This document shows, piece after piece, positions 1-64,000 of a stretch of 64,000 nucleotides of DNA. A program made the position numbers and the translations under genes. Source of the stretch: Bilabrum cf. latius. Lineage: Eukaryota. Within the stretch, counting starts at the first letter, position 1. Every line of letters starts with the position of its first letter. The notes under the pieces were generated by a model. It did no database searches. It was given only the letters and a program-made list of their open reading frames with translations, and was not told the origin of the DNA. Where the stretch lies: contig OZ237742.1 in the NCBI GenBank assembly GCA_965178125.1, positions 434,001 to 498,000 of the forward strand, written 5' to 3'.

Positions 1-2
1 TT

Positions 3-1988
3 GATAGGCTGGGAGATCCTGAGCCGGACGCAGGCGAGGTCGGAGGAGTCCAAGAGGAGAAGGGAGCGCAAGCTACTGGGAGTGTCTAGGCTGGCACACC
101 AGCGAGCGGGGCTGGGGCCGGTGCAGCGGCAATGCAAGACGGTGACGATGCAGTAGATACCGCAACAGGTATAGAACCCAGTACGGCAGACGCGCCTAGA
201 CTCAGACCGGCCGTGGTGGTACTGGGAGCCACATCCAAGCCGGAGAACATCGACCCGGGTCTCAGGCGATCGGGCAGATTCGACAGAGAGGTTGGGCTGG
301 GCATTCCAGACGAGAAGGCGCGGGCGCACATCCTGCGGCGACTCACGCGAGGGATGAAGCTATCTGAAGAAATCAATGTTGAAGACATTGCTAGGCGGTC
401 GCCTGGATACGTTGGAGCTGACCTCGCTGCGCTGACCAAGGAGGCCGCAGTGTGCGCGGTGCACCGCGTGTTCGGAAAGGTAGTGGCGGGATCTGGACTG
501 GGCTCGGCGGCTGCGATCAAGCCTCCAGTGGCTAGCAGTTTGCCAGGCATCGCTGCATCTGGCATGTCTTCGGCGCTGTCCGCATCTGCTGCGGCCACAT
601 CCTCTTCGACCTCGTCTTCCTCCTCGTCCAGCGCTGCAGCGGGCACGACTTCAAGTCAGCGCACGGAGGAGAGCTTCTCCAAGTTCGAGAGGGAGAGCAA
701 ATACTTACGTGAGATGGGCCCGCTCGGCCATGGGCTGCTGGACGAGCTCAAGGTTACGATATCCGATTTCGAAGAGGCACTCAAGAAGGTGCAGCCGTCG
801 GCCACACGGGAAGGCTTCGCCACGGTGCCCAAGGTGACGTGGGACGATGTTGGCGCCCTGCAGAACATCCGAGACGAGCTGCGTCTGTCGATCTTAGAGC
901 CGATTAGGAACCCAGAGGCCTATCAGGACCTCGGCATGCTGGCATCGGCTGGCCTTCTGTTGTTTGGCCCCCCCGGGTGCGGCAAGACTCTGCTGGCCAA
1001 GGCGATCGCGAATTAGAGCGGGGCCAACTTCATTTCCGTCAAGGGCCCCGAGCTGCTTGATAAATACGTGGGAGAATCCGAGCGCGCGGTGCGGCAGGTT
1101 TTCTCCAGGGCCAACGCGTCGGCGCCATGCGTCGTTTTCTTTGACGAGATTGACGCGTTGGCGCCCCGCCGCGGTGGCTCTGGCTCCGGGAATGCCGTGA
1201 CTGATCGGGTTGTAAACTAGCTGCTCACCGAGCTGGATGGCATGGACGTACGACGAGACGTCTTCATCATCGCTGCAACCAACCGACCCGACATCATCGA
1301 CAAGGCCATGCTTCGGCCGGGGCGCCTGGACAAGTTGTTGTACGTGCCTCTGCCCACTGCCAGCGACAGGGCGGCCATCCTGGAGACTCACACCCGCAAG
1401 GTTCCGATGGGCACCGACGTGGACGTGCACAAGCTCGCTCACGATCCTCGCTGCGAAGGATTCTCAGGTGCAGACCTTGCGGGCCTGGTGCGCGAGTCGG
1501 CCATGGAATCTCTTAGAGAGCGGTTGGGTATGGAGCCGAGGGCGGTCGCAGAGAAGAGGATGGCGTCTGCTCCTCGAGGAGTTGGAACAGGTGCGATTGC
1601 AGCGCCAGCGACTGCCGTAGCTTCTACATCCTCGTCGTCTGGTGCTTCAACCGTTGATGTACCAGCCACGCCAGGGGGGACCAAAGCATCCGTCTGTGCC
1701 CGGCACTTCGACGCTGCGTTCGACAAGGTAAGGCCGTCGGTGTCTCGAGCGGACCAGCGGATGTACGAGAGGATCAGGGCCTCCGTGCACGGCCTGAGCG
1801 GGGCAAAGGGCAAGGCTGCGCGAGTGGCAGAAGCAGCCGCGGCCGTAATCAAGGCCTAGAGCAAGGCTGGTCCGGGGGACTCTGGGTCTGAGGCGAGCGC
1901 TGGCGCATCAGGCAGTGCAGCTGACAAGACTGGAGTCAGTGGCTCGTCCGCAGCACCAGTTGGTGCCGGGCCGATGGACGCTGACTGA
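3..1988 (+). CDS. NVL: NVL/Rix7-like double AAA+ ATPase (CDC48 family), 5' end outside window; 4 in-frame TAG
   Basis: One frame joins ORFs 132-1016 and 1242-1859 through TAG 1014 and 1218: [84 protein letters not shown]. Further TAG at 87 and 1857. Ends TGA 1986-1988. Confidence 0.88.
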
Positions 1989-2111
1989 TCTGGGGACGCA
2001 GGTATAAATTAGACACAACGAATTCCGGAATCTCAATCAATCAACAACATACTACCTAGCACCAATGAACTAGAACCTGGCTGGCCGCCAAAACAACTTC
2101 GCAATCCTTCC

Positions 2112-5100
2112 TCAAGTCGACTGTGAGGCGCCCCCTGATTTGCTCAACACCCCCCCGGCACGACGCAGTGGGCTCTCATCTGGATCTGCAGCGGACCGAG
2201 CCTCCCCGATACCTGCGGGCCGGGCATTATTGCCGACGCCGGCAATGCCTCGCCGTGCGTCCCTCGATCTTGCGGCTTCAAATGTCTATGCGGCTGCCTC
2301 GGCCTGCGCCAACGCCCTTGCCAACGCCTCGCCCTGCTGCGCATCTACACCGCGACCAGCACCCGTGGCGGACGCTCGTGCTCGCGCACCAGCACCAACA
2401 GCAAATCCTGGACGTCCGTTTGCAGCCTATGCGGCAGCGCTATTCATGGCTCGCAGGGCAGCGAGGTCGCTCGTGGCCAGTATGGCAGGGTCCGGAAGGG
2501 CCCCCACACTGACGGCTGATTGCCTCGGCGCGCCAGGACCACCGGCTCCTCGCCTGCCATGACTGTGCTGCCCGTGAGTTGCCACCTTGCTCTTCCGCTT
2601 CTTCGATTTCGTGGCACTGGCCCGCTTCCCTCCGCTCGCCGGTGGCTTCCCGCCGGGCCCGTCCTTACTACCATGCGGTCGCGCGGGGCCGGCCAGCGGG
2701 TTGTGGTAGCCCCCTCCCTGCCCGGAATCGCTCAGCCAGTTCGGTCTCGCCCTGCCGATTCCAATGGCACCGCCCCGCCCCCTCTTCGTTTCGCCCCGCT
2801 AGTGGGACTGCCGGGGCCTTCTCTCCAGAGGTGAGCTCGCACGAGACGAGCGTTCGCTGGCTTGGCCACCGCGTTGACTCCCACTGGCACCTGATTGCCG
2901 CTGCGAGCCCGAGCCCGAGCGAGGGCCGGGGCCAGCGCCGCCCTCGCGCGCAGAGCCAGCACCAGCACCAGCATGTCCCCCTGGTCTCATGCCTACCAGC
3001 CCACCTTGCATGGCAGCAGAGGTGCGAGCCGCGGCATGAGCTGCATCGGTTGCATCGCCGGCAACAGGGGTGTCTGTGTCACCACCTCCCGCCATTGACA
3101 ACCGCTGCCAATCTCCATCACCATCCACCCACCTGCGGCGGTCTGGACTGGCAGCCATGCTCCTCGGGCGCTGGTCGTCTGAGTCGCTCGCGTGACTCAC
3201 CGATCGGCTGGACCTGCCGGCCGAGCTAGTTCCATCCCCCCTGTACCCAGCTCTGGAGCGCGGGGGCGGTCGCTAGTTGTCCCTGGCAGACATGTCCAGC
3301 AGTTGCAGCTGCTCTTGCACCGCCTCCTGCGCTGCAGCACTCGCACGAGCCTCACCCGCTCCTGCGTTCGCGGACTCACCCCCGGGGTGTCGCACGATGG
3401 GCAGCTTGGGCACCGCGCTGAGCCCTTTGTCGCCACCTCGTGCACGTCTGGCCGATTGTACCGCCTCATTCGTGAGATCAAGGGGCATGGATGCGTTTGT
3501 GTGCGCTCCTTGATTGCCTCTTGTTCGGCCACCAGCGCTTGCGACGCGGCTGGGGCTCGTGCTGCCGACAGATGGGCCCCTTCCAGCCGGCCTCATCGCC
3601 GTGTCAACGGTACTCTGCTGCAAGCCGCGCATCTTCGGGAGTGCCTCCACGCGAAATGCAGTCCTCTACAAGTCGTACCACCTGCGATCGTCCTTGCCTG
3701 GCTGCTTGCCCTCGCGGCTCGACTCTCCTGCTACGGTCACGCTCCTGGCACTGGCCTCGTCACCGCCCGCCTGCATGTACCGAATGGCATGCAGCCTCAA
3801 GTTGCTGCTGTAGGCAGCCACTTTGCCCAGCTCCTCCCTTCCACTAGATCGGTGCACGCGAACGATCGTCCCGACCGGCAGGTGGGTGTGGTTACACACG
3901 GCCCTCTGGCGCTCTTGCTGGAGCTGCTACGCCAGTGCCGCGGCAGTCTGCTGGGCTTGCGCAAGCGAAAGCGTCATAACCCGGTTCTGTTCCAGAACAG
4001 CAAGTGCAAACGGCCTGGCAGGCCACTTGCGATCATCTAGGTACCTGTGTAGCGCAGGCGGTGCAATTCGCTCCAGCCGTACCAGCTGCTGCTTCTGCAT
4101 ATCGTCCAGGCGACTCTCCAACGAATCGCGGAGCTCCTGCCCGTCCATCTGCCGCTGCAGCTTCTCGTCAACGACCCAGGCAAGCACGCTGAGCACCGTT
4201 TCGTAGAACCCGGCGCCGCCGTCCCCGTCGCTGTCGTCCTCCTCGATGTCCTTGCGGGTCCACCGTGCCGTGCCCCCGCCCGGCGGATCTTCTGCCGACG
4301 CGTCGCTGCCAAAGTGCGGGTATGCGGACTGCAGCAGCTCGTGGAACGCATCGGCTGTCAGCTCGTCCGCGCCTGTGAATGGCCTTGCAGCACCTCCGTC
4401 TGTCGGAGAACCGCCTCCGGGCGAGCTCCTTGGACTGTCACTGGAGGTTCGCGCCAGCAAGTACAGTGCCAAAAGCTGGCGCCGCACCGCGAACGGTGCC
4501 GTGGTGTGCTGCAGAACCTGCCCAACCATCGGAGGAGGCAGCTGCGAGAGCTCCTGCTGCTCGAGGCCGAGGGCTTCCTCTGGCCGCGCGGCAAGCACGA
4601 AGGTACAAAGAGCACGCACATCTGCAGCCGCAATCTCATCCAGCTGGTCAGCCTTTGAGGATACTTCGTCTGCAGGCTTGGTGCGTTCTTTGGAATGGCT
4701 CTCCGAGTCAGATCCTGCAGCAGCCGCGGTCGCGTTGGAGGGCGCCGCGTCACCGCCATCGAGCTCCGCCGCGCGTCGCTTCAAGGCCTCATACCTCTCC
4801 AATGCCGCTGCGGCTCTGCGCTGCCTGGACTTGTTGGTAGGATCATCACCCGCCGTGGACTCTGCTGCTCCTGCCCCAGCAGTGCGTGCTTCGGCTGCAA
4901 CCTCACCAGAACCGGGACCGACGCAACGACTGCAGGCGTGCAGCACGGCAAGACAGTCCGGGATCGGCATGGACTGCGTGTCCAGCAGAGGCAGGAGGTC
5001 GCTCACCTCGTGGGGGCGCGACCCTGCTTGCTGCAAGTACCCGTGCGGCGCTTGCACGCCCGCGGCTTCGCCCTCCCTTAGAAAGCCGTCCCCGAGCCAC

Positions 5101-6494
5101 CCCGACGCAACTTTCCCGGCGCTCTCGCCCGTAGTATCACCGGTCTTGAGCAGGGCAGACCGACGGGCATGCGCAAGGAGCCTCACACGCACGTAGGCGA
5201 GCACAGCCCTGCCAAGTCGGACCAGTCTCCTCTCTGCCTTGGCCCTGCCAGTCTCTCGGCTGCTGCCCGAGGCTGGGCCATCCTCATCGTCTTCGCTTGA
5301 AGAGTCTGGCACGCCGCCCTCCCCGCTCGCTTGCCTCCCGCTCCCACTCGTGCTCCCCGCCGTCCTCCCGCTTGTCAGGTCCAGTTCCTTCCTGCCACCC
5401 TGCTCCGCGCCAGCGTCCCCAGAGGCCCTCAGCCGGGTCCTGGCCTCTTGCGCGAGCAGGAAGAACACCGCAGGGGGTAGTCGAGCAGCAGCACCAGTGG
5501 CATCTCCGGTGCCCAGGCTAAGGAGCCCGTTCCCAGTCGAGCCGGAGCCAGCCGCTCCTCTCCACGACGAGTCTTCCCCCGACGCAGCAGCACCTCCTGC
5601 GCCCTCGCGCTCCCCTTCTTCTTCTTCTTCTTCTTCTTCACCGCCGAGGTCTTGAGGCCTGGACTTGTGCTTGAGGTCGAACTATTCTCGATGAATCTCG
5701 TCCCTGCGCCCTGCCTCGATGGCGGCAGCCTCCTCCTCGAACGCACCCACCAGCCGTCTCCAGGAGACGCCCCTGGCGATCGCCTTGGCGCAGCGCTGGA
5801 CCACGGCATTCTCGGGAGCAGATGCCCCAGCAACGCTCTGCGCGCTCAGTAGTACCCGCAAGGCCTTCTATGGGTCCTGGTCTACTTTCCTGGACAAGAA
5901 CTTGTCCGCGAGGGCCTGCAGGCCGGACATCTGCAAGTAGGACGCAGCTACCCTGACTTGGGCGACGTTGTCTGCGGTGACCAGGGTGGCCACGTTCACC
6001 TCATCCTTGTAGCAAAATCTAGCTACAATGTCGAACACCTCAGCACCGCCTGGGATGGACAGTGGCAGCGGGCCTTCATCGGACGTGTCGTCCTCGAGTA
6101 GAGACTCAAGAAGGGGCGACCCCGTCTTGAGGACAGGATACTTGTGCATGCGGAACACATGGCCATCCACAAGAAACGAAACATCAGCATGAGTTGCGTG
6201 CGCCGGCTCAAATGGCGCAAACTTTCTCTGCTGTTCGCATACGATCACCTGCCCATCCTTGAATCCCAACGCAGCGGGTGTGTCATCCTATCCCACAACA
6301 ACATCTCCAGCCTTAAACACCAGCGTCGATAGGACTAAGTTTCTATGGTACGCATATGAATGGAACAGCTTGGCCATTGTGGTGCTCGGCTTCACCTTGA
6401 AGAAGACTTCGTCATCTTCGGTGGCTTTCTTAACCGACACTGTCAGCACAGCCGCTGCATCCCCACTTCGCGTCTCTGACCCAGACGAACTCAT
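2112..6494 (-). CDS. ~1460-aa protein: SUMO-like N-terminal domain, NPH3-type BTB/POZ domain, putative Tudor-like domain, low-complexity tail; 9 in-frame TAG
   Basis: ORFs 6288-6494, 5868-6269, 3927-5468, 3666-3899, 3273-3650 and 2799-3200 share one frame, separated only by TAG; ends TGA 2112. Motifs EVFFKVKPSTTMAKLF..DTPAALGFKDG (SUMO-like) and FRMHKYPV..IPGGAEVFDIVARFCY (BTB). Confidence 0.8.
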
Positions 6495-7355
6495 GATACC
6501 GACTAAGTTTGCTCAGGCGAACGTGATATGGGCGGCTAAACCCATCAGAGCGCCCCTTCAATGTGCCAATCTGTTCAATTGCAGTTGGGCTCGATTAGCA
6601 CGCAACTCAAGTGAAGCCGTGTCTCGAAACCGAAAATCGGGATTAGTTCTGGGATTAGTTGAGTGGGGATTCGATTCGAGACAAATTTCCGACGGATTAA
6701 CTTGAACTGAGCCTGACATGGTTACATGAGCTGCTAAGGTAGTTTCAAGGCCATGAGTATTATCTTTGATGCTTACATTTAGTTTGAAGAGTAGTCTGGG
6801 TAAAGTTTGATGATGTTTTGATAGTGCCTGGACGCTTCGACTCGACACGTGCCACATTTAATCAAGAGAAATTGGGTTAGGGCTTTGGACTAGTCTGGCG
6901 TAAATCCCGTCGTGATAGATAATCTCATGTGTTCCAAAACACCAGGAGGCTGTGTGGTACCATTCTCACGGGCACCATTGAGCTGCTACGCCCTTCCAGG
7001 ATTCCGTTCGAACCTCCCTCACGTGTCTGCTTGGGCACCTGCTTCTTTGTGCAAATTGATCGAACTCTACGACTATGTCAACGTAAAGTTGATTGTTCAA
7101 ATTAATTAACGCAAGCAAAAGCACTAGCAAAAAGGCCTTCTTGCCGCGTGGTATGCTGGTTGAAGTTAATCCAGAAAATTTAATTCGAACCGAGCACGAA
7201 ATTGGATTAAAATGTGCAATTTAATTATTAATTTAATCCGGATTCGGAGTTTCGAGACAGCACTTGAAAAACCGGACAAATTGCCTACAGGATTCACAGG
7301 CCGGCCAAGCTGGGGCCAGTCTCTATTAGAGTGTTCACACCTAACTCCATACCAA
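6495..7355. promoter_or_regulatory. AT-richer divergent intergenic region with repeated TAATCC/GGATTA motifs
   Basis: Lies between ATG 6494(-) and ATG 7356(+). GGATTA at 6640, 6652, 6694, 7204; TAATCC at 7167, 7234. Confidence 0.55.
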
Positions 7356-10300
7356 ATGGCATATCCAGATGCGAATCCCATTCAACGGATAGCTATTGAT
7401 GACTATGAATTCGCTGCCACGGCATCTGGAACCTTCACCAGGTATATCATCGTCATCGTGCTTAAGGGCAAGGAGTGGTCCGTGAAACGAAGATACTCCA
7501 ACTTCTTGGACCTCCACATGTAGCTTCTCCAGTCCAGGCCTTCGTTGGTACAGACGGTGTACTTTCCTCCGAAGGAGATCTTCTCGACCTTGCTACCTGT
7601 GGTTGAGCATCGCCGGGAGACTTTTCAGCAGTATCTGCGCCGGCTTTCTTAGATTTCTGTGCCGTACGAGGTTTCATCAAGGGGTGTTACACAGGGCTTA
7701 GTGCGACTGCGGGAGTTGGACGAGTTTTTGGAGATTCCACAGCATCTGTTTCCCTCTGCGGTCGACTTGGTCAGGGCGCTCCCTGTTCGCACAGCAACGC
7801 GGCTTGCCGTAGCAAGCGCGGGAACGCAGAGAGTTATCAAGCCTGGAACGCCATTTGCGAGCCCGGGAGCGCAGCGCCTCTCCCGGGGGCGTCGGAGCGC
7901 GCACCTTCAGCGGTCCGCCTCCGCCAGTAGCCAGGCAATGTCGCAAGCCCTGGATGGACAAGCCGCTGCAGACAGGCTCAGCGAGAGGAAACGATCGAAT
8001 TCCGGGGACTCACAGGCGAGCGGGATCTCCCTGGCAACAGTGGAGCCCGGTGCCGGTGGGTCGACCCGCCGAACCGTGCCACCCTCGCTGCCCACGCCAC
8101 CCCCCGCCGTGCAAGCCTCGCTGCTGTCCAGCCCGCCGCTCGCCCCATCAACTTCGCCATCTCAGGGAGCACCGAGAGCCAAGGAGAGCAGCGGCGGTAG
8201 CATGCTTAGCTCGGAGCCACCGCGCCGCAGCTCGATGGTAGACGCCCGCATGCACGGCCACGGTGGGCAGCCCCTCCGGCGAGGACACTCTCACGCGACG
8301 GTGGCCTCGTCCGGCAGCGCGCTGGATGGATTAGATGACTCTCAGTTCCAGGGCAGGAGCTCCCCAGGCGCGTCTAGACGCACCTCATTCGCGGGTGCAT
8401 CTCGAAGGCAGCGGGGGGCCAGCCACGGAGGGGCTGGCCTGGGCGCAGGCGCCCCCGCTGCGCCTGGCCATGCCTAGACATCGAGCGGTGGGGGCGGCTG
8501 GGGGGGCAACAGCAGCTCCAGAGACCCTGTGTTTGCGGGCATGCGCGCGTTCGACTCCTCTGGCGCAACGGGGGGCAGTCCCCTGATCCGTCCGCTCGGG
8601 TCCCGGCCGCCGAGACGAGGCGCGGCTGGGGCAGCGGGCAGCATGACAGCTGAGACGGTGGTGTCGGCGGACAAACGAGTGAAGCGGCTGCTACTCACCG
8701 TCAAGGAGCGGGAAGAGGAGCTCATGCGAGCGGTGGAGCGGCTGCTGACGCCACCTGCCGAGAAGAACAAGCCCAGCACGGACCGCCTGCTTCAGATCAC
8801 AGACCCGGACGAAGTGGCCGTGCCCGACGAGGCCCGCGCCGTCAGGGATCTCTTACGTGCCTGGCGCTCGCAGCCCATGCAATCCCCCGCAGATTCTTTG
8901 GACAGGGTGCGCGAGCTCATCGAGGACCTGGGGGCTTACTCGATCGAGCACAGGAAGGAGATGCTGCGGCCCTACGTGTCGAGGATTAGAGAGGTGGCGG
9001 TGCACGCAGTGCAGTCGGGGCTGGTGCAGTACCTGGAGCGGCAGCTGCAGTCCACCCACTTTCAGGGGATGCGCAGCGCCATGGGCGGGGAGCAGACGGA
9101 CGACGAGGACAAGGCCGCATGGGAGGACGCGTGGAAGCGGGCGGGGCACAAGGTGCCGAGCCGATTCGTGCTCGGGGTACTGCCCTGCCTGAATCTCTTG
9201 TTTAGGAAGCCCCATCAGAGCGGCAAGGCTAGCAACGGTGGCGCTGCTCAGGCACAGGCGGGCGCTCAGGCTGGCTCCGGCGACGAGGAGGATGGCGGCG
9301 AGGAGGACGACGATGGCGAGATCGTGGATGTGGAAGAGCTCTACATTGACGAGGCCACCAAGTACCTGAGAAAATTAGCCCGGCGCGCGGCACAGAGGGT
9401 GGTCATGCTGCCGATCCACCCGGACCTCATGTACCGGGCCCAGCAGTGCGCGGGGGCGGCGGACAGCCTGGTTCACTCGAGGCTGGCAGCAGCGCACGCC
9501 AGGTTTCCCACGCTTCCAGGCCGCCTGTTCGAGGTGCCCCGTGAGATGTGGAAGCGAGTCTCACGGTCATGGGACGACGCCCGCGCCTCGATCGAAGCGA
9601 TGGAAATGCAGCCGCTGCCCTACATGCAGTTGGAAAAGCTGATAGACGCCGCCAGGCAGACCTCCCAGGCCATCACGGACGAGAAACTCGCCCTATCACG
9701 GAGGGTAGCGGCCAGCAGGGGAGAGTCGTCTCCCTCCAAAACGCCGAAATCGTTCGGCCCGGCGGGTGCTGACGAGTTCTTGCCTGGGTTTTTCTGGGTT
9801 GTTGCGAGCGCATTTCCCCACCGCCTTGCAACTATCCACAGCAGCCTCCAGAGGCTCTTGCCGGGGCCAGACGCCAAAGGCGAGGTGCAGTACTTGCTGA
9901 CACACCTCGAGTCATCCGTGATGTTCCTCAGCAGGCTGCACCTCGACGACGACCCGCCAGTGCCGCGCGGACTCGCAGCGCTTCCAGGTGGCGCGGCTGC
10001 GCTGCGACATGACTCGTCGCAGCAGAGCATGCTGGCCTCCCCGGCTCGACCGGCGCTGGGTGTCGCCCAGGAAGGGGACATGGACGTAGAGATGACCGAA
10101 AAGGTGGGTTCTGCCTCCTTCTCGAACCGTGCCTTGGCGATGGATGCGCCTCGCACAGCCTCCGCTCCTGCCGAGCGTGGTCTCGGGAACGGCGCGGGAG
10201 ACGAGATACCGCCAAGCAGCCTCTCAGCCCTGGGCCGCAGCCTGTCTCTCTCCAGTCATGACGATGCGACCATCCCAGGCCTGACGCGCTTCGCTGATGC

Positions 10301-11909
10301 TGACGCTGAGGTGGATTCGTCGGAGGTTCGCCTTCAGTTTCACGCGGACCACCTGACGGTGAGGGCGCTTGACACGCGGTCACAGTCGGTCCGCGACGAC
10401 ATCAGCGAGGCCTCCGCGGCGACTGGTGTATCTGGTCGCACGGGACCGGATGCAGAGGAGCAGGCGGGGACCTCCCTCGCCGGTGACCAGCTTGCTGCTG
10501 TAGACAGCAAGCAAGCAGCACCCTCTGGCGCCACCCTCCACGACGTGGCGCATGCACTCGACCGCGCGTTGCGCCGAGCTAATCCAGCGCTGGGCGCCGC
10601 GAGTGCGGCCGCCTCCAGCCCCGCTGAGAAACGCCGGCAGATTCGGAGGGCCTCGGCGGGCTTAGCCAGGCTTCGGTCCAGGGTAGCCCGCGCTTTTGTG
10701 ACCCACTCTCTCTTCCGTTCGATCGCGCCTTAGGACGCCGTGCGCTGGCTCGTGTACGACATGTGGAGGCAGTCAAGCAGTGCTTCGCTGCTGCAGGCGG
10801 GCACGCGGTTTAGGCAGCAGATCAGCGACGCGCCCATGTGCGTGCGAGGGCCCAGCGCCGGGTGGCTGTGGCTGCTGCATGCGGCACCGCCCCTGCCCGA
10901 GTGGAGCGACAGGTACGCCATGCTGTCCTTCCTGCCACAGCCACCTGCGCCTTCTCGAGACCCCGCGCTCGAGGTGGGCCACTCGTTGCTCCACAAGGGG
11001 GCCCTCACTTCGTCCATGGTGGCGGACGGGCCCGCCACGCCGCAGAGGCCCGTGGATGACTGGCCCGAGTGCACTCGGCGCGTGCTGGTGTGCCAGCGCG
11101 GCACGAACCAGTTCTTCTTCCAGTGCTTTAGCGAGCACGCGGACTGCTCGTGGTCGGCTGCGCGCCCGGGGGAGGTGTACCGAGGGGGTGCCAAGCGGGT
11201 GCTGCAGGCGATGGGGCTGCAGGGCATGGCGGGTGCGCGAGGACATGGTCGAGGAGGAGCGGGGTCTGCCAGTGCCGTGGAGGGCGACGATGATCGGCTG
11301 CACCAGATCGTTGGTATCCGACGGTCGGATTACGTGCCAGTTGCGAGCAGCGAGTCTGGCGATGCCGGCGCTGGGATTGCGGGCGCTGCGACGACTGGCA
11401 GGCCGGCGCAGTCAGCAACCAAAGGCGTCGCTGTGGGGGCTGGCGGTGCCGACGCTGCGATGCTATCGCAGCCTGGCTCCAGCGACGAAGGCCGTGGGGC
11501 TAATGGCATCCCCGCCGGGACACCCATTGCCAGCACAGGCAGTGGGACTGCCGCAGGACGGCCACCCGTCCATGCGGGACCTAGTGCTGGATCAGAGGCA
11601 GCTGGCAGCATCGCAGCGGCTGATGCTGTTACGAGTCCAGCCGGTGGTGGCCTCGATGATGCGATGCACAGCAGCATGATGAGTTGGTGTGGCCCGTTCC
11701 GCACGGCCGACGCCTGCATCATATTCGCGTAGGAGTATTACGAGACTGGAGGCAGGGTGATGGGCGAGGGAGGAAGCTTGGATTCGAGTGCGGGGGCGGC
11801 TTTGTCAAAGGCACGAGCGGCTGTGGGCAGAGGGGCGAGGCCAGGTGCGGTGCAGGGGGCGGGGGTGGCGCCAACACGGCCGTTAGCTGCCGGTGGCAGT
11901 GGGAGCTAA
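7356..11909 (+). CDS. ~1517-aa PX-domain + VPS9-domain protein (putative Rab5-family GEF); 5 in-frame TAG
   Basis: PX: YIIVIVLKGKEWSVKRRYSNFLDLHM*L..FPPKEIF..VVEHRRETFQQYL. VPS9: GADEFLPGFFWVV..GEVQYLLTHLESSVMFL. Single frame through TAG 7521, 7650, 8475, 10731, 11730; ends TAA 11907-11909. Confidence 0.8.
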
Positions 11910-12310
11910 GCTATTCGGACTGCACGGGTGGCTGTGATTCTGGGCACGATCGCGGATGGTAGCTTGTGACCGGTTATGTGCTTATTGGACAGCAGCCTTG
12001 CTGCTTCGGTCGTCCTGATAAGGCCTTGGATGAGCATGATACTATGTAGTACACGCTGTGTTTTTTCAACGTATAGTCTGTGGTCACACACGCATTCAAG
12101 CCTGGGTGGGCGGTGGTGGAGCCAGTAGCGCTGCACCGCGGCACAGCTGCCAATGGGTCCACGCTCCGCTCCCGACAACAAGACGAGTCGAGGTCAAGGT
12201 TCGTCGCTCTCATAGTCAGTTCTGCTCCTCGTTGCGTTGCACAGCCTCATCATACCAAGCATAGAATTCCGACGCAGCAATCCGTGGATGGCGCGCGTCC
12301 ATTCCCACGC

Positions 12311-13309
12311 TCAGTACCAGAGCTCGACCTCAGCCCATGCCGGGTCGCCGAAGACCTCCCGGTGCATGCCCGTGGCCATGTGCGCCCGCGCGTACGACTG
12401 CTAGTACTCCGAGGTCAGTCGCTGGGGAGACTTCCTTGCCCTGCGCACGAACATGCGTGCTACGGCCGCCATTGCGTCGACCGAGTCGGCCGAGTGGTTG
12501 ATCCCAAGGTCTGGGTTCCACTCGAACTGGGGCCTCTCGGGGTGCCACTGGGTGGCGGTGATGGGGAGCGCGGGGTCCTTGGCCTGCAGCGTGGAGACGA
12601 ATTCCTTGCCCTGGCGGTCCTTGTTGGTGGACAGAATCTCCAGCGTGTTGGCGAGCCTGGTCACTTGCTTCCACGCGGAGGGAGGGACGCCGTCGTGGTG
12701 CAGGTTGCTCGTGCAGTTGGTGCCCGTGAGCGTGTCGAGCGCCTGCGAGGGCAGCTCTGAGGTGAGCCACGAGGATGACGCCCTCCCTGCATCCGTCAAA
12801 TCCAAGGGAAGTGATAGATCTTCTGAATCGAATGCGTTCAGATCCAGGATGCCGGTGTCGTTTGCGGCCAATATGGAAATGAGTTGGAAGCCCATGCAGG
12901 TGCCATGCAGAGGAACATAAACCCCATCCTTAGTGTTGCGCCGCACGATGAAATCGTAAATCCGGAGTGCGGTGTTGAAATAGCTTGTACTTGGTTGCAA
13001 GTTCAGTCCGCCGCCGGTAAACAAGACTCCAGAGAGGCCAGTGAGAACCTCCTCGAGCTGGGTCTAGCTCAAATTGTACGGGATCCCTACGACTCGGGCG
13101 CCAGCAGCTTCCAAGAAACCAGCATAGTAATATCCAACGCACGAGTCAGCATCGGTAGGTTTGTCCTTCCAAGCGTGGCTCGCTTCCCGGAACGTTACGC
13201 AATTGGAGGCTGGCACGCCCAAGATTCCAACCACTGGACCGATGTCGAACGTGTTACCAGCAAGAGCAAGCGACGAGGCCATACTAAGAAATGCGACTGA
13301 TTTGATCAT
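12311..13309 (-). CDS. GGH: Gamma-glutamyl hydrolase (peptidase C26) with signal peptide; 2 in-frame TAG
   Basis: PVVGIL, AAGARVVGIPYN, SGVLFTGGG, GTCMGFQ (catalytic Cys), TQWHPE (catalytic His). TAG 13064 and 12401; ends TGA 12311. Confidence 0.9.
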
Positions 13310-13612
13310 GTCGCAAATTACTGTAGCTCTGTATGCAGCAAACAGGGCCAGGCACAGCAAACAGTTTTGTGCAACTCGGAATTCGTGCACTCAATCGTAA
13401 AATGCTTGTGAGGAGCCCACTCGAGATCATGGACATGCCCCCGCCACCCCATTGGATGCTATTTAGTAAGACAAATGGCCCATACTTGCGGCTATGGCAC
13501 TAGCGCTTGCCAAGTATCAAATACATCCGAGTCCAAGCTTCGCTTTTCGCAGCATCGCCAGACTTCGTCCTGGAAAAGCCGTTGCCACCAAGCGGCGTAG
13601 AGTACAAGTGTT

Positions 13613-14430
13613 ATGGCTAGACGCATAGCCTAGACCCTTCGATTCCGTCGCTACCAAGCGTAGGAAAGGAACAATTGGCTAGTGGCGGATCCTCGGCATC
13701 TGACATGTCTGCAGATGCACACAAGTGAGCGTGGACTCGAGATGTGCGAGAAGGAATGTCGAGTTTCCACCGTAGGTTTGGTACCATACTCTGTTTGTAT
13801 GATTGCAGGTTGCTCGATGAAGCACGAGCCGTTGTAGCCGGGGCTTTAAGGGAGGCCGGCAGGGCGGGCGACGAAGCCAAGGCTGTTCCACTCTCAAGGC
13901 ATCTGTTGCCGTCTGGACTAACGCCAAAGACCCAAGATGTTATACAAAAGAGGCTTGATAGGCTGTGCCTCCTCGTTGAGAATATTGAAAACTTGCTCGC
14001 GAGAGCCCGGCTGGAGCGAGCACGAGCCGACCTCGCCGCTGCCCCTCTGGATGCGAGCCAGACGCTCGGAGAGCTACTGCAGCAACTGCAGGGGTCTTTG
14101 GAAGCCATTCGTACCACTCAGGCCCCGGACGACGCATTGCATGCCACGGGCAGCAGCAGCAGCTGCAGCAAACCCTCTGGCCTGACATCCTCCGAGACAG
14201 GCTCCAGACCAGGCAGTGGTAGTGCTGCTGCCAGTGCCGAGGCAGCGGTCAGTGCGGAGAGGTCAGGCCTTGCAGCAGCGGGGTCCAAAAGGAACAGGCA
14301 AGGGCGTGCGGTAGACACCGAGGCATCAGCTGGTCAGGCGCAGCAGGGGGGCTCTGGGGAGAGGGGGTAGCTGGGCATGCAGGCTACTAGTAGTAGAGGT
14401 GCCGGTAGTTCCTCTGCTGGGTTCGTTTGA
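13613..14430 (+). CDS. Hypothetical protein; 5' exon structure unresolved
   Basis: ORF 13744-14370 looks coding (helical, then Ser/Ala-rich) and reads through TAG 14368 to TGA 14428. Candidate ATG 13613 and intron near 13725-13808 could not be phased with certainty. Confidence 0.45.
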
Positions 14431-14487
14431 TTGATGCAGAAGTATGGATGCAGTTCTCTTCACTACGTAGCCAACAAGAGCAGTTGT

Positions 14488-14703
14488 CACTGGCTCCGAA
14501 GAGAATCACGCATTGAACCTCCACTGGTACCCGCAGTCGTGGCAGGTCAAGAACGTCGTCACTGGCTCCGAAGAGAATCACGCATTGAACCTCCACTGGT
14601 ACCCGCAGTCGTGGCAGGTCAAGAACGTCGTCACTGGCTCCGAAGAGAATCACGCATTGAACCTCCACTGGTACCCGCAGTCGTGGCAGGTCAAGAACGT
14701 CGT
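14488..14703. repeat. Tandem repeat, 3 x 72 bp, covering the last TFIIS codons, the stop and adjacent 3' UTR
   Basis: Unit cactggctccgaagagaatcacgcattgaacctccactggtacccgcagtcgtggcaggtcaagaacgtcgt starts at 14488, 14560 and 14632. Confidence 0.95.
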
Positions 14704-15834
14704 CATCGGCTCGTCCGCTGACCTCGTCTGCTTGAGGTAGTTGGTCGTGTTCTTGGACTTGCACTGCGGGCACGGAAAGAGACTCTCTCTCTCCTTAATG
14801 CCTGCGGCCTTGAGGATCTCCTTGCGGTTGTCCCTTTCCCACGTCTGGTTCACCTCGGCGGCGGCTGCCTTCCTCTCGGCCTCCTGCCTCTGCTTGAAGT
14901 CGTCAGAGGCGAGCTCCTCCTGGGGGAGCCGGACCAGGCCCGAGAAATCGGTGGACCGGGAGTACACGTTCTGTGCTAGGTCCACGTTGTTCCCCACGGC
15001 GAACATGATCCTCCGGAATGACGCCGAGTAGTCCGGGGTGCTGCAGTTCGGCTCGTCGGAGGGGGGAGGGAACGCCTTGATCATGGCCTGCTCCAGCTCC
15101 GCTGCCCTGCTTATCGAGACTTTTTGAAGCTAATCATCGCTTGTACCTTTCAAAACGGGCTTCATTGCCTTTGCAAGGGATTTGCCGAGCAGCTCGACCA
15201 GCTTTCGCCTTTTGTCTGGCAGCGATGACAGGTCTGCAGCGGGCACCGAAGCAGCTGAAGCGGATGTCTTCGGTGCAGACGAGCCAGATGTACTTGCAGC
15301 ACTGCTTGGGCCACTTGGCGCTGTGCTACCTGCTCCAGACGCCGCAGGGGCTTTCGCTGCCTGCAGCTTGGCAACAGGAACTGGTCTCTTCTCGGCCTGG
15401 CCTGCCCTCTTCCTAATCTCTGCCTACCATACCTTTATGCACTCAAGACAAGCCTTCTTCAGAGATTCTTCTTTCGTTTTCTTTGACAATTTCGCCAGGA
15501 TGATCCCCATTTTGGTTGCCTGTGCACCTATATTGAGGGAAACGAAGGGTTGAAACAGGTTTCAGCCTCGTCTTGCTCGAATCACGTCTCGTTGGCAGCA
15601 TCTCACCTTGAGGATATCAATCGGTATGTATCGCAATTGCATGCCTTCGATCACACGTTCTGCCATTCTTTGATCCTGCGAAGGCAGCAAGCGATGCGAA
15701 GCGTCCAACGCGTGTTTTGCTCGTAAATTCGAATGCATGACCAACAGCCGATACCTCACATCGTCTGCGAGAGCTTTCTCTAGCTACTTCCTAAAGCTAA
15801 TAACTTCGCTTATTGTGGCTTCCGCTGCCGTCAT
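14650..15834 (-). CDS. TFIIS: Transcription elongation factor TFIIS; introns 15676-15759 and 15520-15606; 3 in-frame TAG
   Basis: C-terminal zinc ribbon CPQCKSKNTTNYLKQTRSADEPMTTFLTCHDCGYQW. N-terminal IDILK|ATKMG..KVW. GTGAG donors and CAG acceptors restore the frame; ends TGA. Confidence 0.92.
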
Positions 15835-15953
15835 CGCTTCGCACAAAATGCCAACCTGAGCGGCAATGCCGGTTGCAACCACTTCAAAATACCAAGATGA
15901 AGATTACGACACAAGCGTTCCGTTGCGCGCTCCATTCGGTGTGTTGGGGCAAA

Positions 15954-18153
15954 ATGGCCGCTGCTGACATGCTCAAGCTTGAGAGAGAGAAGTTTTCTCT
16001 GCTTAAAGAAGTGGCGGTGTGCTCAGATGCTTCTCGCGAGCTATAGGCCAAGCTCGAGCACCTGCGTGCGAGGAAAGAAGCCAAAGTGAAGGACATGGCC
16101 GAAGCCTCGGCAATGTTCTTGCATGGAAAAGACAAAGAAAAAGCGGAGCTCACAGTCAAGGATTCATAGGGGCGACTTGTAACGAAAACTGTCGTCGTTC
16201 AGCCCATGGGCCGACGAGACGCAGTGTCGCAGACTCGACGGCGAATCGCGAAGCAGGCCGATTAGTTGAGAAAAGAGTGCAGCGTCACGGAGACGAGGCA
16301 TAACAAGATACAAATGCGAATCAAGGCATTGAAGGAACAGATCAACTTAAACAGGCAGGAGGGTCAGATATTCGACAAGACGTTCGAGTCTGTGCATCAA
16401 GACCTGCTTCGTGTCAAGGAAGACATTGCCCTGCAAAAACGCCACATTTAGCACTGTTATGCCATGCGAGACGTCGCCAGGTAGGAAGGTAGGGCTGCCA
16501 TTGACCGCATGAAGGCAGATCGAGCGCACGCACTCATGCAGTTCGAGATGGGCGACCATGTCATAAAGGAAGCGAACGCGTCGGATGTGCAGGGCGCGGT
16601 AGGCGAGGACGGCGAGCTTTCTAAAGAGCAGGAGGAAATGCTTCGGTAGAGAATCAAGCAGTCCAACGCGCGAGCGCAGGCGGAAACGGTGAAGATTCAT
16701 CGAATGAAGCTGAAGCAGGCGGTATTCGAGGACGCCATCGAAGCCGTGCTAGAGCACACTGGATGCGCGACCGCGGACGATGTGGTGGTACAGCTGAACA
16801 AATTTGAGGAGGAAAAGTTCGAGCGGGCCGCGGCCGTGACTCGCACGATGGAAGAGATTGAAGCGGTGGAGAAGGAAGTGTCAGGGCTCAAGGACGAGTA
16901 CACGGCCAAGCAGCGTGCCCGTGATTCCGTCGTGCTGCAGAAGGCGAGAACAATGGAAGAGGCCAGCGCTGAAGTAGACAAGGTAACGAAGTAGCTCTAG
17001 TAGCAAGCAGAGCACAGGAGCAAGCTTCAGGCGAGCATCGAGGCAACCCTCGAGCAGGTGCGCAGCCTTTTCTCGGAAGCCGCGCCTGAGGCTGCTGCAG
17101 AGGCAGACGCGCTTGGTAGCAGCAGCAGCATCGACGCTATTGCCGCGTCTGCCTCTAGAGCATCCGTGTCCTCCCAATCGAATTCTGCCTCTGTGCAGAG
17201 GAAACGCTCCACCAAGAGGCGGAGGAGATCCTCTGTTGCGACCGTCTCCCACATCCAGCGAGGGGTGTCGATCGCCAGCCTGCCGAGCGTGAGTAGGGAA
17301 AGAACATGAAATCTCGCGCGTCCCATTACCCAAATGCATGCCTGTGGTGCTTGTGCAAAGCAGAGCGCTGCGTTGTGCGATGATTCCCTTGCTGCCGTGC
17401 CCGCTCACTTGGCTCGCACACTCGAGCTCGAGCCCCACCCTTTCCAATGCCCCGCTGTTCCCCTCATCCATTTCTCTTTATTGCAGTTCCTGGAAGCCAT
17501 TGAGGACGGGGTCAGTCGGTTGGTCCAAAAGTATGCCGTGGCTGCCTCGGACCCCTCGCAGATAGCAGCGGCTGCGGTCACCTCGAAGCCTCGGCTGGAG
17601 GCCTCTCCAATGCCCGGGAAGCTGGCCAGCTCGCGGTCAGCTCGATTCCTTCTGTCACCCGCGTCACCAGAAAAACCCAAGCCAGCGGTGCAGCTGGGTC
17701 CCTCGTGAGTTACAGCAAGTGAACTCCTCGCCGATAGCAGCCGACACTTGTCTCAGCACGGGCTGCACGCAGCTCTGGACTCGCAGCTCTCTCTCTTTCG
17801 GAGGCAATGCTTCCTCATGCGTGCTCTCTTCTGCTTCGATTCTCCGCAGTGTGCCCCGGGGTGCCCTGAGCCAGTCACTGACCTCCTCCGCTCTCATGGT
17901 GGCCATGCTGGACGTGGTGCAGTCCAAGACGGAGGAGGACGTGGACGAGCGGCCCCTCTCTCTGGATGAAATGAAGGCGGAGGCCGCCCGCACTCTCGAG
18001 TCGGGGGCTTTCAAGGCGGCGAGGAAGGCTTCGCAAGACACTGCTCGGCTGCTTGACTCCAAGCAGAGAGGCAGGGGGACAGGGATGTCCTCCACCACTC
18101 AGACTGGCAAGCACGGGTAGGGGATCTTGCAGGGTGTGGGATTCCAGGGCTGA
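15954..18153 (+). CDS. Coiled-coil protein similar to outer dynein arm docking complex subunits (ODA1/CCDC114/CCDC63-like); introns 17289-17486 and 17705-17849; ~10 in-frame TAG
   Basis: Continuous coiled-coil frame: IKALKEQINLNRQEGQIFDKTF, FEDAIEAVLEHTG..DDVVVQLNKFEEEKF, and K*L**QAE at 16989-17012. Ends TGA 18151. Confidence 0.65.
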
Positions 18154-18293
18154 TCGGCTGAGATCAAAACCAAGTGGACTGCTAGTTTGCCAAACGCACA
18201 TCAAATACGGATCCACCATCCTTTTTTCAACCAGACATGACAACACAACCAACGCGGCGGGCGATCCAACGGCGCCGCGTCCGTTCCTTCAAT

Positions 18294-19346
18294 TTAATCC
18301 AGCTGGATGCACTGCCTCGGCTGCAAGTCTCCAGTCGTCCACCCGAAGCTATCGAGCGCCACTATTTCCGCCCCCACGCTCAAGTCACCCTCCACTTCCG
18401 CCCTGGAGACTGCAGACAGCACGTCGTACAGCTCGCACGCAGTGGGCCGCCGCCACTGCGCGATCGTCGATTTCGGATCAACGCGCCAGTGCTCCGGACG
18501 CAGGGGTATCGAGAAGGACAGCGTCTTGCCAGTGAACGGGGTGTTCGCATCGTCCAGCCAGTGTGCAATCCGCACGCCTCTGCCCTCGTCACACTGCGAG
18601 CACTCGATCGTCACGAGGTTCACGTCGGGCTGCCGCTTTCTTGCGGAGAAGTCGCCGGCAAGGCTTCCCAGAACCATGTGCAGCTCTCCATTGTAAGCAC
18701 CCGCATGATTTCCTTCGAACTTGCTCGGCGCCCTGAATGTCCACCGCAACAGGTCTTCCGAGCCGCTGTGATCCAACCTGACATCCTTGTCGCGGCCAAT
18801 GATGTATCGACTGAGCATACCGCGCGTGTATGGTTCGTGCTGCACGCTATCAGCTCCTATCGAGTTGCCATTGTTTGCCACAGTCCAATTCTCAGCGGTT
18901 GCATCGAAGTCTGAAAAAGCGATCCTCCCGTGGTTTGGGGTAACCCAGACTGTCGCTTCATTGCTCTCGAAAAGGCCATCAGATAGAGAGTACGTAAACG
19001 TACTCCACATTCCCGATGGGCTTCGAACAGACTCGGTTGGAGGCACGTAAACAATGGCATTGTCTTTGCTTTCCAACAGCAAGGTCAGCTCATCCTCTCG
19101 GAGGACATCTCCTCGCTTTGGCTCATATCCGTACGTATCAAATAGACTGGACACGTAGTGCAGACTACCAAGGGCAGGCAGGCTCCTGATTCGGGCGCGG
19201 AGTCGAGCCCCTGTGTCTGGGTCTGAGGTTGGTAGCCTGATCAAAACCTCCCCATTTGGAGCAACGAATGCTGTCACATGCGGGGCAAGTGGTCTTTTAG
19301 AAAATACAGAGGCACTAAGCAGGACGATACCCATTAATATCGTCAT
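18294..19346 (-). CDS. Secreted protein with Ig/cadherin-like region and C-terminal laminin-B (domain IV)-like domain
   Basis: Signal peptide MTILMGIVLLSASVFS; TFTYSLSDGLFESNEATV; WTFRAPSKFEGNHAGAYNGELH. Ends TAA. Confidence 0.6.
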   Translation of the reverse strand: MTILMGIVLLSASVFSKRPLAPHVTAFVAPNGEVLIRLPTSDPDTGARLRARIRSLPALGSLHYVSSLFDTYGYEPKRGDVLREDELTLLLESKDNAIVYVPPTESVRSPSGMWSTFTYSLSDGLFESNEATVWVTPNHGRIAFSDFDATAENWTVANNGNSIGADSVQHEPYTRGMLSRYIIGRDKDVRLDHSGSEDLLRWTFRAPSKFEGNHAGAYNGELHMVLGSLAGDFSARKRQPDVNLVTIECSQCDEGRGVRIAHWLDDANTPFTGKTLSFSIPLRPEHWRVDPKSTIAQWRRPTACELYDVLSAVSRAEVEGDLSVGAEIVALDSFGWTTGDLQPRQCIQLD

Positions 19347-19469
19347 CTAGGAGCAATCTGCATATTAACGCACATGTCGGCGCCGCGCACTACATCAGCT
19401 CATGCGGAACCTTGAGAGATTCGGCGACAAAGCTAAGGCAACCTTGTGCTACACCACGGGCTGATCAGC

Positions 19470-22400
19470 ATGCCTGCAGTCAGCTCGAGAGGAAGAGGTA
19501 AAAAGAAGCTACTTTTAGCCCTGGTTGGCCTCCCAGCTCGAGGAAAAGTGAGTGCATGCTGTGATATTCTGGGATTTCATTCACGGTGCAGAGCAGTCCT
19601 CCTTAGTTCTCATGCCAGAGCCGCCGAGTCCCTTGATATTGCAGAGCTATATCGCAAACAAGCTTAAGAATTATATGAATTGGCGGGGGGTGCCAACACG
19701 CTTATTTAATGTCGGAAAGTATCGGCGAATGGCCGTAAAGGATACACAACAAGACGCCTCATTTTTCGATTCTTCGAACACTGGCAACAAAGGAAAGCGA
19801 GATCAAGTTGCAATGCTAGCATTAGACGAGTTGCTGAATTGGCTTAGTGAGCGATGGACGTAGTGTTTGCTGTTTGCGTCGAGACCCTTTCGTACACCAG
19901 TAGGCACACTCCAGCGTGCGGCCTTTTTCACTCGCAGGAGAAGGGGGAGAGGTTGGTATCTTCGACGCAACTAACTCAACTCGGGCTCGACGTGCCATGA
20001 TCTACATGCACGCGCATAGACAGTTTTCGCGGCGACAGCTGCAAGTGATCTTCGTTGAAAGCATGTGTTCCGACCCAAAAGTACTCGAAGAAAACTTGCG
20101 ATAGAAAGTCAGGCACAGCCCAGATTACAACGGAATGGATGAGGCTACAGCTCTCGAAGATTTACGCTCTCGCATTAGCAACTACGAGCGCGTATACGAG
20201 ACGGTGGACGAGCGCCTGGAGCCCGACGTTGCGTACATCAAGGTCATCGACCTGAGAGAGAAGATCGTCTGCTTTCGCATATCAGGGGCGAGAGCGCAGG
20301 CTATCGTGGCATTTCTGATGGCCGTGCATGTGGTGCACAGGCCCATATGGCTCGTGCGGGCCGGCCACTGCGTGGACACGCCCTTGGATGATGGAAAGGT
20401 GCTGGACGACACCAGGCCGGGAGACCCCGCCTGCCCTGTTGCTGCGGCGTCGCTGCCAAGCACGAATCCACCGTCGCTTCCTAGCCCTGCAGCAGAGCAA
20501 GCACGGGCTACCCAAGCGCGTGGCAGCTCGGCAGGCTCTTCCGCCAGTGCTGGCACGGGCTCTGGCCAGCCGCGCGGGCCAGGCAGCTCGGTGCACCTGC
20601 AGGCCCTCGAACAGGATCGAAGGGAAAGGCTGCTGGCACCGAGCCCCAGCATGTCACCGCACCTAGGCAGTTAGCATGTTGCCGGGTAGGAGCATTCGCT
20701 TCCTCCGATAGGCGCTGGTGAGCAGGGGACGGGGTCTCTTGGCCTTCTGCTGCCTGGTCCTGCCGTGGGCGGTGTTTTAGGGGGCAATGCAGAGACTGCA
20801 AGTGCAGCTGCTGGTAGTGCTGCAGCAGGCGTGGGATCTGTCTCTGATCTGACGGGCACGTTTCCCCACGCTCAGGCACAGCCGCTTCCCAAGGAGCCAT
20901 CCACGGCTGCGCTGCAGATCAGCCAGCTTGGTGGGGCCTTTGCAGAGGCCCTTGCAAGCCTTATCTACACGCGCTGCTTAGAGTTAGGATCGTCCAAGAA
21001 ATCGGCCGGCATGGCCCGCCAGTTGAGTGCGCAGTCTAGCGAAGGCGACGGAGCGAGTCGCGCGAGCGATTCGCTTTCTGCTGGTGTGATGTCACCTCCC
21101 CGGCGTGCAGCACCTGGCGCCTCCGACGATTCTGCCATTCTCACGCCCCAGGCATCTGGCCTCGCCACGCCAGGCACGCTAAAGCAGAAAGACCATGACG
21201 CAGCCGACCGAGATCGTCGTGATTCCGCAGGGTCGCGTTCGGACCCCGACGAGGACTCGCCTGGGATGTGGTACGGGAAGAACCCGAGCAAGTCTGCCTC
21301 GGGTGGAGTCTCAGCGACAGCTGCCAATGCACTGGCTCAGATCGAGGCAAAGAAGGCGCTGAGGGCAGCCGCTAAAAGCAAGGCTCGGGCGGCGGGCGAT
21401 GATGGTGCGGCCGAAGTTGAGTTCAAGCAGCTGACGGCGCTACTGCCCTCACGGATGCGGGCGCCCTCGGGCCAGTCGAGCAAGGCGGTACCGATGCAGC
21501 GCTCGACGAGTGCTCTCGAAGTGACTGGTCCGAGTGGAAGGGCGTCTCGCAGCGGATCTGTCAGCGCCTTAAGCGGACCTGGCCTGCTTCCAGCCGGCCC
21601 CCACTTGCCCATGTCTAGGAGCAAGTCGATCGCTGGGAAACGCACGGCTCTGATGGACCTTGCCGAGGAGTCTTCGCAGACCGGTGACGAAGCACCCGTA
21701 TCATCGCTGGCTGGCGGTGGCCGAGAGATCACTGCAGGCGCGCCAACAGCATCTACGTGGTTACCGAACGACCAGGAGCAAGTCGCGCCACCAGCATCTA
21801 TGTGGCTACCCAACGACCAGGAGCAAGTCGCGCTGCAAGGTGGTGCTCTAGCCAAAGACGGCACGAGTGCTGATGCCGCTGTAGCCCTTGGGAGATCAAT
21901 GCACGATGGGTAGCTACTGGACGCAGGAGCAGCTGTTTTCAAGTCGAGAGAGGACGAAGTACCGGGGCTTGACCTATTTAGCGGCGACCAGGATGATGGT
22001 GGTGAGGCTGCAAACGATGCAGATGGTGGGGCAGGCGAGGAAGAAGACGGCGAATTGGGTGAGGGTGAGGAAGAAGAGGAGGAGGATGGGGGCAACCGAG
22101 ACATGATCGTGCTGCCGGGCTGGCTCACAGATGAGGACTGGAGACAAGTGAGGAGCAGCTGCGTCCCGGCCGTGTATACCAGCACGCTTCCACGGACGAT
22201 CCAGACCGCAGCACCGGTCGGTGTCGACTCTGAGCAGCTGAGTGCCTTGCTCCCGATGCACACCGGCATCTTTGCAGGCCACCCGCTGCAGGCACTTCGC
22301 CGCGTTGCCCCCGAGGAGTATAGCCGCTGGAAGGACTCCCACGATCCAGTCCACCACAGGTTAACGGGAGGCGAGAGCATCTCTGACGTGGTGGTCCGTC

Positions 22401-23401
22401 TGTCTCCCATGGTGGTCGATCTAGAGAGGCAGAGGCAGCCAGTGCTCGTGGTGTCGCACCTGAGCACCATCCAGGTGCTGCTGGCATACTTCAGGGGAAT
22501 CCCCCTGAGAGAGTGCATATCGCTGTAGATTCCCGCGCACACAGTAATCGAGCTGCAGCCGTCGCAGTATGGCTGGAAAGAGACTCACATAAGCGTGCTT
22601 CCCATCGAGTCCACACAAGCACAGGGACCGGATACTGCGGCTGACACGAGCCGCTCAAGCCCTGTTGCTGGAGGTGATGATCTGGTGCAGGTGCCTGCGG
22701 ACGCAGCCGGGTCGCTTGCTTGGAGCAAGCGTGTAGCAGTTGGGACTCCCGAACAGCACGTCCGGTCGCTGGGGGTCGTGCCAGAGGTTGGGCTGACCAA
22801 ACCTGCAGCACATGCCGCTCCGACCGCCGAGGGAGAAGATCTGGACGGCGGTCCTTTGCTTTCTGATGCCGACATTGCTGCTGCCATAGCTGCACCAGGG
22901 GGCATGCCAGGTTCAAAAGCAGGTGCAGGTGCATCAGGGAGCGAAGCCAGAGACATCGCATCCAGAAGTCCGGCGGGCGGGCCGCAGTCAGCCCCCCTGA
23001 AGCCCATAGTCCTGAGGAGTGTGATAGTGCGAGACGGCGACTTGGCGCATTATGCAAAGAAAGGCAGCGCAGAGGAAGTGAACAAGGAGAGTGCCAAGGC
23101 TGGTGAGCGGGCGGGAGATCCTGCAGACGAGGCGTCGCATTCGGGGGGCTAGCCGGGAAACAGCGCGCCGGGGCACCGGGGTCATGCGCGTGGCGGCTCC
23201 AGGCACTTGGACGTGCAGGTGCACGAGGGGCTCAAGCGAGCCGCTTCGTTGCCAGCGGTCAAGGCAGCGCAGCAGCCTGGGCAGTCGGGCATGGTCGGCG
23301 AGGCTGTGATGCGGACGCCGCCTGCGGACGGCAGGACGTTGCCTGGCCTGCGGTTCCAGGCTCAGACCAGGTCTGTATTCCCCGTGAGCAAGATCGAATA
23401 A
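19470..23401 (+). CDS. 6-phosphofructo-2-kinase/fructose-2,6-bisphosphatase family protein with degenerate phosphatase domain and long inserts; introns 19548-19644 and 19847-19937; 5 in-frame TAG
   Basis: LVGLPARGK|SYIA, LFNVGKYRR, IFDATNSTRARR, NLR*KVRHSPDY, RISNYERVYE, YTSTLPRTIQTA, GGESISDV, VVSH..LLAYF. Ends TAA 23399. Start codon uncertain. Confidence 0.88.
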
Positions 23402-24096
23402 AGCAGGCAGGTTTCATCGAAATAAATTTTGCCAGAGCTTGACACCGCATCTGATTACGTGGTATGTGAGCTAGCCCGAAGTCAGTCCGTAGCGAAACGC
23501 TGTACCTTCATGGGGGCGTGAGGTCGGTCGCTGCAGCAGCTCGTCTCGCGGGCCGGCTGGTGCTGCAGGCCATCACGATGCCCGAGGCGAGGAAGTACGC
23601 CGGAGTAGGGGTACATCCGGCCCGGGGGCGCAGACTTCCGATAAACTTCCCCAGTGGTTACTACCCATCCCTGCATGCCCTTCTGGACGCGATGATGAGG
23701 TGGTCCGGGCTGATGCTGCACCACGCGGTTCGATTTCCGGAGGTGTCAAGGCCCTTCAATGTCAGCGCGCCGCGGCGCGGCGCCGCATGCCAGTGGTACC
23801 GCAAGTGCGTTCGCCGGCAACTCTTAGCAGCCGTTTTAATTTGAATCGTGGGAGCATATTGCTGTCGTTTTGTGGCTTCTGTGATTTCTGCGCTTGAGCT
23901 GGTTTTGGAGCGTGTTGCTGTTTGAAGCCATCGATCCTTCTGTTGCGTTGCGTTCGCTTGTCGAATTAGCCTGGACCATTTTGAAGACTGGTATCTGTTG
24001 GGATCTTGCGGAGAGGTTTCGATCTGTGACGCTATTTCATACATTCAAGTTCAAGTCGGCAGACATTGTCGATCGCCTGAATTGGTCAAAAGACTC

Positions 24097-25513
24097 ATGG
24101 CCAGCCGAAGCACAGCGCTAGAAGTGATCGATTTAGTAAGCGATGATGACGGAGATGCTTCAAGTTGTGATAGCAATACGAGTGAATGCAACGCAAATGC
24201 CATAGGTAGACTCAGCAGCTCTGCAATATCTGCATCATCAACCAGTGAGGGGTTGCGCAGGCATGGCACACGGGAGAAGGGAATGGTAAGCGCGGGACGA
24301 AGATCGTTGCGGATGCCAGTGCCAGCGACAGTGGTGGCCTCGGCATTTTTACAATCAGCTGACAGAGAACCTCGAAATGCTGGCATTGCTGCGGCTGGCC
24401 GAAAGCGCTCACGACACGAGCAGGCTGGTGGTGTCGGAGAGTCAGAGCAAAAAAGGCGGCGGAGGGAGGCACTTCGAAAAGGACCGGTTGGTACTATTAG
24501 TAAGTGCGAGTGCGAGGTGTGTGGAAAAGTGCTGAGCTGTCAGCTGTACATTTGGGAGAGCGCAAGCACGAGTGCTCTGTGTGTGGGAAGGCCTTCGGGC
24601 GGGCAAGCAGTCTCAAGACCCATATGTCGACTGTGCATCTCGGGGAGCGCAATCATTAGTGCTCTGTGTGTGGGAAGTCCTTTGGGTTGCCAGGCAATCT
24701 CAAGAAGCACATCTCGACTGTGCACCTGGGGGAGCGCAAGCACGAGTGCTCTGTGTGTGGCAAGGCCTTCGGGGAGGCAGGCAGTCTCAAGAAGCATATC
24801 TCGACTGTGCACCTGGGCGAGCGCAAGCACGAGTGCTCTGTATGCGGCAAGGCCTTCGGGGAGGCAGGCAGTCTCAAGACCCATATGTCAGTGGTGCATC
24901 TTGGGGTGCGGAAGCACGAGTGCTCTGTGTGTGGGAAGGCCTTTGGCCAGCCAGGCAGTCTCAAGACCCATATGTCAGTGGTGCACCTGGGGGAGCGCAA
25001 TCACTAGTGTTCTGTGTGTGGGAAGTCATTCGGGCGGGCAGACCATCTCAGGACCCATATGTCAGTGGTGCACCTGGGCGAGCGCAAGCACGAGTGCTCT
25101 GTATGCGGCAAGGCCTTCGGGGAGGCAGGCAGTCTCAAGACCCATATGTCAGTGGTGCATCTTTTGGGGTGCGCAAGCACGAGTGCTCTGTGTGTGGGAA
25201 GTCATTCGGGCGGGCAGGCAACCTCAAGATTCATTTGTCGATTGTTCACCTGGGGGAGCGCAATCACTAGTGTTCTGTGTGTGGGAAGTCATTCGGGCGG
25301 GCAGACCATCTCAGGACCCATATGTCAGTGGTGCACCTGGGCGAGCGCAAGCACGAGTGCTCTGTATGCGGCAAGGCCTTCGGGGAGGCAAGCAGTCTCA
25401 AGAAGCACATCTCGACTGTGCATCTTGGGGTACGCAAGCACGAGTGCTCTGTGTGTGGGAAGGCATTCGGAGAGGCTGGCGAGCTTCAGACGCACTTGAA
25501 AGGCTGCAGCTGA
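24097..25513 (+). CDS. C2H2 zinc-finger protein with 11 fingers; two frame discontinuities (possible pseudogene or assembly error)
   Basis: Repeated [30 protein letters not shown]-terminal [10 protein letters not shown] (SIM-like) and basic NLS-like stretch. Frame changes near 24500-24545 and at ~25162. Confidence 0.7.
24546..25500 (+). repeat. 87-bp tandem coding repeat, ~11 copies (zinc fingers)
   Basis: First-Cys codons at 24573, 24660, 24747, 24834, 24921, 25008, 25095, 25184, 25271, 25358, 25445. Confidence 0.92.
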
Positions 25514-25551
25514 CCCGCACGAGCGGCTCCATCATGGTCACAGATGCAATC

Positions 25552-25679
25552 CAAAGTATGCGTTTGGTATCGCTTACCAGGCGCAAAGTATGCGTTTGGT
25601 ATCGCTTACCAGGCGCAAAGTATGCGTTTGGTATCGCTTACCAGGCGCAAAGTATGCGTTTGGTATCGCTTACCAGGCG
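25552..25679. repeat. Perfect tandem repeat, 4 x 32 bp, each unit able to form a hairpin
   Basis: Unit caaagtatgcgtttggtatcgcttaccaggcg at 25552, 25584, 25616, 25648; no spacers. Confidence 0.95.
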
Positions 25680-25929
25680 GCCCCGCTGTCCACTGGCCGA
25701 GATCACGAACGGGGATGCTATCTCGCCGAACGTAGACGCGGAGCTGGCGGGGGCCAGCCCTGCTCTGCTGCGGGTAATTGGGGGTCTGCTTGCCGCCCCC
25801 TAGAAAGGCTCAGACGACGCTATCGATGGCGATGATTGGCTGGATGTGATCGTGCTCATGTCTGCTACTGCAAGCTGTCACGGAAATCTGCCAGTCGAGT
25901 CTTGCAGCCAAGGTACTCAGCCGCGATAA

Positions 25930-28900
25930 TCATTCATCAGAGTCGTCGTCGTTAGGCCGCCCCGGGTCAGAAGGCCCGCCGTCTACACGACCAGCTGCTC
26001 CACGACCTTCCTGACTTTCGTCCTCATTCATGCCCTCAACAACACCATGGCCGTCTTCTAAGTGGTCGCCGCTGCGATGCTCTTCGACCTCTTCGCTGCC
26101 CACAAAGCGGCCTTCCCCCGTTTCGTCGTCGATGACTATCTCTCCTCGCACGATCGCCCGAACAATGTCAGCCAGCTTGTCCTTGCACTTGCACATGTCC
26201 TGAAAGGTCTCATACAGCTCGTGGGCCTCGTCTTCATCCGCCGCTTCCAAGTCAAGGCTGCGCCTCTTCCCCTTCAGACCCACGTATCTGCTCGCATCGG
26301 CGGCCGTGCCGCGCCGCTGCATGAGGGGGCTCTCCATGCCCCTCGTGGCAGCTTCCAGTTCGAGCACGTTGATGCAGCGCGGGGGGCCAGCTCCCCCCTC
26401 TCCGAACTGGGACCAATCAGGCGGGTCCTACTCGACGATCTGGTGGTCCTCTTCCCCCCAGCGGATCATTAGAGGAAGCTCAAGGCTTCGAAGCGCGCCG
26501 AACACATCGAGGAAGATCTTGCGTCGGTGTGGCCAGCCCGAGCTGCCGTGCTTGATCAGAATCACCCCGCCCGCCAGGTCCCGCAGGCGCGCAGGCAGTA
26601 GCGGCGGAAACAAGTCGTCGCTGTCATCTTCATCACCTGCTTCATTCTGGACCTAAGTTCCGTCGTCTGCGGCGTTGGTGCTCTCTGCAGCAGTACCGAC
26701 GTGCACATGCCCCCTTTCTGCTTCCGAATCCGGCCCCTCTTCAGCAAAAGGCACGGCACCACCTGCAGCACCTGCAGTACCTGCCTTGCCGCCGTCTGCA
26801 CCGGGCTCCTAATCAGGTGAGCTTGCGTCTGAGGCACCGTCCTGGTCTTCCTCCACCTCAAGGATGCTGGCAAGTCCTGAGTTACCGTCATCTTTCGGTC
26901 TTGTTTGCGGCTGCGCAGCCTCGGAGTTGGTCGGGACGGGAGCTGGATGCAGCTGCCCGATAGAGGCCAACTCACCTGGTGCGCGCGGTGTCTCCACGAG
27001 AGCCTCACCATATGAATTCTAGTCATGCCGCCGGTGGTCCTCCTCGTCTTTAGGAGCAACTTCGGTGGAGCTATCGATTTGATCGCTTATCTCCACATGG
27101 TCGGAACTTGTGCCGCTATTTGTCTGTCTGCCGACACGCTTCGGTCCAGAGGAAGGTTTATCCGCGGATGTGGATGCGGATTCAGCCAAAGAGCTCTATC
27201 TTGCCGCCGAAGCACTAGACCTTCCTCGCGTGCTGTCGTCATTTTGTTGGTGTGGAGATCCCTCTGTTTTGCCTGTGTCGCGCGCAGCAGCCTAGGAGTT
27301 GACCATAGCACCTTCCCACGGCCCTCCTGGAGAGCTCCCATCCGTGCCTCCTGATGGCAGTTTCGGGGCTGTGCCATGCTAGCCTTGGGCCGCAGATCGT
27401 TCCAAATGCTCACCATGTTCCTTGGGGCTACCAGGGAGGCCATGATCTCTCTAATCCTGACCAGAAACTCCGCGACCCAGGGCCTGCACCTGGTTTGCAT
27501 CGGTACGCTGGTCGCTATCGGCATGTTCCTCGTCGGGAGGATTCGGTTTAAGCGCGGCTGGAGGTGCCATTGGTGGCGATACCTCAACAACAGGCTCCAA
27601 GGAGCCGACAGTTCCATCGAGCACGTCATTATCATCCTCTAAGTCCCGAGCACGGCCTCGACGCGACCTGCCATCGCCGGTGTCACGCGATGCCTTTGCA
27701 TGTCCCTCCGTGCGTGCTTCTCCCTCCCTGGACATTTCAGCTAAAGCTTCAGTGGTAGCTGGTGGGTGCACATGGACAGATCCTACCTTGCGAGTTGATT
27801 GCCTTTCGGCCTCGTAGTCCTCGGCGGCACGCTTGGGCCCGAGCGCCACACGCCTCAACCGCTCTGATTCAGGCGCACCCGCAGCCTACACTTGCCTCCT
27901 GTCCTGCGATTCCAAGGATCCTTCAGTGCGAGAAAGGCCTGTTTCGTCAGGATCATGCGCGCTGGTCAGCTGTCTTGGCCTGTCTGGAGATACTAGCTCG
28001 CCTTGCTGCCTCTCCCTGCCCGCATGCAGCGAGCTCTTGCTCCCCGCACCCGAGCCCACGGCACTGCCCGTGTCCAAGTCACTGTCGCCGCAGTCTTCAC
28101 GGTCCTTCTCCGTGGTCTCAACCACTCCCATACCTCCAGCTGATCTATCTCCGTGTGCTCGACTGGCCAGTGCCAGGCTCGCCTCTATCCTCTGCAGCCT
28201 CTCGTCCATGCCAGCCATCGCCTGCGCCAGGGTCGAGATGTCGCGCCGCACAGCTAGAGCTTCGCTTGAAGCGCCGCTCGACTCGAGGTCAGATGCGTTG
28301 CTAAGCGGAGCCTAGACGCCTCTCTTTGCGAGCTGGGCCTCAGCATCGGTATGGGCAACGCTACCTCGGGGCAACGGGGCCACTGGCAGCGCGGATTCAC
28401 CCGCAGACTTCAACTCCTCAGAGTCGCTGCTCCCTGCAATTGATGGCGAGGCCCCAGGCCATGGGAGCGCGGGCTCGTGAAGTATCTGCGAATGACCTCC
28501 TTTTTGATGCTTGCGGCTCGCGAAGCTGCTTGTAGGGCCCATCCCCTGCGCCTCTTGGGCCGATTCGCTCACTGAACGCTAGTAGCTGCGGATCCCGGGA
28601 GGCGGAGGAGACAGCGCGGCAACTGCAGAATGAGCCTCGCCGGCGTATGGGCTACTGTAAGGACTCTACACTCGCATTGCCCGCGACCGAGCTGCATCCC
28701 GCGTGCTGGAATCATTGCCATGAAGCGGTTCGATCGATAGGACGGTGCTATCGTGCAGTCCAAGCGAGCAGAGCCGGCGGTTCGTTGCGGAGAGTTCGTC
28801 CAAGATCTACCGAGAAGTGCGCTGCAACTCTGAACTCCCATCATCATCTCTGCTGCTTTGTTCCTGATGTATGCTGTACGACGACGGAGAAGCTATCTCG

Positions 28901-29157
28901 GGTCGCTGTCGCCGCGCACGTTGTTCGTTCGACTGCAACAGGCCTGGCGATGAGACGACACTCTAGCCGTTAGCAAGCCCATTAGGCGGTGATAATGGGA
29001 TAATTACATCTCTAGCACGCCAATGAGGGGAGCTTTCGTGCTGAATGTCGCGTCTGCTGTCGGACAAGCCGAGTTGCTTTAGCAACGAGTCAACTACTGG
29101 CGTTCTGTGATACTGATCCCGAAACTTTGCCCGTGGCACAGCAGGAGACTAGTACAT
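25930..29157 (-). CDS. ~1075-aa mostly disordered protein with C-terminal PH-like domain; ~15 in-frame TAG
   Basis: One frame from ATG 29157 to TGA 25930 with only TAG interruptions (gaps between listed ORFs read by hand). C-terminal LAGGVILIKHGSSGWPHRRKIFL..MIRWG..SLDLEA resembles PLC-type PH domains. Confidence 0.7.
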
Positions 29158-29336
29158 ATACAAAAAAAATGTTTGGACTGCGCTGCCAATACCCTCTAGC
29201 TAGTCACGGGGTGCCAAAAATGAATTGTGGATACTAGCGACTCGGAGCCAAGAATCAGCGTGGCTGAATTCTCGAAAATCAAGATTATTTCGTTCGTTGT
29301 ATTCCTGTTGAATCGTGGGCTCCGTTTTTAATCGAT

Positions 29337-30359
29337 ATGGCCGGCGTGCAAGCTCCTGAAATCGATTCAAGTTCCGATGATATGTCAAAGTGGGTCTCAA
29401 GCGAACAGATTGAAGAGCTTCGAGAGTTGTGCGAGCCGTCGATAGCAGAGTTTCCAGTGCTTGGGACCGAGAGTAACCTCCGGCGGTGGTTGATTGCAAG
29501 AAAAGGTGACTTAGAGGCCGCAGCTAAGATGGTGAACCGACATGCGCGATGGAGACGAGAAGAATGCAAGCTGTGGTTTCCTGCGGAGCTTCCCCCGCTT
29601 GAGCCTGTCGAGACTAGCATCTCAACTGGCAAGGCTAGGTTCGCTGGCAGGATCGCGGGCACCAACGCACCGCTCATCTACGTCGATGTAGAGAAGCACG
29701 ATTACTACGCAATCGAGGAGCAGGAGACGCGAGACTACGTAATTTGCATGATCGAGCATGCAATCGCAATGTCTTATCAGCACGGTGGTGATGGCTACGT
29801 GTCGGTCGTGTTCGACGTCGGTGGACTTGGCTGGAACAGCTCGGACACGTCTGCAGTAAGATTCATTGCTTTGATGCTGTCTGCGAACTATCCAGAGCGG
29901 TTGCAAACGCTGTTTATTGTCAACGAAGGGATGCTGTTTTGGACCTTGTGGGCTATTGTACAGCCTTTTATGGACCAGAGAACACTAGACAAGGTCAAGA
30001 TGCTCGGCGACACTGACAGATAGGCTCTGATCGATGCGATGGGCGGGGAAGACAAGCTGCTCACCAGCCTCGGCGGAACGCTTGAGCAGGAGTATGACCC
30101 CGAGGCAGCCAAGAAGGAGATGATTGCAGTGGCGGAGTGGTACAAGGAACAAAAGACGGCCGGGCCTGGAGCAGGAGCTGGGGCAGGTGCTGGAGGCGAC
30201 GGTGCAGCTGCAGCCGGCAGCAAGGACGCTGGAGTGGGAGAGGCTGCAGGGGGAGAGGCTGCAGGGGGAGAGGCCTACGTTGCGGGGAGCGGTGATGGGG
30301 GGCCAGGCGTTGCCTCGGCTGGAGCGGCTGGGTTTGGTAGCGACCAGGAAGATACATGA
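29337..30359 (+). CDS. SEC14/CRAL-TRIO lipid-binding protein; 1 in-frame TAG
   Basis: LRRWLIARKGDLEAA, VVFDVGGLG, NYPERLQTLFIVN..LWAIVQPFMDQRTLDKVKML; TAG 30021, then L..SLGGT. Ends TGA. Confidence 0.9.
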
Positions 30360-30505
30360 GATGGTACATATTCAAGGATTCAAGCGAACATACTAGTAAG
30401 CTTTACACAGCGGACTATGCATCACCGACGGTGGCCCTTCGGTACGCCATGCTACAGATCTAAACAAGCCGAGTGGTGGTGTGCCAACCGGCGCTAAAAT
30501 AATAG

Positions 30506-32695
30506 TCAGCACTGCTTCACGTTGTTCCCCGCCGACGAGCCCCAGCCCATAATTGTGGAGCCTGATTGGTCGATGAACGGCTTCCCGTTCAGGTTGCAGT
30601 ACGTGTTGTTCCAGATCTGGTTGTATTTGGGGGTGCAGGGGTCGTCCAGTGTGAGGTTGGCAAGCAGCGGATACGTGTCCAGCCACACCTTGCTCGTGTT
30701 GTAAGGGACTCGGCTCAGGAAATCGTACTGCGTCCCTCCCGAATGGCAGCCAGCGTGACCCCAGCCCATACCACGGTTGTCAAAGTCGATGGCACCAGCA
30801 CCGCACTCAGCGCCCAGCCCCACACCGCCAGGGCCCAGTCCCCGGAGCTGTCGGTGAGCACCAGCGTTATCCAGCTGGTCACACACGCTCACGAGTTTGT
30901 TCCCCACGTACAGGTTGTTGCGGCCTCCGCCAAGCAGAAGTCCCACGGAAACGTTCACCATGGTGTTGTGGAGGACGTGGGCGTTGCTCATCTCGTCGTC
31001 GAGATACACTGCCTGCACGTCGTTGCCCCCGATCATCGTATTGACGTTGGAGATCACGTTGTTGGAAATTGTCACGGAATACGTGAAGTCTCTGCCGGAG
31101 TAGATGGCACCTGAATCCCTCGTCTCGTACACCAGGTCCGTCATGTTGTTGCCGTCGATCACGTGCAAGTTGCCCTGCCAGTACACCGCCATGTGCGGCG
31201 CATCGAAGATCCTCGAGTGCTCCACTCTGTTCCCCACGCCACCCAGGTTCACCCCGGCGGCATACACGCGAGAAATGCGGTTGTACCTGCTCAGTGCGAC
31301 GTCAGACACTGCTCCATTCATGGGAGTCAGCGTCGTGCGATCTCCTCCGTAGAGCGCTGTCCCCCCGGACCCCGTGTCGCAGACCATGCCTCCCTGCATC
31401 CTGAAGTACGGCGCCTCCGTCACGTTCAAGCCCATCCCTCCCACCGACTGGATGCTGCTGTCCTGCAGAACCACACCGGGAGCGCCCTCCACGATCACGG
31501 CGGAGCCTCGAGCGTGCCTGAAGTCGATGCCCCGGAATGACACGTTGGACGCTGCCCCGGTGACGTTCACCACAGAGAACAGCACGCTTATGTGCGCTGC
31601 GACCGAGTCGCCATCAGCAAGATTAGCAGGAGAAGCGGGATTCTTTGATCCTGTCCTGCTGCTGCTGCTGCTGCTGCTCAGATTCGCCGGCGGGATCCCG
31701 TAGATGGTAGCGGTGGACCGGTTGAGGACGTACTCCCCCGGGGAGTCCAGCTCGGCAACCAGGTTGAGCGTGTGGAAGTAGGCTCCTTTGGACAGGTGCG
31801 TGTCCACGCTCGGGGATCCACTGATCTCAACCGTGCTGTTGCCAGGGAAAACATTCATGACTTGCCTCCAGCTCTGCGCCCAGCCGATGCCGTTCCAGTA
31901 CCCGCTAGTCCACACGTCTCCCGCTCCCGGGGACGACACCTGCCGGGCCCAGCCCGGCAGCCGAGCAGCAGTGGCGGAATCGACCGTCATGAAGTTGTGC
32001 GCGAATGCGCTCGCTGCCTTGCTCCTGTGGTTGATGTCGGTGAGAGTGGGGTCGGGGTAGGCAGCGAGGCGGCTAGCAGGCGCGTCGGCGTGCGCAGCGG
32101 GTAGCTCCTCCGAACCAGCCGCAGGCTTGTCCCCCGCGTACCAGAAGAGCTCCATAGCTGACGGCGTAATCTTGTACAAATCGATCTGTGCGTTGCCTCC
32201 CAAATAAACGTGCGGGAGAAACTAGCCCATGTCAACGCCTGCGTAGTGGTTGGCAATGTTGATCTGCTTCACAACAGACGAGCTGTTTGGAAGCAGGGAC
32301 TTCGTCCACGCATCCTGCACCGGTTCCAGCCAGGATGACATGACAGGCAGTCCACCTGATACGAGTGCCGTGGTCGGGCTGCTTGGGCTCGACTGCCACG
32401 CAGCGTACTCAACTTGGGCGCTGGGAGTCCCGCCATCCGCCGACGTGTCAAGCACCAGGGTATCTTTTAGGTAGCAGGGGTACCCAGTGTCAATATGCAC
32501 CACAGCACCATCAAACTTATCACCCCTAGGAATTGATCTGACCTAGGCTTGGGCCTACTCCAGGGTTGAGAAAGGGCTTGCGCCGGTGCCCGACCCGCTT
32601 GGTGCAGCTCCAGGAGCGCCGCACCTCACAAAAATGTCGACAGAGCCAAGGGCAACCGCTGAAAGAGCAAGTATGATAGCTGCGCAGGATCGCAT
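30506..32695 (-). CDS. Secreted right-handed parallel beta-helix protein (GH141-like/pectin-lyase fold); 3 in-frame TAG
   Basis: Signal peptide MRSCAAIILALSAVALG; GSGTGASPFSTLE*A; LDSPGEY; DSGAIYSGRD; AVYLDDEMS; GGGRNN. One frame, no intron needed; ends TGA. Confidence 0.75.
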
Positions 32696-32854
32696 GACGA
32701 AACTACTGCGCTCCAGCGACAAAATATGGATTGAAATAGTTTCTCTAATGTGTACGCAACTACGCGTCGCGTATATCAGACAGGACTCGCTGTATTGTTT
32801 AGGATAAGATAAGATGGATCACACCTCCTATGCATTCTGCAAAAAATATCTAAG

Positions 32855-34498
32855 TCATGATCCTGCCCCGCTGCCAGCTGCCAGCGCCCCGCCGTACTTG
32901 CTCCTGTAAGCCCGAATCGCCTCCACGTGCACCGTGAGACCTGCGCCAGCATCCGATCCAACCGAGGCGCCGGACGCCGCACCCGGCGCTGCCCCGCTGC
33001 TGCTGCTCTCGGCGAATGCGATGAGGTCGCTCAAGGTTGCAACCGCAACCACGGGCACACCGAACTTCTCCCGCACCGCCTGGGTAGCAATCGTCACACC
33101 GTCCTTGCCCACTTCCTGCCGATCCAGCCCCACGATGACACCCGCCAGCTCGGCCCCGGCCGCCGCCAGCAGCCCCGCGGCCTCTCCCACCGCCGTGCCC
33201 GCGCTGATGACGTCGTCCACGAGTAGCACTCGCCGTCCCTCCACCTTGGCCCCCACAAGCACCCCGCCTTCCCCGTGATCCTTGGCCTCCTTGCGGTTGT
33301 ACGCCACGGGTACGCTGAGCCCGTGCTGGTCCGCGAGGGCCACGGCCACGGTCGTCGCGAGCGGGATGCCCTTGTACGCCGGCCCGAACAGCACGTCAAA
33401 TTCGATTCCGGATCGGCGGATGCACTCCGCGTAGGACCTTCCGAGCCGCAGCACGGCCCCGCCCGAGTCGAACAGACCCGCGTTGAAGAAATACGGCGAC
33501 TCCCGCCCCGACTTCAGCGTGAACGACCCGAACCGGAGCACGCTGCTCTCTATGGCGTTCTGCAGGAAATCGCGCTGGTGCGGGAGAAGAAGCGCAGAGG
33601 TCGACGATGATGCCGCTGCTTCCGTCGAGGCAGCAGCAGCGGGGGCAGTTTCCGACCCGCCCTTCCTCTTCGCCTCGCTCGCCGCCTTGAGGTCGGCGAG
33701 CAGCTGCTCGGCGGCCGCCTGGGGGTCTTCCGCGCGGGAGATGCCCCTGGAAACCGGAACTAGGAGCTTTCCCCCCGACGCATCCGTGCCGGTCGCAACC
33801 GCGTCTTCCAGGCTTCCGCCCTGCGCACCGACACCGGGGGCCAGAATCCATAGATCCGGAGCAGCTGCCCGAGCCCTGCGGAGCGCATCAGCATCTGTGG
33901 CACCCACCACCAGCCCGACGAGGGCCTCGGTTTTGCCGTTCCATTCGAGCGATTTTGAAGCTACCTTCTCGAAAATAGTGGATCCACTGCTGGTACCTTC
34001 GGTCTGAAAATCCGCGGACGAGGGGTTGCTCGTCTTGCAAAGAACGAACACTCCCTTGGATGAGAACGAACCGGACACGAATGGAGCCACAGAGTCCCAG
34101 CCCATATACGGACTGATAGTGACCGCATCGACCTTGAGGTGCTCGAACGCACTCGAGGCGTACGCCGCAGAGGTCGAGCCAATATCGCCTCGCTTTACGT
34201 CCAGCAACACGGGTATGTCGTCAGGAATCGAACGAATCACCTCTGCAAGAGCCTCCAGACCATCGGCTCCCTTGGCCTCAAAGAATGCCGAATTTGGCTT
34301 ATAGCAGGCGGCGACGTGTTTCGTAGCGTCGATTATTCTCTTGCAGAAAGCGAGCAAACCGGCGCCGTCGGCTGAAGGCACATCCGCTGCGTGAGGATCC
34401 AGCCCGACACAAAGTGCTGCTCCAGTCACTTCGACTCTTGCGTTCAGCTTTGCCTCAAAGGCCACCGATGAAACCGATTCAGCAATCGCCGCAGTCAT
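32855..34498 (-). CDS. Bifunctional OMP decarboxylase - orotate phosphoribosyltransferase (OMPDC N-terminal, OPRT C-terminal)
   Basis: [35 protein letters not shown] (pyrF-type); [48 protein letters not shown] (pyrE-type). No in-frame TAG. Confidence 0.96.
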
Positions 34499-34717
34499 TG
34501 CTTTGCTTGGGACAGGCTCTAGTTGCCTTTCTGCATCTTGGTGTTTTTTGTTTTCATCTTTATAAATTTATTGTTGCGTGCAGAGTATACCACACGTCTG
34601 CAATTGTGCCTGCAAGCTTCTGTAGCGAAATCATAGAGAAGTACTAAAGGTGTTATTGTTGCAGCGTGTGATCTCGACTTTCGGCTGGATCTACTTCTTG
34701 CAGCTTCTTGCAAGACC

Positions 34718-37190
34718 ATGTCGTCATAGCCGAATGAATCCATTTGGACTGCAGTTGCTCCAAATCTTTGCTCGAGATCGCTGTGGGAGATTGCCTACCC
34801 TTCCGATGGCATAAACTCTGAGTTCATCGGGCTGAATGAATTCGAACTCATCAACAAGCACGCTACTTCCAGCGAGGTTCTCTGCTGTGCGAAGCGCTAT
34901 CTCGATCATGCGTTCCGGCACAGAGTCGCTGCAGGTGCCGTCATTGGCGTAAGCGCGCCAACACAAGCAGCGAAGCGCGGCACGAAGCAAGACGAGCCTA
35001 CCGCTATTTTGTTTAGCACCGGATTACAAGTCAGTTCTGGCGGCAGCGATGTTCTATGCTTGCTGTGCAAGAGCACATTTCCGGCTGCGCCGCAGCCTTG
35101 GGAGCTGTCCGGCGTCGGCAGTGAGTAGCCTGTGGAGCAGTTCTGCCGACGTGTACAATTATACTATCATCCGCCCTCTTTGCTAAGTTCTTATCGCGCA
35201 ACGCAGCTTGGGAGCAAATTTAGTCGAAATCTGCGGGCTTGCCACCTCTTGGCTCGGCATCGCGGGCCTTGGGCCGAACATCTGCAGGAATGTCACACTC
35301 CGCAGAGTTTTTGCGGGTAAGAACGGCAGTCACACTTGCGGTTCCCTTGGCGGCTTGCTCTGTTTCCATCTGTTTGCATTTATCTTCTACTCCAGTCGCT
35401 GCTACGCCTGCTCCTTATTTGCATCGCAGGCCTTACCCCCACAATCGGTATCAATGCTAAAATAGAATCTGATGTAGGAACTCGAGGCTGCTGCAACTGC
35501 GCCTGCAAGGCAATTGCTAGAGTTGGCCGGAGGTAGCATCGCAGATGCTCGCATGTGGGTTGAGGCGGCGCTGCACCAGGCACTCGCCAGCCAGAGCACT
35601 CCCTCTGGCGACCCCGCGCTTAATGGATTTCAGAACGGCGCTATATCTGTGTGGAGAAGCCACAAGGAGCCCACAGGGGGAGCCGTGGCGCAAGTGCTAC
35701 GCAGCACCGCCAGCGCCAGCCTTGCCGCCGGCCGGGCCGCCGAGGACATCAGCATGCCGTTCGTCGCGGTACTAGAGACGATCCCGGACAAGGGGAAAGA
35801 GAAAGGGAACCGACACACCGGCGGGGGCAGCAGCAGCAGCAGCAGCAGCAGTGCCGCTGGGCACAGGTCCAGGCTGGAGGCCCGGCTCCTTCACTGGACC
35901 GACGCCCTGCCCGCCCTCCTAGCGAGGCGCCACGTGCTGGCTTAGGGTGCATCGCACGAGGGTGCTGCCACCGCGGCTGGGACGGGCCCTGCTTCCTCAG
36001 CGTCCTCTAGCGCAGCCGTCGCACCCCCGGGGTTGCCGCCGGCCGTAGCCAGCGGAACCGGGCCCGGCGCCGCGCATTCGGGCGGCCCCGCCCCGTCCTC
36101 AGCCTCAGCCTCAGCCTCAGCCGCCCCTGCCCCCGCTGAGGCGGGCGCCTCCTCGGGCAAGCCATCTGCCAGCATGCTGTGGAGGTCCATCGCTGCCAGT
36201 AAGCGGGGCCCTCCTGTGGCGGTGCAGCAACCAGGGCCAGCGCGGCCCGCGACTAGGGCAGGAGCAGGTGTAATAGGGGCCGGGGCCGGGGCCGGGGCAG
36301 GGGCAGGGAAAGGGAAAGGGAGTAAGAAAGATGGAAAGGTTCCTCGGATGTCAGTTCGGGAGGCACAAGCCGTCGCGAGCCGCGCGCCCCGGTTGCTGTG
36401 CCGGGTCACCAAGTGGCACATGAAGGGTCACCACGGTCGAATGGTGCCCGTGGAGCCCTCTGCCCTGCTCAAAGACGTGCAGTAGGACGATCTGTACTGC
36501 CACTACGAGCAAGTCTCGTACGCGAGTGAGTACAACACGGTGCTGCAGCCCGGTCAGGAGGTAGAGTGCGGGATCGGTCCCGACCCGCAGAGGCTTGCCA
36601 CATTCGTCGCTACTCGGGTCACGCTCCCGGGCGGGGGCCACGTGACGGGTTATCCCCGCGGAAGGTTCGACATGCTGTATGACCCGGCCGAGAAGAGATA
36701 CGTGACCCAGGACGACCTGGATAACCCGTGCTTCTTGCGGCCCCCCGGGGGAGGCGGGGGCGGTGCGGGGGGCAGTGGCAGTGGCAGTGGACGTGGCGGC
36801 AAGGGCAAGGGCAGGGGCAACGGCAAGGGCAGGGGCTCTCATGAGAACGGCGGCAGGAGTGGCGCAGGCCAACAACGAGAGCGCGGGGGTGGGGGTGGGG
36901 GTGGCAATGGGCGCACTGACAGCGTGCCCTCGCCGGCGACATCATCTAGGCCGAGTGGCGGGGCGGCAAAGGGACCAAAGCTGGCCGCTGATCCGAGCAG
37001 CGCAGGAGCAGCTGTGGGTACTGCCACTCGGGCCGGTACCGGTAGCAGCGGTGGTGTTACCAATCTCGGCGGCGGGGCCGATGGCAGGGCTCCCCCGGGC
37101 CCAGGGCCTGCTTCTCGGGCGGGTTGGTCTGGCTGGGCAGCGCAGAAGCGGGACGGCTCTGCTTAGGCCAAGAGCGGTGGGAAGGGCTGA
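34718..37190 (+). CDS. Multi-exon protein with divergent cold-shock (OB-fold) domain and Gly-rich tail; 5' exons uncertain
   Basis: ORFs 35514-35945, 36033-36485 and 36540-37166 share a frame through TAG. CRVTKWHMKGHHGRMVP..DLYCHYEQV..VLQPGQEVEC..ATRVTLPGG matches the CSD pattern. Ends TGA 37188. Candidate donors at 34949, 35121, 35317. Confidence 0.55.
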
Positions 37191-37411
37191 CGCTCGATCT
37201 GGTCCGGATTGTTGTTGCTCTCAAGTCCAACCCTGGTGGATGGCCAGTGGCTCTGCAAGTAGGCTGTGGCACGGGTGCCCACGAGTGCGAGGATTAGCTG
37301 CGATGTTATAACATAGAAACTGCCTGCGTTTTAATGCTTGTGCCTGTAAAAAATCTCGTCTTTGCAAAATGAAGCAGTCGACCAAAGCCAAGTGTAAAGC
37401 GAGAGCAAATC

Positions 37412-38355
37412 TCATTGCCTGCCGTCAGACCCTTGGCCCTGGCCCTTGCCCTTGCCGCCCTTTTTGCCAGCAGATTTGGCGCTGCGCGATCGTTCCGCGC
37501 GGATATCTGCGGCAGTGAGGTCATCGATGGCCCGCGGAGCCTGCAGCACACCCCTGCCCGTGGTGAGGATGCGCCGCTTCTCGTCGCGGATGGCCTGCTT
37601 GGACGCGTCCCGGCCTCTGGCCTGCAGCTCCAGCTTGATGCGCTGCTCCAACTAGGTCTCCCAGTCTTCCTTCGTATCCTATGTAACCCTGTAGTTGGCC
37701 GGAGACCCTTCCCAAAGGTAATTGAGCTTGGCTCGCCTCGGCCTGCGCCCCGTCTTCTTGAAGGCATGCTGCGACCTGACCATCCGTACGCCCCGGATGA
37801 GAGGTGATGAGTACAAGAAGTTGATCATATAAGAATCCTCTCCCTCTTCGTTAATTATAGTGAAAGAAGCGTCCTGGCCGGAATGAGTCTTGGCAATCAC
37901 GGTTCCCAAAATACGGTCGGCTTGCTTCGAGGACAGCTCGTGCGCATACTGCGGATTTCAAGGAGGATAACTGGAGAAATAATGATCTCATTCGAACAGT
38001 CAGGCAACCCGAGTGGCCATTCGTGACAATTGTGCCTCACCGTCACCTCGATAGCGTCGCCAACCCCAAAGTCAGGCAAGTCTGGTCTCCAATCGTGCAA
38101 AAATGCCGCCCGCCGTTCCTTAGCTTCGATCCGAAGCTTTGCAGCTAATCCACGCGCTCTTTTCAATGAGCTCTTTAGCTTCACGTGCCTGGTTGGTTCG
38201 CTGCTACTCGAACTGGTCTCCGTCGAAGCGGCTTCGGCACTGCTCGCCAACAATCTCCTGCTAGCAGCGCCCAATGCCGACGCAGTAGCGTTTGGCAGTA
38301 GTTTCAATCCCACCTTCAAATGGGTGGCCCGCATGGAGCGCAGCATAGCTGACAT
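37412..38355 (-). CDS. MRPL19: Mitochondrial ribosomal protein bL19m; intron 37949-38040; 2 in-frame TAG
   Basis: Targeting-peptide-like N-terminus; LPDFGVGDAIEVT|Y, GTVIAK..ASFTI, FLYSSPLIRGV, RRAKLNYL. Ends TGA. Confidence 0.85.
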
Positions 38356-38764
38356 TTTTGATGTGATACCCGTGGGGTGCCCCTCCTGAGCATATCGCAA
38401 CAAAAAATGTAATATAGAATGTTCCGCTCAGAATTGCGCGGCGCCATGTGCTGCCGACGAGTGGTGGATTGCGGGCAATCTCAAGGCCTGGGGCACGAGT
38501 CAGTATCGTATACAAGCAGGTGGTTAATTGAATATACAAGAACGCTGGGTTATTTTTCAGTCGCATCTATATTGATTGCGTGCCATGTCTCTCCGAGTGA
38601 GGCAAGATGAAACCGATTAAACGCATTCCTGCAGCCTCACGCTGCGACTTTGGTTGTGCAGCGCCACAAAATCCCCTGATCGGTTTGGCCATCTCATATT
38701 TGATGTTGAAGTGCTTTTGTCTGCAACTGAGAGGCACAGCGGCTTGCAGAGCTGTACCCAATGA

Positions 38765-41700
38765 CCCAATACCAAGCTATCAATCGATTCCGCGCAGCAC
38801 TCGCCCTCTGCTCCCGGCCTAAGGGCATCTGAACGCTCGCGTAGCGGAAGAAGTTCTGGCTTGGGCAGCGTCAGGCGCCCTGGAGCTCGACGAGTTCAGC
38901 CAGGGCACGCTGAAGCCTGGGCAACGCCGTCTGGATCTGGTGGTGGTCGAGCGTTTGCAGACGGTAGAGCTAGTGCTGGCACAGCTGCAAGGCGCGACGA
39001 TGGCTATAGCCAGGGAAATGCAGATAGAATGGGGAACAGTCTTCGGGGATTTGATCGACACGGGGCTGGAGCAGGCGCAGACCGCCAGCAGCAGTCGTGG
39101 ACTGGCGGAAACACCCATGGCCGCCGGGGATCGAACCGATTGTACAAGCAGCGTCACACTGGTGCCTATACTAGTGAGGGTGGCGAGGCGGTGCGCAGCG
39201 TGGGCGGCATCGGGATGGAAGCTAGCGAGGGGGATGGGAGTAGCGGCATGCATGCGGCCCCGATGAGCAGGGTGAGCAGTGCGGACCCTGGGTACGGCGC
39301 CGGCAGGGAACACAGGGAAAACTTTCACGGTCGCAAGCTGCGTGGGTTTGATCACCCTCACCAGCACCGCGCTGGCCCGGGGGGTTCCTCATCGGCGCTT
39401 ACGCCGGTGGGGTCCGGGGGGTTCGGTTCGCCCGCTCTGCCGGCCTAGGGTAACGGGCGGCGGGGCGCTCCTTTGGCGGGCAGCAGGCGAATTTCCGATT
39501 CCGGGTCTGTTCGAAGCGGGCGTGACTCGGCTCGCAGCGCTGTAGGCGTGGGGATGGGTGCGGGCTCTCCGGGCACAGGGCTGGGAAGCCCAGGTATGCC
39601 GCACCACCACCACCACCACCACCATCACGCCTCCTCCTCGATGCAATCTCCGGGGAGACATGCGCGGCTGCAGCCGATCCAGCAAAGGGGGATGAATGTG
39701 GCCGAGCACGGTGCTAGGGGTGGTCAAAGAGGCGGTTTTCGACCCCCTGGGAGTGGGGCGCCGCATCCCCCAGCGGGGCCAAGTGAGGGCAGCGGGGATG
39801 GGCAGCTTGCTCCCCACGGTGGGGCCATGAGGGATTCCCCGGGTATGGCTCACAGGCGGCTTGGATCTGCTGGGAGCCCCTCCATGGGGTCAGGGGTAGG
39901 GATGGGGGTGTCCCCAAGGGGACACGACCCCCTCGGTCCAGGCATGGGCAGCAGCGGCCGCAGCATCGGGGGCAGGCCCCGGTACAGCCACATCGCAAGG
40001 GAGGCAGGCAGCCAGCTGGAGTCAGACGACGTGGATCTCGGCCATAGGCAGAGCCATGCGAGTGTCAGGCCCGGGAGCCGGGGTCTTTACGCCACAGAGC
40101 AGCATCGCCCCTCGACTAGCAGCCAAGGCGGCAGCGGCAGCGCTCACCTGGGACCCGTGAATGTTCTAGGCGCGCAGCATGGTGGTGCAGCACTGCCGCC
40201 GCAAAGGGTGGTTCATAGGAAGCTGAGGCCGCTGGGCAGTCTGCACGATGTCACGAAGGAAGGCGAGCACGAGCCTAGCGAGCATGGGCATGGGCACGGC
40301 CGGTCAACGGACCCGTTGCCGTTGCCAGGAAGACACGGGCAGCGAAGCCGTGGCAGCCGCAGTACGACCGGTATCGACACCAGACAGGCATCCTTCCGGC
40401 CTGCAGACGGGCGCGGGGGTCTCGAGAACGACTTTGCGAGACGGCCGGGCCTGCACGGCTCCTCCTCCTCCTCTAAGTCCTACGAGGGAACATCTCCGCG
40501 CCGGGGCAGCTCACCCGCGCCGCCCTCGCCCTCCCGCACCTCACCCATACAGTCGACCCACGACCGCCTCACGAAGGTCATGCCAGCGGTGCAAGCCGTG
40601 TCTGCCTTCCAGGACGCGTCCCGCAGGTCAAAGAGCAGGCCGGGGTCCCTGCAGCCCGGTGGGCCGGGCACGCCTGCGGGGGGAGCTAGAGGGGGCGATG
40701 GCTTCGCGTTCGGGTCTGGGCAAGCTGGGATGGGTCGCACGGGGGGCGTCCGAACGGGGGCGAACGACCGGTAGGACAGCGGTGGGGACTCTTCCTCACT
40801 GGAGCAGAAGTTCGACGGCAACGCCTCCATTCGCAGCCGCAGGGGCATGGATGGCCGGCACCTCTCCATCGCTCCCAAGGCGCCCGTCACACCAAACGCC
40901 GAGGCCATCCGCCACGAGCAGCCATTCAGCCGAGGGGATGAGGCTGCGGAGGAGATCATCGCAGCTGTGGGTGACGAGGGCATCGGGGCCAGGGTGGGCA
41001 AACCGGCGGCCCGGCAGTAGATCGCTCGGCTGGTCTCCAAGGAGAGCGCGGCGGGGAGGCCACCCCGGCCAGAGGCCAACGATGAGATGCCCATGGGAGC
41101 CGCTGCCGGCATGTACGGTGAGGGCATGGGCGCCGGGCTAGGTTCGGAGGACGATGAGGATGAAGCAACGGGTGCCCGATAGGACGAGCTGGTGGATGCG
41201 GCTGAAGACGTGTTCGGTCGGCTGGCCACGAGCATGCGCATGGAGGAGGAAGGCGATGGGGAGGGCAAGGAGGCCGAGGACGGGCTGGGGACAGGGCTCG
41301 GAGACGAGGACGAGGACGAGGACGAAGGCGTGTAGTCGGTTCGCGCTGGTAGCAGCGGGGTAGTACATGACCCATTTGGGGCGAGCAACGGGTCCGGGTC
41401 CGCCTCTGGGTCCTCCACGCGTGACCGTTTCGGGGACAGCATCAAGGGAAAGCAGGTGCTGGACTCGTCGATGGTGAGTGCCATGTCGGCGAGCGCTGGG
41501 GTGAGCTCCGGGGGCAGGGACGGTGGGATCATGCAGCAGATGGTGCAGCACGCGAGAAGAATCGGAGGGGTCGCCGAGAGCGTTTCGGGCGCTGGGTTCG
41601 ATTCCCAGGAGGAGAGCTCCATGTCCAGCCCGCGCGGCGGCGGGGGACCGCAGCGGCCCGGCATGATGATGCTCGACGCGAGCGCGATGGGGAGCGGTGC

Positions 41701-44700
41701 CCTCTCCATGGACGAAGAAGGCGGGGTGGAGCGCGGCCCAGGACGGGGCGGGCTGCAGCTGGACCTGGGCGGCACCAGCGGCAGCAGCTTCGGTGGGATG
41801 GGTGCCCCTGCCACTGCGACTGCGGATTCGCCTGCTGGAGCTTCTAGCGGCGCAATCGGGGGCGCAATCGGGGCACAAGAGCAGCAGCAGGAGGATGGAA
41901 TCGTGCGGCTGGGAGGGCTCAAGGGTGGCCTGCTTGCCCGCCGCAAGAAACGCAACCTGCGCATAGGCGGAGATGCCACTGCAGGCGGCGCGTCTACTGG
42001 GATGGATCCGCTGACCATGGGCCTGCCTGCAGCCACCCCACAACGCCAGAGAAGCGGTGACATGACGGACAGGGTTGCGGGGGCACCCAGCCCCAGCAAG
42101 TCTGGGCGGGACTGGGCGCCTGCTAGCCTGAGCATTGGGGTCGCGTCTAGAGGACGCTCGTTGCGCGACCGCAAGCCGATCGGTTTGAGCATTGGTGGAA
42201 CCACTGCCGGCAGTGACGACGATGGCAGCAGCCCCTCGGGAACCAACACGGCCGATGGGACGGGCCCCGAGGAGAATCCTTGGGCCACCGCTGGCACAGA
42301 GACCGGCAGCGGCGCAGGCGGCGGCGTGGCTACAGGCACCGCAGTGGATGACATCAACAAGGATGACGAGGACCGACAGAAGATGGTCGACGAGGTCAGT
42401 GACAGAGACAAGCACATATTCGCAGGTGTTGCGGCGAGCGCAAAGGCGGGCGGGGAGGCTGGCCAGCTCGGGGCCGACGGCACCGTGGACGCCAAGGAGC
42501 TGATCATCGGGCCGGACGGGATTGACATTAGCAAGCTAGGCAAGGATATACTCAAGCATTTCCAGCCCGACTCTCCCAGCGAATCGGCTGCGAAAGGCGC
42601 CGCCGGCTCGACGCAAGCGGGTGTCGGTGGCAGGAGCCAGGGCACCAGGCGGGTCGATGCCCTGGGCGGCATGCGCATCTCCGAGTCGATGGCCTCGGCG
42701 ATCGCGCGGGCCGTGCAGCGCGCCGAGAAGCGAAGCATCAAGGACGACTTGATCAAGCTGGATCGACTCGGTGCTGGGGCGAGCGGTCAGGTGCACCTCG
42801 CGCTTCACACGCCGTCCCTGCGACTTGTGGCACTCAAGGAGGTGCGACTCTTTGACAAGGAGAAGAGGAAGCAGATGGCTGCTGAGCTCAGGACACTCTT
42901 TGCGCAGATTGCGTTCCTTCCCACGGCATCAGGGGACGGGCCTGTGGGCGCTGCTGTGTCTGAGGGGGAATGGAGCGATAAGCGAGGCGTGGGCGGCGTG
43001 GGCTGCCCCTTCATCGTGAGGCTTCACGACGCCTACTCTGACCCGAGGGAGAACGCGATGTGCATGGTGCTGGAGTTTTGTGGCGGTGGAAGCCTTCAGG
43101 ACGTGGTCAACAAGGGGGGTGTGCAGCACGAGCCCACGCTTGCCAACTACGCGTGGCAGGTGATGCAGGCCATGGCCTTCATGCATTCGCAGAGACAGAT
43201 CCATCGAGACATCAAGCCCGACAACATCCTGCTGAGCGGTGACGGGAGAGAGTGCAAGGTGGCGGACTTTGGGATACGCAGGCAGCTCGAGGAGACGTTG
43301 GGCGAGGCCAGCACTTTCGTGGGAACGATGGTGTACATGGCGCCGGAGAGGGTAGGCAAGGGCGGGAAGTATTCGTACGCGTCCGACATCTGGTCTGTCG
43401 GACTCACCCTGCTGACGCTTGCTGCGGGCAAGTTTCCGTACAAGGACTGCAGCTTCTGGTCGCTGGCTGGTGCCATTGAGAACGACCCGGCGCCCTTGCA
43501 CGTGCTTGACGAGTGCCTGAAGGAGAGGGGCCTCCCCACTGACGGCGACGGCGTCTCAAAGGACGGGCTGGGCTTCTCGACGGAGTTCAGGGATTTCATC
43601 GAGCAGACGCTGCGCAAAAAACCCAAGGAGCGCCCCAGCGCCAAGCGGTTGCTGCGGCACCCCTTCTTCCGGAAGCACAAGCTGGTTGCTCCCGACGGAA
43701 TGATGGCGCCGGCCCGATGGTCCACCGAGCCTAGGCTGCCCACCACGGTGTCGGCTGAGCTGCGGCAAGCGCAGGACCGCAAGGCGAGGGACAAGTGCAG
43801 GGGCGCGGCGCTGCGGCTTACAGAGGGCGAGGGCCTGGAGTCCTTTCTGCGGCACCACATGCACGTCCCCCTGCCACCTCCAGGGAGCAAGGAACGGCGG
43901 GACGCGGCGCGCCGTCTGCGCCAGGCGCAACCGGATCAGGCCTCGCTGGAAGGGTCCATGACAGCCGACATGCTGACCAGGGAGCTGGTTCTCACGTCCT
44001 TTACGGGCGACTTTAGTCGGTTGCGGAAGAACAAGCGACTGGTAGCGCTGATCGATCGTGCCGCGAAGCTTGGTGTGGAAGAGCGCGTGGAGGACGTGGA
44101 CGATGGCGGGGAGGGTGGGAGCGGCTCTGTAGGAGATGGCGGCAGGATGGAGTCTACAGGGGATCCGGCGGCAAGGGGTAAGATGTCGGCCAGTCTCAGC
44201 AAGGGCAACATGCGGAAGGCGCAGTCCTTCACGGGCGAAGACGGGGAAGCGAAGGCTCGCGCCTGGGCCCAATCGGAGAATTCCAGGTCCGGCACATCGG
44301 CGCAGGGAGACTCTGGTCCTACAGCGGGTGGCATGGCGCCTGTCCCTGCTGCCAGTCGCCGCAACTCCATGGCCACGTACAGCGGGGCGAGTTCCAAGTC
44401 CTCGGGGTTCCAGCGCAAGGTGGTTGAGATCGCCCGGCAGATGAAGGCGGCCATGGAGGCTGAGGAGGCGGCCGAGCAGAAGGAATCCACCGGTGGAGCG
44501 GACGTGTTCCGCAGGCGCAGAGGTCGCGCGCGAACTCACGGGCACGGTTCCGGTGTGGGTGGTGCTGGCGGCGGCGAGCTCGTGATCGAGGACGGGGCAG
44601 CGGGAGAGGGAGAGGGAGAGGGTCAGGGTCAGGGTCATTCGGGTCGTGGGGCGGATTCCATGCCGGGTGATCGATTAGATCCAAGCACAGAGCCGTTGAC

Positions 44701-45301
44701 TTCCTGGAGACAGGTGGAGCTCCAGGACAGGGACGTGGTTGGCATGGCGGGGCAGCTGGGTCTGCCTGCCTCCAAGGTCTCCGACGTGAGAGCTGCCATG
44801 AACGAGATCCTGCAGCAGCAGATCACGGAGCGACTCAGGAGGAAGCAAAGGAGCGGGCGAGGCAAGGGCGGACGTCGTCCGGATGGCAGTAGCAGCAGCA
44901 AGAGCAGCAAGGGAGGCGTAAGCAGGAACCAGGATAAGCTGAGGAAGAGGGGCCCGCTCAGCGGGAAGCAGAAGCCGTCGTCGGGCCCACCAGGTGCGCG
45001 CGGTAGGCCGGGCAAGCGGCCGCCTCCCGCACCAGAGGAGGGGGGCACTAGCACCACCGGGAGCTCCACGGGCGGCAGCAGGCGCGGTGGGATCGCCGGT
45101 TCTAGCAGTCTGCGCCGAGGCGGAGGGGTAGGCGGCTCGTCCTCCACGAGCCAGGTGCAGGGCATGCTGCCAGGGAGGCGGTACGAGTCGGGTTCAGGGG
45201 CGGGTGCCGGGTCCGGGTCTGCGTCGAGGGTTGGGACTGTGAAAGCCACGGTTGGTGGTAGGTTTGGAATGGGTCTTGATATTCCTCAGTTCCATTCCTG
45301 A
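38765..45301 (+). CDS. Very large MAP kinase kinase (STE7/MKK-like); start unresolved (candidate ATG 38585 plus intron); 5 in-frame TAG
   Basis: Kinase domain ~42750-43680: LGAGASGQV, VALKEV, IHRDIKPDNILL, DFG..TLGEASTFVGTMVYMAPER, SDIWSVGL. The frame is open from 38765 to TGA 45299 except for TAG. Confidence 0.85.
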
Positions 45302-45410
45302 AAGCGGGGCCGGGAGCAAGAGCCTGTAATGCTGCCAGTGGTGCTCGTCTACCCAGGAGGGCTGAACGTGATGCTTGTTTGGGTGCCCTTATAAAATACA
45401 TGTATTTATT

Positions 45411-45956
45411 TCAAGCCGACGATCGAATGAACGGCAGCGCAAGCCCAGATATCTGCACGGACGCCAGCAGGATGGACTTGCCGTCGCCAGTAAGGTCCAG
45501 CTCAACCACCTCGGTATGCCTAGAAATTGTGTCTATTGTCTCCCCCTCCTTCTTCTTGAGCATCTTCGACAGATCTATCTGTGCTCTCGCAATGTTATAC
45601 GTGCTAATGTAGCCCTAGCTGTTCACTTCAAGCATAATCTTCTTCGTTTCGTCCGTGCAGAGGAATATGTGCGACTCGTCAAAATCTGCCACCATTCCAG
45701 AGCCGCCTTCGCCCTCCGACCTAGCAATATCTCGTAATCTAGCTGGTTCTGTCACTGCGCTGCAGGGATTGCCCCATAGCCACGGCTCTTCGTTTCCGCC
45801 TACCCCAGACCCCCACGGCGAAGGCCACAATCTCACAACAAAATCTGGGGCACAGCAGCACCCAGCAGGTTCCAAATCTGACGCCTTGTGAATGTTGACA
45901 CAAATTGACGTAACATAATCTGACTCGAGTACAGCTGGTGACACCCCAGCCAGCAT
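45411..45956 (-). CDS. Small C2-domain-like protein; 1 in-frame TAG
   Basis: VNIHKASDL..PDFVVRL..FDESHIF..IMLEVNS*GYISTYNIARAQIDLS. Ends TGA 45411. Start could instead be 46025. Confidence 0.55.
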
Positions 45957-46200
45957 CTGCGAGGTCGATCCAGTGATAGACAAATTCAGTAACCTCGCTA
46001 ACAAAGTTGAGTCGTTACGGAACATCAACAAACGCGCACATTCATGCATACATTATATAATACTTGCCTCACACCAGACGCCATGATCGCTTTGTTTTCC
46101 CGTATAATCCGAAGCTGAAGCCACTCTGATAATCCGATTTTCAAAGGGATTGTTGCGTTCAAAATGAGCAATTCGGGGCGAGACGCAGTATTTCCTGGAT

Positions 46201-48584
46201 ATGGCGAGTTCAGGAACCCCCAAGGGCTTGGGCCATTTGGCCACCGATAAATAGGGCAAGGTACTGAAGGTCTCCGGTCCGCGTGAGTCATGTCAAGACA
46301 GGTGGTCTCATGCAGTGTTCCATTGTGCCACAGCTATTCGTGTTCGCGTTTCGCACTTGGGTTGGCGTTCGCAGTTGTAGTTGCCGAGCAGATGAAAGGT
46401 GCATAGATGTACGAGCTAGTGAGAGCGCAGCGCCTGTCGCGCGTAACGTCTCGTGTGGCAAGATCCTGCACCCAGCTGCTGCAGCGTGGTTCTTAAATTG
46501 TCTACCTTGCAGGTCAAAGTTGGTGAAAAACGAATTGTTGGAGAAATTATTGAGTTGGAAGGTAACACCGCTTCCATCTAGTGCTATGAGAATACATGTA
46601 AGGCTTAGTGGCTGGGACGCCCGCTCCAGTACCCGCCTTGCCACGCATCCACTTGAAGCGCACGTTCCGTTCACACTGTGCCATCGCAGCTGGGCTTCGA
46701 CTTGGAGATGCTGTTGTCCGTACAGAGAAGCCTCTTTCGGTGCTTCTTGGCCCGGGTTTGATGGGGGAGATTTTCGACGGCATCCAACGACCGCTAGAGA
46801 CGATTTACGACCAGGTCGAGAAAGCCGACGGCAAGAAGGAGGCCGCATTCATTCCACTCGGGGTGGAGGTAAAGAACCTCAACCACGAGAAGACGTGGAG
46901 ATTCACGCCGAGGGGTCACTTCCACCCAGCTTAGCTGGCGGCGGAAGCAGACCCGGCGGCGGCATCGGCGGCTGGCAGCAGCGGGGCCGCGTCTGGGGCA
47001 GGAGCCGCATCTGGCGCATCCGGCGCTGCAGTCGGAGACGGTGGCTTCTGGGTGCAGGGCGAGGGAAGCACGATCAAGGTAGGAGACAGCCTCAGCGCGG
47101 GCGACGTGATCGGCGTGGTTTGGGAGAACTCTCTATTCAACAAGCACGCCATCATGATCCCGCCGCACCTGCACGGGGTGGTCACCGAAGTGGGCCCGCT
47201 CATGCAGCCTGCGGACGGGGAACAGCACACCATGGCGACCATCAGCGACGTCCTGCTGAAGATCCGCAAGCCCGGTCGCAAGCGCGTGCACCCGATCCGG
47301 CTTGCCCATTTCTGGCCAGTGCGCAAGCCCAGGAAGGTATCGAAGAAGCTCAAGGGCGAGGAGGCACTCATCACGGGACAGAGAGTCATCGACATCCTGT
47401 TCCCATCGGTGCTGGGCGGCACGTGCGCCATTCCCGGCGCGTTTGGTTGCGGCAAGACGTGCATCTCGCAGGCCCTCAGCAAGCACAGCAACACGAGTGC
47501 CATCGTGTACGTTGGCTGCGGCGAGCGCGGGAACGAGATGGCCGAGGTGCTGCACGATTTCCCCGAGCTCAAGCTGACCACAGACAGCGGGGAGGAGGTG
47601 TCCATCATGGACCGCACGTGCCTGGTGGCGAACACCAGCAACATGCCGGTGGCGGCGAGAGAGGCCTCTATCTATACCGGCATCACGATCGCGGAGTACC
47701 TCAGAGACCAGGGATTCCACGTTGCTATGATGGCAGACTCCACCTCTCGGTGGGCAGAGGCCCTGCGAGAGATCAGCGGGCGGCTCGGTGAGATGCCAGC
47801 GGACGGAGGCTACCCGGCCTACCTGTCGGCCCGTCTGGCCGCTTTCTACGAGCGGGCCGGCAAGGTGGAGTGCCTTGGGGCTCCGCGGAGGGAAGGGTCC
47901 GTTACCGTGGTGGGCGCTGTGAGTCCACCGGGCGGCGATTTCAGCGACCCGGTGACGTCGGCCACGCTGAACATCGTGCAGGTGTTCTGGGGATTGGACA
48001 AGAAGCTGGCCCAGAGAAAGCACTTCCCCTCGCTCAACTGGAACGTGTCATACTCCAAGTACAAGGAACCCATCGACAAGTTCCTGAACGATTTCACCAA
48101 GCCAGAGGGCGACTACAGCCGGCTGAGAGACCAGTGCGCCCAGATCTTGCAGCAGGAGAAGAAGCTGCTGGACATCGTGCAGCTCGTGGGCGAGGAGCAG
48201 CTGCAGCCGTCCGAGAAGGTGGACATGGAGGTAGCCAAGATGATCAGGGAGGAGTTCTTGCAGCAAGATGCGTTCTCCAAGAACGACTACAACTGCCCTC
48301 TGGAAAAGTCCATCGGCATGCTCAGGTGCATCATCCGACTGTACGACCGATGCATCAGGGCGGTTCGAGAGTCCGGTGCAGAGGCGCACGAGACGGGAGA
48401 CTCGACCCGCATGTTTACCTGGCAGACGCTGCGAGTGGGGTACGGTGACCTGCTGCAGACCATGTACCGGATGCACGAGCTGAGCCCCACGCTTGCCCCC
48501 GATCGCATCGAGGAGTCGTTCAAGGGCGTCATGCAGGAGATCGACAAGGTCTTTGACGAGATCTCGCAGGTGTGGAAGTCGTGA
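46201..48584 (+). CDS. ATP6V1A: V-type H+-ATPase catalytic subunit A; introns 46283-46374, 46419-46512, 46598-46688; 4 in-frame TAG
   Basis: KVSGPLVVAE, MYELVKVG, IVGEIIELEGNTASI*CYENT, IFDGIQRPL, PGAFGCGKT, GCGERGNEM, ADSTSRWAEALREIS, GAVSPPGGDFSDPV. Ends TGA. Confidence 0.96.
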
Positions 48585-48705
48585 GGTGTCAGGCGATTAT
48601 GATTGAAAGGTTGGCTGTCACAGAGAGGTTGCATTGCAAGCAATCAGCTGCAGTCACAGCTCCCGTCCCGCACTGTCTCGTCAGGCACCTTGTTCTCGCC
48701 TGTTA

Positions 48706-50160
48706 TCATCTTGGCCTTACTCCCGTCCGAGGCTTCTTTGCCGGCCTGTCCTAGCCCCCATTGCCGCCCGTACCCCCCGCAGCGTTGCCTCCTCGGGCCG
48801 CGTGTCGCTCTGCCTTTTTGGCTTCCCTTCGCTTCTGGCTCAAGATCCGGCCTGCCTGCAGCCGCTTGAACGGCAGTCGCTTGTCCACCTCGACTCTCTC
48901 TCTCGCACCGCCTGGCTTGCCTGCGCCGCCCGTTCGCTCCTATTTGCGCTTGCGTTTCTTTCCAAGTTTGTTCTGTTTCTACGTCTTGGTCTAGTCTGCA
49001 CCTTCAGGCGCGAGCCCTTCGCCCGAGCTCGCCTGAGCACTACCGGCTGATGACGGCACACCTGCACCTGCACCTGCACGCCCCTGGAGATGCATGGAAG
49101 CAGCTGGCGGGGCTTTCACGAGCTTGGGTGGAACAGCAGCTGCGCTCTGCGAGACGGTCAGCCCAGCCAAGGGTTCAAGCCCCTCGCCGGGCGCTGCCTC
49201 CGCCTGCCTTGCAAGCTGCTTGAGGGTTTCCGTGCCGAGTGCATCCTCCCTCGCCTTTCGTCTTTCTTCCAGCTCCTGCCAGCGGCTTTCGTGCTTTTTC
49301 TTCCATTTGTCTCGCTTCCCTGCTCGCTTTTCAGCGACACCCTCAGCCATGGGCACGTCGTCTGGCTGCCCCCGCATGCCCGATTTAAGCCAGGCCTCCC
49401 ACTGCCGCGCTGCGTGGCGATACAGCCGCATGGGAGCGATGGCGTCTTCCGCGGGATCGTGCTCGCCTGACTAGATCTTCATGTTCAGGTATTCGCTCGC
49501 CAGCTGCAGCAGTCGCTTCGGTCTGCGCTGGCCACCTCGCAACCACTGGTACGCCGGGAACTTCGCGGTGTCTCGAATCATTCGGCGAGGATGCTTCAGC
49601 ATTAGTACAGTGAGGTCATTTGAGAGACCATGTCCAACAATAAATCGACCCTCGGTGAGAATGCCGACCTCGCGCTGTACTTGGGCAAATGTTGGGGCAC
49701 GGCGCAGATGCTCTGGCTTCACGCCGCTGACCCATGTTCGGTAGTCAGCGACCTTTTCTTGGGGCTGCACGTACGTCGAATAAATCACTTCGCAATCATA
49801 GTTTACCACACATATTTGGGCCAGGACAGATCTGTCCTTGGGCCCTACGCCAACCATTTCGCAATCCAATGCTAGATGAGTAGTAAGCCTAGGGGCAGGC
49901 TTGCTCGTGTCGATACCCCTGAGTATGAACCTCCCCACCTGCATTACACTTGGTGCAATCTTTACCCCACCCAACCCGGAATTCGGCTTGTTGCCCGCAA
50001 CGATGACCTTGGACGATGCATCGACCGGTTCTCTGGAAGCTTTCGATTTTGCGTCGCCCTTGGGTTTGACTGATAATTTGGCCTTCGAGCCTAGAGATGA
50101 TGCTATTGATAACCAGTTTGAACTGACAGCAGCCTTTTTCTTGCCTTTCTTGCTGCTCAT
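48706..50160 (-). CDS. REX4: RNA exonuclease 4 (DEDDh); 5 in-frame TAG
   Basis: SSNW, LALDCEMVGVG, DYRTWVSG, IVGHGLSNDL, IRDT, KI*SGEHDPAEDA..MRLY. Basic tail ends TGA 48706. Confidence 0.92.
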
Positions 50161-50274
50161 GTGCTGCCGTGCAGTCCGAAGTGCAACTGCAAGTTGGTGC
50201 TGCGGCACCGCCGCAGGTGGCGCGGCGGCTTGTGTGCCGCGGCGCCGGCTCCGCACCCCACGCAATCCCATACC

Positions 50275-53127
50275 TCATCTGCAAAGAGCCTGCACGGACA
50301 TCGAGCTCGGCTCTGCAGCAAGCGCCCTAATCTCGGCCGCCGCTTGCTTTACCGCCGCTGCGATTTCCTTCAATGGCGCGGTCCCGCAGCCGTGGTGCTC
50401 CATGTCGTGGGCAATCACAACGCTGTACCGTAGACCCTGCTTCAACGAGACTCCAGCAAACATAAAGTTCGGCTGCTTGCCCGCCAGCACCTCGACCACG
50501 TGCCCCCACGCGGGCATCGCCACAGTGTTTGCCAGCGCAGCGCCGTGCGGGGCCACAACAACATCCACCTCCCTCCATTCCTTCCAGTGCCTCCACGGGA
50601 AAGGCCCCCCCTCCTCCTCCTCCTGCTGCACGTCAAACACCCTCACTGAGCCCACCTCCTCCATTGCCGAGATGGCATCCACAAGGGCACCGTGATTCAG
50701 CAGGCAGCGGGCTTTCTCGCGTTTCACCACCAGCACACGAACGCCGCCCTAGCGCACGCCGGGCGGTGGCACAATGCCATGCAGCGCATCGTTGGTGAAA
50801 CCTGCATCTCCTCCTCGACCGGCCACTCGGGAGCAGGCGAGGGCCTGCCCAGCGGTGGAATCAACACCAACCGCATGGATGCTCGCGCGCACTCCAACGG
50901 ACGCCACCAGCATCTGCGTCAGCTCTGCAGCCGCGTCACAGGGGCGCTCCAGTGCGTGCGGGCCGGCGGGGGGCCCCCCATATTCGGTATTACCCCCATT
51001 ATTTGCCAGGCGCGCACCACTAGCACCGAACCGAGGGTCCGCAGTTTGCTCTCGGGCGCGCCGCTTCTGCCAGTTGGATAGGTCCGGTGGGTCCCCTCTC
51101 GAGTCGAGTGGCTCGCGGACGGGAGTCCTGTGCTCGTACGATAGGAGATTCTCGGCTGCGAGCAGGGGCGAGGGGCACTGCTGTAGGCCCGCGCTGATGA
51201 AGCGACGCAGCAGCAGCAGCTGCCCGATGCTCGGCTGCATGCAGTGCGTGTTCTCAGGCAGTACCACCAGTGCAGCGGCGGCCTTGCCGATGGTGGACGG
51301 GACAGAGGCGTCGATGCCAGCAGCCTCTAAGATTGCGTGCGATAGGTTGTTGCTCTGCGCCGTCAGCAGCACTGTCCCAGGGGTGCGCGCGGTGAGCTGC
51401 CGCGCAGCAAGGAGCCTGGGTAGGCACTCCAGGATCATGTGAGCCGGGCCGATGCAGCCCACCTGACCGATCGCAACCAGTGCCCCATGCTCGCTGCCAC
51501 TGCCACGCGATCGGACCAGGTCCTCTACCTTTTTTGTGTGTTCGTACAGCTCGTCGTTGGTGGAAGGAGCCACAGGGAACGGCTCCATGGAGTTAAATGG
51601 GTCGAAGGGCTCGCACCCAACCGACACCAGCTGAGCTCCCCTGGCCCAGGCCCGCCCCCTCGAAGTGACCCCTGCCTGCGGCATGAAGAGCACCCTGGGC
51701 TCCACGTCAATGCGGCCGTCGAACCACAGGCTGAATCGATCGGACATCTGCCTCCAGTACAGCAGCCAATCGTCGCCCAGCCTCAAGGCTTCGATGGCCG
51801 TGCCCTGGTGCATGTCCTCGTTGCGGGCGAGTGAGCTGGCCAGCGCGTCGCGAAGGTCCTGAGCCCCCAGTGGCTCGAGGCTGGGATCATCAAAGTGGAA
51901 GCGATCGGCGGGGCCTGACCAGAGCCTGGGTGCAAGCGGGCTCCACCCGCTCTGTGCACCAAACCAGACGTCCCTGTCAGTGCCGTGACCGCTGGGACTT
52001 CGGCCTGCACCACCACGGCTCTGCGGAGACTTAGACTCTCGATATGAGCCCGCTGCGGCATTGTTGGCCTGTCCCACCCTTGCGATGTGCAGCCTCAGCT
52101 CGAGCAAACGCTGGGTCATGCCGCGCACACCGGCGCAAAGAGGCTCCAGCTGACTGCATGGGACCGACAGCCCCACCTGACCTCCCAGCACCGAGGTGAG
52201 GCCCGGCGACCGTCTCAGAGGAAGACGGGCCCATTGGGGGCGGCGATGGGACGCGGGCCATGCCAGTTCCCTGCGGGTGGAGCTTTGGACGTGTGCCATC
52301 TCCGCTGGATTTGCTGCTGCTGGCGCTTCCGCGGGCACTGGCAGTGGAAGCAGCGCGTTGGCGATGAGGTCCCCGTGGGTGGCTCGCCAGCTCTCCCAGC
52401 CGCGGGTGAAGCGAGCCTCTGCTGCTGCTTGGGCGGGCATTCCGAATGGCCACGTGTCTGATTCTTTGTGAATCGGTTGTGGTGATGGCCGAGCGTAACG
52501 CAGAGTCGAATCTGCTGGCTGGCGGGCGTCCTCGGCGGCATGCTCCCTGCCACTGTCGATCGTCTGCGGTTTCACGACAAGGCCCTCGCACACTGATAGT
52601 CCCGCCATATCCATCTAGATACGCGCCTTGACTGCTGCTGATGGGTCAATCAACGGGTTTCCTCCACCATCAATCCCGCTACGTTGCACTTCGGCGCAAA
52701 TTCTTTCGATTGAGCCTACTGTCGCCTGCTCCGAGAGACAGGCTGGCTGCACCACACTGGGCTTCCCAAAGCCATTTGGCCCCATGTCTGCAGCTAATGT
52801 CAATGATCCTGTATATGAATTGCCCACCAGGACGGAACGGTTGGCTTCGAACTCGCTGCACAGTTGCTCTGTGGCTCCAAACAGGACTAGCTTCGACTTT
52901 AAGGAGGTTTTAGCATGGCTCAATTTGGGTGTCGAACAAGCGCCAGCATCGAGACTACTGGCTAATTGTATAGTAGCCTAGACTTCGGACACCGATAATG
53001 CGTTGAGTCGCTCTCCTGGTGCTATCGCCTGGACGACACCGAGCAACTGCAACTGCACAAGGAAAAAAACAATGTTGCACGCCTTGCCACCCCAACTATG
53101 GTAGCGTTGGAACGGAAGTACATGCAT
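50275..53127 (-). CDS. Glycosyltransferase family 61 (DUF563)-like protein; 3 in-frame TAG
   Basis: ORFs 52615-52923, 50749-52614 and 50275-50736 share a frame. AHMILECLPRL, LVVKREKARCLLN, DVVVAPHGAALANTVAM..VVEV; hydrophobic N-terminal anchor. Confidence 0.7.
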
Positions 53128-53356
53128 GTGTATTCTACCGCTGCGCCAGAGGCTTTCGCCTGGCTACTTCTAGCGAATTGACCCGAATGAATACAGTGCC
53201 TGGGTGCATCGCATCGTGCTGTCGTCGCGTCGGGTCGCGCGCCGAGCTTGGTCGCTGGCGGCCAGTGGAGAGAATCAATCGAAGCATTAAAGTGTACAGA
53301 TGAGTATATGATATACTGCACGTGTCAACACGGAGACAATCCTTTCCAGCGCCAGC

Positions 53357-56300
53357 TCACGCCTCTTGGGCGGTCGGGGCTGGGGCCGGGGACACGGACT
53401 TGGCGCCGGAGGGCGACCCCTGGCTAGACATCTCGATTGACTTCTGGTGCGCCCGCGCAGCGGCAAGGTTACCAGACTTGACTCCATCCAGGGACAGCCC
53501 GTCGTCGAAGTGCGGGTGCGCCGGCGGCCCGACAGTCGCGAGCACCACGGGCAGCAGGATCATCCCGTGCCCGATCCCAAGCACCACGCTAAGGAAGAAG
53601 CACTTAAAGAACACCACGAAGATGTAGGACTGCGACACGGAGAGCACCACCACCGCGAGGAAGGTGGAAGTGGCTCCGTTGATGATCGCCACACCCATGT
53701 CCGACAGGGCCAATGCCGCGCGCCTGTCCGTGTCGCCATGCTTGTGCATGAAGGCCTCCCCGAGGTGAAGGCTGTAGTCCACCGCGATGCCGATTGCCAG
53801 CACCAGGTTCACCGACACCACCCCGTCCAGAGTGACATCCCAGGGAACAAGGTAACCCAGGATGTTGAGCAGCACGAGGGCCACCATGAGCGTGAGGTAC
53901 ACCATCATCAGCGGGTGCGCCACCACGATTAGCACGATCACCGCCACCGCAGCTACGGCCAGACCCAGGTTCTGCAGGATCTCCTGCTGCACCACCTTGT
54001 ACTGCTCCGCGTCAAAGAACGCAAAGCTGAACGCGAACGCATACCCAGTGAAGCCCGCCTCCTCGGCAGCCTCCTCCACCTTTGCCCTCGTGTCATCCAT
54101 CGCGTCGATCTCCTCCTGCGAGGACTAGAACGCCCGGAAGAAGGCCGTCACCCTCGCGATGGAGATCACGTCAGTGTTGGCGCTGGCATCGTAGATGATG
54201 TCACTGGAGAACCTGGCTCCCTGCCCGTTGAACCAAGTCTGGAATCCCGCCACGAAGGCCTGCTTCGTGACACCGTCAGCAAACAGGTCGGGCCTGTCTG
54301 TGCGGAACGTTTCGGCCCAGCACAGGACGGGCTGCGAATCGCTCACAAAGGTGCTCTCCCTCAGCGCATCGCACAGGGCTGGCATCACGTTCCTGTCCTC
54401 GAAGACCTGCAGGCTCCTCGCGTACGCGCTGATGGGCCCTCCCGAGTTGGTGAAGTATTCGTTCTGGATGTCGTACCACTCCTGCAAGGGGGAGTCCGAC
54501 GGGACGAACCACTCGGAGCGGAATTCCTGCTTGAGACCGGTCACCTGCCAAGCAGCCACTGCCGCAAGGATGGTGAAGACGGCCACAGTCGCGATCTTGC
54601 CGGGTACCGACAGCAGGTAGCCGGCGTAGTAATGGTAGATGATGTACCGCGCCGCACCAGGGCCGCAGTATCCCTGGCTTGGGACGGGGGGCTCCGGGCT
54701 GATGTACTCTTCTTCTGGCATCTCCTGGTTGTTGTCCTCTTCCATGCTGACACCGCTCGAGTTGACGGCGTTGTCGGCTGCCTTGGGGGCCGCTGCGGAA
54801 GGAGCGGGTAGATCCTTGGAGTCCGGCTGCTTGGACTCAGAAGCAGTCGGCGAGGAGGCGCTGGCGCGAACCGCTGCGGGCGGGTTGCCCTCTGCCGGAT
54901 TGGACACGGCCTAGCCGGCCTTATCCCCGCCCTCCTTGCGCCTCGGGTCCGTCTCTGGGAAGCTGTAGACTGACTCGGGGTGGCCTTCCCCGGACCCGCA
55001 GCAGCAGCAGACGTCGTACCTGCCGTGCGCCTGGCGCTGTTGGTCGAGGACCAGGCATGCGGGGAAGAAGGTCACGGAGAAGATGAACACTGCCGCGATG
55101 GCGAACGCGGCCCAGATGCAGAAGGACGCCAGTGCAGGCAGCTGGGTGCTGGACCCGATCATGAAGGCCACAAAGTCCGTGAGAGTGGTCGTGGTCATGG
55201 AGCTGCCGCCGTGCCTGAGAGCCTCTGCCACCCTGTCCTGGATGTTCCTCTTGGGGTCCGTGAGGGAGTATTCCTGCACCACCACGAAGATGTCGTCGAC
55301 GCCGATGCCGGCCAGCACGAACGGCAGACTGCGAGAGACACAGAGGAAAGGGGAAACAGAGAGAGAAGAGAGAGGATGCGGCGAGCAAGAACAAGCAAAC
55401 GAGGCAAGCAGGGCAAAACATGATCGCGCGGTGGACAGGATCCGCGATTCCATCCATCCCATTCGACGACTCACACAGAATGCACAGGGCTGTAGAAGCT
55501 TGCAGGGGAGCCCAGACCGTAGGCAGCTCCTAGGGCCATGCCCACCGTGAGCGCACCGCAGATGGATAGTCCAATGCGAAGTCCCACGCACGTGCAGTCA
55601 ACCCTGAGCTGGATCGTCATGTAGACGAGGATGAGCATGATGCTCGCTCCAACGAAGGCCAAATCTCCCGTGATGGCCCTCCCGAACTCGTTGCTCACCC
55701 ACCAGTCCGTGCTGATCACCAGCCTGGCATTGGGATACTCGTCGCGGTTGTTGTCCGGGTCGGCGTTCAGCTCGGTGACGAGTTCCTCCTCCCACGCGTC
55801 CGCCACTGGGTCAATGAACTCGCCGCCCTCGAAGTAGGCGTTATCAGCAATCTCCCACTCCAGGGTGGCGGCCGACGCAGACACGATGCCACCTGCGGGA
55901 TATGGGGGAAGAAAATGAATTTTTGTCGTTTACATTGAGAAAGGCGAAATTCGGGGGCATGGACTTGGCCGCCGTCGTGCGGACAAGGCCAGGAGAAAGT
56001 GCATGCGGGAAAAGCACCTGGAAGACTGGCCACGTCACCTGAGGTCAAGCAGCGGTGCCGATGACGTAGAGATGGCGAGAGAGAATGGGAGGAAGCACAA
56101 AGCTCTATATTTACTCACCTTGGTCGTTCGTGGTTACCCCACCAAGTACAGCTTGAGGGGAGAATGGCTGCCCGAACGCGTTGGTGTACCGCCCGCTGGC
56201 AACGGCTTGGTTGATGTAGTCCGCTGGGCTAGTCCCAGACGCCTCTGCTGCCAGAATGACAGTCGCATTGTAGTCAAACAGAGTCAAGATGGAATTCTCC

Positions 56301-56857
56301 TGGCACTCGTAGTCTTCGGGATTCGGCCCCGTGCTGATGCGTGTGCAGATGTCTCGAAGGGTGACGTCCTCCCTTCGAACTCCATTCTGCCCCGTGGCAT
56401 CCGCCGAAACAGAGTACAGCAACTAATGAAACTTTTGTAGATCCTTAAGGACACCATAGTCGGCAAGGACGTTGTCGCCAGACCTGCTGACTGCGTACAC
56501 GTTCTGTCTTCTGGGCTGACGCGGGAATTCAGCGGACACGATGGCAAAGTCTTTCGATGCTTGAGTATCCTGCGGTGACCACAGCTTTTCAGGTCTAGAC
56601 TCTTCTTCATACTGTCCGATTCCAATCAGGAAAAGTCCCATCAACACGATGGAAAGACCGATCGTGATCCACGGGCCCTGGGCGATGAGACGGCCAAGCC
56701 TCGAGAAGAAGTACTGCAAGCCACCGTCAAGAGTAGCGCTAAACTTCTCAAGGCAAGATGGTTCTTGAGGTTCATTTCCACTTGCTGTGGTAGTCGACGG
56801 CATGATGCCAGGCGTGGAAGAGGCAAGAGTGGGCTGCAAAGGCGCAACGTCAGCCAT
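53357..56857 (-). CDS. Patched/NPC1-related sterol-sensing RND membrane protein; introns 55894-56118 and 55329-55474; 3 in-frame TAG
   Basis: PEKLWSPQD, LPFVLAGIGVDDIFV, GSSMTTTTLTDFVAF, AIGIAVDYSLH, GIGHGMILLPVVL; multiple transmembrane segments. Ends TGA. Confidence 0.9.
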
Positions 56858-56973
56858 CAGTCGGCCGCGACGACAACACCATATCTGGCTCCGGATTAAT
56901 GATAGCGTGTTGTTTTGTACAAATCTGATTATCGTACATATTGCTTGCGCAGAAAGCGCCCATTCGGACCGAC

Positions 56974-58887
56974 ATGGCCGGGGTCTCAAGAGAAGATCAT
57001 TCCTCTCACGAAATTGTTGATGCTTCTCACTTAGAGGCCGATGATTTTAGCCTAGGCCTCCATGTAGCCGTATGGAACAATGATCTCAAGCTGCTCGATA
57101 AATTGCTTGCCCTCAAAGAGATAGACTTGGAAACTAGGGACCCTAAAGGTGCCACACCACTGCTACTTGCATATAAGTTGGGCCGTCACAAGGCTGTGGC
57201 CAAACTGCTGCAATCCGGTGCGTACGCAAAACCGCGAGTAAACAATCGTTGGGAAGCTCAGCACTTTGCGGCCTGCACGAGAAACGTACCCATGCTACGA
57301 ACAGCTACATTAAGTATACTGAAAGAAACTGACCTGGCGTGGGAGCGCCGGGTGCCGCGGCTCATGGCGGCCCTGAGGGACATACCTGATTTCGATCTGA
57401 CCATGGAGTGGACGTTCAGGTCTTGGATCCCGCTGGTAAGCGGAATGCTACCCAACGACACAGTCAGGATTCGAAAACGTGGAACTGCGCTTCGGTTCGA
57501 CATGACACTGCTCGGCATGGAGAACCTATCGTGGCAGCGTGGCGACACGCAACTTGTCATGTAGGGCGAGGAGCATGGCAACCCTGGAGCAGTCTTGCTC
57601 ATGGATTCGCAGCTGAAGACCGCTGGAAACGGCAGGACACCCCTGACTCTAGCACCGGACACGTCTGTCCAGGATATTGTGCGAAAAACGCTGACGCAGG
57701 AGCAGTCCGACACGGACGTGTGGAGCAGGGACTGCCACATGACCCCAGTCAAAAAGACCTCCTGGCTCCTGTTCGACTCGGCGGAATAGGCCAGCGAAGA
57801 GGTAGGGGACTGGGGCCAGTGCATGCAGTACAAGCTCTCGGGCATGAAGCTCCGCAGCCTCAAGCATCCGGCCATTTTGCCAGAGCTCCCTCTGGAGTCC
57901 TGGTGGAAGCCCGAGTACGCCCTGGATAGCAGGCTGGCGAAAATCCCAGAGTCGGAGAAACAGCCTGGGATCCGCAACTGGGAGGCAGTAGGGCCTTACT
58001 TCAGGAAGGATACGGAGAAGGCCGGCTCGGCGGGGGCAGCCAAGGGAGGGGCGGGTGCTGGCGGCAAAGGCGGCTCGGGGGCGGGGGCGGGGGCCGATGG
58101 CGGGGACAGAGACTCGCCTCCTGAGGCGGGACTGGCCCCGTTGAAATCGATGATAGGCAAGTTGGAGTCGGGCGGCCTGGGTGGCGCCAGCAGCATCGAT
58201 TGGGAGACAGCGCTGAGTGGCGATGCCGACGGGCTCGCGGACTCTGCCCTTGACAGCGCCACTGTGAAGCAGCAGACCTTTTACTCGTATTTCGAGGGGA
58301 AGAAAACCGGACGAGTGGACCCGAATGACATCCGCAACAGCAACCGGGGCAGCAGGGGCATTTTGTCGCACCACGAACACGAGCACGAGCACGAGGGTGC
58401 TAGAGGGGATGCAGAGGCCGCCGCCGCCCCAGGGGAAGCAAAGGGCGAGGGCGAAGATAAAGAAAGGAAGGAGCGTTCAGCTAGCAGCGAGTCGGTCGAG
58501 GTCAGCATCGCGCCAAAAGCAGGGTGCGAGAAGCTGCCAGTGGCTGACATATACCCCGAGAACGTTCGTTCGGAGGAGAAGGTTCTGGATGCCAGCGTGT
58601 TTTTCAGCAAGGACTTTCCGCTGACGAGCGAGCAGATGGTCTCCGTGGTGGGCGTCATGGCGAGGACAGCCACCCACTTTAAGAACGTGCAGCGCTTCTT
58701 CGAGACCAAGATGCCCCAAGATGCCGGGTTCCCCGTCAAGTTCCAGATCCCTGCCTTCATCTCCGTCACTGCCACGGTGACGTTCAGCAAGTGCAAGCTG
58801 TGCACGCCGGAGGCCAGCCTGTTCGAGGTGCCCGGTGACTTCGAGTGGGGGGCCTACAAAGAGAGAGGCATGATCCGACAGCTGTGA
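56974..58887 (+). CDS. ANKRD13: ANKRD13-family protein (ankyrin repeats + GPCR-chaperone domain); 2 in-frame TAG
   Basis: LHVAVWNND, DPKGATPLLLA, PDFDLTMEWTFRSWIPLVS..KRGTALRFDMTLLG, DFPLT, GFPVKFQIP..ATVTF. Ends TGA. Confidence 0.85.
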
Positions 58888-58960
58888 GCGCTACGCGGTT
58901 CTTGGACGGGTGTTTATACATAGCGTAGCACATCCCTGAATAGTAACACGCACACAATCA

Positions 58961-60377
58961 TTAAGCGATACCATCCGCAAAATTAGAGGACCGGTAGAGC
59001 CGGTTCTGCAACGCGGACGGCCGGCCCCCCTGACCCAGCACCGCGTCCGTCTTGCCCGTCTTACCTTTAAGTGCCACAGTGCCGCTGTCCGCGAATCCTT
59101 CGTGCAGCTGCTTGCCCTTCACGGCCCCAGCCACCACCGTCCCCTTCTATGCCGCTGACCGCCCCCTGCCTCCTTGCTTGCCGCTGGCCGCTGCTCCTCC
59201 CTTGCCCCAAGTACCAGCTCCGGCAGTACCTGCAGCGATAGTCGCCCTGGCCGCCGCAATCCCCTGCTTCCTCCTCTTGTCAATCACCTCCCGCTCCATG
59301 CGGCCCTTCTCCGCGCGCTGCAGCAGCTCAATCTGCGCGATCTTGGGGTCTCGCTTGCCCAGGTCGCTCAGCGTCGGGGCGGGCCGGTACGTCCCTCCAC
59401 TAGCCCCCGCATCCCCAGCTGCTCCCGCCGCACCCACCGCCCTATATCTCTGCTGCTCGAGCTGCTCCTTTGACTCCCTGTGGACGCGGGCGCGGGCATC
59501 TCGGACGTTCGCGAGGATCTCCCAGATGGAGGGGGAGGCGGCGGTGCCCAGCTGCAGGCGGGACCGTAGCTGTGCCACCCAGAAGGCTTCACCGAACACC
59601 CTTGTCCTGAGTTTCCTTTGCATTCGGAAGGCGGGGAAGAGCATCGAGGGGTAGTCGTCGTTGATCTTCTTGAACTCGTCGAAGCCGACCTGATCGTCCC
59701 CATTAGAGTCCAATTCCCTCATGAGCGATGTGACCCTGTGGTTCTGGTCGTACATGTCTCCGTAGACCTCCGACAGGAGCTCGTAGACCTCGCTCATGTC
59801 GAGGTAGCCACTGAGGTCAGAGTCGAACAGGTCAAACGAGAAGCGAAGGAGCGCTCGAATGTCCATGCTGCAGTAGTTCCACATCGTGATAACGAATTCC
59901 CTAAACGTAATCTCTCCGGATGCGTCCTCATCTGCGGCTCCAAAGGGCGCAAGCACACAATGGACATGAATCGTTGAGGACCAGCTTCTGCGCTGCTAGG
60001 TTGGAATTCACACGCCCTCACCGATGATAGAAAACACCCTGTCGGCAAAAGAAGATCGTTCGATGTCAAAAAATCGATAGAATTCGTCCAGATCGACCAA
60101 GCCGGTCTAGTCCTTGTCAACTTCAACGAATACGTTGTAGAAATCATCGATGACTTCTTGCTCGACTGCAAGCCCGCCAAAGAATCAGTGTTGGAAGTTG
60201 TGATAGATAAAACCTATGTTGTATGATTGATCCCACTCATGCGTGAAGAGACTCACGTTTTAGCTTAGCAAAGTCTCGTACTGCTTCCTACCCTTGACCT
60301 GGTTTCGATTCGTTTGGCACGAAATAGCTCTTTGTGTGAACCTTTTTAGCGCCAGTCACTGGCAAACAGTTTCCCAT
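58961..60377 (-). CDS. Four-EF-hand calcium sensor (calcineurin B/CBL-like) with MGNC N-terminus and basic tail; introns 60166-60256 and 59932-60021; 3 in-frame TAG
   Basis: EF loops DKD*TGLVDLDE, DEDASGEITFRE, DSDLSGYLDMSE, DSNGDDQVGFDE; YPSMLFPAFRMQ. Ends TAA 58961. Confidence 0.8.
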
Positions 60378-60525
60378 TAGTGTCAACGGTGCTTCTTGCC
60401 CATGAATATACGGTCTGGTGCCTGTATACAGTCTGCCTGGAGTGGAGCGCGTTGGGTTCGTTGGCTAAACCGAACGTTCTTTCGAAGCACTGTTTGCTGC
60501 TTGAGGCAACTGCATATTTTTTGCC

Positions 60526-62909
60526 ATGAAGAGGCGCGGTGGTGCGGGTAGGAAGCGCCCTAGGGATGAACAGAATGATGATGCATAGGATCGCAAGCGT
60601 GGAGTCTCCTTGAAGAACTCTATCCGCTCTTTGCGCCGTCTCCTCGTCAGCAAGGTAAGGCTTCAATTTATTTTTGCCCAGGCCCTGTAATTGGACAGAA
60701 CGGCAGCGATGAGACTTGTAAGAGTGTTAAGCCTTATTTTTCCACGCAGTGGGACGAAATGTCATTCGAGGCTAGGCGCCAGAAAGTTAGGATGCTCCGC
60801 AAACAGCAGCAGGAACTCGATGAAAGGAAGCGAAGCGAGAGAGAGCACGCCCTGCTGCTTCGTTACAGGGGAATCATGTTTACGGAACGATAGAAGGCAA
60901 GGCGACGTCTCAAGCAGGTTGAGAAGAAACTTGCATCCGAAGACGCGAGCGGAGGGGATCTCGATTCGCTTCAGTCCGACCGCCTGCGCTACCTGGAAGA
61001 TATCGCGTATACGAGGTGGTTTCCAAGGGGACAGAAATATATCAGTCTGTACCCCTCGCGGGAAATGACGGAAGCAGACATCCGACGCCGCGATTGGCTG
61101 AGAAAGTGGGCACTGGCGAACGCAGCCGCCGAGAAGCACCTGCCCGATCCCCCAGAGCTGCTCCCGGGCTAGAGGAGAGAGCTGGCGCACGCACTGACCG
61201 ACCACAAGAAGAAAACATAGCAAGGAAGCGAACCAGCTGCAGCGGCATCATCCTCTTCATCCACCGCTTCCTCATCAGAACCAGCGTCAGCGGCTGGAGC
61301 GGAAGCGCAGGACCTGGATGAGGAAGCCCTCATTTCTCAGGCAGCGGAGGCCAGCAAAGGTGCAGGAGCGATCGCTCTCCTCAGATAGTTCCAGACCAAG
61401 GCACTCGTAGTGAACGTTCGTCCAGGGGAACAAGGCAAGAAGCCGAAGCCCATCAGCGACGACCGGCCAGATCTCTAGAGGCGCAAGGGCAAGGGCAAGG
61501 ACAAGGACGAGCAGCGGGGTGCCGGCAAGTCTGAGTCGCCTGAAGCTGCTAAGGAAAGTAGTCCCGGCACAATCAAGGGTGCAGATAAGTCTGCTGTGTC
61601 TGGTAGCTCGAACCAGCCCGCGTCATCGTCCGGCTCCGATTCTAGCAGTGATAGTAGCAGCGATGACGGTAGTGGTAGCGACAGTGGGAGCGAAAAAGTC
61701 GGCAGTCGTGCTGCTGCCCCAGCTCCAACCCCAGCCCCGTCCTCATCCTCGTCTGCATCGTCGAGCAGCTCAAAGCACAGGCCTACGATGGCCCAGCTAG
61801 AGGATCTCCTGGACCCGAGGGCAGCCAAGCGGGCCCAGCGGATGGAAGCCAGGAGGGGCATGCAGGACGCAAGGGATCTTGACAGCGAGATGGGAGGAGC
61901 TGCCGAGGGGGAGGGTGACGGGGTTGGGTCTCGGGGATCGAAGGGAAGAGGGAGTGGAGGGGGTTCAGGACTGGAGCCTGTGTCCGCGGGGGGCGAAGAG
62001 GGTGGGGAGGCGGGGGCTGCTGCTGCTGAGGAGGAGGAGGAGGAGGTGGATGATTTTCTCCTCGGGGGCGGGGACGACGACGGTGATGGGGGTGATGGAG
62101 AGGAGGGAAAGTAGGGCGACGGATTTTTGCTCGCAGGGGAGGAAGGCGATGAAGAAGAGGGGCAGGGTGGGGAAGAAGATGGGTCGACCGGTGGCGGGTC
62201 AGCGCATGGACCAGCAGCCAAGAAAAGGAGAACAGCGGCCTCCACTGTGCCTCTGTTCAAGAAAGAGGAGAGCCTGTTCGAGGAGCTGGGGGACGGCTCT
62301 GACATGACCGAGGTGCCGGGCAGCTGGCGCGCTGCTTTCAGGGAAAAGGATCAGGGCAAGGCGCTCCGGAGGATGGCGTTCCAGGCCCAGCAGGGGGACA
62401 CTGGCCTCACGGCAGAGTTCAGGGGCCGATACAGCGACACTGCCGCCAACAGGAAGGGCAAGTCGGGCGGGGCGTTGGATCGCGTGAAGAAGTAGCTGGC
62501 CCGGGCGTACTTGCGGGAGATGAGGGGCCGAGGGCGGGGTAGAGGGGCTGGGCGCGGGGGCATGGGTGGGCGCGGGGGCATGGGTGGGCGCGGGGGCATG
62601 GGTGGCCGCGGGGGCATGGGTGGCCGCGGGGGAGGGCGAGGGAGGGGGCGAGAGGGGGGGCGTGGTGGAGGTTTTGGTGCGGATTATGGGAGGGGGCGCG
62701 GAGGTGGAAGTGGTCGAGGCGGCTACGGGGGTCGTGGGAGGGGCGGAGGGTTTGAGCGCGGTAGGGGGGGTGGGGGCCGGGGCGGGTGGGCCGACCGCGG
62801 TGGTGGTCGAGGTCGAGGTGCATCGGGAGAAGGGACGGGCCGGGGAGATCACAGCCATGCGCCGAGGACAACCGCAGGTCCGGCAGGGCGCAAGCACATG
62901 ACATTTTGA
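60526..62909 (+). CDS. EFG1: rRNA-processing protein Efg1 with long acidic and RGG-rich extension; intron 60655-60749; ~8 in-frame TAG
   Basis: LKNSIRSLRRLL, MFTER*KARRRLKQ, DIAYTRWFPRGQKYISLYP match Efg1 motifs. The frame continues through TAG to TGA 62907. Confidence 0.8.
62550..62630 (+). repeat. 18-bp coding repeat, ~4 copies (GRGGMG)
   Basis: gggcgcgggggcatgggt repeated within the RGG tail. Confidence 0.85.
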
Positions 62910-63178
62910 TCGCAAATCTTTCAGCTCTGAAGGATTCTAACGCGTGGGGAGGGAAGCCGCACCACTGATCGAACCGCACAGAAGGTTCGTTTCTTTCCAC
63001 CAAACCTTCCGTGCAGAAGAAACAGAACTGAATTGCCTCAAGATAGCTGGTATCGCCGATTTCCTGGGACTAGAGCCAGCACAAGCTTGTACTAGACTTT
63101 AATTTTCTATAGCAGCCACTTTCCGCTGCAGTGACACGTGCGTGGCAGCTACCTGCGGCAGTCGCACGTTGGTGAAAG

Positions 63179-64000
63179 ATGAGTCGTCCAAGACGCACAT
63201 CGAAGCGTTCATCCGCTAAAAACGCTCTGGTAGGTTTGCCAGGCAGTAGAACCACAAAACCAGCTGGCGGTTCAGGGCGCCGACCTCCTTTCCTGGTGAA
63301 GCTCGTGCAGATGCTCGAAACCCCATCCCTATCTGATCTAATAGCATGGACACCGGATGGTCTCGGCATTCTAATCCAGAACCCAGATAAATTCGCGAGT
63401 GATGTGCTACCGCGCTTTTTCCGGCATAGCTCCCAAACATCATTCTTGCGATCGATGAACTTTTACGGGTTTCGCACGATCAAGCAGCTGAAGGGGCAGT
63501 GGCGAGTGTTCGGTAATCCCAGCTTCCGACGAGGCAACACGGAGCAGCTATTCCAGGAAAGACGAAACGTTCGCAACCTCCCCGGATCCTCCGGGATGGC
63601 CGCCACATCGCCGTTTGCAGGCGGCTCGCCGGGCCACCCTCACCCGGTCCCACCATCCGTGGGTGCGGCAGCTGCATACCCTTTCCAGCAGCAGCAGGCC
63701 CCGCAGGCGAACACATCAGCACCTCCTGCGCGTGCATTCCCAGGCGCATCGGCGTGGTCAGTCGGTGCGGGCGCTCCCCAGCCGTCCTATCCGTCGCATG
63801 CACGTGCAGGACCCGCCGGAGAGGACTCGCAAGGCTCAGCCATGACAGGCTCCGGGCAAGGGAGCGCCCCCAGGGCAGGAGCTAGCATGGGCATGCTGGA
63901 CGACTCCCTTGTCGGTTTCCCCGCGGATGGCAGCTCCGGTGCCGCTGCTGGTGCGAGACACCGTGGCGGGTCTGGAGCTCACGATCTTGACCTGGGTGCG
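63179..64000 (+). CDS. Heat shock transcription factor (HSF DNA-binding domain), runs off the window
   Basis: Manual translation from ATG 63179: PPFLVKLVQML..IAWTPDG..PDKFASDVLPRFFRHSSQTSFLRSMNFYGFR..FGNPSFRRG. Absent from the ORF track because there is no stop in the window. Confidence 0.88.
   Translation, partial: MSRPRRTSKRSSAKNALVGLPGSRTTKPAGGSGRRPPFLVKLVQMLETPSLSDLIAWTPDGLGILIQNPDKFASDVLPRFFRHSSQTSFLRSMNFYGFRTIKQLKGQWRVFGNPSFRRGNTEQLFQERRNVRNLPGSSGMAATSPFAGGSPGHPHPVPPSVGAAAAYPFQQQQAPQANTSAPPARAFPGASAWSVGAGAPQPSYPSHARAGPAGEDSQGSAMTGSGQGSAPRAGASMGMLDDSLVGFPADGSSGAAAGARHRGGSGAHDLDLGA

Follow-up and report, generated by a model that had tools for sequence, protein, structure and literature searches.

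Genes of the window

The window (the whole 64-kb stretch of DNA analysed) had a GC content of about 60% and was intron-poor, with introns of approximately 90–95 nt spliced at GT..AG. The following genes were identified in it, and TAG positions are given with each gene.

3..1988, + strand: NVL/Rix7-type AAA ATPase, its 5' end outside the window; TAGs 87, 1014, 1218 and 1857; ends at TGA
2112..6512, − strand: SUMO-like and BTB protein (SUMO_BTB; Pfam); TAGs 6288, 5868, 5682, 3927, 3666, 3273, 2799, 2427 and 2286; ends at TGA
7170..11909, + strand: PX and VPS9 domain protein (Pfam); TAGs 7521, 7650, 8475, 10731 and 11730; ends at TAA
12311..13390, − strand: gamma-glutamyl hydrolase (Peptidase_C26; GGH); TAGs 13064 and 12401; ends at TGA
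14650..15561, − strand: TFIIS; TAGs 15424 and 15130; ends at TGA
15954..17309, + strand: ODAD1-like outer-dynein-arm docking coiled coil (Pfam ODAD1_CC); nine TAGs (16044, 16167, 16263, 16449, 16482, 16647, 16992, 16998 and 17001); ends at TGA
19838..23401, + strand: 6-phosphofructo-2-kinase/fructose-2,6-bisphosphatase (PFK2; Pfam), main exon; 7 TAGs, including 20102 and 22526; ends at TAA
25930..29673, − strand: 'g7', with no Pfam match; 19 TAGs in the ORF (15 when counted from the first ATG); ends at TGA
29268..30359, + strand: CRAL/TRIO (Sec14-like); TAG 30021 within the domain; ends at TGA
32855..34567, − strand: UMP synthase (UMPS; Pfam), in which the OMP decarboxylase domain precedes the OPRTase domain; no TAG; ends at TGA
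35454–37187: protein gene, product uncharacterised
46268..48584, + strand: V-ATPase catalytic subunit A (Pfam); introns 46283–46374, 46419–46512 and 46598–46689; TAGs 46579 (exon 3) and 46932; ends at TGA
48706..50274, − strand: REX4/ISG20-type 3'-5' exonuclease (Pfam RNase_T); TAGs 49471, 48991, 48979, 48940 and 48751; ends at TGA
53357..57046, − strand: Patched/NPC1-like sterol-sensing-domain gene (Pfam); introns 55329–55474 and 55890–56115; TAGs 54125, 54911 and 56423
56929..58887, + strand: ANKRD13-like (Pfam); TAGs 57562 and 57787; ends at TGA
60748..62909, + strand: Efg1 rRNA-processing protein (Pfam Efg1), with an upstream intron at 60653–60747; TAGs 60891, 61170, 61218, 61386, 61476, 62112 and 62493; ends at TGA

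An ORF at 23926–25926 ('g6') is probably in the wrong frame, because a C2H2 finger array sits in another; its single TAG could not be counted with confidence.

In-frame TAG codons across the window

When ORFs were bounded by TAA and TGA only, the 18 long ORFs of the 64-kb window contained 89 in-frame TAGs, with at least one in 16 of these ORFs. Counted after the first ATG, there were 83 TAGs among 15,311 codons. Six additional ORFs or exons contributed 10 more, of which one (19347) lay upstream of the first Met and one (59996) was intronic, and the window total was about 97. This agrees with the figure of about 100 TAGs in the preliminary description, although its distribution over 23 of 26 genes was not reproduced exactly: coding TAGs occurred in 17 of the 20 Pfam-supported genes. 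UMPS and an HSF fragment had none, and the sole TAG of a Laminin_B gene was 5' of its first Met. The most TAG-rich gene carried 15–19.

The reading frame and its homology extended through these codons. Twenty TAGs fell within the best Pfam domain stretches (17 in the long ORFs, plus GGH aa 109, TFIIS aa 144 and CRAL_TRIO aa 252), and the matches continued across them; the Pfam AAA profile was aligned to NVL over positions 1–131 of 131, across two TAGs. All four TAGs previously singled out as diagnostic were found in frame in the contexts quoted for them, namely 1218 (VVNxLLTELDG), 46579 (ASIxCYENT), 49471–49473 on the minus strand (KIxSGEH) and 60891 (ERxKA).

TAG was similarly frequent in and out of frame (83 in frame vs 106 and 108 in the other two frames), whereas in-frame TAA and TGA were both 0 in the 15,311 codons, against 44 and 55 off-frame TAAs and 240 and 266 off-frame TGAs. 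The two zeros arise in part because the ORFs were defined by TAA and TGA ends; nevertheless, the same ORFs covered entire domains and entire genes. The number of ORFs of at least 1000 codons rose from 1 to 5 when TAG was read as sense. Reading TGA as sense gave only 2 such ORFs, though TGA is the commoner triplet. With UAG taken as glutamine, the window used 83 TAG, 469 CAG and 118 CAA codons, so that TAG made up about 12% of its Gln codons.

TAG sites in two related lineages

Two relatives of the window organism were available for comparison, a close one from assembled public reads and a distant one represented in two environmental metagenome contigs. The genes of the close relative (82–98% protein identity) had been called under the standard code and appeared as fragments (P0121–P0130 and P0159–P0163). 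At the 12 TAG sites of the window that these fragments covered, the residue was Q in 10, E in 1 and ambiguous in 1. Of eight internal fragment ends, a set that includes the metagenome protein P0165, six fell exactly before a TAG of the window and two before a CAG. In SUMO_BTB, five of these positions were Q in the close relative (aa 215, 277, 862, 1080 and 1238) and one was E (aa 949); fragment ends coincided with our TAG at two positions (aa 1362 and 215) and preceded our CAG at two more (aa 239 and 865). The ODAD1-like fragments P0121, P0122 and P0130 showed Q at three TAG sites and ended exactly before three others. 'g7' was 82–88% conserved in P0159 and P0160; Q occupied aa 336 and 1082, one fragment stopped at the TAG at aa 454, and an indel made aa 365 ambiguous.

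The distant relative, L001, shared approximately 65–80% protein and 70–73% DNA identity with the window, and its ORFs carried in-frame TAGs of their own (11 and 2). At well-aligned sites, two TAGs were shared. The three well-aligned TAGs found only in the window stood opposite CAG, CAG and CAA in L001, and the six found only in L001 stood opposite our CAG in five cases and GGG in the sixth; in both directions together, the partner codon was CAG or CAA in 8 of 9. In the codon alignment of PX+VPS9 (65% aa identity), TAG was paired with TAG at aa 118, our TAG with CAG of L001 at aa 161 and 1188, and TAG of L001 with our CAG at aa 153, 191, 1157, 1217 and 1318. In SUMO_BTB, L001 had CAA at aa 75, and aa 215 was TAG in both. 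Where the alignment was poor, TAG stood opposite H, A, L or gaps. Judged from these alignments, the code is common to at least three related lineages.

Termination codons

Gene ends were assigned for 22 genes, of which 17 ended at TGA and 5 at TAA, and none required TAG. These ends bear on whether UAG might have two meanings, being read as Gln internally and as a terminator near some 3' ends. Context-dependent stop/sense codes exist in Condylostoma and karyorelict ciliates, and for UAA in Blastocrithidia. Several ORFs of the window do have a TAG shortly before the final TGA (7 codons before it in g10, 14 in REX4 and 42 in NVL), and the 42-codon tail of NVL extends beyond the C-terminus of human NVL. 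However, all 22 ends reach TGA or TAA, and the relatives conserve what follows internal TAGs, for instance past aa 1082 in 'g7' and past aa 1238 in SUMO_BTB. The question of dual meaning was also answered negatively for Iotanema in the accessible text of PMC5304391. A dual role of UAG appears unlikely, and loss of UAG as a terminator is probable.

A code of the table 6 type, in which both UAA and UAG encode Gln and UAA is just rare in a GC-rich genome, appears very improbable. UAA was scarce in every frame of the window, and a low in-frame count would thus be expected. Even so, about 20 in-frame TAAs were expected from the CAA:CAG ratio of 118:469, and 0 were found beside the 83 TAGs. Furthermore, five genes end at TAA, with the next in-frame stop 19, 7 and 43 codons on in the three checked, and no domain match was broken at TAA. 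The main exon of PFK2 lacks the N-terminus because of introns, with upstream exons near 19400–19830, and not because of a TAA.

Residues opposite TAG in homologues

To the reading of UAG as Gln with UAA and UGA as stops, solved homologues contributed six TAG sites, four of which were opposite Q. In PDB alignments, NVL 1218 was opposite Q, as was PFK2 20102, while PFK2 22526 was opposite K or R. The A subunits of Thermus and of mammals have Q opposite V-ATPase A 46579. REX4 49471 corresponded to Q in ISG20L2, ISG20 and PAN2 and to R in SDN1 (Q in 3 of 4 distinct proteins). NVL 1014, a site absent from the earlier list of diagnostic TAGs, was opposite E in all five solved homologues listed.

UAG is a glutamate codon in peritrich ciliates and in Blastocrithidia, and glutamate is the most plausible residue if UAG encoded something other than Gln here. 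The conserved E opposite NVL 1014 and the single E in the close relative (SUMO_BTB aa 949) are in accord with this, and two Pfam families, Rad60-SLD and ANKRD13_C, scored marginally higher with E than with Q (by 0.4–0.6 bits). Against it, the informative comparisons with the two relatives pooled (n = 20) had Q in 18 cases, E in one and G in one, and the BLOSUM62 sums over them favoured Q (45 bits) over E (19.5) and K (8.5). The partner codons at the DNA level were Gln codons in all but one case, as described above, and there are strictly Q columns in V-ATPase A and in the NVL motif VVNQLL. Pfam scoring, in which TAG was given as Q, E or X only, also favoured Q: Efg1 scored 66.2 bits with X, 67.5 with E and 69.5 with Q, and over 11 families the Q sum exceeded the E sum by 6.9 bits, a difference too weak to decide alone. 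A code with a residue other than Gln, glutamate included, is thus highly improbable. Since NVL 1014 is opposite E, and single sites are E in the close relative and G in L001, not every TAG site represents a conserved Gln.

TAG in mature mRNA

The stretch 44001–63000 was compared with contigs of the runs X5, X6 and X7 (studies P2 and P3) and of the DNA run X1. X5–X7 are not recorded as RNA; we took them as spliced RNA because nine joints of the type GT..AG or CT..AC occur in them and not in X1. X1 may be the source of the window itself and is therefore not independent support. At least 18 of the 26 in-frame TAGs of this stretch (one of the 26 being intronic) lay inside RNA pieces, and at least 13 were covered in both studies. 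Within the 19 kb, the only differences recorded were at 53980, 54308 and 54356, and none was at a TAG, indicating that UAG is retained in mature mRNA with no CAG at those sites. The TAGs of a GT61 gene (between 50749 and 53170) and the Efg1 sites 62112 and 62493 lay outside the RNA pieces listed.

For V-ATPase A, spliced joints were present in X5, X6 and X7 and absent in X1. An X5 RNA contig spanned REX4 (48647–50473) with 0 differences, and RNA contigs over Efg1 (60748–61894) likewise showed 0 differences. X5 and X6 each supplied one contig joining the three exons of the Patched/NPC1-like gene, and both TAGs of the ANKRD13-like gene were covered by X5 and X6 RNA contigs.

An unchanged code, in which the TAGs would be errors of assembly, lesions of pseudogenes, retained introns or U-to-C edited sites, had nothing in its favour and can practically be dismissed. 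Two other studies have these TAGs in spliced RNA contigs with 0 differences, so that neither assembly error nor U-to-C editing can account for them. The same genes and sometimes the same codon carry TAG in two other lineages, TAGs reach 15–19 in a gene and occur in 17 of 20 Pfam-supported genes, and frame and homology persist on both sides of them.

Host of the window

The preliminary description had proposed a stramenopile host. UMPS, with the domain order OMPdecase-OPRTase, had best matches of 47–58% identity, and all 18 named matches included in the tree (from the best 120, at up to 58% identity) were stramenopiles, in accord with that proposal. In the UMPS tree, which is of one gene and has no outgroup, the window formed a long branch in no supported group, and this branch fell within none of the oomycete, labyrinthulomycete and ochrophyte clades sampled. 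The host therefore looks like a stramenopile on the evidence of one gene only, UMPS.

A UAG-only glutamine code

The reading of UAG as Gln with UAA and UGA as stops, put forward in the preliminary description, is backed by four independent lines: mRNA contigs, the close relative, the codons of L001 and conserved Gln columns in solved homologues. We conclude that the window very probably comes from the nuclear genome of an intron-poor flagellated eukaryote rich in GC (about 60%), which is probably a stramenopile of a deep branch. In its cytoplasm UAG would be translated as Gln, with UAA and UGA as stops and UGA as the main one. With UAG as Gln and the other two stops kept, the code follows the pattern of NCBI table 15.

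UAG would be read by a tRNA-Gln whose anticodon, CUA, differs by one base from that of tRNA-Gln(CUG), and UAG termination may have been lost or weakened via changes in the eRF1 N-terminal domain. Iotanema and the ciliates that share this code have been proposed to follow the same tRNA and eRF1 route. ARAGORN found no tRNA genes in the window or in L001 and L002, Rfam gave no match in the window at the gathering threshold, and eRF1 was not among the Pfam-identified genes of the window. The exchange of UAG with CAG or CAA between related lineages is that expected of a synonymous codon, and the reassignment is probably older than the split of the window organism from both relatives, at 82–98% and about 65–80% protein identity.

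To our knowledge, changes of the nuclear code are very rare, and codes in which UAG and UAA differ in meaning are rarer still. In the available text of PMC11687900 and PMC5304391, such split meanings are given only for Iotanema, a rhizarian, Scotinosphaera and a few ciliates. The closest parallel is Iotanema spirale (Fornicata), in whose nuclear code UAG is Gln and UAA and UGA are stops (Panek et al. 2017, PMC5304391). As far as that report's accessible text goes, it resembles the window organism in the same assignment, in UAG being decoupled from UAA, in the lack of in-frame UAA or UGA and in a presumed change of tRNA-Gln(CUG) to CUA. However, Iotanema is an unrelated metamonad whose main terminator is UAA, not UGA (17 of 22 here). 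The window genome differs further in being GC-rich, and the basis here is one 64-kb window with fragments of relatives rather than data from a whole transcriptome.

Among ciliates, UAG only has become Gln in Protocruzia tuzeti and in two phyllopharyngean lineages, according to the accessible text of PMC11687900. These share with the window UAG as Gln and an unchanged UAA, and represent independent origins of one code; in contrast to the ciliates, the window has a UMPS that falls among stramenopile sequences, 60% GC and GT..AG introns of about 90–95 nt. The more widespread code with UAR as Gln (table 6) is listed there for many ciliates, hexamitin diplomonads, ulvophyte green algae, Streblomastix and Amoeboaphelidium (PMC11687900). 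It is similar in turning stops into Gln, presumably via near-cognate tRNA-Gln derivatives, but UAA is not reassigned in the window (0 in frame; terminator of 5 of 22 genes). Other nuclear codes with UAG alone reassigned are those of the rhizarian exLh (Leu) and Scotinosphaera (Ser), and Oligohymenophorea sp. PL0344 reads UAG as Glu and UAA as Lys (accessible text of PMC11687900 and PMC5304391). All three resemble the window in the decoupling of UAG from UAA and differ from it in the amino acid.

Table 15 itself (TAG = Q, TAA and TGA stops) would translate the window correctly. It was named for Blepharisma, an attribution described as an error in the accessible text of PMC5304391, and it also corresponds to the code of crAss-like phages, an unrelated system (PMC9523058, in the part available). 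The code is of a known kind, probably in a lineage new for it.

Our literature search found no nuclear code change in stramenopiles; supplementary tables of code surveys may list further lineages. The accessible parts of bioRxiv 10.64898/2026.08.26.747235, PMC12574857 and PMC12152300 had no bearing on such a change. The earlier suggestion of a possibly undescribed reassignment was thus uncontradicted, although a search of this kind does not prove novelty. With moderate confidence, we propose an undescribed deep-branching stramenopile clade of at least three lineages with UAG as Gln and UAA and UGA as stops. Such a clade would give stramenopiles their first non-standard nuclear code and would add an independent decoupling of UAG from UAA, one that arose at 60% GC with UGA, and not UAA, as the main terminator.

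An independent case in a new supergroup lineage with graded relatives would offer a natural series for dating the change and a handle on the tRNA and eRF1 changes that enable UAG-only reassignment. The GC-rich host is informative in that codon loss under AT pressure is no obvious explanation for the loss of UAG as a stop. In practice, omitting table 15 would lead to wrong annotation, BUSCO-type scores and metagenome binning for the clade. Standard gene callers split the proteins of the window organism, and the public proteins of its relatives are already fragmented at TAG.

UAG is read in frame throughout the window

The window is gene-dense (64 kb, GC content 60%), and the standard code broke up most of its genes. 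When TAG was read through, 17 long complete ORFs and one extending beyond the window end were obtained, and 20 genes could be named by Pfam: NVL-type AAA ATPase, SUMO-like/BTB, PX+VPS9, ODAD1, PFK2/FBPase2, beta-helix, UMP synthase (UMPS), protein kinase, V-ATPase subunit A, REX4/ISG20-type exonuclease, GT61 glycosyltransferase, Patched/NPC1-like, ANKRD13, Efg1, HSF fragment, gamma-glutamyl hydrolase, TFIIS, Laminin_B-domain, CRAL/TRIO and EF-hand. The 18 long ORFs, bounded by TAA or TGA alone, contained 89 in-frame TAGs, with at least one in 16 of the 18. Downstream of the first ATG, 83 TAGs were counted among 15,311 codons (5.4 per 1000, compared with 7.7 for CAA and 30.6 for CAG in the same codons), a number similar to the off-frame counts of 106 and 108. 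In these ORFs, bounded as they are only by TAA/TGA, TAA occurred 0 times in frame versus 44 and 55 times off-frame, and TGA 0 times versus 240 and 266. Genes ended in TGA (17 of 22) or TAA (5 of 22). As a control, the number of ORFs of at least 1000 codons rose from 1 to 5 with TAG as sense, whereas TGA as sense, though the commoner triplet, gave just 2. Six more ORFs or exons added 10 TAGs, one of them upstream of the first Met and one intronic. Twenty TAGs lay inside Pfam domain matches that ran on across them; the AAA domain was matched over profile positions 1-131 of 131, spanning two TAGs. The TAGs regarded as diagnostic in the preliminary description (1218 in NVL, 46579 in V-ATPase A, 49471 on the minus strand in REX4 and 60891 in Efg1) were all four present and in frame.

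TAG positions are mostly occupied by glutamine in relatives

In alignments with solved homologues, TAG was translated as X, and the residues opposite were as follows.

Residues opposite TAG in solved homologues
1218, NVL: Q in 5 of 5 alignments shown
1014, NVL: E in 5 of 5 alignments shown
46579, V-ATPase A: Q in the Thermus and mammalian subunits
49471 (minus strand), REX4: Q in ISG20L2, ISG20 and PAN2; R in SDN1
20102, PFK2: Q
22526, PFK2: K or R

For whole-protein Pfam scores summed over 11 families, Q had an advantage of 6.9 bits over E, E being slightly better in two of the 11.

A distant relative was represented by L001, a metagenome contig (a second one, L002, duplicates part of its sequence), which is syntenic with window positions 5862-11156 with 69-77% DNA identity over aligned blocks. 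Its two ORFs carried 11 and 2 in-frame TAGs. Codon alignment showed two TAGs in common; at the three well-aligned non-shared sites the window TAG stood opposite CAG, CAG and CAA, and five L001 TAGs stood opposite a window CAG and one opposite GGG. Where the alignment was poor or gapped, H, A, L or a gap was found opposite TAG; two window TAG sites fell outside the contig. The head-to-head layout of the PX/VPS9 and SUMO/BTB genes was kept in L001, at 3-4190 (-) and 4320-5111 (+), with about 70-73% DNA identity.

An exhaustive protein search with ODAD1 yielded four short proteins that matched parts of it at 96-98% identity and are pieces of a close relative's gene called with the standard code. 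Shorter-protein searches gave like fragments for the SUMO/BTB gene and for a gene of unknown family (25930..29673, minus strand), at 82-97% identity. Of the 12 window TAG sites covered by the close relative's fragments, ten were Q, one was E and one was ambiguous because of an indel. Among eight internal fragment ends, in these fragments and metagenome protein P0165, six fell exactly before a window TAG and two before a window CAG. These residues and ends indicate that the close relative uses the same code, TAG and CAG swapping freely. The relative's C-terminal ODAD1 fragment (P0125, compared with window positions 17060-17309) extended about 88 residues beyond the TGA that ends the window gene, so the two lineages differ at this gene end.

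Both relatives together provided 20 informative comparisons, of which 18 gave Q, one E and one G; by summed BLOSUM62 score, Q reached 45 bits, E 19.5 and K 8.5.

TAG is retained in spliced RNA

Four public DNA runs (X1-X4) contained the stretch in full. Three further runs came from two other studies, P2 (X5 and X7) and P3 (X6), and were filed under different organism labels. When run contigs were aligned to positions 44001-63000 (19 kb), those of X5-X7, unlike those of X1, lacked nine short segments whose borders read GT..AG (CT..AC in minus-strand genes), indicating that the X5-X7 contigs derive from spliced RNA.

Introns in the spliced RNA contigs
45957-46072
46283-46374
46419-46512
46598-46689
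55329-55474
55890-56115
59932-60021
60166-60256
60653-60747

All nine had GT..AG ends; six were strikingly uniform in length (90-95 nt) and the others measured 116, 146 and 226 nt. Because spliceosomal introns are present, the window DNA is nuclear. At least 18 of the 26 in-frame TAGs of this region lay within the listed RNA pieces, both studies covering at least 13; one of the 26, at 59996, was intronic. The only differences recorded over the 19 kb were at 53980, 54308 and 54356, and none was at a TAG. Assembly error and U-to-C editing are therefore ruled out at the covered sites, in a comparison of assembled contigs, which could hide rare variants. An Ala/Gly/Ser-rich insertion in V-ATPase A exon 4 (46900-47050), outside the Pfam domain matches, includes TAG 46932 and was found in the RNA contigs.

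The organism's spliced RNA occurred in runs labelled B and C (X5-X7), and the DNA runs, as with X1, were labelled A. Small shares were also present in runs labelled protist metagenome and algae metagenome. The organism may live on other organisms or together with them.

Code assignment and its novelty

RNA contigs, two relatives and solved homologues thus bore out the initial reading of UAG as glutamine. With TAA as a further glutamine codon, about 20 in-frame TAAs would follow from the CAA:CAG ratio; 0 were counted. Two short introns, and no read-through stop, explain why PFK2 seemed to lack its N-terminus. With 0 in-frame TAA or TGA, the pattern is one of UAG encoding glutamine and of UAA and UGA serving as stops, a code common to a small clade. 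The sequence shows that UAG is decoded efficiently as glutamine; single genes had up to 15-19 TAGs, and sequence 3' of the TAGs was conserved. From established knowledge and sections of PMC5304391, a tRNA-Gln(CUA) derived from tRNA-Gln(CUG) would read UAG and eRF1 would recognise it poorly. No tRNA genes were found within the 64-kb window.

The code matches NCBI table 15 and, according to sections of PMC5304391 and PMC11687900, respectively, is that of Iotanema spirale and of Protocruzia and two phyllopharyngean ciliate lineages. No stramenopile appeared among the UAG-only cases listed in the December 2024 discussion of PMC11687900. A full-text literature search, with most subscription journals and supplements outside its coverage and earlier publication thus possible, uncovered no paper on an altered nuclear code in stramenopiles; stramenopile matches, in the excerpts returned, concerned Labyrinthulea mitochondria or were incidental mentions. 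The code is of a known kind and probably the first in stramenopiles.

Host affiliation

The UMPS gene, which lacks TAG, has the domain order OMP-decarboxylase to OPRTase. Identity to its best 120 matches was only 47-58%. All 18 named matches taken from these were stramenopiles (oomycetes, labyrinthulomycetes, a raphidophyte, diatoms, a xanthophyte and brown algae), in favour of the stramenopile host proposed earlier. In a tree without outgroup of 35 rows (the window, the 18 named and 16 unnamed sequences, hand-picked from the best 120), the window formed a long branch in no supported group, falling within none of the clades sampled (oomycetes, labyrinthulomycetes and ochrophytes). Since a single gene without outgroup was used, the host is a probable stramenopile. 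The ODAD1 gene would imply a flagellate stage.

Repeats and probably spurious frames

A 72-bp unit (3.2 copies, 98% identity, 14486-14712) overlapped the last codons and stop of TFIIS, whose 3' end thus appears tandemly triplicated. At 24553-25470, 10.5 tandem copies of an 87-bp (29-residue) unit encode C2H2 zinc fingers out of frame with ORF 23926-25926, so that this ORF probably does not give the true frame in this region. A perfect 32-bp unit (4 copies, 25552-25679) lies a short way downstream of the array. Antisense or off-frame ORFs of up to 768 codons (standard code), for example 40480-42786 (-), lay within GC-rich genes, the kinase among them. No protein family matched these ORFs, which seem to result from the high GC content and not to be genes.

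Follow-up and report, generated by a model that had tools for sequence, protein, structure and literature searches.

Evidence for UAG as a glutamine codon, with UGA and UAA as stops, in a GC-rich protist genome window

In codes of the table-6 type, UAA and UAG together specify glutamine, and such codes are used by many ciliates, ulvophytes, hexamitids, oxymonads and an aphelid. In the passages of two reports drawn on here, a code in which UAG specifies glutamine while UAA and UGA are stops is described for Iotanema spirale and four ciliates (PMC11687900), Protocruzia tuzeti, Hartmannula sinica and Trochilia petrani being named along with Iotanema (PMC5304391, PMC11687900). The same passages assign UAG to leucine in a rhizarian and in ciliate MAGs and to serine in Scotinosphaera (PMC5304391, PMC11687900), and give the terminators of the rhizarian exLh as UAA or UGA only, in 56 and 15 cases, respectively (PMC5304391).

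Here we analysed one 64-kb stretch of DNA, referred to below as the window. Judged from sequence comparison, its nuclear code in all probability reads UAG as glutamine and retains UGA, the main terminator, and UAA as stops, which corresponds to NCBI table 15, in a GC-rich, gene-dense and intron-poor protist. The core of this reading, namely UAG as sense and UAA and UGA as stops, was supported by uninterrupted domains, by transcripts, by comparison with two sets of relatives and by the conservation of gene ends among orthologues.

Gene ends and the stop codons TGA and TAA

As summarized in Table 1, 24 gene ends were traced in this single window, as opposed to the whole genome, and about eight of them have their position fixed by homology or by an orthologue. 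With 20 ends at TGA and four at TAA, the inventory agreed with the preliminary description (about 20 and four), and all 14 stop positions named there proved to mark the ends of real genes. One further gene, the 25th (HSF), continues beyond the edge of the window.

Table 1. Genes traced in the window, with their stop codons and in-frame TAGs
Gene	Positions	Strand	Stop codon	In-frame TAG	Other features
NVL/Rix7-type AAA ATPase	3..1988	+	TGA 1986	4; 1014 and 1218 within AAA domain	5' end off window; Pfam AAA 1.9e-51; PDB NVL 3.6e-163
BTB-domain protein	2112..6494	-	TGA 2112-2114	9	Pfam BTB
PX-VPS9 protein	7212..11909	+	TAA 11907	5, of which 2 in PX domain	Pfam PX, VPS9
Gamma-glutamyl hydrolase (GGH)	12311..13390	-	TGA 12311-12313	13066, 12403	Pfam Peptidase_C26; PDB GGH
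Spliced gene, no assigned function	13553..14430	+	TGA 14428	14368	Exons to 13465, 13553-13724, 13809-14430
TFIIS	14650..15759	-	TGA 14650-14652	2	Pfam TFIIS_M, Zn_ribbon_TFIIS; two 5' introns, 15519-15605 and 15675-15758, from spliced contigs
ODAD1-like outer-dynein-arm docking protein	15951..18153	+	TGA 18151	10, last at 18118	Pfam ODAD1_CC; introns 17289-17486 and 17705-17849
Laminin_B-domain protein (LamB)	18294..19346	-	TAA 18294-18296	None	Pfam
6-Phosphofructo-2-kinase/fructose-2,6-bisphosphatase (PFK2)	19645..23401	+	TAA 23399	6 exonic, incl. 20102	Pfam 6PF2K, His_Phos_1; introns 19548-19644 and 19847-19937 from spliced contigs
C2H2 zinc-finger array, 87-nt period	24553..25513	+	TGA 25511	3, in motif NH-TAG-C	
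1246-codon protein, no Pfam family	25930..29670	-	TGA 25930-25932	Up to 19	
CRAL/TRIO protein	29337..30359	+	TGA 30357	1, within domain	Pfam; tail scores coding
Secreted beta-helix protein	30506..32722	-	TGA 30506-30508	3	Pfam Beta_helix downstream of TAGs
UMP synthase (OMP decarboxylase then OPRTase)	32855..34498	-	TGA 32855-32857	None	Pfam
Low-complexity protein, no family	35208..37190	+	TGA 37188	5	
Small gene (last exon at least)	37412..37957	-	TGA 37412-37414	2	Codon-usage score 24.1
Large Ser/Thr kinase	38861..45301	+	TGA 45299	5, upstream of kinase domain	Pfam Pkinase 1.1e-52
V-ATPase subunit A	46374..48584	+	TGA 48582	46579, 46404	Several short 5' exons; Pfam
REX4/ISG20-type exonuclease	48706..50271	-	TGA 48706-48708, then directly TAA	5, incl. 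49473	Pfam RNase_T
GT61-type glycosyltransferase	50275..53214	-	TGA 50275-50277	5	Pfam
Patched/NPC1-like sterol-sensing-domain protein	53357..56900	-	TGA 53357-53359	At least 3	5' exons upstream of 55591; Pfam
ANKRD13-like protein	56941..58887	+	TGA 58885	2	Pfam ANKRD13_C match to residue 627/648
EF-hand protein	58961..59956	-	TAA 58961-58963, then directly TGA	1	Pfam
Efg1-like rRNA-processing protein	60759..62909	+	TGA 62907	7, of which 1 within Efg1 domain	Pfam

The growth of open reading frames by itself is weak evidence for a code, since reading TGA as sense lengthens them even more than reading TAG as sense does (83 versus 48 ORFs of at least 300 codons). At the stops, the mean GC content drops from 0.65-0.68 to 0.49-0.52, and the frame-0 codon score was at most 0.025 in the 90 nt past every TGA or TAA. 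No in-frame TAA or TGA was found to interrupt a Pfam-supported gene of the window, in keeping with the earlier statement that the joined frames lack both codons, and wherever an ORF border interrupted a domain, an intron accounted for it. The in-frame TGA at 50275 joins the GT61 and REX4 ORFs, and the 38 codons that follow it scored as non-coding (-0.059 per codon).

Orthologues provided a second line of evidence. The metagenome contig L001 is syntenic with the window, 45-75% identical to it and carries in-frame TAGs of its own. In five window/L001 pairs, both proteins terminate at the same residue, the stops being TGA/TAA in GGH, TGA/TGA in the spliced gene ending at 14428, TFIIS and ODAD1, and TAA/TAA in LamB; the C-termini shared before TGA are ...FV in the spliced gene, ...RFNA in TFIIS and ...GFQ in ODAD1. 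In addition, the alignment of human TFIIS runs to query residue 284 of 286, which anchors this TGA within two residues, and the relative P0274 and the product of the 25930..29670 gene have their final residue in common.

Under a code of the table-6 type, UAA would be sense as well, too rare at 60% GC to be noticed, and the four apparent TAA ends would read through to the next TGA. The TAA ends indeed number only four, the following in-frame TGA is found 1-40 codons past them, and the 19 codons past the TAA of PX-VPS9 score 0.147. Over 90 nt past TAA, however, the frame-0 score was negative in all four genes (PX-VPS9, -0.109; LamB, -0.281; PFK2, -0.148; EF-hand, -0.369), and the orthologue pairs place the TAA of LamB at one residue in both organisms and a TAA of L001 opposite the window TGA of GGH. 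Moreover, 22 ORFs with 16,931 codons in total contained no in-frame TAA, whereas by our own arithmetic about 23 would be present if TAA:TAG were used as CAA:CAG (127:510). A joint reassignment of UAA and UAG is thus extremely improbable, and in this small sample UAA is retained as a stop together with UGA.

In-frame TAG codons and the sequence beyond them

About 100 in-frame TAGs lie within real genes of the window; 94 were counted among the same 16,931 codons, and the Pfam best-stretch envelopes enclose 19, in 11 genes. That such codons go untranslated, as missed introns, pseudogene lesions, sequencing errors or sites of mRNA editing to CAG, might be argued from one raw-ORF TAG (PFK2, 19901) that does fall in an intron, and from the +2 frame break near 25160 in the zinc-finger gene. 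Against this stand the 19 TAGs within contiguous Pfam matches, and decay would hardly have left about 100 lesions of one stop codon and none of the other two.

Transcript-type contigs bear on the same point. The contigs of runs X5, X7 and X8 show GT..AG or CT..AC skips that are not seen in the DNA run X1; the run labels read "RNA? (probably DNA)" for X5 and "RNA?" for X7 and X8, so that their RNA nature is inferred from the spliced joints. Over positions 1-20000, including the BTB gene, these contigs differ from the window in no other letters and leave its TAGs unchanged. Since DNA and spliced contigs agree letter for letter, the TAGs escape editing. In ODAD1, they join 17288 to 17487 and 17704 to 17850; an end of this gene at 17309 was considered and rejected, as the spliced translation runs on to the TGA at 18151. 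Furthermore, relatives either share the TAG positions or have glutamine codons there, and predicted gene fragments of relatives (P0121, P0275, P0276, P0278 and P0280) break off exactly at window TAG positions. Taken with the domain matches, these observations make untranslated TAGs scarcely credible, and UAG as a sense codon was shown to be common to at least two further species-level relatives of the window organism.

The absence of TAG ends cannot be read from ORFs alone, and thus the coding score of the sequence after TAG was tested. In 16 of 18 genes, BTB and PX-VPS9 among them, the sequence past the last TAG gave a coding score, highest in frame 0; the two exceptions were REX4, with a tail of only 14 codons, and Efg1, with an RGG-repeat tail. 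As had been noted in the preliminary description, no gene ends convincingly at TAG.

Context-dependent codes, in which one codon serves as both stop and sense, are known from Condylostoma and Blastocrithidia, and UAG could likewise be sense inside genes and also a terminator near some 3' ends. TAGs do occur 7-19 codons before TGA in ODAD1 (18118, 10 codons), the spliced gene ending at 14428 (14368, 19 codons), the gene ending at 37188 and REX4, whose tail fails to score as coding, and 24 ends are too few to speak against a minority use. None of the 24 ends requires TAG, however, and near-terminal TAGs were not enriched (four of 24 genes have one within the last 20 codons, versus 2.5 expected from TAG density), while most tails score as coding. 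The C-termini past the near-terminal TAGs of ODAD1 and the 14428 gene are, moreover, conserved in L001, with both species stopping at the same TGA. Dual use of UAG is accordingly regarded as very unlikely, and UAG appears to act as a sense codon throughout.

The amino acid opposite TAG

Two sets of relatives were compared. In alignments with relatives 80-97% identical, glutamine faced TAG at six of seven sites, the seventh being an arginine beside a gap; these alignments also paired Q with Q at 40/44, E with Q at 2/102 and K with Q at 1/49 positions. Among 24 well-aligned TAG partners in L001, the residues were Q 12, K 4, A 3, D 2, W 1, E 1 and L 1, the Q-to-Q pairing of ordinary glutamines being 0.49, and the log-likelihood was -47.2 for Q, -70.2 for K as the next best and -80.8 for E. 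By this measure, the comparative signature of TAG was shown here to be that of glutamine.

Individual positions illustrate this signature. The column aligned with NVL TAG 1218 is Q in 120/120 homologues. V-ATPase A TAG 46579 coincides with Q in the conserved motif IQVYE in 5/5, and REX4 TAG 49473 faces Q in 3/4, of the PDB alignments among those listed. Relatives have Q at ODAD1 TAGs 16167, 16263 and 16992, as do both the relative P0159 and L001 at PFK2 TAG 20102, and P0274 (88%) and P0275 (82%) at TAGs 26430 and 28668 of the 25930..29670 gene.

Meanwhile, several positions could be taken to indicate a different amino acid, namely glutamate, lysine or leucine, and UAG as glutamate has precedents in peritrichs and Blastocrithidia. 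The column of NVL TAG 1014 is E in 114 and Q in 4 of 120 homologues, the fish and human GGH proteins have E opposite both GGH TAGs, and PFK2 column 863 shows E most often (E 31, D 27, S 23, Q 4); lysine stands opposite TAG at four of the 24 L001 partners and at V-ATPase 46404, which faces K of archaeal A-ATPase, and one L001 TAG lies opposite a conserved W. Glutamate is nevertheless opposed by the likelihoods, as is lysine, by its rare pairing with Q in the near relatives and by its absence (0/120) from the invariant NVL column, and leucine was found opposite TAG at none of the seven near-relative sites and only once in L001. The deviating columns (NVL 1014, GGH, PFK2 863, V-ATPase 46404 and the L001 W) fit E/Q exchange and ordinary divergence, though they count as genuine counter-evidence. 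An amino acid other than glutamine is highly improbable for UAG.

Decoding, lineage and comparison with described codes

A tRNA with the anticodon CUA, combined with an eRF1 that has ceased to read UAG, would be a reasonable basis for the glutamine reading. Such a tRNA-Gln would read UAG without pairing with UAA and could most simply derive from tRNA-Gln(CUG), while eRF1 may have lost recognition of UAG, or be outcompeted for it, and kept that of UAA and UGA. No tRNA gene was found in the window or in L001, and the window holds no eRF1 gene. Since the classic eRF1 motifs of the rhizarian with UAG as leucine showed no obvious change in the account of Pánek et al. (2017, PMC5304391), inspection of these motifs may not be decisive.

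The best protein matches of the window, whose DNA is 60% GC, are to oomycetes, diatoms and brown algae, and the commonest taxon in the nearest Atlas cluster of its UMP synthase is Bacillariophyta. No ciliate signs were found in the window, with its GT..AG spliceosomal introns of 84-198 nt, high GC content and stramenopile best matches. The L001 contig is 53% GC. On balance, we favour an independent origin of this UAG-glutamine, UAA-retaining code in a GC-rich, UGA-terminating clade that belongs to neither the ciliates nor the metamonads and is perhaps a deep relative of stramenopiles. Such a clade would comprise no fewer than three species-level lineages, namely the window, the relatives 80-97% identical to it and L001. 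Under such an origin, GC pressure should favour UAG and not remove it, so that AT-driven disappearance of the codon (codon capture) could not explain the reassignment, which would point instead to the ambiguous-intermediate route.

The table-6 codes resemble that of the window in that UAG specifies glutamine, the decoder most likely being a tRNA-Gln whose anticodon has mutated, and differ from it in that UAA is sense, whereas UAA terminates in the window. The leucine codes of the rhizarian exLh and the TARA ciliate MAGs, as given in the passages used, likewise decouple UAG from UAA (PMC5304391, PMC11687900), in contrast to the near absence of leucine opposite the window TAGs.

Closer likenesses are found in the table-15 organisms. 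The fornicate Iotanema spirale is described as having the same codon table, with UAG never a terminator (Pánek et al., 2017, PMC5304391), and its predicted decoder is a tRNA-Gln(CUA) derived from tRNA-Gln(CUG), as CUA cannot pair with UAA (PMC5304391). Iotanema, however, is a metamonad with UAA as its predominant terminator according to the same source (PMC5304391), whereas 20 of the 24 ends of the GC-rich window are TGA and its nearest named protein matches are stramenopiles. Hartmannula sinica, Trochilia petrani and Protocruzia tuzeti are reported to share UAG as glutamine with UAA and UGA as stops (McGowan et al., 2024, PMC11687900). In the parts of that report consulted, UAG is spread along the genes of table-15 ciliates like a glutamine codon and without dual use, as in the window, and UAA terminates 93.5-100% of the C-terminal alignments (PMC11687900), in contrast to the dominance of UGA here. 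The decoupling of UAA and UAG proposed in the preliminary description stood as far as UAG as sense and UAA and UGA as stops are concerned, and as a phenomenon it is rare but precedented in Iotanema, ciliates and others. The table-15 type of code itself has thus already been described, and the window, which is GC-rich, dominated by TGA ends and not of ciliate type, appears to represent a new lineage using it.

Termination codons and gene ends

Within this one window, 24 gene ends were traced and verified letter by letter, giving TGA at 20 ends and TAA at four. This inventory agrees with the about 20 TGA and four TAA ends of the preliminary description, all 14 of whose stop coordinates were found to be right, and it includes several added ends as well as a terminator reassigned on the basis of spliced contigs, which revealed that the 3′ end of the outer-dynein-arm docking-like gene (ODAD1) is spliced (Table). 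None of the 24 genes ended at TAG, as had been claimed. For the tails beyond the last TAG, the claim stood in 16 of 18 genes, in which the stretch from that TAG to the stop scored positive with frame 0 best; the exceptions were REX4, with a stretch of 14 codons, and Efg1, whose tail is an RGG repeat. The score used was a codon-usage frame score trained on gene bodies, which replaced GC3, uninformative in Ala/Gly/Ser-rich tails. In the 90 nt past each TGA or TAA, the frame-0 score was at most 0.025 per codon, and the mean GC of the 22 gene ends profiled fell from 0.65–0.68 up to the stop to 0.49–0.52 just past it.

The TGA of GT61 was the sole in-frame TGA joining two ORFs, and the next 38 codons scored −0.059. 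It lies in the frame of the REX4 ORF, one codon apart; REX4 likely starts about 38 codons downstream, leaving about 115 nt between these tandem genes. The absence of internal TAA, also noted earlier, was verified in 22 long ORFs, where none was found and about 23 would be expected if TAA:TAG followed CAA:CAG. No pile-up of TAG near gene ends was observed, since 4 of the 24 genes carried TAG in their last 20 codons, with 2.5 expected by density.

A public metagenome contig (L001; 52.8% GC) carries six genes collinear with part of the window (Table), encoding proteins 45–75% identical to those of the window and having their own in-frame TAGs, mostly at other sites. The ends of the orthologues (window/L001) were conserved: TGA/TAA after ELWY in gamma-glutamyl hydrolase (GGH), TGA/TGA after FV in the spliced plus-strand gene ending at 14428, after RFNA in TFIIS and after GFQ in ODAD1, and TAA/TAA in the Laminin_B-domain protein. 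The GGH pair shows an exchange of TGA and TAA at one terminator position, and the TAGs of ODAD1 and the 14428 gene, located 10 and 19 codons before the respective ends, are read through into conserved C-termini. The end of TFIIS was further anchored within two residues by human TFIIS, and a database fragment from a close relative (P0274) shares its last residue with unk1246, the minus-strand 1246-codon protein without a Pfam family that ends with TGA at 25930. Spliced contigs ended at about 18119 (run X5, from piece lengths) and 18140 (run X7) in ODAD1 and at 14393 in the 14428 gene, past the last TAG and before the TGA; these positions are cover limits and uninformative on termination, and the question of both ends was settled because the C-termini are conserved in L001.

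Coordinates of features in the window
Feature	Position	Strand	Observation
Spliced gene	14428	+	TGA; added end
Small gene	37412	-	TGA; added end
Zinc-finger array, end	25511		TGA; added end
ODAD1	18151		TGA, instead of 17309
GT61 TGA	50160-50277 region		
REX4 terminators	48703-48708		TGA-TAA in tandem
EF-hand gene terminators	58958-58963		TAA-TGA in tandem
Convergent gene pair	2009-2028		
Convergent gene pair	30359-30506		
Convergent gene pair	48584-48706		
Convergent gene pair	58887-58961		
Block collinear with L001 (1-9619)	12311-21500		Six genes, same orientation
Tandem repeat, 72 nt	14486-14712		3.2 copies, 98% alike
C2H2 zinc-finger array	24553-25470		87-nt period, 10.5 copies
Zinc-finger frame break	near 25160		+2; spacing 89 vs 87
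Perfect tandem repeat, 32 nt	25552-25679		4 copies, just 3′ of zinc-finger TGA
UMP synthase	32855-34498		OMP decarboxylase, then OPRTase

In-frame TAG and the residue assigned to it

The 22 long ORFs contained 94 in-frame TAGs in 16,931 codons, together with 510 CAG and 127 CAA; one of the 94 was intronic (PFK2), and a few extra TAGs were found in small hand-added exons. Nineteen TAGs fell within Pfam best-stretch envelopes of 11 genes (ODAD1_CC, 7; AAA and PX, 2 each; Peptidase_C26, TFIIS_M, 6PF2K, His_Phos_1, CRAL_TRIO, RNase_T, GT61 and Efg1, 1 each). ORF length was discarded as evidence for TAG as a sense codon: ORFs of at least 300 codons rose from 23 under the standard code to 48 with TAG as sense, and further to 83 with TGA as sense, since TGA occurs more often in GC-rich DNA than either of the other stop triplets.

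Nine skips of 84–198 nt with GT..AG or CT..AC borders were seen in the contigs of runs X5, X7 and X8. Since these intron-like skips are missing from the DNA run X1, the three runs were treated as RNA-derived, a status inferred from splicing only; the run labels, "RNA?" for both X7 and X8 and "RNA? (probably DNA)" for X5, are no more than guesses. Over positions 1–20000, the spliced contigs had zero letter differences from the DNA, although contigs can mask minor variants. UAG is therefore retained in the assembled transcripts, which excludes mRNA editing as the explanation of the TAGs. In addition, fragments of close relatives predicted under the standard code (P0121, P0275, P0276, P0278 and P0280) terminate exactly at window TAGs, and those TAGs are therefore conserved.

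As for the amino acid, several TAGs faced conserved glutamine, namely site 1218 of the AAA ATPase NVL (120 of 120 homologues), site 46579 of V-ATPase A (the Q of IQVYE in 5/5 of the alignments shown) and site 49473 of REX4 (3/4 of the alignments shown). Other columns were dominated by different residues: E in 114 and Q in 4 of 120 homologues at NVL site 1014; E in vertebrate GGH at both GGH sites, where L001 has Q at one and D at the other; E 31, D 27, S 23 and Q 4 at PFK2 column 863; and K of archaeal A-ATPase opposite V-ATPase site 46404. These rows fit surface E/Q/K exchange, and they do not outweigh the calibrated comparisons with relatives described below. A third TAG in the 5′ exon of V-ATPase A (about 46250) presumably faces an aromatic residue. 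The TAG at NVL codon 29, placed by MAFFT in an L column (118/120), was dropped, as it sits in an unalignable insert.

The first comparison set nine database fragments, 80–97% identical, against three window proteins and covered seven window TAGs. TAG faced Q at six and R at one (unk1246 TAG 364), which adjoins a gap and was retained in the tally as the lone non-Q site; in the calibration, ordinary Q faced Q at 40 of 44 positions, E faced Q at 2 of 102 and K faced Q at 1 of 49. The second comparison, with L001, was made in both directions, and sites were kept if at least 5 of 10 flanking residues were identical. The 24 TAG partners were Q 12, K 4, A 3, D 2 and W, E and L 1 each, and one more site was TAG in both species; ordinary Q faced Q at a rate of 0.49. 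The log-likelihoods were −47.2 for Q, −70.2 for K and −80.8 for E. Close to the C-terminus of the window GGH, a conserved W faces one of the L001 TAGs (GDPAWAEVELWY).

These two calibrated comparisons point to glutamine as the meaning of UAG. The proposal that UAG is decoupled from UAA, which remains a stop together with UGA, was borne out by the conserved orthologue ends, the coding tails past TAG and the UAG kept in transcripts. For one window and 24 ends, the observation is confirmed and, at the level of sequence, the core interpretation is supported, namely a codon table in which UAG specifies Gln, with UAA and UGA as stops.

Gene organization and repeats

GC content across the 64-kb window ranged from 56 to 67%, both strands were crowded with genes, and introns were scarce and short. 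The products identified by Pfam were ordinary eukaryotic housekeeping and flagellar proteins, including NVL/Rix7 AAA ATPase, TFIIS, V-ATPase A, UMP synthase, PFK2/FBPase2, an ODAD1-like protein and an HSF-type factor. The domain order of the UMP synthase is the reverse of that in the animal and fungal fusion and occurs in some protist groups. Convergent gene pairs stand 74–147 nt apart from stop to stop. Contigs of NVL ended at 2028 and 2012 and those of the opposing BTB gene at 2009 and 2012 (runs of two studies), an overlap of about 20 nt; 3′ UTRs appear very short or overlapping, of which contig ends are at most a weak hint.

The final 16 TFIIS codons, with the TGA and the 21 nt that follow it, are contained in the 72-nt repeat, whose copies are in frame; both DNA and RNA contigs break there. 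In L001, only about 80 nt separate the convergent TFIIS and 14428 genes, and the repeat expansion is therefore specific to the lineage of the window. In three units of the zinc-finger array the motif is NH-TAG-C, with TAG at the position that is GAG (KH-E-C) in the remaining eight, and the frame break in this array could be an assembly error in the repeat, a real frameshift or the mark of a pseudogene.

Decoding and comparison with known codes

Scans for tRNA genes gave none in the window or L001, the Rfam scan of the window was also blank, and an eRF1 gene was absent from both. A reader of UAG but not UAA requires the anticodon CUA, one change from tRNA-Gln(CUG) (PMC5304391). From such established knowledge, the decoder would be a CUA tRNA derived from tRNA-Gln(CUG), and eRF1 would no longer compete well at UAG and would still recognize UAA and UGA. 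Pánek et al. describe a UAG-reassigned rhizarian whose classic eRF1 motifs are not obviously altered (PMC5304391), and motif reading may therefore not settle the role of eRF1.

The top named matches of NVL were oomycetes, diatoms and brown algae, and the nearest UMP-synthase cluster was mostly Bacillariophyta; in a single-gene NVL tree, the window fell on a long branch with environmental sequences, outside the ochrophyte and oomycete clade. No report of nuclear UAG reassignment in stramenopiles was found in the literature searched, supplements excluded.

Few nuclear codes split UAG from UAA, and ideas on code change can be tested against each new origin. Because this case comes with spliced transcripts and genomic sequence, as well as two or more related lineages, it could be used to date and compare the gain of the tRNA and any change of eRF1. 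Standard-code gene callers split these genes at each TAG; truncated fragments of relatives are already in the database, and annotation of the clade therefore needs NCBI table 15. This table, with UAG read as Gln and UAA and UGA as stops, is described for Iotanema spirale, Protocruzia tuzeti, Hartmannula sinica and Trochilia petrani (PMC5304391, PMC11687900). The kind of code is therefore already known, and the window adds a further case. Other decoupled codes covered there read UAG as Leu (a rhizarian and ciliate MAGs) or Ser (Scotinosphaera), and one ciliate code reads UAA as Lys and UAG as Glu (PMC5304391, PMC11687900, PMC10553269). The window is unusual in that its DNA is GC-rich (60%) with UGA as the main terminator, whereas the table 15 cases, as far as described in those texts, use mostly UAA; such a setting does not fit AT-driven loss of UAG, and the apparent lineage of the window is unlike that of the described cases.
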